A DNA stretch of 64,000 nucleotides from Seison nebaliae (Eukaryota), in NCBI GenBank assembly GCA_023231475.1, contig JALJEE010000107.1, forward strand, positions 1 through 64,000. Direction: 5' to 3'. The translations under genes and the position numbers were made by a program. This document shows, piece after piece, positions 1 to 64,000 of this stretch. Position 1 is the stretch's first letter, and the number at the start of each line of letters is the position of its first letter. Under the pieces are notes generated by a model that saw only the letters and a program-made list of their open reading frames with translations, had not been told where the DNA came from and made no database searches.

Positions 1-360
1 CCAGGAGAAGACTTAAGTGGACGACAACCAGGTGATGGTTTGGGTGGACGAGGAGCAAGATATCCAGGAGAAGACTTAAGTGGACGACAACCAGGTGATG
101 GTTTGGGTGGACGAGGAGCAAGATATCCAGGAGATGACTTAAGTGGCCGACAACCAGGTGATGGTTTAGGTGGACGAGGAGCAAGATATCCAGGAGAAGA
201 CTTAAGTGGCCGACAACCAGGTGATGGTTTAGGTGGAAGACACCCAGGTAGTGGTTTAGGCGGAAGCCATGAAAAATATCCATGTGACAACTTAAGTGGC
301 CGACAACCAGGTGATGGTTTAAGCGGACGAGGTGCAAGATATCCAGGAGACGGCTTGGAT
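1..360 (+). repeat. Coding tandem repeat, 63-bp unit (GRQPGDGLGGRGARYPGEDLS), decaying 3'-ward and continuing beyond the window start
   Basis: ccaggagaagacttaagtgg at positions 1, 64 and 190, with a variant at 127; more degenerate copies follow. Confidence 0.95.
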
Positions 361-2882
361 GGAAGGGATGGACGATATCCTGGAGATTCTATTGAAAGAG
401 GAAGTTTGGGAAAAGGACCCTATGATCAAGGACAGAGACTATTAGATGGTCGACAACCTGATGATGGTTTAGGTGGCAGAGACGGTCTGCATTATCAAAT
501 GCCTAAACCGTTGAACGTACCAGATAAATCTTCTGTTCCTGGAATAGGAGATGATGATTTACAGAAATTACTATCTGATGCAGGTGTGTCGAAAGAATAC
601 GATCCCAATGCAAACATTCAATTACAACCGTTAGCTGAAGGATATGGAGATGATGGTAAGGGACCAGGATTCCATCCTCCCTCCGATCAAATGCCAATGA
701 ATCAATATCTCAATGAGATTGGAGAACCAATTCCAAGATGTTAGTAACTATTTGACTGCTATCGAATTGTACAACTTAATCTTTCTTTTTCTGTTTCTTC
801 TATTGTTGCTGACTCTTCTTCCAATCGACCATTCAACCAAAAACATCTTGCTGTAAATTGACCATATCTCATAATTCGCTTTATTGATTGATCTGCTAAA
901 CCCTCTATTTAATATGGATATAGCTGATGGATATTCTTCCGATTTAATTGATGACGACGATGGATTAAGTAAAAGTGAAGCGAAAAAATCTTTAGAAAAA
1001 TTATTGGAAAAATTGCAACCAGATCAAGGATTCGATCATGTCTTAATTGAACGATATATTCTCGATTATGTAATGCCGGAAGCAGAATATCTTTATCTTC
1101 CTTATACACTTCAATACAAGAATGTCATTAACGTTCTAGAACGAGAACGTCGTGTCAATAAGGAAAGTATCCAACAACAGGATATGTGGCAAACGACCAC
1201 AAGGAAATCTTATGAAACGTCATCGAAGAAGAGTGGACAAATGGTTCGTCAACGAGTTCCTCTTAGCGCCGCTCAAATGCCCATGAACGAGTTGGATGAA
1301 ACGCAAAAATTCTTCAACGAAAATACGTTCGATGACATTCTCTCAGCAATCGTCCAACAACCAAATGCTCAGCCACAAAATATTAAGACGAAAGTTAATC
1401 TGTTGCATGAGAGTTCCAATCCAGAAGATGACACTTCCATCAAAACGATGAACATGAGTAATTGGAATGACATTCTCTCATATTTCGATAACGACATAAC
1501 CGAACAGATATTCCCCAACAAATTCAATGTCACATTAGATGAATATACGAAACAATTACACAATTCTACAAATACTTCAGACACAATTATACAACCAATC
1601 AACAACAATCTTATGAATCAAACAAGTGAATTAACAACCACAAAAATTAACGGTGCATTACCTGACTCGTTGACAGGAGAATCTTCATCAAATGAAATTG
1701 CTCATTTCAGTCAGTTGCCAATGGATCAAATCGAATCGAATGAAATGAAAGAAGGAGACAATTCTAGTAGCGATTCTTCTCATTCCTTACTCACATATTA
1801 TGATAATTTCCTTAAAGAACGCGGTGAGAATGTTTCCGGATATTATATCGATGCAAATAATGATCAAATCATTAATTTACAACGACAACAAGAGCACGCT
1901 CTCAGAATGAATTCGATCAATAAAAAGGTTTGTATATCATCCGGTTGATTAGAATGTCAATCAACCCCTCTCCTTCCGTCGCCTAGAAACGAATTTTTTG
2001 GATAATTCTCCTTATTCGACGTATCAATTTTAATTCATTCATTCCATTCCATTCCATTCTACCAGAAACATTAGAATTCATTAGATATATATATATATAT
2101 TCAAATTTTTCATCAATCGAAATGATATAAGTCAAATTAAATTAAATGAGATGGAATATGAGAATTATTCTCAACGTCCTTCTCCTCCGAACAGTTCATA
2201 GATGTGTTTCACTTCACCATTTCACCAATAGCCGAAAAATAATTATTCACATTAAGATCCATTTCACTCCACTTCCATTATCCATTTCACTCCACTTCCA
2301 TTATCCATTTCCACAGATCATCGCTTTAGCACCAACTTTTTTATCTTGTTTTGCTCATCTTCTACTTTCCCCTTCATCATCCAGTATATCATGCCATCTA
2401 CCTCCTAATATCTAATAAATTCCATTTAGAGGAAACAGAAAACATTTTCGCAGAGATGTGGAAAGTAAATGAGATTTTAATCAAACCTTTTCATTTTGAT
2501 TATTTAGACGTTGAATTCGGTGAGTCAACAAGGCGACAATAATCCATTCAATGACACCACACCAGTAGATCTCGCAGCAAATATTGCCAATGTTTCGTCG
2601 ACCATCATCGAGAATCGTTCAACTTTTCTTCACAACAACGAAAAGTTGACGATGTGGCGAGAACATCAGCTACGAGCACCTCGTGCTGATACGAAGTTCG
2701 GACCGTATCGTCTAGTTCAACGTATCATTCGAACTCGAATCACAAGAACGACACGCCCAAGCAAATCGAATTTGAAACCATTATCTGTGAAAGATTCAAT
2801 TACAATTCATCGAACAAGAACGATAATGAATCCATCTTCTTGCTACGCGTTCCCACGATTTCAACGTGACGACACCAATTGA
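1..2882 (+). CDS. 5'-truncated orphan gene with Gly/Arg/Pro/Asp 21-aa repeats at the start; exons <1-739, 924-1927, 2508-2882
   Basis: ORFs 40..744, 884..1948 and 2511..2882 join in frame through GT-AG introns 740-923 (gttagt..atag, PIPR-S-DGYSS) and 1928-2507 (gtttgt..ttag, NKK|TLNSVS). No family recognised; the second join is the less certain. Confidence 0.6.
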
Positions 2883-3812
2883 CAATATTTGAATGACGAT
2901 CTTTTCTTTTCATATTCCTTTTAACCATTCTTTACCCTTCAATCTTTCCTTCATGCGATACACCACAATTAGAAACAATCTCTCGGACAAATCAATTGTC
3001 TTGCTGTAAATACGGTCAGCCCGGCAACCTTTCTATATTTCTCTTCAGAAGAATTCTCCTTTTTTTGTTATTGTTTTTTTGAAGAAAACAAAAAAAACAC
3101 AAATTTTTTGTCGATTTTTTCCATCGAACAAAATCTTATATGACAAACAATCCTTTCCAAATAGTAACAGCAGTTCCAACCAAATATAGCTTTCAATTAT
3201 TTCAATTCTCACTAAAAAACAAATAATTTTTTTCCATTCTTTTCCATTTTTTTCTCTTACATACAATATCAACTGAATAAGGTTTCCTTCCATCCAAATC
3301 TCCATTTCTTCGATTATCAACAATATCGTCGAAATGGTTTTTCTTCTTTTTTCATCTTTTACCCGTTCCTGATTTTAACGTTTTCTTAAGTTTTGTTTAT
3401 CTGTCTCAAAAAAAAAATTGACAATTCCTCGTCTAGCTTAGTTTTCTCATCATTTCTCTTCTCGACGATTTCCACTTTTTTGTTTTTGAAACCCATGCAC
3501 AACATACATACAAACAATTTTAGTGGAAATCTGCCATACCATTTTTACTAATTCTTTATTTTTCTACACTTTCTATCTCTACCACATAAATTCTTTAATG
3601 AATTTATTGAAAAAAAGAAACATTAATTGGTTCATCACCAACAAACATCAGCCAATTTCGTACCGTTAATTTATCGAAACAAGCTTTCTCTATTATCTCC
3701 CAATTTTTTTTCCATTTTAGTTCCTTTTCATTTTTACGTTCCATCGAAATATTTCAAAAATTTTGTTCGCCTAATAAAATTTAAATTAAACTTTTTTCTA
3801 TTCCATTTCCTA

Positions 3813-3813
<1 letters not shown>

Positions 3814-3844
<31 letters not shown>

Positions 3845-3845
3845 A
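3814..3845. repeat. (CAT)n microsatellite
   Basis: tcatcatcat... read directly. Confidence 0.9.
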
Positions 3846-3980
3846 TGATGATTTATTAATAATAGAAATTCAATTAAAATTATTGAAAAAGAGAATTGTG
3901 AAATTTAATAAGAATTTGATAAAAAATTATTCGGATATATTTATAAAGAATGAAATGAGAGGAAGAAGGAATTTTAATTG

Positions 3981-6749
3981 TCAAATCGATCTGGATATGT
4001 TCGCCACCATTTGCTGAAATAATTCGTCCGATTGAATAATCGGTTTATTGGCTGGTACGATGAGTAAGGTGACGATATATGAAGCAAGATTTGCAGCGAA
4101 GAATAACCAGAAGAACGTCCGGTCTATAATCAGTGCAATGAGACTCCATTCAAAAGCGAAAAAGTGAGCTGAAATTTGTTTCAATTGCTCCGTTGTCATC
4201 AAATGATATGGATCATTTTTTTTACTTTGTCGTCGCTTATCCAACAATTTGGTAACACTCAATGTTGTTCGACTGAAGGATGAGAATGATCTTCTTTCAG
4301 ACCATGAACGTTTGTGGGAAGTGGAGGAACGTCGATTTAAATTCTTTAATTCGAAAGCATTCGTTGAGCCATTTCGAAGTATTTCAGGAAAATTTTTCTT
4401 CTTTCCACGACAAATCAATTGAGAATTTTGTAAGAAATTGCGTAGGGATTGAAGTAGAAATGTAAAATATCTATGAGATTTGCTTGTATGTCTACTCTTC
4501 CTCACCATATTATCGATACAAGCTCGACTCATACGCATATCTTTTGGGAAATCATAACTGGGACAAGAAGTGATAAGACGTTGCGCCGCATTACTACATA
4601 AAAAATTCTCCAAATGAACAATATCAGCTGATGGTGGATGATGAGCTCTCATTCCAGTAACAGTGATCATTTCTTCGTCTGATCGATTTATGTTCATTAA
4701 GTCACTTCCCGTACTGAGACGATTTGTCGAATTGTTCTGGATCAATTGACGATTTTCATTTGAATTTTGTAAAGAATTTCGATTATTAAAATTTTGTGAT
4801 GGCACTTGTAAATGTTGGTTGGTGAGATTCATACCATTCTCACTTGAAACGAATCGACGCGTTAACGATTTCTCTTTATCGAATATATTGTTGAGATTTT
4901 CGGAAAGATCTCGTTCCAATTTCACTTTATGATGCTCTCGCAATTTCCTCCTTCGACGTTTCAACAATCCTTTCAACAACTGATAATGAAGTTCTTGTCT
5001 CAGTTCGATGTTCAATGTGATAACTTTCTCGAAAACGTCGTTAGCTGATAGTTTCGTATCTAATTTGACTTCTTTCTGTAACTAAAAATATAAAGAAAAG
5101 AATAAAAATAGAATTTCCATCAATCGTTTCAACACAAACGGTTCAACACCACGACTAACAAATTCAGTTATTCGATCTTGTATATCTTGTTGCATTAAGA
5201 GAATGTGTGCTAATGAATGAAATGCGAAATATCTCAATGAAGAGGGTGCGCGAACACTAGTGGTCATATTTGAAGTAGCCCTCGACTGCATATTCGTCGC
5301 TATGACTGCCATAATGATGGAAACAGAAGTTAAACTCATTACAGCAGTTAAATAAATACCTAAATTGGAGTGAAAGAATGAATGAATTGAAGAGAATGAA
5401 TGAATGAAAGAAACCGATTATAGGAAGGATTTCGGATGTGGCCGGCACTTTCTCCGCAATCATCAACATAAATACACTGAAGGCAACGAAACATGTAAGT
5501 CCGAGTGTGACCTTCTCACCGGAATATGTTGGCAACCAGAAACTCATCAATGTCAACGAAGATAACATGACACAGGGAACGATAACATTGAAAATATAAT
5601 ATGGCGTTCTTCGACTTATTGTCAAATTGTAAATGAGTTCGGGATATGGTTCTTGAGGACAACATGGATAATATTTGACGTTTTCTTTCACAACCACATT
5701 CTGAAGAATCCATCCGCCATTGTCCATATAACTCTTGAGATCATAACCATCGTTCGACTTTGTAAAATTAACTTGAAGACCCGAATAGATCCAAGATGCG
5801 AAACTGAAATTCAAAATAAATTTTTTATAAAATTTTCCAATAACAAATGGGATGGAACCGAATGGAACATGTTTGATCATCGAATGGGAAATATGTGATA
5901 TCGACTTTGCATGATGATTTCATTTTTAATGGTACCGGATAAAAAATGGTTCCATTCCGATATAACATAACATACGGACCATTTATCGCTCCATGTGTCA
6001 CATCATCGGCACTTGAAATTTTGTTGTAAGAATTCGAATACACATTCTGAAAACGAACCTGTTATACATATACGTGTCAGGTAACCAGACTTTGGACGAT
6101 GGTAATCTGATGGTTCGAATATGAGCGAATTCATCATCCCAAAATAAATTGTCATCTTTCCACGTTTGTTCCACCCAAACATTTATCGTTAATATTTGAT
6201 TTCTCTCATTCTATTCATTTTCAATAAATTTTTGGAGAATTATTTATAAATTATTCGGAAGAGATCATTAAAATTCAAAAGCAATATGAAAGAAACGTTT
6301 CAAAGAATTAAAATGGAAACCAAATCAATAATTTGACTCAAACGGATATTAAATTTGACGCTGATTGATGTAGACGCATTGAGTACGGGTCTGACTGATG
6401 GATCATAATAATATATCAGATTGGTATATAATCGATGTTCATCAGTTTCTAATTGGAAAATTAATTATATTTTATAGAAGATTAATGCAAAATTTGAGGA
6501 ACTTGTTTTATTTGTGAGATCATCAAATTCGGTGGAATTTCCAATAGCTTCATCATCTTCTTGAACAAAATTATCAGTGTAATAAGGACTATTTTCGAAG
6601 TGTTGATCGTTGTCAATTATCTCATCCGAATCTTCTTCGGTGAATGATGGATTGTCGTCCATCGTCTCACTTCCATCAACATCGAAGGATAATACATGTA
6701 CTATCGTCGTCATAAGAACGATGAGAGAAATGTGACTATTCAATTTCAT
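3981..6749 (-). CDS. Nicotinic acetylcholine receptor alpha-type subunit (Cys-loop channel, predicted cation-selective); introns 6449-6502, 6211-6320, 6012-6058, 5804-5858, 5360-5414 and 5082-(5147 or 5159)
   Basis: Signal-peptide-like N-terminus; DEHRLY; SQIIDL|NERNQILTINVW; VWLPDTYMYN; Cys-loop CKVDITYFPFDDQTC; loop C YYPCC; M1 YYIFNVIVPC; M2 GEKVTLGLT; M4 EWSLIALIIDRTFFWLF. Confidence 0.95.
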
Positions 6750-8647
6750 TATAATCAACCGATATCGTTGAATAAGAATTGATGAATAATTGAACGATGG
6801 ACGTTCACATTCTCGTTGGTCATTCTGTGCAATTAATTATGTTGTCAATGTTTAATCTCATCAATTAGAGATTTATTACCTAAAATTATTCCTTCACAAT
6901 AATCGAATCGATAATTATGTTTGAATTTCCGATACTGCCTCCCACGAAATTAATCAATAAAGATTCTTAATATGTTTATTTACATTTGTCATTCTCTCCT
7001 TCGAAGAGAATTCTGTGATGGAGAAAGAAGAAAAGTTAATATGAAAACTTCGAATGTTCTTTTTTTTATTCAAATTTTTTATATCTTATAGCGTCAAAAT
7101 GGAACGAAGAAAAAATAGGAAAATCTATTGGAAAACTGAATGTTCACTCATAATTCGAAGGTAGGAAGTTACCGACAGATGACGAAGAAACTGGTAATTG
7201 ATTAAAATTTTCACATGGTTTCTAATCGACACATCACTCGTTCGTCTACAACAACTAATAAACTTATCACCCTCTTTTTCCTTCTAATTAATTGAAGTAG
7301 AGCTGTATTGCAGATGTGCACAGACTATGCATAAATAATGCGCACGGTTTTAAAGATTTCCATTAGCAATTTGTAAAACTGGGACAATTGGGTTGGTGGC
7401 ACATCCATATAAATGTTAATGAAGCAAAGTGAAGTTTGTTAAACTATGGATTCCTTAGAGAAAAGATGGAAGGGGAAAAACGGAAAATCGATAAGAAATG
7501 ACATGAAAAAGTTAAAGTAATGAAAATCATCTTACAATGTTCTTTGTCCTGATGATGGTGATGGTGATTGAAAATATTATATAGAATTATAATAGAACTG
7601 ATGCATGTCGTCTGCCAAAAAATGGTTAGAACAAATACGAATGTTCCATTGAACTTCATTGTTCAACGACAACTCACTGAGAGATGAGAAATAACTTTTA
7701 ATGAAAAATTTTAGTGGAATCTAAAAAGAATTAACATTATGTTAGATAATCATTTACAGAATTGGACAAGTGAAATGTATAATAAATATTCTATTCTAAT
7801 AGGAACAATCGATAAGTTTAATGAGATGAAGGATTAGGAAGATCGAGGAAGAATCGATAAGAAGAAAGAAAGTAATGATGATGATGATAGTATCGATAAC
7901 TAATAATAATAATAAATTTGTTAATATTGATAATAATTATAATTGGAAGGGATTGGACGGAGAATGAACAAAAGGAAGAGTATAATATAATAGGGAAAAT
8001 GGAAGAGAAGAAACCGGAAGAACAATGGAGAATTCGATGAATAGGAAAAATAATGAGAATTAATTAATTCCCTCTTTATCATTCGTTAGAGCGCTCTCTT
8101 CCCTTATCAACATACGCCTTTCTTTACTTTTCGTTCTTTATGAATACATGAATTACATCGACCATTCATTATGGTTAGCACATAAGAGAGCACTACATTA
8201 AGTATATTGGGAATGGTGAATAAAGCGATGCACTAAAGGAAGAAATGGAGCGAATATACAGGAAGAATATACATATGAGCAAACTTCCAGTTTAATAATG
8301 ATCATGATAATAATAAAAAGAATTAGATGTAATGACACGTTTGTGCATGTGCAACCAGATCAGTTCGACAAGAGAATGTCAATATGCAAATAATAATATA
8401 AGCGAGAATGATTATGTTAGATAATTAATAATAATAAGAACGAGGAAAATAAGATACTTAAATGGATACTGATGAACAATTAACATTAAAGATAATTCCA
8501 CACATAATGTGAGAAATGGAAAGAAAATTTTAAGAATTTCGACGAAATTCTAAATCTGATCGGAGAAATGTCCCTCCTCGTTACATTAGATGGTAATAGT
8601 CAATCATTGGAGAATTTGCACTCTCTACGCATCTCGGTCTGTCTATA

Positions 8648-8680
8648 TGTGTTTGTGTGTGTTTGTGTGTGTGTGTGTGT
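8648..8680. repeat. (GT)n microsatellite, interrupted
   Basis: tgtgtttgtgtgtgtttgtgtgtgtgtgtgtgt. Confidence 0.85.
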
Positions 8681-11600
8681 ATGTATGTTTATGTAATGTA
8701 GAATAAGTATCTAATATCTATTGTCATAATCGAGAGAAAACGGAAGTTAATCGACATATTAACTTATGGAAGATATCTCCGGATAATGAGTTCCATAACA
8801 AATATTTGATGAATACATATAATCCATTATCATTCTGACATAAATATTCCTCATATTTCCCATGTTCGAATATTATGACTTTTTTCAGATAATAATTTCT
8901 GATTCATCAGTCCATCGAAAACACATCGTTTTTGTTTTGAATAAGAAATTTGTTTGAAAAATATACGTCGTATATTCGTATATTATACGAATAATGAACG
9001 AAAAGATTTTGAAAAGGAATTTAGCTGATCTGAAAAGTATTGCTAAGGAAGAATTGTTATGTAAGGAAGAAAATACTATGTCTCTATCCGTCCATCTATC
9101 AGGAAGATGAGAGATGATTATGAAGTTTGGTTGATGGGCAAACATTTAAATTTGAGTTGATCAACTAATAAATTATTAGGAGGAAAGTGAAAGTGAGGAT
9201 TGAGGGTAAGAATGTGAAGGAAATATAAATATGAACATTCTCCGTTATATTTCAATGGACATTGAACGGATCATACTATTACGATCATATCACTCACAGA
9301 ATCATCAGTGAGGAGGAGATAGTATGTGTTAAATTTAATTTATTCGACGATCGTCTACTTATCGAAGACGATCAATTGAGGAAGATTAGAGAGGAGAGAT
9401 TGCAAGAACTGCATTTAGAACAGATCGAACTTATACACATTTACTTTGTTATCAACTGAAAACTGTTAGTCTACCGAACTGATAGGAAGGAAGAAGAACA
9501 ATATAGGTAATGGATAGATGGATGAAGAAGTGGAGAAGAACAAGAAGAAGAAGAAGAAGATGAAGGAAGATGCAATAATAATATACGTAAATGGATTTTA
9601 TAGAATTATGATGGAGCATTACATCTATATTTATATATAAATTGATCGACATATATCTTGTCTCATCTACCGTTAATATTCACGGAGACATAAGAAAGGA
9701 AAGAAGGAAGGAAGGAAGGAAGGAAGATATGAGGCATTGTTGAAGAAAGGAATGAAATCGAATAGAAGAATAGTCATAGTGCTAAAAATAATAATGGTGG
9801 ATTTAAAAAGAAATTCCCATTCTTTCCTCTTTTTTTTTTTTTTGAAAAGGAAAAAGACAACATAATTCATTTTTATGTACTGATAGATCCAATGGAACAG
9901 ACGGATGGCAAAGTGATGTTGGAAAAAGAAATGGAGGAACTCTGTCCACTTGTTCATAAAAAAATATTATGTAGCTTGTTCGTTATCGTCTAGTTCCTTA
10001 CCGATTACTACTATTACTCCTCCTATTCATATTACCCATACGTATCATTTACCTGTATGAGAGAAATGTAGGAACAACAAAACTTTCCAACAAATTTTAT
10101 TGTAGTACTATCTTCTTCTTCTTCCCATCCACCACTATTCGATTTTGGGCAGATGTGTTATGGATTGGATGGATTGTAAGACGAATGTAAGAATTGTAGA
10201 ATTTAGTTTGGAATTTGCTTATTTACGGATATTTGGTGGTTCATTTATTCATTCATTCATTCATTTCTTTCTTTCTTTCTTTAGTAGTTCATTCACGTCC
10301 CTCACTCACATCAGTCATTCAGTCAGTCAAGCAATTCTCTCAATTATTTCGTCCAATTTAATTATTTTACTTTTTATTAGTCGTCTAATCTGATCAAGGA
10401 AGAAAGAAGAAGATGTTGATGGAAAAGGTTATGAGAAAAGAAAGAAAAATAATCTGTTTTCCATATTTCTCTAATAAGAGTAACAACATCAATAAAAAGA
10501 AGTATAATCTTATATAATCATCTTTAAACGAATTTTATGATTATCATGAAGATAATGGATAATTATGAACATCAATATGAATAAATTTCATACTGTTCAT
10601 TCTAAACTATCCGCTCAACTACACACATATCCGCACACACACCCACACACATACACACACACATACACATGATATATTTCCATCAACATTGGCAACTGGA
10701 ATTGGTGGCGACTGGAACGATTATTTCCATTCAAAATAATCTTCCTCCTTTCTTCCTTTTATTGCTCTTTTATCGATGTGTTGGACGGATATTCCACCGA
10801 ACGATACCTTCCATATACAATCAGCATGTTGCCGATAGTTGCAAATGAGAATAGGAAAGGCTTCTATTAATATGGAAACCGAGGAGATTTCATACGGAAA
10901 TCTGTCAAATATCTCTTGTCCTTCCAATAAATGTCAATCGTATTCTTTTGTATTAATTATCACCACCTAAAAATGGATATTCACCATCTAACTGATAAAC
11001 GGAAATGTTTTGACAATTTCATTAAAATATTTCACTTTTAAATCATCTTCCACAATCAATTGTCATCGTTCGACTTATGAGAATTAATTATTCGATTCGT
11101 TTCCTCTTTTTATTTCATGTTTTTACTTATGATAGAATGAAAACAAATATTAAGATAATAATAATTGTGACTGGTTACCATCTGAACAAAAGTTTTACTT
11201 GCACTCCAAATTTTAACGAAATTTATAAGTACGTACTTGTTTCAAAATGGAATCGAGAGTTCCATAAATTTCATTTGAATAGTTCTTATTCTTCCAATTG
11301 TTCCTTCTCGAGTAATATGATTAAAATAAAAACAAAATTTATTGATACACTTTCTTTTCACTCTTCATCTTTTTTAAAATTTTCTTTTCACCCTCTAAAC
11401 AATAACAACAACAACAACCTCTCTCCAATCACCACAATTCGATGGTGGTTGATGATCGATGATAATTTAATTAAAATACGTTTTTCAACAAAATAATTTT
11501 TATTTCCATTTTGAACTTAATTTATGCGCAACAAACATGACAAGAGGAAGAGTTGACGATAATCATTTTTATTGTTTTCTCTTCCGTCTGTGATGGTGGG

Positions 11601-11697
11601 AGAGAGGTAGTAAAAAGAAGAAAAACGAAAAATAAATGAAATTAATTGAAAGGAATGAATTGAATTTAAAGTTTTTTTCATTTCCTTCCCAATTCTT

Positions 11698-12692
11698 TTA
11701 TTTGCGACGACCATTCGAACGGTTTGGTGAAGACGATGAACTTCCATAAGAACTAAGACTTGATAAGGAAGATGTAGCTCTTTTCCGACTTCTTTCCTTC
11801 GATTTATTATTATCTCTTCCATTCTTCTCTTTACTATCTTTCTTCGTGCCATTAGTCTTCTTTCCTTGCATCGAGTCGTCATCATCTGAATTATTCGCAT
11901 AAATATGAGGTGGTGGTGTTGGTCGTCGTTCGTTGTCGGACGAATCTTTTCTACGATCTTTATTTTTTCCATTTTGTCGATCTTTCCGATAAGCACCAAA
12001 TGAATTTCCATCTCCTTTATCATGTTTTCGATTATATCGTTCTGATTTCTCTTCTATTTCATTCGATTCTTTATAAAAATCGATTTTCACTTCCGTCGCA
12101 TCAATCATTCCTAGAAATAAATTGGACAATATTTATTTGAAAATATTAATTAGAAAAATCGATTACCTCCGTCCATAAAATTCTTCGCATTTTCCGCATC
12201 TTTTGGTGACGAATATTCGATGACAGCATGTCCCGCATGAAGAAACGAATGATATTTTCTTTTTGGCATATCAATATTGGAAATGACACCATAATTCTTA
12301 AAAATTTCCATGAGATGATTATGATTGACATTGGGAGTGAGATTGGTGACTTTTATCCTTTTTTCTTGATCTATTTGTCAATGAAGAAAATTCCATTAAA
12401 ATAATTTTATGAACAATCTAGAAAATATCTAAACTTTCTTCTTTTCCATCGGAATCGTCATCTGATTTATGATCATTATGCAGCGAATTCGAATGACCAT
12501 CATATCGACGTTTCTCATTTTCATATTTCGAATAACTTGTTTTCCATGTATGAGATGAACGTTTCTTCTCAATCGAATCACCTTTCTCATGCTCTTCCGA
12601 AGATGAGATTGGAGAACTACTACGATCTAAAAATTAGAATTATCAAATGAATAAAATAAAAAGAATTAACAACTTTTTGACGCTTCCAACAT
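11698..12692 (-). CDS. RNPS1: RNA-binding protein with serine-rich domain 1 (EJC/ASAP-associated RRM protein); introns 12627-12673, 12371-12434, 12111-12166
   Basis: The spliced frame, missed by the ORF track, reads RIKVTNLTPNVNHNHLMEIFKNYGVISNIDMPKRKYHSFLHAGHAVIEYSSPKDAENAKNFMDGG|MIDATEV, matching the RNPS1-type RRM (..MEIF..IDMP..MDGGQID). It is followed by an R/K/S/P-rich tail. Confidence 0.85.
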
Positions 12693-14712
12693 TCTCAATT
12701 TATCGAATATATTTGTTGGGAATATTAAATACAATTCGAACTACAAAGCTTTCAATTCCAAACGAAAAATTTGTTCCGATATCCATTTTTCCTCTTTCTA
12801 TCTATTTCAATTTCACTTCTCAACGGTATCTATTTCTTAACGAATTTCTTCAAAATTGTCGGCTTATCTCCAAACCGTTTCTTTTACGTTATTCCTATTA
12901 ATTTTTTCTTTCTCAAATGAATGTACTAAAAACCCTCGAGAATGCCACAACATAAAAATCACAATAATAAATCATAAATAATTTAACTCTAATAATAACT
13001 TTAATAATCAATAAAAATTAGTTGTGGATTCTAAGTTAGGAATATAAAATAGGATATTAAGAATATAATTTGAGAAACTATAGCTAAGGCCTTTTATCGA
13101 TATATATGTTTTATATTTTGCCCATAAAATGTAATATCTCGTGAAATGAAATTTTAAACATGGCTTAAAAAAATTAATTTTATAAAAATCATTTTCAAAT
13201 TAGATATCGTGCACAAAACTTGAAAATTTGCACAAAAAATGCAAAAGTAATAGTTTCGAGAACCAACTTTAATAAAAATTTGAGTAAAAGTCTGTTTGGT
13301 GCACAAAATACTAAATTTTTAATTCTTCAGAAGTTCTGAAAATACGTAAACTATCAATAATAATATTTACCAAAATTTGTATTTGTGGAATATTATTAGT
13401 ATTTGAGATATAATTAATGTAAAACACTGTACTGTTCCCTAAAAATACCCATAATTATGCAATTATTTGACATTGAAGTTTTTTTTTAATTTAACATCTT
13501 AGAATGTGATTTTTGAAAGTCAAAAATTTAGGGAAATGATTATTGTTAATGGTAATGCTAATGTTAATATAAATGCTAGTTAATAGATTATTGAGATTTT
13601 AATTTATGGAGAAGAGAAAAAATAAGAATTTTCATCATGGAAAAGTCTCTGACCACTCCACGCTCCTGCAGAATTTGAATTTTTTAGTTCACAAATTTCT
13701 GAAACGAGATTTTAAAAAATGGAAAAATGTATGTATACTCGTGATCTTATTTGTCCGTTCTTTCAAGATAAAAATCCTTCAATTCTCAACGATGATGCGG
13801 AAAAGAAAGCCAAAGGAAAATCATCTGGTTCCAAGAATATCACCAAAGAACGTGCATGGATTCTCAAATTGTTCTCACTTTTTTTGTTTCCACACATTCG
13901 AAACGAATTATCCAGAGCGTTCTTCTCTTCTTCTCTTAAATCAAAATTCATTTTAAAGTTGAGTTCTATCGTTATACTCCTTGTAGACGATTTTATTCTG
14001 TTCACATTCCTCTCGTTTGATGGTCATAGGACGGCTTATTGGGAGGACATAGATGCAATCCTTCTTTTCTTTCCACCAAATTTGCTACCACTTCCCATTC
14101 TTATGTATATTCATTTATTATATTTTATATTATATTATTAGTTTTCTTGTTCAGATTTTACATTGCCAAATATTCTATCAGATTACTCACCTGTCAGATG
14201 GTCCATCTCGTAACATTTCTCTCATAGAGTTCAAAAATTTCAATTTCTCATACGATTCGGAGTCTAAATTTTCTATCAATTTTTTCTCATTTATCACGAC
14301 GGGAATTTTAAATAATAAATAAATATTTATCATAGCTAATGAAGAATTTATATTGGTATGAAATTTTAAATAGAAGTCTTGTTGTATGCTGTCTAACGGT
14401 ATGTTTCTTTATGAATATAATGCTATTTTAATAAAATTTCAAAATTTTCAAATTCAAATTTTCTCTGATTAATTTTCAATTCAGTAGTAGAATCACATTA
14501 GAATTTACTTTTCGAAAACTATAAATCATTCTCATTAACACTTTTACCTTTATATCAATAAAGTAAAATGGATGAACAATGAAATGGAGATTGTTAATAA
14601 GAGACAATGAGCAATTTTGAAAGTTTATATTGTGAAACTATGAGATGAAAATAAATCAAATTGTAAGTCGATCTAAAGATGAGTTAATAAGTACGATATA
14701 TCGCCACGATCA

Positions 14713-16452
14713 ATGGAACAAATGGATATCCAGTCTCTATTAGAGTCGGATGACGATTCGAACTCGAACGAACATACTCTTTTGTTATCCAGTTCCAATC
14801 AAGTAATCGTCACCAACGAATCAACAGATGAAGTATCAATCTGGAAGAAATGGAAATTGATTGATACACAAAAGAAATTTTGTTTCTTCTTCGCTTGTAT
14901 TCTCTCCTTCTCCACCAGTTTGATGTATGGATTATTAATTCCATTCTTCCCAATAAACGTTCGTATTTTCTGATCTATTTCAATTGTATATTGATGACTC
15001 TTTTCCGTTTGTGTTAGGCCTACTCCAAAGGATGTTCTTTTAGTGACATCGGATATTTCTTCTTTATTTATGAAGGAGCATTTGTCGTCGCTTCATTGAC
15101 TATTGGAAGATATGTTAAATTTTTTCTTTTCTAATTATTTTCCTTATTTTCTGATAGTTATCACATTTAGGAGTGAAATTCACCGTCGTCTCCGCAACTT
15201 TCTTTCATGCAACTACTACAATTTTATTCGGTCTCGTCATCTATTCTAAGCCTGGACTCACTTTCAAATTATTGACATTCATCATTCGAACGTTCGAAGG
15301 ATTCGCCTGTGGCGCTTTCGTCACATCAGCAACGACGATGTTAACAAGTCTCTTCACAGATGATATGTCTAAATTTATGGTGTTTTTCCTTTTAATTTAT
15401 TAATGAAATTTATTTTTTAGGGAATTCAAGAATTCTTCTTTAGTTTAGGAATGATGACTTCACCAATCATCGGAGGATGGATCTATGAAGTTCATTTCTA
15501 TCCATTTCAATTATTTTATCTTGTTAAACAATATTATATTTAATAAGAAATGTGGTTTCTCTGCACCGTTTTATATCGTCGGAATTTTCGAACTTATTCT
15601 CATGATTTTCACATTCAAATTTATGCCCTCAATTAAACGTTAGTCAAATAATATTTCGTTCATTCTCTCAATTCATTTTCAGCTACACAAAGTGCGGGAA
15701 ATGATTTTGATAAGAAAATTCTAAAATTTTTTGTATCACCCGAAATTTTATTTAGTGTATTTCTTGTGGCATTAGTTTCTTTTGGTTTCGGTTATCTCGA
15801 TCCCACTTTCCAATTAATCGTTGCAAAAGTTTTTTTTATTTTATTTTTTTTTAATTACTCTTTCCCCCTCCCCTCAGTTTTCCAATAGTTCATCAACTGC
15901 TGGTTTGTTGTTCGGATCGTCATGTATACTTTATGGTTTATTGACGCCAATTATTGGTTTATATGTCGATAGACATTTGCCACGTGTAATCTGGTTCTTG
16001 GTGATTGGTGGGATTTTATCTGGTTTCGGTTTCTTATTATTATCTCCATGGCACGTCGTTTTTTTCTGGCTACATCGAAACATGGTGATGTTATGTATAT
16101 CGATGGTTTTATTTGGAATTGGATTCGCATTAATTTCCATTCCAACGTTAACATACATCAACAAGATGGCTGAGTTTCCATTCTTTCCTTCTAAACTATC
16201 TATATAATTATAACTACAACTTCTTTAATTAGACAAAAAGGCTTTCAAATGTCTTTTCAACTTCAAGGAACATTGGCCGGTGTATTTAATGCGGCAATGG
16301 CGATGGGCTTCGCTTTCGGTCCTATTTATGGTGGAGTTGCTGTAGATACGATCGGACTACAATTGTCTAGTTCCATTATCGGTTTCGGAGTACTCTTATG
16401 TACTCTCTTCCTAATTGTAAGTTATTTCATTTCAATAAGAGCGCGCACTTAA
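14713..16452 (+). CDS. MFS transporter, SLC18B1-like (vesicular amine/polyamine transporter family); introns 14959-15017, 15114-15157, 15380-15420, 15490-15547, 15639-15682, 15829-15877, 16174-16232
   Basis: Continuous multi-TM frame after splicing, with LLIPFFP, IRTFEGF, GMMTSPIIGGWIYE|KCGFSAPF, GYLDPT and GFAFGPIYGG. Confidence 0.85.
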
Positions 16453-16880
16453 AATTGTTACGCGAATTTTTCACTCTGGAAATTTTCTTTTGAAATTAAA
16501 ATTTCTCTTGTCCATAAATAATAATAATAATAATAACGGATTGTCTCATGTAATATTTGAGGAAATTGATGTAATACTTTTGATGCATTACTGACATGAC
16601 GCATAAAAGAACTGAAATAAGGATAAGCGAAATTAAAAATAGTCGATTAAACTTTCTCTCGTTCATTTTCATTATCTTGCACAATAATCAATAATTACCA
16701 TATAATCGACACGGAAGTGATAATTTCTTTCTTTAATCGATTATATAGCCAATAAGAATAATTGCATCACAAATTTCAAATAACAATTCTAGTAAGTAAC
16801 TCATTACAATAGTTCAATTGCTATTCTTCCTAACATTGTAAGTTGTATTTGAAAAGTTAAATTTATCGAATCACAATGTC

Positions 16881-16952
16881 GGTTCTATGGTGTAGCGGTG
16901 AGCACTCTGGACTTTGAATCCAGCGACCCGAGTTCGAATCTCGGTAGGACCT
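16881..16952 (+). tRNA. tRNA-Gln (anticodon TTG)
   Basis: GGTTCTA/TAGGACC acceptor stem; A-box TGGTGTAGCGG; anticodon arm CTGGA-CTTTGAA-TCCAG with TTG at 16914-16916; T arm CCGAG-TTCGAAT-CTCGG; TTTT just downstream. Confidence 0.97.
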
Positions 16953-17372
16953 ATAATTTTATCTGTATATTTTAGAAGTAATTAAGATAATTTCAATTTA
17001 ATTTTTCTATATCTTTAATTTCTATTTTTCCGTTATGGAATATTCATGTGGAATATATGTATGAAATTTATACCGAATTTTTTGAATTCATATAATAAAT
17101 GTTATGTGAGTTCTTATATCTTACTTTATTTCACAACTTCCAAACTTCAGAAGAAGTATAGTGGTGAATAAAAAATCAAATATGGTTTATTGTCTATATT
17201 ATTTTTACTTAATTTACCATCTCTTGTCTCCTGATATATGTGCAATTTAATAATTTAGAGCGGAGGAAGAAATTTAATTGAAATTTTATTGCGAAAAATT
17301 ATAAGTGAAATAAAAGAAATAATAATTTTTGTGTTTAGGTATTAGGTATTAGGAACATCAATTTGGAGTAGA

Positions 17373-17647
17373 TAGGTGTTGAGAGATGTATTTGAAAGTA
17401 TCTTGTATATGTCTGGTCTTTACATATCTTCGGGTTTCCCTCTCAATGAAATTTCATGATCTCATTGTTCTCCCTCAGGTTTATCTGTTCCAATGAGGGA
17501 GCCGTGATAATCGGAGAATTCCTCACGGTTCCTTGTCTTGGGTGGACCTTCGATAAATTTCCATAATTCTTTTGGTAATTCCAAGGCCGACCCAAGACAT
17601 TTGGAATTCCTGGAACTCGTTAGGAAAATTCTTCCCAGAACTGCCTA
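17373..17647. ncRNA. Candidate structured RNA of unknown family (about six consecutive stem-loops)
   Basis: Perfect inverted pairs at 17407-12/17422-27, 17444-49/17462-67, 17470-77/17494-501, 17502-07/17523-28 and 17534-43/17590-99; an imperfect pair at 17604-11/17622-31; visibly GC-richer than its flanks. Confidence 0.45.
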
Positions 17648-18323
17648 CTAAAGATAAAAGGAGATATATTATAAAATTGAAAATATAAATAATTTTCGTC
17701 TCAATTTATACTCGACGTCCAAAAACTATAAGCGAATTGAATTATGACACGTATTGAATGTGAACGAACGACTGTTGTACGTATAATAATTTCATTGGAT
17801 AAATATAAAATTAAGATTAATTAAATTACTTTATCATGTTGCCATGGAAAGAGAATTGAAGTTATTTGTGTTAATTTTAGAGTATTCTAAAAATTAGTTT
17901 TCCTTTAAAAATGAAGCATAACCAAAAAACGACAATTTGTTTTGACGTTTATCGACGCTTTCTTCACCAAACAAGTTTCTCCCACTCATAGTACTTCCAA
18001 GCTACTTTTTTTTATACTTTTTATAAAAAAAAAGGGAATCGTTCTGCGAAGAACATATAAGAATACATATCTACATTTATTAATTATAAAGTCAAAACTG
18101 AAAAATTATAATGAAATTCACTGAACAAACTGTCAGTAATAAGTTTCCTTCCAATTCTTAAACTTACAAAAATTCCACATTAACATAATACTTCATAAAA
18201 AGATAGTTTCCAGCACTTTGTGACTACCGAATAAGTTCCACAATCGCTGTTCTATATTTAGAAAATCCATAATTATTCTTTTCTTTCGGGTCATCGGGCC
18301 GCGGAGCTTTCGGTCAACCCAAA

Positions 18324-18464
18324 ATTTCGGAGAGGAATTCACTCTCAAAATAGTGAGAAATCCATTTCGGAGAGGAATTGACCATTTAGATCGATATCCG
18401 GGAGAAATTCAACTCTAAAGTCATATATTAACTCCATTTCGAAGAGGAAATCACTCTAAAGTCA
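18324..18464 (+). repeat. Degenerate direct-repeat cluster with ~36-40 bp period (ATTTCGGAGAGGAATT...ACTCTAAAGTCA)
   Basis: atttcg(g/a)agaggaa at 18324, 18364 and 18436, a weaker copy near 18397, and actctaaagtca twice. Confidence 0.75.
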
Positions 18465-19105
18465 AAATAATCATGAATCGTTTATATAAGGAATTTACTA
18501 AGATTTGCCAATTTTTTTTCTTTCAAAGTTGATTGATTAAATTCCACATTTATCATGGTAGGTTTAATGTTTTAATCCAATTTATTTTTTTTTTTTTTTT
18601 TTTTATTATAAAATCAAATCCCCTCGGGGTAAATTAAAAAGAAAATGAGATAGATTACTGTACAAATTGTCAATGATAAGTTTGGTATATGATTAGTCAT
18701 ATGATTGGTATAGTCATATAGTAGTGATTAACGTTTGTTGTTGAAAGAAGACGTAAAACGAAGAATTGTGGAGAGTCACTAGATAAGGAACGTTGGTCAT
18801 CAGGGAGGGACATTGGGAAATGATACCGAAGATACGAATAAAAGGAAGAGTAGTTTATTGTATGGAAAAGAACTAATTTAAGAATTAATAAAAATGATGA
18901 ACACGCGTGAGTCTTCAGTTTGAGATTGTATTTCGTTCCATTACAGATAATAATATTATAATTACAGATTCACGAAGGAAAATGAATGGGATTCATGGAA
19001 ATGAGAATATTGGAAAAATTATATTAAATAATAAGCGAAAGGTTAAAATAGGTAATTAAATAAAATAACATTTAGAATAAATATAAGGAATAGTTCAATG
19101 AAGTG

Positions 19106-22100
19106 ATGGCGAATAACAAAGAATGGTATTCGATGACACAGATCGGTGGTATTACCTCGAACATAATTATAGGTAATTTATATAAGAATGAAGATGAATA
19201 TGCTCATCATATTTCCACGTCGTCCTTTAATAATAATGCCGTTGTCACTTCATTGATTCATGGGAAACATTTATGGTTGTATTTAGCCCGTCAAATGACT
19301 GTGATGAATTTCAAAATAAATTTATCTTCTAATATAAAAAATCGATCAAATAGATCTCCGATCAATGGATTATGTTCATTATCGGGACGATCAGACAATA
19401 GCAGAATCATAAGTTGTTGTGTTGAATCGAAATGTGATACGATTCTGGTATTTGTTGGTTGTAGTGATGGAAGTGTTCATTTGTTGAATAATCATTTGGA
19501 GCCATTGAGAATTATAAAGAAATATACGAATATGGGATTGAATCAAATGAAAACGTTCAAAAATGGAGAGAATATTCATCTTGTTCTTCTCTATAAGAAT
19601 TCCTCGATATTTCATGTCGAATTAACGAATGAATGGTTTGAATATGCTATAGTAAAGAAGAAGAAGAATTTGGATGAAGAGAAATATTTGGAAGAAATCG
19701 AATCGAAATTATTAAATATCGATATGAATTTCCATTCACTTCTCAGAAATTTGAATAATGATGAAGGAACTTTAAATTCTTTTTTTAATTTCGTCATTGA
19801 TCCAAATGACTCGAATAAATCAGATGGACGAACATATTCAGATATAATGAGAGCGAATGCATTCGCTCTCCATTCGATTGATAAGAAAAATTTGAAAAGT
19901 TTCTCTAAAAATTCCACCATGATAAATTCGAATATTTTCGATAAGAATTACCGATTATGTCTCATCACCAATGAACGACCGTCAACACTTCTCATTGTTT
20001 ATTATGATCTGAATGAGAAACAAACATATTCAAAGATTCTCTCTCAAGTCTGGAATTATATTCCACAATCATTAAATTTGATAAGTTTCCATCATCATCC
20101 AGAATTGAAACAAGAAATCGCAATGACATCTCATCCCAATGGAGGGAATGAAAGAGTTTGGTTAAAGAATGAACGTCATTTATTAATAAGGAGACAACAT
20201 TTAGAGAATTGTGAGAATAATGATAGTCCGATCATTCTACAATTTTCTGACGAATATTCTTATGAGAATTTAGTGATGAGTTCTGATGGGAATCATCTCA
20301 TTTGTTTATGTGCTAATAATCGATTGAGAATTCGTTCATTGAAGAATTTCCGTTTAACACATAACTTAAAAGGATATCGTAATGCAGTGGTTACTTCATG
20401 TTTGATCAATTCAAGAAATATTCCGTCATTTTCTTCCATTTGTATTTATGTTCCAAAATTGAATATTTTCGATTTTGTTAATGGAAATCAGTTGGATAAT
20501 ATGAAACGAATTGAGAATTCTTTCAAATATGATTTACTCGATAACTCGGAATGTTCGATGGATTTGTTGTTTGATGATAATACATTTGCCTTAATACCAT
20601 CGAAGAATCAATATAATCATCTCATCTTCTTAACTTTCTCATTGAACGATTTTCATGAAAATATCAAAATTTTTCAAATGAAATTTCTGAAAAAGAGTGA
20701 ATTAAATCAATCGACTGATAATTCGATGACAATATCGATAAACGATAAATTGAAAAATATTGATATTATTAAAACGACGACGTTGCCAATCCAAGAGAAA
20801 GATAAATTGATCTGTCAAATTTTCTCTTCTCATCTCTATTCGTCGACGATGGAGGAGAATGATGAGAAATTGTTCAATAATCATTTAATGGAATTGATGG
20901 ATCGATTGGGAGAATTAAATAATGAAAAGATCGACTATATTAATGAAATTAATAATCAATTTACAAATATTTATATAAAAAAATCGAAATTGTCATTTAA
21001 AACCGTTTTCAGTCATTTCATTTTATTAATGAAATTAACTCCATTTGATGAATTATCGACAAATGAGTCATTTGACAACTCTAATCAGGATGGTGACTGT
21101 AAACAATTATTTTCTTACATAATTTTCTTTTCCGTTTTATTTTATGTTTATTTGGAGATGATGATAAACAAATCAGAAATAAAACCAGATGAAATTCAAT
21201 TAATTGAAACTGACAATTTACAATGGAGAACATTAACAGAATTAACGGAGAATGATAATTTAAATGATTCTTTCAACAACATTAAAGAAATTGATAATAA
21301 TATTTCATTCAATACATTTTTCGAATTATTTTCATTTGATCGAAGTCGAAGTCATTTCAATATGGAAGAATTGACAATCAATATCGATAATCATATAAAG
21401 GAATTGATTGGGATTTGGAGGAGAATCATTATGAGGAACGAGAGTATATTTAATAATGAATTAATTATACAATTGAAATGTATATTGGACTCATTTGGAA
21501 ATGATTATCGATTATCGATTGGCAAAGGAAGAAATTCGATTGCTATTCCAGTCATCTATAATTTGTGGAAATCAAAAAATTTAATTAAATATTTTTATGG
21601 AATCGAATTTATAGAAATGCTCATTAATTATTTAATGGAAGATAATATTATGGTAACTGTTAATGAGAATTATTTGGAAACGGTCAATCAACTGAAACCG
21701 ATAATTTCCATCGTCAAATTTGAATGGATTGAAGAATGGAAATTATTTAAAAAATCATCAACTGAACAATTTACTAATTATTTTTTCGATGTATTAGAAG
21801 AAGGTATTCATCAAATTAATGACAATACACTTTTCTTGAAATTATTGACTGGGAAATTTTATCAGAAAATTATCAAATCGAATAATTTAATGGGAATGAA
21901 TCGATTTTATTCATTGTTGAATTTAATTCCATTACAAGTCTTTTCCTCTAACGATTATCATCAGTTGTCATTGATTATGAAAGAATTGAAGGAATTTATT
22001 TATGTGAAAGAATTAACATTACTCATGGATAAGATTCGAATATCGATCAACGAAGAAAAAACGATAAGATTTGAAAGAATTGACAATGAATCAATTGTCG

Positions 22101-23911
22101 ATTATAGATATTTAACCAGAAGATTCGTCTCCTCATTTTTGACGCTTTATCAAATTATAGAAAATAATCAGAACTTAAGTGAACAAAACAATTTTCAAAT
22201 GGATAATTTACTCGAATTAATTGACATATTGAAATCAGATAACAATCTCAAATTTTTAAATATTCGATCGATTATTTTTGAATTGTTTTCTGAAATATTC
22301 TCCCGATATATCGATGATGATTCACAAATAAGTTTATCGATTTGTAAGAATATTTTATGGAACAATCATTCGACCCATAATAAATTATGTTCAGTCATTC
22401 ATGTAGAGGGGATGATGGGAATATTTGTGGAATTCACTCGAGCCATCTTCTCTAAAGTTTTACTTCAAAATATTTTACTTAAAGAAACGAACGTCAGATA
22501 TATGGAAACATTAACTTATCAATTACTCTTATATTCACAATTAAATAACAACAAAAATGAGATTAATGATGTGACAGAGATGTTTGTTGATGCCATTGAT
22601 GATAATCGTCCAATTATCTTCAATAATTATGGATGGTCAAATCAATCAGAATATTGTGAATTCAATGAAGAGAGATTTCTATTAATTCTCTTACTAAAAT
22701 TAATAGATAAAGATATGAATCGATTAAATCAATTATCGATCAATATCGATCATATTTCTTCATTTACTTTCATTCAATTGAAAATTATTTTATTCTTCTC
22801 AAAATTGGACGTTTTCATTCTGGAGAAATTCGGAAAAAGTCTTCCAGAAAATTCATTTTTAAATAATCCAAATCTTTTCACACAATCGACTGATGACGAA
22901 TTATATGATAATTTAATTTTCCTCATCTCAACGTTGACGTCAGATGAATTACAAGAAGAAATTCTTTTTTTTCTTAAACGTTCTTATGAGGATCATCAGA
23001 AGTATTTAGTAAAACAAAACAATATCGTACCTTCAATTAATGAATATAAAAATCTTGTGAAATTCATTCAATCGATATTTGTCAATACAAATCTATTAAT
23101 ATTTGATCATCAAATGATCCGAGAATTCTTTCAACGACTTATCAAACATTCAAATTCCAATGTCATATTTTCTGATTTTTATAAATTATTGAACGATTTC
23201 TTTAACATCCATTTCGTTGTTCAATTATTACAAATGGGTTCTCCATATCTCATTCTCATTCGTCGATATCTTATAACTGCCATCAATCTCGATAATGATC
23301 TCAGAGAAATTTTAATGACTCTACTCTGCGACCATTTCGTTTATCCCATTTTCTTTGATATCATCGTCTTCATATTAGATAAGAAATCTTATATTGGAAT
23401 CGACAGTAAAATGAGTGCCCCAGTGAAAAAGCGTGAAGCATTTTACAAATATTATCATGTACATTTCCACAATGTCTTCAATCGGAAAAACAAGAAAAGT
23501 TTCACTATCAATACAATTCGAGCTGATGATCTCAAAAATTTATTTGATGAACTCTTTGCCATTATTCCGGAGACGGATTCTTGTTTTATCAGATCTGAAT
23601 TATTTCAATTGTTGAAAACGAAAATGAACCTGATGCAAAAACGATTAGACAAACGGTTTGAAATTATGGATCTATTCTCTCACACTAAAACTAGAGATAT
23701 TAAAACTCGTGAAAAATTTTATGAGATTATCGAACATTATGAAGATAATTTCAATATCATTTCTTATATTCTTCAACTACTCCAAATTATGCAGTTGATT
23801 ATGCAAGAAGTCGTCAACTCAAATGATGATATTCGTATTATAAAAGAAAATGAATTACTAACTACCGTCGTTCAAATCCTTTTACATGTTCGCGTCAATA
23901 AATTTACTTAA
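19106..23911 (+). CDS. Intronless ~1600-aa protein, probably a divergent Rab3 GTPase-activating protein non-catalytic subunit (RAB3GAP2-like)
   Basis: Uninterrupted 4.8-kb ORF. N-terminal beta-propeller-like motifs occur in RAB3GAP2 order: LVFVGCSDGSVHL, LVLLY, LVMSSDGNHL..LKGYRNA (cf. WKGYRDA), IYVPKLNIFD (cf. IYAPRRGILE). Confidence 0.6.
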   Translation: MANNKEWYSMTQIGGITSNIIIGNLYKNEDEYAHHISTSSFNNNAVVTSLIHGKHLWLYLARQMTVMNFKINLSSNIKNRSNRSPINGLCSLSGRSDNSRIISCCVESKCDTILVFVGCSDGSVHLLNNHLEPLRIIKKYTNMGLNQMKTFKNGENIHLVLLYKNSSIFHVELTNEWFEYAIVKKKKNLDEEKYLEEIESKLLNIDMNFHSLLRNLNNDEGTLNSFFNFVIDPNDSNKSDGRTYSDIMRANAFALHSIDKKNLKSFSKNSTMINSNIFDKNYRLCLITNERPSTLLIVYYDLNEKQTYSKILSQVWNYIPQSLNLISFHHHPELKQEIAMTSHPNGGNERVWLKNERHLLIRRQHLENCENNDSPIILQFSDEYSYENLVMSSDGNHLICLCANNRLRIRSLKNFRLTHNLKGYRNAVVTSCLINSRNIPSFSSICIYVPKLNIFDFVNGNQLDNMKRIENSFKYDLLDNSECSMDLLFDDNTFALIPSKNQYNHLIFLTFSLNDFHENIKIFQMKFLKKSELNQSTDNSMTISINDKLKNIDIIKTTTLPIQEKDKLICQIFSSHLYSSTMEENDEKLFNNHLMELMDRLGELNNEKIDYINEINNQFTNIYIKKSKLSFKTVFSHFILLMKLTPFDELSTNESFDNSNQDGDCKQLFSYIIFFSVLFYVYLEMMINKSEIKPDEIQLIETDNLQWRTLTELTENDNLNDSFNNIKEIDNNISFNTFFELFSFDRSRSHFNMEELTINIDNHIKELIGIWRRIIMRNESIFNNELIIQLKCILDSFGNDYRLSIGKGRNSIAIPVIYNLWKSKNLIKYFYGIEFIEMLINYLMEDNIMVTVNENYLETVNQLKPIISIVKFEWIEEWKLFKKSSTEQFTNYFFDVLEEGIHQINDNTLFLKLLTGKFYQKIIKSNNLMGMNRFYSLLNLIPLQVFSSNDYHQLSLIMKELKEFIYVKELTLLMDKIRISINEEKTIRFERIDNESIVDYRYLTRRFVSSFLTLYQIIENNQNLSEQNNFQMDNLLELIDILKSDNNLKFLNIRSIIFELFSEIFSRYIDDDSQISLSICKNILWNNHSTHNKLCSVIHVEGMMGIFVEFTRAIFSKVLLQNILLKETNVRYMETLTYQLLLYSQLNNNKNEINDVTEMFVDAIDDNRPIIFNNYGWSNQSEYCEFNEERFLLILLLKLIDKDMNRLNQLSINIDHISSFTFIQLKIILFFSKLDVFILEKFGKSLPENSFLNNPNLFTQSTDDELYDNLIFLISTLTSDELQEEILFFLKRSYEDHQKYLVKQNNIVPSINEYKNLVKFIQSIFVNTNLLIFDHQMIREFFQRLIKHSNSNVIFSDFYKLLNDFFNIHFVVQLLQMGSPYLILIRRYLITAINLDNDLREILMTLLCDHFVYPIFFDIIVFILDKKSYIGIDSKMSAPVKKREAFYKYYHVHFHNVFNRKNKKSFTINTIRADDLKNLFDELFAIIPETDSCFIRSELFQLLKTKMNLMQKRLDKRFEIMDLFSHTKTRDIKTREKFYEIIEHYEDNFNIISYILQLLQIMQLIMQEVVNSNDDIRIIKENELLTTVVQILLHVRVNKFT

Positions 23912-25594
23912 AACTGAATAAACTATTTATCAAAAAATTAATAAATATTCTAATCGGTGTTCGAATAATTTTTTCAGTTAAATTAAAAAATTATGATATT
24001 TTCAATATTTTCGTATAAATTTGAAATTTAAAAAAAAATTAAATATGATGAAAATATATATTTATCTGGTAAAACATTTTAGAATTTACCGAATGTCTTT
24101 CCTATGAGGAAAAGGAATTCTGTTTGAACTTAAAACCGCTAAATTATTTTCTACTTTTTTGAGGTCTAATGAAAAATGGTAGTGGATCGGCAAATGTTCT
24201 ATTAAAGAATTTAATGTGGAAGAAAACTGTCAAATAGTCTTTGATGGTTTGAGGATCGTTAATTAATTGGAGATAATTGAAAAAAATTTCTTTTACCAAT
24301 TAAAGTTCGAGTAACGGCAACAGTTTGCAGAAAACAAGTAATATATGATTTTACCGATAAATTAACTTTGTTCATTTGTGCAACATGTAAATTGGTGTTT
24401 TGGAATGAAAAGAGAGTACCTGATAATTGCCGATTGAAAATCATTCAATAACAGAAAACTGAATATAGATAAATATTCAACGTTCTATGAATTATAAGAA
24501 GAAAATAATCATTTTTTACTTTCCAATTTCTCCTTCCTTCATTTTTCAGATATCGCACATCAAAATTTCATAATTAGCCAATTATTTTTATGAATATGGA
24601 AAATCTTAAAGAAATCGATGCGTTACGCTCACTCGGCATGGAATAAATGATCGTTGAATTCTTTCGATAATGAGTGCGTGAACAACACTTTGCATTTCTC
24701 TTCTCCTAATTTTCAATAGATGATGATATAGTCACTTAGGTTCAGAGAACTATTTAGTGGTAGCTAGTGAAAAGATTTTTATGGGTTATTCATATTAGAT
24801 AGTGTTAACACATGACAATTGAGATAATGGTAATTCCGCTAATCGTTCGCTAAATGAAGTGATAATTTCCAATTATTTCTCGATATTTTGTTTTGTTTTG
24901 GATCAAAATTATTTTGCGTAATTCTCTTCCCAAATCTTTCTTGGAGAATTCATCTTCAAACAATTCAATGAATGCAGTTTTTATAAGAAAATAAAATGAA
25001 AATTTCTTTAGTTTTAACTCCATTTCTTTTTTTTTTGGTGGGCAGTTCACACTCTCGCAGCACGATCATATCAAGAATTCTCTGAAAAGCCGAGACGGAA
25101 GGTGCGTATTGAAGTGGGAAATACGTGAAGTAAACGTATTTATTCTGTTATTTCATTAGAATCATTGTTATCAGTAAGTGTGAATTTGTAAATTATAGTT
25201 GGAAAAAGTTCCTATAATTATTTTATTGGAAGTTCAGATATTTATAAGAAGAAAGAATAGATCTTCTTTTCTTCTCGAATGTTTAGTAGTATTGAAATTA
25301 ATTTTTTATAATAGTCTTGTTAAATGAACATCTTATTCGATAAATGAGATCTGCAATTGTTGTTGGTATTGTTTTGTTGAAGAGACTTTAATCTTTCGCA
25401 CATTTTTCATATTTGTTACACAATTGGGAGTTGGGTGGCACACAACATCCCTGGATAATAATGAATTGATGAAACGATTTAATTTTTTCCTATTTCTCAC
25501 CTTATTATATCACAGAAATTATTCTTGTTCTATTGAAAACATAAAAATTGTTCGAGATCATTCATAATTCCAATTTACACATCGAGCGACGGAG

Positions 25595-28167
25595 ATGGAA
25601 GGAATTTTCGATGAAACTTATCTCAAATACGTCAATCTATTTTCCGATGTTCAATATCAGAATAATAATTTGGAAATGTTTCAAGCACAACAATTGATGC
25701 AACAACATATGCAGCAACAACAGCAACAACAACAACAACAGCAACATCTTCATTCTACTTTTAAATTACCAATGACATCGATAGAGAATGAACAATTGAT
25801 CTGCGAGCAATTACAATCTCCAATTCAGAATAATCAAATCGATTCAAAAAATTTCATTTCTCCAATTTTCAATCATTCGAATATCTCTGACGAAATCACT
25901 TCGTTTGATTATAGTTGCGAAGAACGAAATGGTTCAAGAAGACAAATTGATATATTCGATCGAACGTCAACTGACACGAGTATTCCAAGTAATGCGAATA
26001 ATACAAATACGAGCGATTTCGAAGGAATTGAAGCAAATGCAAACACAGATGATAGTAAAGAATTGAATGTGTCAAGCAATTCCAGTGGTTCCAGTAACCT
26101 CAAGAGGAAATGTGAAGATAATAATCAACCACAAACAAAAATGCCAAAAAGTGAACCGCAAATTTCGGATGGTGATTTTATAGAACAACAGAAATATTCT
26201 CAAATATATCAAACATTTCCATCGACCCTACCACCGTCTAATATCCATTCGGACAATACAATAACGACTAATGCAGTTGCAAGTGTTAATAATGAGAATA
26301 ATAATGTTCTTGTGCCATCGAATACTAATCAGAATTATATGAATCAATTGGCGGTTGCTGCAGCAGCCGGTTTCCTCATATCCGATCGAATTTGTGTTCA
26401 ATTGGTAAATTTTGATTTGTGGTTGAAATTTAATAATCATACGACAGAAATGATTATTACAAAGCAAGGACGACGTATGTTTCCCATACTACAATTTGCA
26501 CTTAGCGGTCTTAATCCAGAATCACATTATAATATTTTTGTCGATATTATTTTAGCCGATCCCAATCATTGGAAGTTCCAAAGTGGACGATGGATTCCTT
26601 GCGGACAAGCCGAACAACTACCAGCAGGTTTATTTATAATATTATTTCGAAAATAATTTTATATCTTTTGACAGTTGGTCGAATTTATTTGCATCCCGAT
26701 TCACCGAATACTGGCTCTCATTGGATGAAGAACGATGTGGTATTCAATAAATTGAAATTAACAAATAATAAGAATTGTATCGGTAGTCAGGTTCGTACAA
26801 CAAAACTCTTATATGTTTGATTCTTATTTTCTTATTTTAGATTGTACTGAATTCTATGCATAAATACCAACCGAGATTACATATTGTTGAAGTAAGTAAT
26901 CCAGTTCAAAATAATTTGGTGAATTGTCTAAATATGAATGGATTTGATGCTAATTATCAATCTTATTTATTCAATAGTGGCATTTTTCCTGGTAGTTTTC
27001 ACAATAATTTTTTTGGAGGTCCCTCATCTTTATATTGGCCGTTCAACGGTACTAATTATGGAAATTCGCTGAATGATCTAAACGGAAATATTCAATTGAC
27101 TTCAAATGCAAATAATACTTCTCAAATTGAAAATGAATGCCACATTCTCTTATCGAAACATGATAAAGAATATTATTGTCAATTAAATCCCGAAGAAGAT
27201 AAATCAGATAATTCCAACAATGAAGAACAAAAACCGAAGAAAAGTTCTTTGAAACAATCAAAAGCGAACGAGAAAACAAACAATAAAAACGCGTCTAATT
27301 CAAAGAACACTTCACCAATAATTCAGCAAACACATCAACAATCCGCTTCAACATCATTGACAAATAACAACAACAATAATACTCATCATCATTCATTAAA
27401 TGTTGGGAAATATGCAAAGAAAGTTAGTTGTGCGGAAAAAAAGGATAGTCTCCATTCTTTCACATTTATCGAAACACAATTTATTGCGGTTACTGCTTAT
27501 CAGAATACGGATGTTAGTAAATTTATTTACGATAATTATAAATATTTATTATAATAATTTTCATCAATTTCAGATAACTCAATTAAAAATTGATCATAAT
27601 CCATTTGCAAAAGGATTTCGAGATAATTATGAAAGGTTCAAAATTTTTCTTCATTTAAAATTATTCATATTCAAATATAATAACAGAAATTATGAGACTT
27701 TAGCATTAATGGCAGCTGCCGCTGTTGCACAACAGCAGAATACTGATCAAAAAACGAACATGAAAATGGAAAAGAATCGACAACAACTAAGAAATGGGAA
27801 CATTAATTTAAATTTTCAGAATAATTCCATCTCTGCTAGTCAACATGCTCAACAAAATTACAATAACAACAAATTAGTTAACTCCCAATATCAAGAACGA
27901 CAACAACAACACATAAATGGGGAATCATTGAATCAAGAACATGAATTGATGAAGAATGAATGTGCAAAATTCTTCAATAGTTCCTTATTTCTCAATCCAT
28001 CAATTAGTAATCTAACAGCTGCATCGACCACAGTACCATCGTTGCCAGTCAGTGAGAATAATGCCGCAACGATTAATTATACGATCGCTACCAATTCGAC
28101 CAGTTCAACTAATTCACAAAACGAACAAAATTCCGCGTCTTTCTATTGTGACCAATATGTGTATTAA
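25595..28167 (+). CDS. T-box transcription factor, Eomes/Tbr1/T-brain subfamily; introns 26628-26674, 26791-26840, 27513-27573, 27636-27686
   Basis: [112 protein letters not shown]. The [14 protein letters not shown] segment is Tbr1/Eomes-type. Poly-Q near the N-terminus. Confidence 0.93.
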
Positions 28168-28517
28168 GTAACTTATTTATTTTAGTAAATTTTAAAATAA
28201 AATCTTTATCTCAAATTACAAGTGGGATTTGATAGAATCCATAATTAAATGTTTAATTATCTAAACATTTAAACCATTTATAGAACCGGATAAAATGGGT
28301 TTGTTGATTTAAAAAATATATGAAAGAAATTTGTGCAAACTCATATACGTATGAATAATTGGAGAAGGAAAAGGAAATCAGATAAAACAGTTTCCAAATG
28401 TATTACATATTGCTTAATTAGTTAGAGAACTTTTTTTTTTAAAATATTTTTTGGTTGATTATTATTTTTTGTCTGGAAGACTAACTGAACACAGAATTGG
28501 GAGAATGAAGATTCATT

Positions 28518-30749
28518 TTATGTGGGTTTGATTGAATTGAAATTAGCAATATTTTCATCCGAGTCAGTTGCAACAAAGTTACGGAATTTTTCTTGGACAT
28601 TCCTGATCCATCTGGCAATCGAATGTTTCTTTTCTTTACCTAATAAATCATTTTCTTTTATATACTCATTCACATTCGTATAAGCGTAAGAATCATTGAC
28701 ATTCCGATATTTCCATGCGGAATCCGAATAATTCTGCTTGCCATTCATCTGATTCGCTTCCATGGCATTATAACGCTCTCGTTCTAATCGTTGAGTTCCT
28801 TCTGACATATTATTCAGATAAGTATGAAAACGATGACTCTTTTGTACTAATTTCCGACAATCTTCAATGAAAGCTTTCTCCTCATCTTTCGTCTGGAAAG
28901 AATCGGAGAAAACAGTTTCACTTTCATCATCTTTCCCTTTCACTTCATCCATATATCGTTCACCGTTGAACTGGTCACGAGATTTTCTTGAATGACTTTT
29001 ATGTTTATGTTTGATCCGACTCGATTTCTTTCGATTTATCCTTTCCTCCTTATCATAATTATGTTTTGATTTCGTTTCGTTAGGAATGCAAACTACATGA
29101 TCATCATTATCATCATAATCGTCATGTGTCACACTCAATTTTTGCGATGTCATATCATTATGACGATCATTAATTGTATGATGATTTTGATTTGCATTAT
29201 TCTCGTTATTAATGATTCGAACGTTTATATCATTATCATCAACGAAATGATTATTTTTATCATCTCGCTTCCGCAAACTATTTTTCTTCATGATTCGTGA
29301 ATGATTAATATTCGATTGTTTATTCAGTTCAAATTCTTTACTAGAAGATGTCTCCGATGGAACTTCATTTATCTTTCCCATTAATTTATTATTAATGTTG
29401 TTGTTGTTAGTGTTGGAATTTTCATTAGGTATTAATTGACCGTTTGGATTATTCATGTAATTATCTCGATTGAGTTTGGAGCCGCTGTCGGATGGACTTC
29501 GATAGGATTTCGGTTTATCCGAATGTTGAAGATATGTTGAGTCATATGAATTCATCACATTATGTCGTGAACGATAGGAATGAGTATCTTTATCTTCATG
29601 TAATCTCGTAATGGCTCGTCGATGAACAGTCATTGATTTTGGTGTTTTCGACATTGTTGACGATCGTGTGGGTAGATTAGTTTTAGAGAATTGAGGAAGA
29701 ACAATATTCGGTTGATGTTGCGAATGATGATAATTTGAATTTTCAAAATCTTTCATTATCGTTTGTGAATGACGTATCGAACTACTACTGTTTTTTACAT
29801 TATCGCACGATTGTTGAAGGAAATTGGAATGCTGTGATAATGATATTGATGGCGAATGGTTATGGTTATTCGTATTACGTAATAATGGAAATTTAGTGGT
29901 AGTCATATTGTTATTATTATTATTCGATGAATTTATTTGATATTTTCTCCCGATGACTTCACTTGGATTCGGATTTAATGACATACTATAATTGTGATAT
30001 TGTTGCTTCTTCTTTCCTGGTGATTGAACTTCATCGATCGACCGATTTATCATTTGATGTCGATTATTTGTTCGAAATGCATCATTCCTTCTCGTCGTAC
30101 GCTATTTTTCAATCAATTCATTTAATATGTTTATTTCGAATCATTTTGGTCAATTGTTAAAAAAAAGAATTTTCATTCAATTTATTTTTGTATTAATAGA
30201 AGAAAAAGAAAGAAGAATTTTAATTGAAATAAACGAAAAAAGGAAAAAGGAGAAACTTGAGTATTTATTTCGCCCTTTGTCTTGTTTCGAACACTTTTTG
30301 CAGATGGTGCATCTCTCCATGATGATCGATTATTCTCATTCAACTTGTTCTTCTTTCGGTTAATCAAATTTTTTACAAGTTCATTCTCTTTTTCGTTGTT
30401 CATTATAATTGGTGTGGCAGCTGCCGTAGTTACAGCTTCACGATGCATTTCATCTGACTTCTTAATATTATCTTCTCCACTTAAATCTTCAGTGAAACTG
30501 AAAGAAGATGCATGGATTGGCGATAAAGACTTCTCGTATTCGAATTTTGGAGTATCGAAAAAACTGTTTTGCCCATGAAATGTATTCACTGAAATGTTCT
30601 TACTATCGTCAATGAACCTTGAAGAACACTGCAGTGGATAATCGGCTGTATTAATGATTTGACGAGATTGATGGTGAGAATGATTGTCAGACCGGAAATT
30701 GGTTGAACTGAAATGATGATGGTGTTGACGATGATGTTGCTTCAAATAT
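28518..30749 (-). CDS. Orphan low-complexity (N/H/S-rich) protein; exons 30749-30257 and 30101-28518; first exon not located
   Basis: ORFs 30182..30766 and 28518..30053 join in frame via intron 30102-30256 (gtttct..aatag, INTQ|RTTRR). A pyrimidine tract plus AG acceptor lies at 30750. Confidence 0.6.
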
Positions 30750-32572
30750 CTAAAAGATGTTGACAAGAAAAAAAAGAAGAAAGAAAAGAATTAATACAAG
30801 TTCAAATGAGACGAACATGAGAAGGTGATGTTAAATGATAACATTTTCATAGAACATACGCATTAAATGTTAATTTGAGATTTGGCGAACGAATTTTCAG
30901 GAAGAATCGAAACGTTTAAATCACGAAAATATAAAAAAATTAATTGAGAGTTGTATCCAATTTTTTCTTGTTGCTTCGAATGAAATCGGAGAAAAAAAAA
31001 GTTTTATATTAATGATATAATTTCAGATACTTTACGGCATTGACTTCATGCCTATTCTTCTACAACCTGTTAACAAACGTTCCATGAGAAATTTAAACAA
31101 TTTAAAAAAAGGAGAATGGAACAAGAGAAAAGAACTTGAGAATGACGATTTCAATATTATAAACGAAAAGTCAATAGACTGACTTTGTATGAAGCTGTTA
31201 AAATGAGCAAATGAATTAATTCAATAAACATTTCCACTTCGTTACATACCTAGAAGAAACTGTTCATCATCGATCGCTTATAACTGCAGATTTGTTATTA
31301 TACTCCCAAAAGAATAATGTTAAATTCTTCTTGAAAAACAGTTCGCTTCTCTTCGAAGAAGGAAGGAATAATCAGTCAATCAACTAAACACGTCTACTAC
31401 TCAAGGAAGATAGCTTTTAACTGTTTGTTCAAGCTTCAAATAAAACTTTTTTGACGATGAAGAAGCTTTTTATATCAAATTAACTGATTTCTGAAATGTA
31501 TTATCGATTCCTGACTATTGTATAAAACGGAGGAAAACAGTCTGGCAGCATTCGGAGTGGGCCCTCTTCTTTGCTCAATCGTAATGCAAGATCGGAAAAG
31601 AAAGGTGAGTCCAACACGACAAATAATAGCACGACAACAATCTCATATTTGTGTATTATTGCTTAAAGGTAAAACCGACTATTTCACCTTCGGTCAATTC
31701 TTGTTTCACTCAATTCAATTTTTTTATTTAGTTAACGGATTTTTTAGAAGGGCGAAACTGAACAAAATTGATCGTTTCAATGCGATGTAACAAGGAGGAA
31801 AAGGTGAAAAAAATAAAATTCAACAGACAAATATTTTCATTCATCAATTCAATAAACAGAAATACATATTCCAATCAATCAATCAATCAATCAATCCTAT
31901 ATCTGTTCTCATTACTATTCTTGAAAAAAGGAAAATGGAAATATGAAAAAGAAGTAACTGAACCAAAAAATAATTTGCATCAGAAACGCAAGGATGTTTG
32001 AAACACACACACACACACACGCATTCATATCACTCGTATCATGGGAAAGAATTGATAAAAATGGAATAGGTAAATACATCGTTTTGCGCTCAGTTAAAAC
32101 TTGAATGTTTAGTAACATTACGTCTAAATGATTCGAATAAAAAATGGAAGATCTCTTGTATCATTCTCTTGAAAATTATGTAAAATTATTTATTATTATC
32201 TCAATAAGAAATAAGTCAATCAATCAATCAATCAATTCGAAAACAGATATTGATGATATGAATTTGAATATTTTATTCTAATTTTTTCAACAATAATCGA
32301 TGATGAATTTATGACAAATATACGTATATGATCTATCGATATGAAGATTATTCTTAATATTATCCTTTTGCAAAATTTGCTCCTCTCCTCGATTAAAAAT
32401 ATAGTATCATTATTTTTTTAAGAGAATGTTACGATGTTATTAATTGTTGAATAGCAATTTCCCTCAATTGTAGGACATCCATAGATGTTGGTAATTCTTC
32501 AAGGAATAACATTATTTGAAATGATATTGTCGCCAAATACTCTTTAGTATGTTGGAGTAAAAGAGAATTTAA

Positions 32573-33106
32573 TTAAACATCATTTATCTTACAAGCAAGT
32601 TGGGAACAGAAAACAATGAAAACGATAACTGACCCTATTCCATCATATCGTTGTGAGCTATTATACAAATTATTCAGATTTTCATATTGAACTTCATTTG
32701 ATTGATTTTGTTCCATATCATTTCGCTCCTTCCGTCGTTGTTCAGGTAAATGTTGATGTCGTCGAATAATGCGTCCTTTCCCTTCGACCTTGAGAGGTTT
32801 GATGAAAGATGAAGATTTAGATTGATCCACTACTGCCTTCTGCATATCATACTGGAATAATATGTTATTAATATTTACCAAATTCGTTTTCTTCTTCTTT
32901 TTCCCATTACATTTCCTGCTTCCATCGATTTCTTTTATCTTTAACGATGTTGTCGTATTTGGATTTATAGATGATTCACGTTGCTTAGCAACCAACGTTC
33001 CTTTCCAATATGACGTTATCGGCAATGGACGATGCATTCTTAACGGCTTGATACTATTTAATGTTCTGTTTGTCGATCTATTCATTCGGTGCACAAGTCT
33101 TTCCAA
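32573..33106 (-). CDS. Possible exon of an uncharacterised basic protein
   Basis: 177-codon open frame in AT-rich DNA; no motif recognised and no start exon resolved. Confidence 0.3.
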   Translation of the reverse strand: MERLVHRMNRSTNRTLNSIKPLRMHRPLPITSYWKGTLVAKQRESSINPNTTTSLKIKEIDGSRKCNGKKKKKTNLVNINNILFQYDMQKAVVDQSKSSSFIKPLKVEGKGRIIRRHQHLPEQRRKERNDMEQNQSNEVQYENLNNLYNSSQRYDGIGSVIVFIVFCSQLACKINDV

Positions 33107-35529
33107 AAGAAATTTGATCTTATGGAGATTTGAATGTTGCTAGTTTGGATAAGATTCTTTCTTTACCTTTCCATTCGTCGAAATAAAATAATTTTGTGCA
33201 ATTCATTATATAACATCGAAGGGAAATTGTTGATACTTGAAATGAAAGTCAATCCAACTCTTTGAAGGTCTTCAAATACTTCTTATATTCATGTATTTCT
33301 AGTGAAACACAGTCTCTCTTACTTTTGCGGCGTCTTTATTATTCTTATTGTTTCTTCTCCATTCTTCATCATCATCAGCATCTTCTTTTTCTATTCCTCC
33401 CATTTGTTTGTAGTAAATTGTTCATTTACTTTCCAATTTTATGTTCGAAAACTTAACTTACTCGTAAAACTTTCCTGAAATTTCTTATTCTATTTGCCTC
33501 CTCAATATTTATATTAAAGACTCTTCATTCCCCCAACAATGTTTTCTTTCACGATTATGTTCAACAGCTGAACAGATATAGACTCCAATTTTTACTTTTC
33601 TCTTTCGGAATAAAAGGAAAAGGATTTTTAAGAGCAATATTATTGCAAAATTGTTTCACGATTAGTTCTTTCATAAAGAAACTAATTCATTTTACGAAAC
33701 TTATCGACTTCTTCTGAAAAAAGAAACGCATGAAAAAGAACTTCATTGGTTTCAATGATACTTTTCACAATCATTTATGCCGAAAATGTTAGTTTATGAG
33801 AAAATGAAAGAAGAAAATTCTTATTCTCATAATCATACAGAAATTCTCAGTATTAAATTTCGGACGTTACACATTTCGTAACGTCAAGATTATTAGGAAG
33901 AGTTAATGAAGTTTATTTAGTTTTCATTAGACTTATTAAGATAATAATAAAATTACGTCTTATCGAGAATGATTTTATCGATTTATTGTTAATTGGAAAT
34001 TATGTTGTTGATTTTATGAAAACAATGAAGGTTATTCGATGCCAATGAATCTAATGCAAGAGATTGGAAGGGAGGAAGAAGGAAAAAAATCTTACTTTTT
34101 TGTTAATAGAATTCCCCTCTCATATCATTGAGAATATCGCAAAAATTATGATAAATGTAAATATTATGTACGAATCTTAACGACAGTTGCTTCCAGCAAT
34201 TTCCAACAATATATTACATTCTTCTTCCTAATTCTATACTATAGAATCTTTAGCGTTCTTCAACCGAACTTACACGTTAGACATGAAATTTTTAATAAAT
34301 TTCCTTATTCGTTTCAAAAAAGAATTCCTAAAGAGAAATTTGAGAGACTGAAATTGAGTTACATTTCGTACGATACTTTCAATCAAAATTAGTTCACAAT
34401 TATATTGTCTTAGAAATTTCTAAGACGGCCGATAATATTTGGTTATCTTTTAGAAAGATAATGAAACCACTAGACATGAAAAAAGAATTATCGGTTCACA
34501 ATTAGGTCTTAAATATCACATTAAGTTCCGGTAGGTAAATTCCGGTTTTTTTTTTATCGAAAAATGAATAATCGGAAGGAAACAAGTCTTATTGAAGATG
34601 TAACGTCTCAATAAAACATTAAATCCATTCATCCATAGTAGAGTGAAGTAATAGTGAAGTATTTCATTCGATCTGATCGATTATTTTTTCGAAAATAAAT
34701 TGGAGGTGACCCTTTATCATACGACTGAACTAATCGGACTGACGGAAATCATGGAATTGGAAACATTAGACAAATTGAGAAATACAATTCTTTCAGTAAC
34801 AATATTCATGTAAAATCCAAAAATATAATTAGCAAATGGAGAGGAAGGAGTTTCAAAGAAATCGCCACCAAAATCCAATATCGGATATCCATTACAATTG
34901 ACACAATGAACTACTTCGGAAGAGAGGAAATGAAATATAAATTTCTAACTAGCAAACAAATCTGAAACATATTTTCATAAAGATTACAGAAAGAGAAAGC
35001 GAATTAAAGTCTTTGATTACCAAATAAGTTGGTTATTGAACAAAATAATAATTACATGAAATTTCCAAATTCTATCACCATTATATTGTAACATATACGT
35101 CGAAATGAAATTCTATTTTGAAAGGATTTTGGAGATTAAAGTTTTTCTCTGGATAAATTTCATCAAAAATTATTAAAAGAAATTTTAATTTTTTGTTTAT
35201 TTAAAAAATTGTTAAGCAACCATATGGTCGGAATAACCAAATTGTGAGATTAAAAGAGTATAGAAGAAAGAATGTTGTTTGGGTAAGAAGAAAAGGAATC
35301 ATTTCTTATCGATATTTGATCGATAATGAACGAGAAATATTAAGAAGTTTGAAAGGAGAAGTTTAGGGGTAGATGAAAGAATATATTACATAATGATGGA
35401 ATGAATGACAAATTGGATGAAAGAGTAAATGTCAAAAAAAAAGTAAAGTTAAGTTTCGGTATAAGGTGAAAACCAAATAAAGAAATAAATATTATGAGGA
35501 AGGTCAAAGCAGTTGCATCGTCATCCGAA

Positions 35530-38500
35530 CTAATCGGAATCGGGAGTTAGTTGTTCGTGTTTTCCCCATGGATGGTCCGAATGGTTATATTCATTCAACA
35601 AATTTCCACTAGATTTCATCGGAGAAGAAGTTTTTTGTGATTTTAAAGTTGAATTATTTAGAATAAAAGTAGTCGAATTTGTTTGGCGATCTTGAGTGGG
35701 ACTATCTTTTGTGAAAATGGAATAGAATTGTTTAATGAATGAATTGGTAAATGTTCGCTTTGGAGATAATAGAGATAAGAATGACGTTCCATTGTTTGAC
35801 ACAACTCCAAATATGTGGGCTAGAAAATTGATATAAAACGGTTCCAATGTCAACACGTTCTTATCATTCAATAAATCAATTTTTACAGTGACATTATCAC
35901 GAATGTTTTTCGCGTCTGTGACGTTTTTCAAAATATTGTCATCTTTTATTGATTCAGTTGATATTAGCTTATCTTCATTTCCGGTTGGTTCTTTCAAAAT
36001 ACTAACAGACGTAACATTTTCAATTTCTGAAATAATAGTAGTGGAAGAATCGGTTGTGGTTATATATGTCACGTTGTCAATTGTAAGATTTCTACCGACG
36101 TCTTTATTACTTGTTCCATTACTTAAATTGTTATCAGTGGAATTTTTTGAGCTTAACAATTTGTTGGAAGTTTTAGAACTCTTTGTTTCGTTTAAAGTAA
36201 TGTTCTTCAGTTCATCTTTTACTTTGCTGAATTTTTGAAATTTGGAAGTCAATGTAGAAGACTTAATTATTGGATGATTGGAAAAGTTATTTGTAGTTTT
36301 AATAGCATTATGAGGATAAGAAGTAGTGTAATTATTTTTGAAAATATTTCCGTTAACTAATGTCCATTCTGAGTGTCTCTGCGTCTCTGAGTTGTTTGGT
36401 TTGAAAGTGGTGGTGTCTATTAAATGAGAGTCGTTGAAGTAAAATTTAGAATGTTTGTCATGAAATTCATTTTCAAATTTTCCAGTATTTGACAATCCGT
36501 CAAACCCTTTGGATGATACATTAGGTTTATGGGTGAATGGGAACGTCCAATTATCAGCATAATTCATTGTGAATAAACTATTTGATAGTGGTAATGTAAA
36601 TTTAAGGGGTTTGTCTTTATTTCTGGTTGTTTTCAATAAAGTCGCTCGGCTAATAAAATTATCATTTAATTTTTGAGAAGTTTCAGGTGTCTCTAGTTCT
36701 TTAATGGCATTGGTTGAATATGAGGTATTAATATAGGGGAACAACTTAGGAGTTTGTGTTGTTGATGACGTCAAAGATACCACGTTATTATTAGTTGACA
36801 TGTTGAATAAATTTTGAATAATATTCCCATTATTTTCACTTGTTTTATAATTCGAAAAATTATTATTTCGGACGAAATTGACTTTTGTTGTTGCGATGCC
36901 AAATTCTTCGTCATACCAACTAGTGGAATATAACGGTTTGTCGTGTGGACTAAATTTGGTCGTCAAATATTCTTGGTATATTTCAGCTGGAAAGGTAGAA
37001 GTAGTTTCCTGAACTTTATTTAAATTATGAGTTGTATTAATCTTTATTGATACAATTGTAGTTGTTGCTTCTTTTTTCCTTTTTTCTGTAGTTGGTGTTG
37101 AACCCTTTATATCTCCTGTCATATTTGATTCGACAGTTGTAGAGGTAATATTATTTGAGAATTTTTGGATTTCTTTAATAAGATCATTCGCCCCAAAATA
37201 ACTTGGACAATTTAATTCGTTAAAAATTATTTTTCGCAATTTCTCCATTAATTTCTCATTAGTCGTTCTATCAAAATCACTTGCTTCAACCACCTTCTTT
37301 ATTATCAAAAATATAGAAATAGCATTTTCACAATTTCTGTCAAATTCTGGCTTGATCAAATTTCGTAAACTTGTAGATGTTATGGTAGAATAATAGGAAA
37401 CACTGTTTGTTGTTGTCTGTCGATTGAAATTGGATAAACCTTGAATGATAGGCAATATCGAATTCATCAGATGATTAATTTTTTCATATTTATCAGTATC
37501 GTTAAATTTTGTAATCGATTCTTGCAGTTGAGTTGTTGCGTTTTGGAAGAAAAATTCCTCCATTAATTTACTTGTGACGTTGTGAGTTGTAGTCGATGAA
37601 ATATTAAAAATTTCAGTGGGATAAATTGTTTGAATTATATCTGGTTCCGGTGTTGTCCAATTAATAAAATTATCATAGTTATTTTGTAAAATTTTTGGAT
37701 TTCGGGAATTATTTCGAATGTTATTAGTCGATTGAACATTATCAGATGTTGTATGTAAAATATCTCCAGATCTAAAATTGAAGAAATATTATTTAACGGA
37801 ACTAAAGACATTTTTAAAAAATTAAACAAATCCTGAAGAAACTCTACGTTAGTGAATGGTAAGGTATCGTTTGGTTTAAATGAAGTAGTTGATAGGTGAT
37901 TTGAAAAATGGTTTAACGTGTCTTCTTCCATTTCTTGATTATCGGTTTGGTTTAAATGGAGTGTAAAATTTTCAAAAAATTTCCATATTTCCAATAAATA
38001 TTTCTTCTCTTTCTCATTTTTATTTTCTTCAAATTGGTCATTAATTATAGTTTTGTTTCTCTCAATTTCATGATGGTCATTTGGATGAGTGGCTAAAGAA
38101 TCTGTTGTTGTTTCAGAAACTGTTGCAGAATTATTAGTATTGTGAAAAATGTTATTATATTTCAATAATTTCCCTGAAAATTGTGTTGAGGTTGTAGTAT
38201 GTGACATTTTCAAAGTAGTTTTTGTAATTAATGTTGTGGTTCTTTCTTGTTCTTCGACTAGAGATGACATATATTGCATCGTTGAGAGTGTTGTTGACGT
38301 ATTACTTGTGCCATTTTTTATAATTGTGGGGATAGTTTTCTTGAATAATTTCGTTGTTTTGATGATATCAGACGTATTGTACAATATCGTGCTTATTATT
38401 GTTGGTATTGTTGTTACTGGTGGTGTGGTTATCATTGGTATGGCTGTTGTTGTTAACATTGGTTTTGTTGGTGTAGTTGTTGTCATTGGTTTAACTGTTG

Positions 38501-39674
38501 TTGTTAATATTGATGCTATCGTTGTTGTTATTATTGATATTATTGTGCTTGTTTTTGGTATTTCTGTTGTTGCCCACTTTCTGGAGATTATATCTGTTAT
38601 TCCTCCTGTTATATTAGTAGAATTAGTAATATTGATGTTGTTATTAAATATTTGGGTAGAATTGGTGAAATGAACAAGAGATGAAGATTTCGCTAGTTTG
38701 ATAGCTTCATACGTTTCATCAAAGAAAGTTTCGTTCGTCTGCAGTATGTTCTGTTGATCCTTACTAGTGCCATGAATGACATTAAATAAATTTAATTTGA
38801 AATAATAAGTAACGAATAAAGTACTTCCAACGAAAAGTGATAAGAAAAAAAGGAATGCTAAAAGACAAATACAGCAATTATTTTTTAATGCAAAACATGA
38901 AAAAAATGAAAATGTTCTTCTTCCACTATTGTCAATAGTTCTTTTAAATGGATCGGTGGAATTGAGGTCATTCATCGAATAATCGGTAAAAGTTGAATAT
39001 TGATATAATTCTGGATATGTTCTAACACCACAAGCTGTTCGTGAAGGTCGACGCATTTTCTTATTATCATTCGTTTGAACATCATTCAATGGTTGTAAGT
39101 GAGTAGATTCGGTGAAAGGTGAAGATGTATAAAATTCACTTGAAAACGGTCGTCGATTCATTCGATCATCTTCCATATCTTTCGTATAGTTATAATAAGA
39201 ATAATCGGGCATATTATCAGTTGAAGTACCAATATTCTTCGATGAATCAATAAATGTGAACTTGTTTTGTTTATTTTCGTTTTCAATTGTCTTCCTAAAA
39301 TCTGTCTCACAAGTTCGACAGTTTTCCTTCTTCCGTTCAAAAGAACTTTCAAGATTCTTTAATGGAAATTTACGGCAGTTTAATGTTTTCAATTCATCAT
39401 CGCCTATCGTTTCCATATGTTCCAACGGACTTATTTGACTGAAACGAGTTGATTTTTGCGTTCGTCGAAGTGGTGGTCTTGCCAATTTATTCTTCAACCT
39501 TTTCAGATTATGACGTTCACTTCCTTTCCTATTCACCATATCACTCGACGAATATACTGATGATGGAAAGTTATTCGTATCTTTATTGTTCTGCTTATTC
39601 ATATCGTGGTCAATCGGGAACATACACAACTTAATTTTAGGTGGACCAACTAATCGATTTTCATCATTAAACAT
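35530..39674 (-). CDS. Type II single-pass membrane protein with a mucin-like Thr/Ser/Asn-rich ectodomain (~1357 aa); intron 37772-37842
   Basis: The two long ORFs fuse through gtttct..ttttag (FTNVE|SGDILH). One TM (ICLLAFLFFLSLFVGSTLFVTYYF) is preceded by a Cys cluster and followed by Thr-rich tracts with many NxS/T sequons. Confidence 0.8.
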
Positions 39675-41018
39675 TATCAGGAATTACTCTATTTTTGGTT
39701 AAGAGAGATAAGAATAAAAGTAAATTGTGCGTAATCATACAACGTCGTTCAAACTTATACGTCGATAATTTATTTGAATGAGATAGTGAAACAAAAATTA
39801 ATATTCCCTAAGACTTGTCAACATTTTAACATCGATTATCTAATATCTTCTCGACCACCTGTCAGTTTTCCACTTAATATTACATTCTCCCCATACTGAT
39901 AATATTTCGCAAGAACATTAATTCCCATTTTTATTCCATCCATCCAACCACTCACTCTCAATATGATGAACGTATTTTTAATTTTTCATGAAACGAAAAA
40001 TTATTTAATAGTCATTTAAATCATAATCAGATTTCCTCAATCATTCATCGATACATTAATATATTAGATAATAATTATTATCAGAATTATTATACCATTT
40101 CCCAATAGAAATAACTTTCTTTTGTTGAGGAAAACAGTATGGTTCAAACTACTGAAATTCTCCTTTAGACTGACGAATTGACTAACACACACATAACAAT
40201 TCATTCAATTCGTCATTGATATGATATTATTAAATAAAAACTATTTTTTTCATATCATAAACATCGAAAATCCCCTCATTCTTCTCTTACATAATAATTA
40301 CATGAACCGTCGAATGAGAAATGAAGTAAGTGTTATGTGATGAAATAATTGAAAATGAAAAAGATATCATTATCATCACTCTCATCCACATCATTCACTT
40401 TATACGCCAATGGAATATATGGATCCGCTTCAAAAAGAAAAAACTAGTAAAGAACTTGTACTATCGGAAATTAGCGTATGTTATGATTAATAGTACCTTC
40501 TCCTACCAAATTATCGATTGAATAGCGGAACTGATTTCTATTTACTTCGTGAGCTGCTAACATGAAATTTTAGTCGCTCTCATAATTCTCATTCCATTAT
40601 GTAATAAGTAATACTTATTCCATATTATTACCATTTGCCTTTTTTTTCCTTTTCACCGCAGACTTTCCTTTCCATATTTTGGGTCAACAAGTCACAAAAA
40701 TATTCGTTATAACCATCATATGGAAAAGGATTGGAATCCAACCAGTTATAAATATTAATAGATTCCACACATCCCCTCCATCCTCAACTTTGAGAGGAGT
40801 GTGTTAACAATTTTTTCTTAATGGAATAGATTTTATTCCTATTAGAAAATTACTCAATCAGGATATCATACAACAATAATGAGAAAGTTCAGTTGAATTT
40901 TTTTTTATAACAAATATTTTTCAACTAGCCAAATCAGATAAATCCAAAAACATTATTTAATATTCTTTTTAATTCATCCACTTTTTTCATTTTGTTCCTT
41001 TTTTCATATTAAATTTAA

Positions 41019-44000
41019 ATGAATGATTTTTATCTCGATCTTGAAAATTATCAAAGAATACGTGTCAGTTCAGCATGGCACGACGATTATCTGAGTAGAG
41101 TATTATCTAAACTTAATTCTAGTGATTCAGAATCCACGACTTATAATTTGGAAGAAAATAATCAATTAACGGAAGAAAGTTCTGAATTTAAATATGAATC
41201 CAGATTCAAAAGATTTTCCCAAAACATCTATCGGAAATTTTCCAGTTTCCCATCTAATATCAGAAAAAAACTTCATCGTAATCTGAACAATGAGAGGAAA
41301 GTAAGTCATCCATTTATCTATGTCTCATCTCGTAATCGAGAGCATTTGATGTTGAAGAAGCATTATTTGGAAACTAAAGGAAGAATGAAAGGAAGGATAA
41401 TATCTGATATAAATTTGGAAACTGATATATCTTTTTCTGATGATTCGACAAAAAACGATACTTTACCCTTTACTGATTCTCAGTCATCAGAAATTATTCA
41501 TATCAACGTCAATAAAAAGAATGATAGCTGGTGGAAAATACTTGATGATAATAACAACAATAATAAGATGATCTGTGGAGATGAAAATTTGAAAAAAGAA
41601 GAAACATGTAAAAACATTAATAATAACAATAATAACCAAAATGAGAATCAGATAAGACCGAAAGGTCATCGGAAAAGTCGCAGTATTAGATCGGACCGAC
41701 GTATCAATGAAATTGGCGGTAGTGTTGCTGAAACGGTAAGCGAAACTAGTGCATTAACAACTTTATATTCGACCGCTCCTTATACACGATCAGCAAATAG
41801 TAGAAAATCCAAGTTAAGATTTAAATATCATATGAATTCAATATTTGATAATACTTCATAGTAGAAAGAAAACAGTTAAATGGAAGAAGATTTTACACGT
41901 TCTATCAGTGCTCTTAACGTTAAGTAGTTTGATATTGAGTGTTTCAACTATAGTTAAACATGCGGCAAATAAATATAAAAACTCAAAGTATTGGGATGAA
42001 AACGCTTCAAATGTTCATTAAATATTTCACTTTATTTCTTTCTAACTCCTTCAGTATTTTGCAGTAATTTGGTTAGATCAACGTCGATCTTATATTGAAT
42101 TGATTCGATGGAAACCGATATTTCAAAATAAAGATTTTCATTCACATATCGATCGGGAGAGGGCTCTCCGCAATTGGCTCCTCAATCCGAAACCGTCAAG
42201 ATTTGTCAAAATTATTTTCAACTGCAAAATTGGTTCATGACTTTTGCTCATAAAATCTTGTCAATAAATCTCATTCGAAATTGTAGGAGACGTCCTTCGT
42301 ACCCATAAACACTTGGTCCAATTCTTTAAGGGTTATTATAATAATGTCAAAGAGTGTGTATCGTCTCTTAACAATTATATCGATCGAAATCTACGTCGTC
42401 ATAGTGATCTTAAGATCCTGTATGATAATCGGGTAGCCACATTTTACACAATGGCTTTAGATACTGAATGGTTGAAATTGTTACTAATTTCATTTTATTT
42501 TCAAAAATTTGTCATAAAACTATTGAAAGACGATCGGCTTGGTTACGAACTGAAACATTTACAATGATCAGAACGCTAGTGAAAGTTTTAGGTAAATCGG
42601 TGAACGAAATTAATCAACATACCATCGAAATTCCAGTAAACATTTTTTCATTCAACTAAATTAATTTATTGTGGTTAGGTTATTGAAATTGGTCCTTATC
42701 TTTCCTCTTTAAATGATTGGATAACTGTCAATTATAAATATGATGCTTTCAAGGAAAGAGTCAAAAGAATTCTTGAGGGATTTGCCAAATATAGTTGTCA
42801 TGAGAAAAATGAAAAAAACGCTATCGCTTGCGATGAATTATCTCATGTTGACGATACGAAAGGTTTCGATCTCATTCGAATTTTGTACAATTCAAAAAGT
42901 GTATACAATCGATGGTTGACTAAATTGTTGCATGGGAAAAATCTAAAAAATAATTTTCCACCTCCATATATCTTGCGGAAGTTATATCGATTTGAAATTT
43001 CAATAATGGAAAATTCGAAGTATTACAATGTCTTGTCAACCCAAGCTCAACAAGTTGTACTTATAAAAAATGTTGCCCCTTCGGAAAAACCTCCGAAATA
43101 TTATTATTTTGTCGAATCGTTATATGATCTACTCGATCCCCATCGCAATTTTACAAAACGCCATTTTATTTTACCCGAGAACTTACGGAAACATCCCATA
43201 ATTTTTGCAACTGCTTTTGGAATGGCAGATATCTTGAAATTAAATCATATTTCATGTTCTACACCTGAAGTTTTCATACAGGATTACCTTCTTTATCTTG
43301 CTAATCGCGAGCATAACAAGATAAATGGCGTTTTCATGTTATTCAAAAGAAAGGAATTGGTGATAAAAGATCCGTGCATATTCATAAAAAATAGTAAATA
43401 TCAAATAGAACTTAATCGGAGTTTCTTAATGAAAGAACGAAATTGTTCCGATCATAGAACAGTTAAAGTTCCGATTTATTGTCTCGCTAATTGTACATTA
43501 AAAAATTTTATATATTTCTTATAGTTTAAACTGAGAACTTATCGACATTTCTATTTAGTTCCTGATCATAATACATCAATGGAGAAATGCTGGAAAGCTG
43601 TCCATCCACATTTCTTTCCTAATTTACCAAACTTCTGTAAGATGTTCAACATGAAAAAAGAATTCAATTGCACAGGAACAATGAAGGAGAATTACGCTTA
43701 TATTGCCGACAGTTACACAACAAATAAATTAATAGTTATGATTTATTTTCAAAAGTTTCAGAATTTTAATATTTTACAATAGTTAGGAGTTAAATTCTCA
43801 GCAATAATATCGAAATTCGTTTCTATAAATTCACAAAGTGAAAACGATCTACATGTGATCTCATCAAAAGAATTGAAAATGCAAATATGGAAACAATGTT
43901 TCTCTCACGATTTCACAGGTTCGTCAAACATTAACCAATTGCTCAATCGACATTATTTAGAAAGATATGAAAATGTATTGGAAAAAAAGAAAATCATTCA

Positions 44001-44427
44001 TTTGTCATTCGGCTATTTATCTTCTTTGGACGATGCACGCTCTCGGTTATCATAATGAAGAGAGATGGAAGAAAGTTTATTTTCAGCGAAATAAAGTTTC
44101 AATTTTTTAGTAAATGATAAAATAAATATTTATTTCACAATAAATATTCAGGTAACGATTTTAAGTGGACCACTAGCAATGGACATACATGTCCAAAGAT
44201 ATTCTGGTCATTTCTTACCATTTCCAATATTTCAATCAATGACTCCACAAAAATATGTGTATGAACCAATATTCCGATTTCGCTTATTCTTCGCTCACAT
44301 ATTCTACGCATTACTAATAGCTATGCTTATCGCAATAACCATCGTTTATCTGCATGCGAGGAATGGTTATATTCCAGGATTCCCAAAAAAGAAGAAAAAG
44401 GTAAGGTTTACGGCAACGAAGAATTGA
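41019..44427 (+). CDS. Highly degenerate CD39/GDA1 (E-NTPDase)-like two-TM protein; introns 41813-41861, 42013-42054, 42233-42286, 42480-42529, 42636-42678, 43468-43524, 43735-43782, 43919-43964, 44096-44151
   Basis: Nine 42-57 nt GT-AG introns link the fragmentary ORFs into one frame with an N-proximal TM (ILHVLSVLLTLSSLILSVSTIV) and a C-terminal TM (LFFAHIFYALLIAMLIAITIVYL). NTPDase-like landmarks fall in the expected order: YFAVIW..IRW, WITVNY, KDPC, ICHSAIYLLWTMHALGY..W..VYF. Confidence 0.6.
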
Positions 44428-44758
44428 AATGGAATTGTAGATGAATCAATTATTTTTTATTGATTACTAAACCATCGTCATATTGAAATCAATAAACGAA
44501 GATATCAATTTCCTAATTAGCTTCAAATAGAATACAACTAATTAATTGGTCAAAAAAATAGGATGTTGTTTGTCAGTTAATTGATTTGTCACTAAATTGA
44601 ATTGATTATACGATCAATTTTTTCAGTTGACGATGTCACTTTTTCAATTGATTGAATCAATGTGACATTTCCCCCCTTTCCCATTTCACTATAAAAACTA
44701 AACGAAATAATCTTAAATTATCTAGTTCAATTATCATTCTACAAGAACAATCTCTAAA

Positions 44759-45403
44759 ATGAAAAATACTGTTAAAATTTATTTCCATAAAAAATGGTAT
44801 CGAATCAACAACGTAACTTCGTCAACAACTTTTCAAGATCTTCTTAATCGAGTACGACGTCATTTCTTTACGGAATGGCAACCGTATTGTTGTCATACTC
44901 ATCAAGTCTGTCAAAATGTTTCGAATTCCTTAAGAAATCGTTGTGAATTTTGTAATGGATTTTTGGAAGAAAAAGATTTCGCCATATCACTCAATGAGAA
45001 AGTTTGGAATATAGTGAGAATATCATCAATTCAAAAATTTTCATTTTATCCCTTGTCAAATTATTCTTCGAACCATATTTTCGAAAAAGCAAACATAATT
45101 ACTTCCAAAAGGAAAACCATGGAAACTCCAATAATAAAGAAGATTCAAAGGAAAAAACAATTAGCAAATGAACTCCGAATGACATCATCAATCTGTACGA
45201 ATTTGAACGATTCTCTCGTATTTACTTCAACATCAAAGAGAAAGAATTGTTCGAAAGAAGTAACAAAGAAGAAACTTTTCACTTATTCGGTCGTGAAAGA
45301 TAATCTGCGAAAAATCAATCAAATGATCCATGAAAGTGAATCCTCATGCAATTTGAATAAATGTATTTCTATTGATTCTGGTATTTATTTTGGTTTCTTG
45401 TAA
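44759..45403 (+). CDS. 214-aa protein, possibly with an N-terminal Ras-association (RASSF7-10-like) domain
   Basis: ATG-initiated ORF with a TATA-like ctataaaa about 70 bp upstream and aataaa after the stop. VKIYF..WYRINNVTSSTTFQDLL..LNEKVW loosely resembles the N-RASSF RA domain. Confidence 0.45.
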   Translation: MKNTVKIYFHKKWYRINNVTSSTTFQDLLNRVRRHFFTEWQPYCCHTHQVCQNVSNSLRNRCEFCNGFLEEKDFAISLNEKVWNIVRISSIQKFSFYPLSNYSSNHIFEKANIITSKRKTMETPIIKKIQRKKQLANELRMTSSICTNLNDSLVFTSTSKRKNCSKEVTKKKLFTYSVVKDNLRKINQMIHESESSCNLNKCISIDSGIYFGFL

Positions 45404-46468
45404 AGATGTTTTTCATCAAATAAAATTATTTTATTCTTTTTCATTTTTAATTGTAAAATGTCGGATTGTTGTTGAAACAAAGGTGCATAGAATTTTTTTT
45501 ATTTTTTTTCAATAACTTTACTAAGGTTAAATCGAAAGAAGTAAGAGGGATTACTCTTATGTGTAAGTTATAGCTAAAAGTTATTTTATTATTTTACTAC
45601 TTGAATTGGTCGTGTTGTTAAGAATGAACGTCAATATTATACTATAGTACATTATATGAAAATAAAAAAAGTTTTTCTTTGAATAAAACTTTTTTTCAGA
45701 ATTAGTTGAAATGTGTTAAACTTACAAGTATTGTGCCGATTGGCGATTTCTTTCAGCAAGAGTTTTCCTTTAACACGAATTTTTCATTAACTACTTCTTC
45801 TATTCTTATTAAATGTAAGTTTTATTGTAAGAAGTTATGCATGGGTGATCGAACTCAAAAATATTCGACTTTTCAAATCCAATTTGGAGAAATGGATTAT
45901 AACATTAATATTAGTCACCTATCGAAATTGAGAAAGAAGATGAAAGTGGTTCTTCATTCGGCAACAAAATTAATTCATTGATCGAAACATAACATTCGTT
46001 ACCATGTCAACGATTATCAATCCTTCACTTCAATATTTCATCAAAACAATAACAGCTAACTCTTATTAACAGTTAAGTAGAAAGAATTTGATGAAGTGCA
46101 TTCATATAAAAGTAACTAGTCATTCAGATTAATTAATAATTGGTGAATGATGATAATGTTTCCTCTTCGGAATTATATCCAAATAAATAAACTTTTTTCC
46201 TTCCAGATTTTTTTTTGAGATGTCCAATTGGTTTGTGTAAAATATTTGGATAATGTTTCTTTTAAGTTTTCAAATAATATGTTTTGTTTATGTCTGTACA
46301 CCCAACTGACAATTGTGAGAAAAAAACAATTAAATTTAATAGAATTTTATAAATAGTTTTTTTTTAAAGTTCACAGTTTTGGACAATGAATATTATTCCA
46401 TTAATTTCTTGTTTTTTTATTCAGATTTATTTTCCTTCACAGTTTATATTGTTGAGAGCGAGAGTATT

Positions 46469-48758
46469 ATGCAATTTATAGATGGACGAACTGGTCAAGT
46501 CATCGATCCCACTATTGTTCGCGAAACATTTGGAATCCAAGGTTAGAGTCAAAATGCTGCTATTACAAAAACGACATAACGATGAGGAAAAAGGTCAATA
46601 GACGAAGAGGACGAAGAAGAGTTGAAAGCAAATAAGGCGAATGTAGATGGTAAATCCAATATTTTAATTAGTTTCAACAAAAACAAGAAAAGGAAACGAA
46701 CATGTCTTAATTTCACTCGAAGAACAAATAGGAATAGCACTTTATTATGATTATTATTATTATTCGAGAAGGTATGAACGGAACATAAGAAACAAATAGG
46801 AAAAGAAACTTCTATGAAGTACCTAATCTTAACTAGAAATTAGAAGGCAAAAAATTTATGAACGTAAATTTTAATGATGTTTAAGAAAATTGTATAGTAC
46901 GTAATGATGAAGAATTACCTGATTGAAATAGAAGTTTCATTAAGAAGAATTAGAAATATTATGACGAATAAAATTTGTTATTTTTTTTATGGAGAAATTT
47001 TGTGTTAAGAGAACCAATTAGGTGAACATGGAATCACTTTAGAAAGAAACTTTTCAAGAGATTAATTTATTTTCTTTTAGAAATGATGAAATTCCATTAC
47101 TTTTCCTATAATTTCACTCTTTAATTATTGATGTAACAGATCCGAATACATACCAACAACAAGAACAACGACAATCATTTGCAAATAATGACCAGGCAAC
47201 AAATTATTCGCAACAACAACTACCGTATTTAGGAGAAGAGAATAATTTGCAAGTAACACAGCAACAAGGTGATTTCAATAATAATTATATTGATCAAAAA
47301 ACTGCCACCGAATATAACGATCAAATTCAAGAGAGCCAATTCATGAAAAGTGGTAATTTCGATTCGTTTAATGATCAACAATATCAGCAAAATATGGAAA
47401 ATCATCGAATAACTCCAATATCGAATGGTGATGGAAATAATCCGCAATTATATTCCCAATCTCAAACACACGAACATTATCCGCCACCTCCCCAACCGTC
47501 AAACAATTCGATTGACAATCAAATATCGGAAAAGATAACGACATATGTGAAAACGTTCGATCCGAAAGGTAAAGAAGTTGTTGAAGAACATGTCGAATAT
47601 CGACCTTTATCACCGACAACTTTAAATGTAATCAAAGAGAATCCGATGGCACAATCCAAACTTCAGAATTCTTCAATCGTCTTAGAATCCCAACAACGAA
47701 ATAATTTGAATATTGATAAAATTGATTCATATCGTCAAATATTTGATGGCCATAAAAAGACGATTAAAGAAATCGAATCAACTGATATACAACCAGCCGG
47801 TGTTCGATCCAAACATCATAATTTCAGCACACCATTCGCTGTTGGTGGTAATCTGAGCAAGAATCGACGATTGTCAGCTTATCATGACAAATTTAAAAAG
47901 AAGAATGGTCAAAAGAAAGATTTGTCATCTAATGAACAATATGATCAATATCATCAACAACAACCCCAACAACCGTCGATACCGTTTAATTATGATGAAG
48001 ATAAAACAAATATGGAAGGAGATCCATCAATTCCTTATTATGATCCGAAATCGATAACGTATGTGAAGACTGATAAGAATAGTTTGTTCATGAGACCAAA
48101 ATTAGATCCGTCAGCATTACGTATGGCTGGTGTCCAATCGGGACCTAAAATTCAAGGAGCACCATTTGCTTTAGGTGGAGCATTTCAACAATATGGTCGA
48201 GAACAAAGAAAAACAATTCCTCATCATACAGCAGGAAAACCGACAACAGGACGCATTGTTGGAGCTCCATTTGCAACTGGTCATACTTTTATGAAATATA
48301 AATTTTTAGAGAGAAATGGCAATCCATTATCGCGAAAGAATGTTATAGATCTATCACAAAAACGAGAGATCATTAATTATGATAATGAACGTCAAAAATA
48401 TTATAATGAACCTGACAAATTTAGACCAAAAGTCGTCATAGAACCAAATGAAACTAATGTCGGTGTTAAATTAACACCAAGACGGCAAAGTAATCATAAT
48501 CAATCACATTCAAATCGTTTCGATTCACAATATACATCGAATGAAGCACTGCATCAAAATCATCCAGCACAACATCAACCACCATACCAGACACAAAGTT
48601 TCAGCGATTTACCAAACAATTTTTCGAACGATAACAATAACAACAACGGAAATAATACTAAATCGTTAACGGATCAATATTTCCATTATCAGAATCAGAA
48701 GATGGCAGAATCGTATGATAAACCGTTTAATGGAAATACGAATTCCATTGTCTATTAA
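46469..48758 (+). CDS. Orphan Q/N-rich protein with three PFAxG motifs; exons 46469-46541 and 47140-48758
   Basis: MQFIDGRTGQVIDPTIVRETFGIQ splices (gttaga..aacag) in frame into the 503-aa ORF. Confidence 0.65.
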
Positions 48759-48981
48759 AATTGATTGAAACGAATTATTAATTAAACTTAATGTTCTTTC
48801 TAAAAATTAGAAATAATATATTAAATTTCTTCGATAATTTCAGTTCTTTAAAAAAAATTTCTTCGATTTAATAAAAATTTCTATTTTTTTTTATGTCAGT
48901 TTTATTTTAGGAAGGAAAACTATTTGAAGTTTTTTTTAATTATAAATCGCAAAAAAATGAAATTGTCTTTGGGGGAAATTT

Positions 48982-49377
48982 TTAGAAATCGTCATCTCCA
49001 AACATACCACCCATATCCATGTCTTCATCATCCTCTTCCTCCTCTTCTTCTTTAACTTCTTCTTTCTTTTCTGCATCGGCAGAAGGAGCGGCACCACCAG
49101 CTGAAGCAGCAGCTCCACCAGCAGATACTCCCATTGATCCGACACGTTGCATTCCTTATAAAGGGAAAAATAAAGAATTAATTAGTTTGGATTAAGCTGA
49201 AAAACCTTCAGAAATTAATTCTTCCAAATCTTTCCCGTTTAATTCATCAACAATTTTTTTGGCACATTCCTCTTCGAATGTTCCATCGATAGCTCCGATG
49301 ACTTTCTTGATATCGCCGACTTGGATGTTTGAGTTGCCACTAAGAGCTAATAACATATATGCACTGAGATATTGCAT
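48982..49377 (-). CDS. RPLP2: 60S acidic ribosomal protein P2; intron 49155-49205
   Basis: MQYLSAYMLLALSGN..DIKKVI..ELNGKDLEELISEG|MQRVGS, an Ala/Gly hinge and an acidic tail. Confidence 0.93.
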
Positions 49378-51119
49378 GATAATTTATTGAAAATATCTTT
49401 AAGAATCTATGAGATATAATGACACGATGATACAGGAAAAAATAGTTTAGTCCAGAAAAGATTCAAGATATAAAAAAGTTGAAAAGAAAAAAAATGTGAA
49501 GGAAAATCATATTAGAATAATTTTTTAAAAGCTTAAAATTGGAAAATTTATATAATTATATCCAAATCAGTTATGAAAATAGAATTTGGAAAAATAAGGA
49601 AAATTTGAATTTTCCCATCCATAAACATGCATGTAAAAGAAGCAAAAACTTAAATTCTTAACATAAGCTCAACCAAATAGAACTATTTAATTTAGGAATA
49701 TTTCAACGTCTAATACAGTGGAAAAAATAATGAAACATTAGTGAATCAGGCGATTTGTTTCCACTTTTCTAATTGGAAGTTTTAAAATAAAAAATTTTCT
49801 TAAAACTTCTTCCCAATAATGCCAACTCATTTTTTCATTATAACAACATATAAGCTTATGTCTCTCTGCTGCTTCAAATGGAGAATGTATAATGTATAAT
49901 GAAAGTAAATATAAAAGAAATTTCCCGACAATTCAATAAGTATTAATCATAATTCTTTCTCAATTCACTAACTGCAATCTTCAATTCAATGAACTTTCAT
50001 TTATTTTCTTATTCATAATAAATTTTGAGAAAATAGTTTTATGGAAAGGAAACCTACAGATTGATAAAGTTTCCTTTTCTTTATCACGGAAGGCGTATAT
50101 CGATAGTAGTAGAATTATTAAATTGTATTATCGATGATGTAGGTGGACAATCATATTTGTATTTCATCTGCTAAACATAGTGGTGGACGGATGAACATAT
50201 TCATGCTTCGGGAATAATATTTCTTTATGTATTTATGTTGCGCCTGTCTATTTATACTTGTAACTGTTGTAGATAGATCGATAGATTAATCATTATATAT
50301 TTTATTATTATAATATTCGTCTAATATGTAGGGAAGGAATGATTGTTACGGGAAGTATTTTATTCTCCTTTAGTAACTAATTGCTATATTCCTTCATTAT
50401 ATTAAAAGAAATGTTTTTATCCTCAAACATTCGCCTTCCATTTTACCTCCTCTCATTATAGCCGTAGTCAACAAATATAGCCACTGTAAAAGATAGCGAT
50501 TATTATTGTTATTAGAACAATAATTAAATTAATGGATGATTATTATATTAGAAATTCCACAAGGGAAGAAAACATTTCTCTTCATTTTAGAGAGAAAGCT
50601 CTTCTTTTCCTTTCCTTTTCCGTTCTATTCCTCCATTTTATTCAACTAGGACTGAAATTGAATCGAATTGAAGTGGACTAGAAAGAGTTGAGGCTTCCAA
50701 TTCATATTAGTTCGTTCGGAAATTTCTAAATTTCGAGTTAGCTCATTAATTCGGAGAAGAATAATTAATTGAAAACCGTTATGAACGACAATATGAAATT
50801 CTTAAGTTTACAATGCATAAATTATAAAGTGAACACTCTCGTACTAGCGAATATATGTAGAGTAGCAAGGATCATAGTTAAACTTTGATCGATTCGAATG
50901 TTTGGTGAGACGATGTATGAGTACAATTTATCATTTCCTTCATTTTCACACCACTTCTCTAACAACTTCTCAAATTATTTAAAATGAAGTTCACTTATTT
51001 ATCAACTCATATTTCCATCATCCCGCATACAAACGCAAGAATATTCTTGTAATTGGCAGAAGAAGAAAGTAGTTTTTCTTGAAAATCTAACAACTGAATA
51101 ATAGAGAGACAGAGAGAGG

Positions 51120-51150
<31 letters not shown>

Positions 51151-52664
51151 GTAGAAAGAGATGATATATATATTCATAAACATGCTTACCGTATATTCTT
51201 TTTCAATTCTTCTCCCATTCAATTCGTCGTTTGTTAAACGTGTTTGATTGAGAAGGATGATAGAAAGGATGTTGCATTCACATGAAAATGAATGTTGTGC
51301 AAATCGTAAAATGAGAGTAAATTGAAGAATATAGTAAAGAAATGCTTTGTTTTTTTTCCTGCGTTATTTTTTCCTTTCTTTATATTCATTCATTCACTCA
51401 GTCATTTACTTATTATTATTATATTATAATTCATTCCCCATTGATTAGTTTCTTTAAAGAAGAGTGAAAATAATGTTTTATTTCAAATACATGTCTTTTC
51501 TTATGTATACATCTTGGAATGACTGGAAAATGAAATTTTTTTTAAAAATTTCTATGGGTGCCTGGCTCGAAGTAAGCGCAAGATTTATAATATTAAAGTA
51601 GCTATGGTTTTTTTTTGACTAATACATCATATGCGAATAGTATGTACATATGTATATGACTGTGTAGAGGGAACAAATGATACCGGGAATAAGTATTCAC
51701 CTCGTAATTTAGTATGCTTATACGTCCTACAATGTAAGAGTTGTGGATTAATTATTATTAAAATTTTTGTTATTTTTTTTAAGAAAACGTACATGAACTC
51801 AATTTTGCTTTATTCTAACTCGTAAATCGCAATAATCTGTGAAATTTTGCTTTGTCTGTCAATTATGGATATACATAAGAACCCTAATAACTCTCCTCCC
51901 TAACATCATTCACTTGTTTAATCAACCGTTATTTCATAAGTTTGTTAATTTAAATTTAATTAGAATTATCACTCTTCATTGTTCACGGTAAGAGAAGAGA
52001 TAGAGTTTGGAGAGTATGAGCTGGAGAAGAACTAAAAGTATGGAGTGTCAACTTGTTAAACGTTTCTCTTCACTAATTCAACTGTTTTATTCCTAAATTA
52101 TAATAACAAATAAAGTTATTTGAAATTAGTTCGACGATAATTTGAGTAAATTTAAATTTAAGTGATGAGAGGAGGTGATGGAGAGAGGAAGGGAAACTAC
52201 GAATTAAAGGACGGGGTCATAAACTTATTGGATGTTAAGGGGGGAAATGATAATCAATTACCAATCAGTCAACATTCATATGTAGATTACCATAAATCCT
52301 AATCTATCATCCAGTCATCGCTCATCACTATGCTTAGAAATTTGTTTTAATTCAATTAATAATTCTTCTTTCATCCCAATTAAGTGGCTGTATCGTTTAT
52401 TTATTTATTAAAATTAAATTTTAAACAGTTATAATGTTCACGCGTCGTGTGTGCACAGAGAATTATTTAGTCCCTTTCTCATTGTTCGAATGATGAATGT
52501 ACATTATTTTGTATTTCATATTCAAAACGTCTACCGTCCATATCATCTGTTTATGGTCCCGTGTATTTCTTTTCTGTTATTTTTTATATACAACCAATTT
52601 CCCTCACTACATAAAACTGAATGTTCGTCGACGAATACAAGTGTGCCCCATGTATATGTATATA

Positions 52665-52742
52665 TGTGTGTATGTGTGTGTGTGTGTGTGTGTGTGAGTT
52701 GAGAGGGTGAGATGCATGTGTATATGTGTGTGTGTGTGTGTG
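52665..52742. repeat. Two adjacent (GT)n microsatellites
   Basis: tgtgtg runs at about 52665-52696 and 52725-52742. Confidence 0.85.
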
Positions 52743-53520
52743 ACTTCGTATCAACCATAAAAGAATTTTATTCCTTCTTGATTTTATTCTATTGAATTTC
52801 CTTCCAATTCTTCTAAATGATATAATGGGGATTCTACAATTATTTGTCTTCTATCGCCTACAACACTCATTTGTATATTAATTGTGCGCACCATGTGAGT
52901 TGGATTGGTACGTATGTGCAATTCATAGTAACATGAGTTTCCCGCCTCCTTTCCACTGGAGAATAATATTTCTTATGGAAACACAGATACATATTATACG
53001 GTGGGAAATGGTATGGACATAGAAGGAAGAGATCGATGTATTTCGTGAGAAAGACATCCGGACATCATCATTCTCCACGTTCAAATGTCTTCTTATATTT
53101 TCGACATATATTGACTTGCTTCTGATCTTGCTGCCCATTGTGAATTGACAACAGCAGTCGCAGTAAAATTAGGAATTGTTATAGATCATTCTCGTCTTTA
53201 TGATTTCTTTGTAGTGAAGAAGAAGAAGTTTCTTTCTCCATTTCCCATGATTACGTACACACTGTTGTTGTTATTGATGATCATTTTATTTATTTATATT
53301 TAACGTTTTTTTTTTTAATATTTGTTCCAATGTCATTGTTCATTCAATCATCTTCTCTTTCTTGGACGTTCTCTTTGAACGAACGTATCCGCTACCAATT
53401 ATTTTTCTCTTGGACAGAATCCTTCATAGGAAGATGAAAGAGTATTATACTCAATCTATATATATATGTAATTTTGGTTGACTTTGTTACATATAAGTAG
53501 TGATGAGTTGACCTTCATTC

Positions 53521-53643
53521 ATATATATTTATATATATATATATATATATATTACTTTATATGAATATATCAATATTATATTACACACCATATTATTTTT
53601 TATTGTGATTATGATGATGATAATGATGATGATGATGATGATG
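53521..53643. repeat. (AT)n and (GAT)n microsatellites
   Basis: (AT)n at about 53521-53552 and (GAT)n at about 53612-53643. Confidence 0.85.
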
Positions 53644-54491
53644 TTAAAAGAATGAAGTAAGTAGTTGGAAAATAAATGATAAATTATCGATTATAACGAC
53701 ATTCTCTTGGAGAAAGCTGATTGAAAAGAAGTACAATATTATCATTATTATCATCATCATCATCGTCCGATATTAGTTAATCAATATTCACCAACATCTA
53801 TTTGTCCATTTAATAATGATGTCTTCTGATCGGTTAATGCAATATCATTTCAAGTTTACGAAATTTCTTCTCCTCATAATCGATAACAGATTCATCATCT
53901 CTTCGAATTCGACATTTTCCCAAAAGATACAAATGAACAAGATAGAGAACGATTTATCATCTAATTTCTTCCCAATTTTCTTGGAACTACTATCAATGAT
54001 TATAATAATTATGATGAAGATTTCTTTTTATACACAATCCACAAATAATTGATAAAGATGATGATTTGTGATATGTGAGAGAGTTATTTCAAATTTCTTC
54101 CTTCCAACTCTTACATTCTATCCATCTATTCAATGGAATCATCTTCATTCTATTTCTTCATCATCATCATCAGCTTTTTCCGTCTCGTTTTATAAATGGT
54201 CATATCATCATATCTAATTCAACTATCATCTTCTACATTTCGTCTTACATGAATTATCTTTCTTTTATGAGTTGAGTCAATAAAGAAGTTGTTCGTTAGA
54301 CTCACGCGAATTAAATATATTTTAAAGTCCTTTTCTTTATATGTCTAAGAATTTACTTATTTATTCAATTTTCCATTGTACTACATTCACTTTCTATTTG
54401 GCCAAATTAGATTGTTTGTAAATTTTTATTTAGAAGATTCTTGGATGATTTGCAATTTTTGATATAAATTTCATTAAAATCTTAATCAAAT

Positions 54492-57400
54492 ATGGTTTCC
54501 ATTAATCTTCTCTATCTCTAATTCTTCAATTCATTCAATTTTATATAGGCACAACAAGAGTCATATCGAGAGGCGACAAAGCCTTCCGGTCAGAATGCGA
54601 AGAAGAAAGGAAAGAAAAAGAATCAGATGGAAGATCTCAAGAAAGAGTTGGAGATGGAAGATCATAGATTATCTCCGGAAGAACTCTTCGCCAAATATGA
54701 AGTGGATAAAACGACAGTTTAAATTTTCATTAATTTCATCTCTCAATAATTTATAAAAAACTCATTTTTAAAGGGATTGAGTGATAATGAAGCAAGAATT
54801 CGATTAGATCGAGATGGACCGAATGCCCTCTCCCCACCAAAAACTACACCGGAATGGGTCAAATTTTGTAAGCAGTTATTTGGCGGTTTTTCCATGTTGT
54901 TGTGGGCTGGAGCAATTCTTTGTTATATTGCTTATACCATCCAAGTGACGACGTTAGAAGAAGCACCGAAAGATAATATTTATTTGGGAATTATTCTAAC
55001 TGGTGTTGTCATTTTAACCGGAATCTTTTCATATTACCAAGAAGCTAAATCATCAAGAATTATGGAATCATTTAAGAATATGGTGCCCCAATTCGCTTTA
55101 GTATTGAGACAGGGTGAGAAGAAGAATTTGCGAGCAGAAGAATTGGTCATTGGTGATATAATCGACATTAAAAGTGGAGATCGTATTCCTGCCGATATTC
55201 GAGTATTGAAAGCACAAGGATTAAAAGTGGACAATTCCTCTCTAACTGGTGAATCGGAACCGCAATCTCGTGGTCCAGATAATACGAATGATAATCCATT
55301 GGAAACTCGATGTCTCGCTTTCTTCTCTACGAATTGTGTTGAAGGAAATGCAACCGGTCTTGTTATTCGATGTGGTGACAATACAGTCATGGGACGTATT
55401 GCTAATTTGACTTCCAATTTGGATAGTGGACAAACGCCAATTTCAAGAGAAATCGATCATTTCATTCACATCATTTCTGGTGTAGCTATCTTCCTCGGTG
55501 TATCATTCTTTATTATCGCCAAGAGTCTCCAATATCGATGGTTGGATGCTGTCATTTTTTTGATCGGAATTATTGTAGCGAATGTACCTGAAGGATTATT
55601 GGCAACTGTCACTGTCTGTTTGACATTGACAGCGAAGAGAATGGCAAGAAAGAATTGTCTTGTGAAGAATTTGGAAGCTGTCGAAACATTAGGATCTACA
55701 TCGACTATTTGCTCTGATAAAACAGGAACATTGACACAAAATCGTATGACGGTGGCACATATGTGGTTCGATAATAATATCATCGAAGCTGATACGACAG
55801 AAGATCAAAGTGGAAATACATTTAATCGAAAAGCATTCGGATGGATCGCATTGTCACGATGTGCACAATTATGTAATCGTGCTGAATTTAAAACGGAAGC
55901 AGATAATATGTCCAAACCAGTCCTTCAACGAGAATGTAATGGTGATGCATCAGAATCAGCTTTATTGAAATGTGTCGAATTATCATCAGGAAATGTGAGT
56001 AGATATCGTCAAAGTAATCCAAAGATTGCTGAAATTCCTTTCAATTCAACGAACAAATATCAAGTTTCTATTCATCGAACAGATGATGGAGATCCAAGAT
56101 TCTTATTAGTAATGAAAGGAGCACCTGAACGAATTCTTGAACGTTGTAGTACCATTTTCATCGACAACGAAGAACAACCATTAGATGATGCATGGAAAGC
56201 GAAATTTGAAGAAGCATATATCAATCTTGGAGGTTTAGGAGAACGTGTCTTAGGTTTTTGTGATTTTCGATTACCACAAGACAAATTCCATCCCAAATAT
56301 GCGTTCGATGTTGATGATGTAAATTTTCCATTAGAAGAATTTCGTTTCTTAGGATTAATGTCTATGATTGATCCACCTCGTGCTGCTGTACCTGGTGCTG
56401 TATCGAAATGTCGATCAGCTGGTATCAAAATTATTATGGTAACAGGAGATCATCCAATTACTGCACATGCCATTGCTAAATCTGTTGGAATAATTTCTCC
56501 AAACAGTGAGACACCGGAAGATATGGCAAAACGATTAGGAAAGAATGTGAACGAAATTGACCATAGTAAATGTAGTGCGGCAGTTATTCATGGAAATGAT
56601 TTGAAGAATTATTCACCCTCAGATATCGATGATGTATTGAAAACACATGCAGAAATCGTTTTTGCTAGAACGTCACCACAACAGAAATTGATTATTGTCG
56701 AAGGTTGTCAACGACAGGGACAAATCGTCGCTGTAACTGGTGATGGTGTCAATGATTCACCAGCATTAAAGAAAGCTGATATCGGCGTTGCTATGGGTAT
56801 CGCTGGTTCAGATGTGAGTAAACAAGCTGCCGATATGATTCTCTTGGATGATAATTTCGCTTCAATTGTAGTCGGAGTAGAAGAAGGTTTCATTTGACTT
56901 TTTTAAAATTTTTTTAATAATTTTTTAAAAAATTTTTAAAAAATTTTAAGGTCGTTTAATTTTCGATAATTTGAAGAAATCGATCGCTTATACATTAACA
57001 TCGAATATTCCCGAAATCACACCGTTTTTGGTGTTCATCGTTTCAGATATTCCTCTTCCTTTGGGAACTGTAACAATTCTATGTATCGATTTGGGAACTG
57101 ATCTCTTCCCAGCTATTTCTTTGGCGTACGAGAAAGCGGAAACAGATATTATGAGAAGAAAACCTCGTGATCCAATCAATGATAAATTGGTCAATCAACG
57201 TCTCATTTCCATCACTTACGGTCAAATCGGTTTCATTCAGGTTATAATTAAAATTTAAGAAAATATTTTCAAAAAATTTTTCTCTTATTTTTTTGAAGGC
57301 AACTGCCGGTTTCTTTGCCTATACGGTAATTATGGCAGAAAATGGATTTTGGCCAAGTCGTTTATTTGGAATTCGTGCCGCTTGGGACTCGTCAGCAATT

Positions 57401-57936
57401 AACGATTTAGAAGATTCTTATGGACAAGTTAATTATTTCATTTTTTTTCCAGTTCTTATTCTAGACATTTAAAGGAATGGACATTTCAACAACGAAAAAC
57501 ATTAGAATATACTTGTCATACAGCTTTCTTCGTCTCCATCGTTATCGTACAATGGACCGATTTGCTTATTTGTAAAACGAGACGTCTCTCAATCTTACAA
57601 CAAGGAATGAAGTTAATAATTTTTGATAGAAAATTTAAAAATTTTATAATTTTCCTTTTTTAATAGAAATCATGTGATGACATTCGCCTTATTCTTCGAA
57701 ACAGCACTTGCTGCTTTCTTGGCATATTGTCCCGGTATGGATAAAGTTTGTCTATTTATTAATTCTTTCTCATTTTATTATTAATCCAATAGGGTATTCA
57801 TATGTATCCGTTACGTGCATCTTGGTGGTTACCAGCACTACCCTTCTGCATAATAATATTGATTTATGATGAAGTACGTAAATATCTAATAAGAAAGAAT
57901 CCTCACGGATGGGTAGAACAGGAAACGTACTACTAG
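54492..57936 (+). CDS. ATP1A: Na+/K+-ATPase alpha subunit (P-type IIC); introns 54495-54548, 54717-54773, 56887-56950, 57241-57298, 57428-57474, 57612-57666, 57746-57792
   Basis: [64 protein letters not shown], and C-terminal ETYY. The M1-M2 loop keeps Q and N at the cardiac-glycoside-sensitivity positions. Confidence 0.98.
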
Positions 57937-59951
57937 TCGTCGGAATAGATAGAGAATCGATCAATTCAATGAACGAAGAACGACCGAAACATTTATTCTG
58001 ACTAACTATTTTTTATATCAATTTATTGAGATATGATGCAACTGATTGATGAGTTCAAATACAAATCGAATTAATGAGAGAAATATATCGATTTATTTAA
58101 ATTAATGTAGCAAAAAACAAATTCTCCATTCGAATTTTTCCATCATTCATTTGGAATATTTCAATGGAAATTTTTTCATTTTAACATTTTTTTTTGTTTA
58201 AAAAATTTTCCTTACTTTTCTCCTCCTACTTTCTTTTTCAAATTGTTGATAACAAATAACAAAATATTTTCATTTGTTTTCTTTCGTTTCTCTTTATTAT
58301 TCTTATATTATTCTTATATTATACAAACTCACACACACATACACACACACTCACACACATACACACACAATATATATGATTTATTGTCGGATCTATCTAT
58401 AGCAGGTTTATGCACAAAACGAAACCTTAAAATTTAATATTTTTCAAAATTTCATAATTGAACATTCTTTCGTTCTCCGGGTCGTAAAAATATATACAAT
58501 AGATATTTCTCCATTTTCTTTCATTTATATATTAGTGTCAGAAACATCGTCATAAAAGTATTGTGCACAAAAAATGCACAATCTCATCCTATGGAAAATA
58601 ACAGTAATAATGTAATTTTGAGAAATTTCGAAAAGAACACACAACAGAAAAATTGATCGATTCTTTACATTTTTTGGAAGAATTTTGGAAATGAAAATTT
58701 TCCCTCGAAACATTTCCTTGTTCGAATTTATTTAAAATGAGCAGAACCGTCTCGAAATTTTCCTTTTTAATTATTCCTTCCTCCAAATTTATTATTAACT
58801 CGCAGATTCATTGATTATCGTTAAAAATTAAATGTTTTCCTTTGTTATATTAGTAGAATTAGCGATTAATCAAAATTTTTATTCTTTCCATCATCCATCA
58901 TCACTTTATGATCGATTAACAGCGATTTTTACTTACTAATCGGTCAATTTCCTTCTTTTCATCCAAATTAAAAAATAAGAAATGAAAATTTCATATTTAA
59001 CTTAAATAGATCGATATTTACGTTTTGGATATTGGAATGGGCAATTTATGAGAAATGGAAATAATGATCAGTTCATCATCATTCGAGATATATTTCATCC
59101 TGTTCAAATATTTTAATTCAATTTATAATGATTATTATCAATATTTCACTTTTTTTTTATTATACAATTTTAATGATGAAGATTAGAAATTAAATTATTT
59201 TTCGTTGTATCTCTTACTATGCAAATGCAGTAACGATATTTGACATATCCGAATTGAACCAGAAATATAACAAAAGAACAAGAAATTATGTCGATTAAGA
59301 AAACTGATTTGAAATTGTTTTACTGGAAATTTAAGAAAATAGATTGAGATAACAGTTACCATATATACTAGATATTAGATACATGTATATTTGCCATGAA
59401 ATTTATTAGATCAATATTTCATCGATTATTTAATGATTATAGAATATTGTCAATATTATGTTTATGATTTTTTCCAAATAATATGGCTATTCTAACTATG
59501 ATTTTATTTCTTAACATTTTTATTAATTTTTATTAATTTTTATTTTCATTATCTTTCCTTCTTTTATTATGATATGTGATTAAAATTGTCCACGTATATT
59601 GTAACTATCTATATTAAGGAATTAAAGGATGAATTAAAATAATTTCTGTTGGTTGTAGAAATGATATACAACATCTAATGCTTCTGATCAATTGATTATG
59701 AATAGTATTAGATATTATGTATTAGATATGATGAAGAAATATTTATGATGAAAATATATTTCTTATTAATTTAAAGCAAAAAAAACGAAAAATAGTTAAT
59801 GAGTATAAATTGGTATTGTAAGTGATCTGTTGACAACACCGGTGTCTATTTTTATGTGTTAAGAAGGATCAATTTTTGTGTTTTGGTTCGTTTGTAAAAA
59901 AAATGTTTTAATTCTTCTTCAATTCATTCAATTTGTTTTGGAAGTGTGTAT

Positions 59952-62900
59952 TTATAAGAAAGTTGTCTTCATTTTAGATGAGAGTTGAAGTTTCTTGTTT
60001 TTGTTTGTGTTAAGAATTCGAATTTGTGAGATACGTTTATCAATTTGTTCGATATTAAATAGTGGCGGCGATGATGAATCTTTAGTTTCTTTTAGTGATG
60101 AAGATGCTGGATTGGAATCAGTCAAAGTTACATCTACATCGCTTGGTTGTATGGCTGCTAACGGTGCTCCATATTTCTGTTTCAGTGGCAAATAAGTTGA
60201 GGTAGACAATTTTTGTGGTTTGTTTTTCTTTGAAGAAAATTGTGTCTCTTTTATGGGATCATCTAAAGCGGTTAAATCCACATCATTTAAAGTACCAGAA
60301 GTATTTTTATGATGAATTTCCACACTAATGTTACTTGTTTCTGATTCGGCTAAATTTCGTTTAGACATTTCAATGGAAGACGGTAATGTCGTTTTCTGAG
60401 GTTGGGATGAGAGAGAATTGGATGATTCAATGGAAGTTGTGTAATTCATTCCACTTAATTGCTTAGCAGTTGATGGTTGATCGTTTGTTCGCTGTTGGTC
60501 TTTACCTAACACGATTGATGTGGAAGTGTTATAGAGACGATGAGCAAATTGTGATACATCTCTGATTGATGATCTTAGTTGATGGTTTTTCATATTTTTC
60601 GAATTAGCAGTTCTCTGGTTATCTTCGTTGCTATAGCGATGAGGACATGAAGGTAAATGATAATGTGCTGGCGATTTGATAATTTTCAAAGAATCAATTT
60701 CATCAATAAATGCACGTGAATGTTTTGAAGATTTCTTATATTTTTGCCTTTTACACGTCACATCGAAATGTTGGAGAAGGTTAGACGATGTTGCATCTTC
60801 CTTATATTTTTTGAGTAATTTAAGACGATCTTTTCCTTTGATGGATAAGAGATTTTCTGATGATTTCAAAATATCATCAATATTTTCACTCATATCATTG
60901 ATTTGTTGACGAATGTCTTCAACCTTTTGAGAATTAATTGTTGATAAACTTTCGGATTTGGACGGACGACCCTTGAATATCATATCTTTCCCAATCGATC
61001 CGTTATATGAATCGATATTTGACCTTTCTATCAGATTATCATTCTCATCCAATGACATGATAACCGCCATTTGTTCAGCTTCTTCTTGTTCATCATCTTC
61101 CTCTTCACGTCGTTCATCTTCAGTATTCATTGTCAGAAATCGTAATACCAATAAATTTACACAAGAAGCAACAACGGTAAGACCGAACAATATGAAGATT
61201 AATGAGAAAGTGACATAAGAAGGATTTGCTTCTAATGCACTCTCTCGTTGAAGAGCAACATAATCACCAAATCCGATTGTTGTTAGAGTAATGAAACAAT
61301 AATAAATACAATCGAAATAATGCCAATCTTCATAATATGCAAATGCGCCCGCACCACTTGTTATGACAATGATTGATAACATTCCACTAATTATAACCAA
61401 TTCACTTTGAGTTACTTCTTGTCGCGGTCTATCCAATTGTCGTTTTATCTTTAATAGTTTCATTAAAAAGTTTAATATTTCAAATGAAAATTTACTAACT
61501 TGAATAACTATCCAACTGACTAATGCATTTAACCGTTCACCAACACTGTGGAACATCACCAAACAAAGAGGAATTCCTGCCATCGCATATGCCATACAAA
61601 ATAATTTACCACCAACTGTTTTCGGTGTTGTATGTCCATATCCTAATTTTGGAAGTAAATTAAAAAGGAAGGAAGAAATCTAAGATAAACCGATGGTAGT
61701 TATGACGGTTGTTGAAAAGTAAAAGGCTCCCGCAAACCTCCATTGGATACCTGTATTATGGAAACCGGCTTTTAACGCCGTTTGTTCTAATAGATGTAGA
61801 TCGTCTTCTGATATATTGTATAGTCCAGTTATTCGAATTTGAGATTTTCTTACACGATCCTGATTTTGAATTTCTTGTTGTGACTCGAGTGCATCGAAGA
61901 CGGCCGCTCCAATCAATAGATAAGTAAATGTACAAATGATGAGACTAAATGTTCGGACGTTCTGTTTCTTCATGCCAAACGAGAAGAATTTTCCATTCAA
62001 AACATTTCGGATACATTTCAAATAGAAATTTGATTTTGAATATTTACTATTTGATATTTCGTTGTTCGGTCGAAACTGATGACAACAGACTGATGTATTT
62101 TGTAATGGATGATCACCACAATGTGAATGATGGGGTTGATGATGTTGGAGAATGGACAATGATGGACGATGAGATATATTGTCTGTAGTAACCGATGATT
62201 TTTTTGGTGGTATATTATCATTAATAATCGAACAATGTTGACTGCTAATTGATATTTTTGCACGACGACTTGACATATTCGAATCGTTTAAACTCATTTT
62301 TCTTTGAAATAATTCATTGGATGGAACTGATGAATCAATGATCTTATTACACGTGATAACTGACGATGCTTCTGTTGATGATCTTTTTGATGTAAATAAA
62401 CTTCTTTTGTGTGTCAGAATGTTTGCTGGTTTTTGCGACGGTACCGAATAATCATTCTTGATAGATGAACAATAACCACTGAAATTATCGGTCATATAAC
62501 TTTGATTTGATATCGATGGTTTACCATATCTTAATGTATAACGTTGTGCATCCGTTAACGGTTTTCTATAAGCGCGACTTTTCTTTGGTCGACCCATATG
62601 TTGTTGTTGTTGATAGATTAAACAATTACGACATGGTTGAGTACTGATGGATGAAGTCTTCACTGGTTCGATGGTTTTCCTCATTCTCATATTATCATCC
62701 GTAGAAATTACAGATGATGACGTTATTATGGAATTGAGTATTTCACTTCTCTTAAATTGATTTGAATGCTTTTGATGATAATAATGATGATGTTGATAGT
62801 GATGTTGTGAAGGATGTTGTGGACAATGATTCTTCTGATGTAATATGGTTGATTCGTCACCGGAACCATATTTATCAGTTGACGTATAATTCCCTTGTTC

Positions 62901-63026
62901 ATCTTTCTTATCAGTTGAATTATCATTATTTCGTGCATCTTGTCGATGAAGAATATGTGGCGACGATCGTTTGAGAGGAGGACGTTGCTCCGTTCGCCGT
63001 ATAGTAGACGAACTGTCATCGCTCAT
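59952..63026 (-). CDS. Two-pore-domain K+ channel, TASK subfamily; introns 61643-61690 and probably 61449-61499
   Basis: [42 protein letters not shown]1 TTIG|YGH with the His next to GYG as in acid-sensitive TASK channels; P2 [18 protein letters not shown]. Confidence 0.95.
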
Positions 63027-64000
63027 CTCTCCAATTACCTTATTGTCATGTTATTGTAGGATGAATAGGAAAATGATTAGGTAATGCATTTTGTTTGCAC
63101 TTTTCTATTCTAATATATTTCTTCGAGATAATTATCTAAATGGCAAACAACGATACAAGAATAAATGATTTGTTAAAATTCTTCATAAACTTCTCATTAC
63201 ATATATTTTTTCAAATTGAAACTCTTTCTTTTTTAAAGAAATATTTATTATAAAAACAATTTTCCACAGAATCTAACAACTTCATTTTTATATCCACAAT
63301 TATTACAATCAATTTGCTTCTAGTTTCACGACCGATGAACCGTGCGAAAGAAAGATATCGACGTAAATATGGAACATTGTGGAGTTTATGTAGTAGAGAA
63401 GGATCGTATCATTCACAGCGAACAGATTTGGCTTCAATCAAAAGAAAATTGAATGTTTCTCAGCAGTGCTCAGTAGGAAATATTTAATATTCTTCCTGTT
63501 TCCTTTAAACTGTTTAGCAATTTTTGCTAATAAATGAAAATAATTGCCTATTTCTATCATACGGTTTCTCCACTATTTCACTAACGAACAAATGTCACAT
63601 TAGCGGGTGAAAATAGAGATATTCTTCCATATATACACACCATTCCATCAATCTACACAATCACAATACTTAGATGCTTACAGACGACACATACGATTTG
63701 GAGTCTGTACCAATATGAAACTCAACAGACAATTATATAATTGTCTAGTTTTCATATTATACTCTGAATGTTTCCCTTAATTGTGAAGGTGAACATCAGG
63801 ACATTCGGTTGGAAGGAGAATGTATATGAATAGAGAATAGTAGAATTCTCTTCAATTTCTGATATTCTGATGTCGAATCAAAGATGTTTAATGAGAAAAT
63901 TTCTGTTCGCATTCTGCAATTATATGTTTTTCCTTCTAATTGAAATTAATGATAAAGATAATTATAAATAAATTTATTTAGAATATATTAAAATCCCAAC

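Follow-up and report, generated by a model that had tools for sequence, protein, structure and literature searches.

In a 64-kb window of the genome of Seison nebaliae, a marine rotifer (positions 1 to 64,000 of contig JALJEE010000107.1, the whole stretch analysed here), intron donors show a strong preference for U at the third intron position (+3) that goes beyond base composition. Across most eukaryotes this position is a purine. Among the 43 introns rebuilt here, +3 is T in 40, A in two and G in one (95% interval for T, 81–99%), and purines occupy it in 3/43 donors, or in 5/45 when two GTAAG donors annotated by NCBI are added (+3 T, 40/45), so that the purine rule does not hold for these introns. 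They are otherwise ordinary, being short GT-AG introns whose donors are read in the standard register. It is likely that the splicing machinery of Seison reads intron starts by a changed code; U1 is possibly altered, and the U6 methylase possibly lost.

Gene models and introns in the window

The intron set comprises 38 introns from an earlier note on this DNA, a sixth intron of the nAChR gene and four introns of orphan genes. Boundaries were predicted from reading frames, homology and NCBI models, and all 43 introns have GT...AG ends that restore coding frames (a frame test, with homology and NCBI models for part of the set). The 38 donors first listed are all present in the genes named, with open frames; recounting them returned exactly the 35 with T at +3 and the 8 with G at +5 originally reported, and many do lack an exonic G at −1 (G in 16/38). 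Three NCBI-annotated S. nebaliae genes (SNEBB_001932, SNEBB_001938 and SNEBB_001941) align to the window letter for letter, and 21 of their 24 donors are GTT.

The nAChR alpha subunit gene (3981..6713, minus strand), to which P0121 (SNEBB_001932) maps exactly, has six introns, with donors at 6502 (GTTCCT), 6320 (GTTTCC), 6058 (GTTCGT), 5858 (GTTCCA), 5414 (GTTTCT) and 5159 (GTTAGT). Na/K-ATPase alpha (54492..57936, plus strand) has seven, of which P0001 (SNEBB_001941) fixes introns 2–7 exactly; its donors lie at 54495 (GTTTCC), 54717 (GTTTAA), 56887 (GTTTCA), 57241 (GTTATA), 57428 (GTTAAT), 57612 (GTTAAT) and 57746 (GTTTGT), the first of which follows a lone ATG and was chosen as the nearest of five candidates. 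A gene previously named NTPDase-like (41019..44427, plus strand), a label for which Pfam gives no support, has nine introns, all contained in P0164 (SNEBB_001938), with donors at 41813 (GTTAAG), 42013 (GTTCAT), 42233 (GTTCAT), 42480 (GTTACT), 42636 (GTAAAC, non-GTT), 43468 (GTTCCG), 43735 (GTTATG), 43919 (GTTCGT) and 44096 (GTTTCA).

The two NCBI isoforms of SNEBB_001938, P0164 and P0165, differ at a tandem acceptor, which suggests transcript input in the NCBI models. These models add two plus-strand introns. The first (41301..41357, canonical GTAAGT, 57 nt, in frame and stop-free) occurs in P0164 and P0165 only and is one that neither frame nor homology can check. The second (44401..44725, GTAAGG), found in NCBI models only, bypasses a stop and fuses the next frame (44726–45400), and may be a prediction artefact. 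The SNEBB_001938 model, with its GTAAGT at 41301 as well as the GTAAGG at 44401, runs against the earlier statement that no donor is GTAAGT. A sequencing run flagged as possible RNA has reads that cover introns, without intron-skipping joints, and says nothing either way.

Among the remaining genes, the RNPS1-like gene (11698..12692, minus strand, open frame) has three introns, with donors at 12673 (GTTGTT, uncertain), 12434 (GTTTAG) and 12166 (GTAATC, non-GTT); the RNPS1 match of the RRM exon runs up to the last of these. An SLC18B1-like MFS transporter (14713..16452, plus strand, 461-aa open frame) has seven, at 14959 (GTTCGT), 15114 (GTTAAA), 15380 (GTGTTT, non-GTT), 15490 (GTTCAT), 15639 (GTTAGT), 15829 (GTTTTT) and 16174 (GTTTCC). 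SLC18B1 (PDB) aligns with two of its exons, and an exon search, which is a weak one, found no annotated Seison protein for it. The T-box gene (25595..28167, plus strand, open frame), in which Pfam T-box pieces occur in order, has four introns, at 26628 (GTTTAT), 26791 (GTTCGT), 27513 (GTTAGT) and 27636 (GTTCAA); non-GTT donors are infeasible throughout, and the stop-free intron at 27636 could be retained. The single RPLP2 intron (49155..49205, minus strand, GTTTTT, sole feasible donor) separates exons matching Pfam Ribosomal_60s positions 2–42 and 45–88. A TASK-like K2P channel (59952..63026, minus strand) has donors at 61690 (GTTTAT) and 61499 (GTTAGT), the latter opening a stop-free 51-nt intron that equals a 17-residue insertion relative to KCNK3.

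The orphan-gene introns are 740..923 (plus strand, GTTAGT, 184 nt), which links two long frames from the sole feasible GT donor; 30102..30256 (minus strand, donor 30256 GTTTCT), which also links long frames from a single feasible donor; 37772..37842 (minus strand, donor 37842 GTTTCT), which links frames of 682 and 752 codons and has two feasible donors, both GTT; and 46542..47139 (plus strand, GTTAGA, 598 nt), from the ab initio model restricted to GT donors. These four of the five orphan GTT donors put forward earlier do join long frames. The fifth, at 1928, joins no downstream frame of more than 60 codons up to 2560. The ab initio model alone offers two further GTA candidates, at 2465 and 30797, and with all weak candidates counted GTT makes up 42/49 donors. 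The non-GTT donors in use are GTAATC, GTAAAC and GTGTTT, besides the GTAAGT and GTAAGG annotated by NCBI.

The U12-type extended donor is RTATCCTT. None of the donors in our list matches it, and ZMAT5 is scored Missing in Seison and both acanthocephalans in the accessible part of the published BUSCO table. None of five branch-point motifs tried rose above shuffles. Rfam returned a tRNA, one chance match and no snRNA in the window, and a U1-like pattern had no matches in viral contigs and 50, chance-like, in prokaryote genomes.

The +3 preference and its possible artefacts

The earlier note assumed that AT richness would give A and T about equally at +3. This null proved wrong: among 5575 GT sites in the window, T follows in 41% and A in 22%. 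T follows GT in 39% of cases in non-coding DNA, 33% in coding DNA, 24/53 sites inside introns and 36/92 decoy GTs near donors. The excess of T at +3 has P = 9e-13 at a null of 0.41 and 5e-8 at 0.55. Where no choice arose, because only one GT within 30 nt is compatible with the frame, GTT accounts for 22/24 donors (P = 3e-7), and in the worst case, with a non-GTT donor picked wherever feasible, it still accounts for 28/43 (P = 0.001). Of 13 ATPase and nAChR introns ranked with profiles of non-Seison homologues, 12 had the chosen junction on top, every one of them GTT, although in three of the 12 there is no feasible non-GTT donor, so that the ranking is uninformative on +3 there. Introns 1–5 of the nAChR gene ranked first, with intron 6 undecided by the ranking; in the ATPase, the best non-GTT alternatives scored 14–74 bits below the chosen donors.

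We consider it very unlikely that the pattern is an artefact, either of recent introns derived from a GTT-ended mobile element or of introns mis-called through a preference for GTT. Boundaries are predicted rather than RNA-derived, and at three of four control positions the Seison ATPase has no matching intron, as such a reading would have it. Against it, the 39 introns shorter than 120 nt are no more alike than shuffles (best 37 vs 35.6) and junction repeats longer than 5 nt are absent. An ab initio model that allowed GT or GC only and held no +3 information mostly settled on the same donors as the homology ranking and the NCBI models, and the same ranking yielded GTA in 7/8 introns of arthropod-like control loci (two of which are near-duplicates). 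The one intron position shared between the ATPase and an arthropod-like locus, of four compared, has GTAAGT there and GTTTAA in Seison, so at least one old donor has been converted.

It is also improbable, if less so, that GTT-rich donors are ancestral in rotifers or Syndermata, or that the window overstates a mild bias, with no Seison-specific change. Bdelloids and some nematodes commonly have GTT donors, and our evidence covers 64 kb only. A metagenome scan with the Rotaria ATPase kept 78 of 509 loci, and none of these was a rotifer locus with introns, the nine that best match a rotifer protein being intronless. The alignments of two low-depth contigs from a divergent lineage (~15% different) end at 56888, leaving 5 and 1 letters unaligned, so that ATPase intron 3 may have a base other than T at +3 there, although this is one site in one sample, judged from where the alignments end. 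Conversely, donors are only or mostly GTT in 11/12 genes (2/3 in RNPS1), and the lower 95% bound for +3 T, at 73–81%, lies far over composition.

No position beyond +3 is fixed. RAG at +3 to +5 occurs in 0/43 donors, and +4 is near background (A in 13/40 GTT donors vs 10.4 expected; U in 15 vs 13.7, no enrichment). G at +5 occurs in 11/43, an exon-end AG in 10/43 and the GTTTGT hexamer in 1/43. GTTTC is in excess (8 vs 3.1 expected; P = 0.01 for one of 16 dinucleotides). GTTNGT, which keeps the standard register, is enriched five-fold (10 vs 2.0 expected), marking a minority class with +5G/+6T that is commoner with a pyrimidine at −1 (5/8 vs 5/35, P = 0.01, one of two tables).

Roca and Krainer reportedly described shifted-register 5' splice sites. 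Such sites resemble those of Seison in starting with GUU, but need an AAGU block one base further in, which Seison lacks. That U1 pairs here in a shifted or bulged manner (GTT-AAG-T type), as at rare human sites, seems to us scarcely credible. All four donors with +6G have A at −1, as this pairing would favour; yet GTTNNGT (0 vs 1.8 expected), GTTAAG (1 vs 0.5) and +6G (4 vs 6.2) are not in excess, and the GTTNGT and GTTNNGT counts largely refute shifted-register pairing in this window.

Exonic depletion of donor-like words gives a mixed picture. In keeping with a shifted code, 30 kb of coding sequence shows no shortage of GTRAG (24 vs 20.3 expected). AGGTR is (14 vs 29.3), as if GTR after AG were still recognised; yet GTA is depleted on both strands.

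METTL16, U1 and U6 in donor recognition

METTL16 is the U6 m6A writer. In the accessible part of the published BUSCO table it is Missing in Seison alone and present in 24/25 syndermatans, and SNRNP27, PRP8 and KIN17 are present in Seison. The call is a weak one because such absences are frequent in Seison: of the 526 genes that Neoechinorhynchus has, 76 are scored Missing in Seison (~14%, computed from the available portion of PMC12256650), as are 5/34 splicing-related rows, among those listed, that are present in both acanthocephalans. METTL16 has possibly been lost. In the accessible texts, C. elegans mutants without it lose the GURAG/+4A class (PMC11347140), its loss tracks +4U in yeasts (PMC10581693), and S. 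cerevisiae, in which it is absent, still has GUAUGU, with +3 A, as its common donor (PMC10581693; 10.1101/2022.06.08.495308). A +3 U would therefore need a second change.

The account we favour, tentatively and at somewhat below even chances, is that the donor code has shifted such that +3U is paired by a U1 with a predicted A at position 6, with the +4A preference relaxed by METTL16 loss. The major spliceosome would likely splice the GTT introns, with U1 snRNA probably pairing +3 U directly, as in Entamoeba. METTL16 loss would probably relax the usual +4A preference, as unmethylated U6 would cease to favour GURAG donors, and an unchanged U6 ACAGA box may tolerate U+3, in parallel to what Roy and Bowser propose for Entamoeba. 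An intron length of ~50 nt may provide much of the remaining splice information. Against a change in U1, the accessible sources report U1 unchanged in 227 yeasts (PMC10581693) and in Thecamonas and Mamiellales (10.1101/2022.06.08.495308), and identical 5' ends in the two U1 versions of Fritillaria (PMC13326754). Separately, METTL16 loss predicts +4U, yet +4U is at background in Seison.

A change at the U6 step alone is a substantial possibility, which we rate below the U1 account. U1 would be canonical; without m6A, the contact of the ACAGA box with +4A would be lost and U+3, through a G-U wobble, would offer the best remaining pairing, with altered proteins close to the helix (SNRNP27, PRP8, U1-C, LUC7) assisting. 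Consistent with this, METTL16 is missing only in Seison in that part of the BUSCO table, GTA donors still function in the window, and the available texts describe yeasts that switched donors without snRNA change (PMC10581693), a C. elegans mett-10 mutant in which both example switches end at GUU donors (PMC11347140) and a coupling of lower U6 m6A with altered donors in Fritillaria (PMC13326754). The +3 A retained by S. cerevisiae and the lack of +4U enrichment speak against it, as does separation of donors from decoys (AUC 0.74 with canonical U1 vs 0.86 with A6), a comparison that is circular because it restates the +3 signal.

The earlier proposal that a selected T implies changed donor recognition stands in so far as +3 U is non-compositional, and is tempered by the canonical GT-AG ends, the standard register and the continued use of GTA and GTG. 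With the precedent of Entamoeba, we reasonably infer that a donor-recognition step may have changed in Seison.

Known donor switches and significance

The sole published +3 exception that we found, in the accessible literature, is the intron-poor amoeba Entamoeba, which has GUUUGU(U) donors, a co-evolved U1 ACAAAC and an unchanged U6 (Roy and Bowser, 10.1101/2022.06.08.495308). It resembles Seison in its GT-AG introns, near-fixed +3 U and standard register, and its U6 ACAGA is able to pair with U+3. In the available text it is intron-poor with a strict hexamer (GUUUGU 88–90%), whereas Seison, an animal with several introns per gene, fixes +3 alone; the U1 change is demonstrated there and only predicted in Seison. 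The switch from +4A to +4U in Saccharomycotina, linked to METTL16 and SNRNP27K (PMC10581693), and the C. elegans mett-10 mutants (PMC11347140) share with Seison, where METTL16 is apparently absent, the loss of the GURAG/+4A class. As far as these texts are accessible, however, they favour +4 U or an exon-end AG and keep a purine at +3, whereas Seison has +4 at background, an exon-end AG in few donors, U at +3 and SNRNP27 present. Fritillaria borealis (PMC13326754, accessible part) is likewise an animal with a donor change alongside reduced U6 m6A, but 95% of its introns escape GT-AG, with G enriched, whereas Seison retains GT-AG and fixes +3 U.

Our literature search, with subscription papers and most supplements outside its reach, found no animal case of GTT-dominated donors and no donor consensus reported for Seison or rotifers, including in the accessible parts of PMC8351084, PMC10125929, PMC11347168, PMC7310846 and PMC12256650. 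Large intron databases may already contain a Seison donor logo.

It is less likely than not, though a fair possibility, that Seison uses a GUU code genome-wide, read by a U1 with a rewritten 5' end and coupled to natural METTL16 loss, in a genome that has kept its introns and GT-AG ends; it would be the first animal known to do so. Gene finders with a GTRAG prior may miss or mis-splice Seison genes. If true, a natural loss of METTL16 in an animal would be a test of the U6 m6A model drawn from yeasts, worms and plants, and an animal that fixed +3 U as +4 and +5 decayed would mean that donor reading by U1 and U6 can be re-coded without intron loss.

T at +3 in most rebuilt introns

Working from the 64-kb window, protein homology and published papers, we reconstructed 12 genes containing 43 introns in all, every model reading as a single open frame; the window is ~31% G+C, and 37/43 introns are 41-64 nt long. 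The long exon of the Na/K-ATPase alpha gene (ATPase; 54492..57936, +) matches an NCBI Seison nebaliae protein at 100%. The nAChR alpha subunit gene (3981..6713, -) and the nine-intron gene (41019..44427, +) likewise have annotated Seison counterparts, encoded on a single 75,956-base contig. Within three genes, 21 rebuilt introns recur in NCBI models, which further imply the first intron of the ATPase gene, and the stop-free intron of the TASK-like channel gene (K2P) is exactly a 17-residue insertion relative to KCNK3.

The base at +3 is T in 40 introns, A in two and G in one. T follows 41% of all GT sites in the window, 39% of those in non-coding DNA and 36/92 decoys close to donors. Recounting the subset of an earlier note returned its figures of 35/38 for T at +3 and 8/38 for G at +5. 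Over the 43 introns the excess of T held under all nulls tried (P = 9e-13 at 0.41, 5e-8 at 0.55). The note's donor list had missed two NCBI-annotated GTAAG donors (41301 and 44401), and a search for a join to the downstream frame did not confirm its orphan-gene donor at 1928. GTT accounts for 40/45 donors with the two NCBI additions and 42/49 with all weak candidates, shares that describe one 64-kb window and are not genome-wide figures.

Calling bias was rejected as the source of the GTT excess on four checks. A coding-potential model supplied only with GT/GC donors and AG acceptors placed 22/28 introns at GTT, some of them misplaced; among 24 introns with a single frame-keeping GT within 30 nt, 22 were GTT; and forcing a non-GTT donor wherever possible still left 28/43. 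Profiles of non-Seison homologues ranked the GTT junction first in 12/13 ATPase and nAChR introns (the remaining one being nAChR intron 6), the best non-GTT alternative, where one existed, lying 13-82 bits lower. Applied to eight control introns from three arthropod-like loci, of which two are near-duplicates, the same ranking chose GTA in seven.

Three well-placed non-GTT donors among the 43 count against a changed donor code. The two annotated GTAAG donors were also counted against; they define extra introns in the NCBI models and may be real or a product of the predictor's prior. In the NCBI model at 41019-45403 (+), which has two isoforms distinguished by the choice within a tandem TAG-TAG acceptor (41861/41864), a GTAAGG donor bypasses the stop after a C-terminal hydrophobic stretch and joins the next 225-codon frame, a fusion that may be an artefact. 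Also on this side, coding sequence is depleted of AGGTR and not of GTRAG. In a ~15% divergent lineage, known from low-depth contigs of one sample, two assemblies end at +2 of ATPase intron 3, and the letters left over hint, among the matches listed, at a non-T at +3. The GTT-donor trait may predate Seison.

Other features of the window

The SLC18B1-like gene (14713-16452, +; seven introns) matched no annotated Seison protein in a weak search and may have been overlooked by annotation. A 1605-codon open frame (19094-23911, +) has no Pfam match and is possibly preceded by a short exon whose donor, at 19042, is GTTAAA. The TASK-like frame (59952-63026, -; 991 aa in total) carries ~350 additional in-frame codons N-terminal to the channel domain, and its C-terminal tail is long. 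A tandem 60-base coding repeat (1-420, +) encodes a Gly/Arg/Pro/Asp-rich 20-residue unit at an orphan-gene start, and a tRNA gene lies at 16881-16952 (+), its anticodon, read from the sequence, being TTG (Gln).

Donor and acceptor anatomy

Against GTT sites in non-coding DNA, GTT donors are near background at +4 except that G is scarce (1 vs 7.1 expected); at +5 T is avoided (5 vs 13.4) and both G and C are slightly raised, and at +6 T is enriched (25 vs 14.6). GTTNGT is found in 10 donors where 2.0 would be expected, and GTTNNGT in none where 1.8 would be; together these counts indicate pairing in the standard register. RAG (purine-A-G) at +3 to +5 occurs in 0/43 introns, and exons end in AG in 10/43, with -1G in 17 and -2A in 29. 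GTTTC, found in 8/40 GTT donors against 3.1 expected (6320, 5414, 16174, 30256, 37842, 44096, 54495 and 56887), is possibly a second donor class.

Acceptors are TAG in 24 introns, AAG in 10, CAG in nine and GAG in none, with AAG in 4/7 ATPase introns; the AAG acceptor at 57474 is apparently kept in the divergent lineage. No branch-point motif rose above shuffles in the rebuilt introns. An origin of the introns as a repeat family was rejected, and no junction repeats were seen either. Of four intron positions compared in the controls, one is shared with the Seison ATPase gene, at its intron 2; the donor there is GTAAGT in the control and GTTTAA in Seison. These are major-type GT-AG introns with an altered +3 preference.

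Splicing factors and donor recognition

The U6 base facing +4 is the methylation target of METTL16. In the available part of a published BUSCO table (PMC12256650 supplement), Seison alone among 25 species is scored as missing METTL16, a lead towards absence of the gene that is to be read against a base rate of ~14% of Neoechinorhynchus-present genes called missing in Seison (from PMC12256650). The same part scores PRP8, SNRNP27, KIN17, PRP6, PRP31, RBM22 and the majority of the remaining core factors complete for Seison; it gives SNRNP40, SPF45, LSm2 and USB1 as missing there and present in both acanthocephalans; and ZMAT5 as missing in all three.

METTL16 loss in yeasts tracks +4U with U1 and U6 unchanged (PMC10581693), and in C. 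elegans it shifts splicing from GURAG donors (PMC11347140). Loss of METTL16 would fit two features of the Seison donors, the lack of RAG and a +4 near background. It does not explain a fixed +3U, because S. cerevisiae, which lacks the enzyme, favours GUAUGU (PMC10581693; bioRxiv 10.1101/2022.06.08.495308). In Entamoeba, the one +3U lineage that we found in print, U1 carries ACAAAC and U6 is normal (same preprint). From the insufficiency of METTL16 loss and this U1 precedent we tentatively favour a two-part model, in which the U6 contact at +4 would be relaxed and +3U would be read by a U1 with a predicted A at position 6. Close behind, and somewhat less probable, is a change in U6 or proteins only, which would account for the donors with U1 left as it is.

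We found no description of a +3U donor preference in Seison, rotifers or another animal in the open-access literature. The Seison donors represent a changed +3 preference within known major-type GT-AG introns, undescribed in animals as far as we found; the pattern is solid in this window and surprising in an animal, and the proposed mechanism is concrete and cheap to test.
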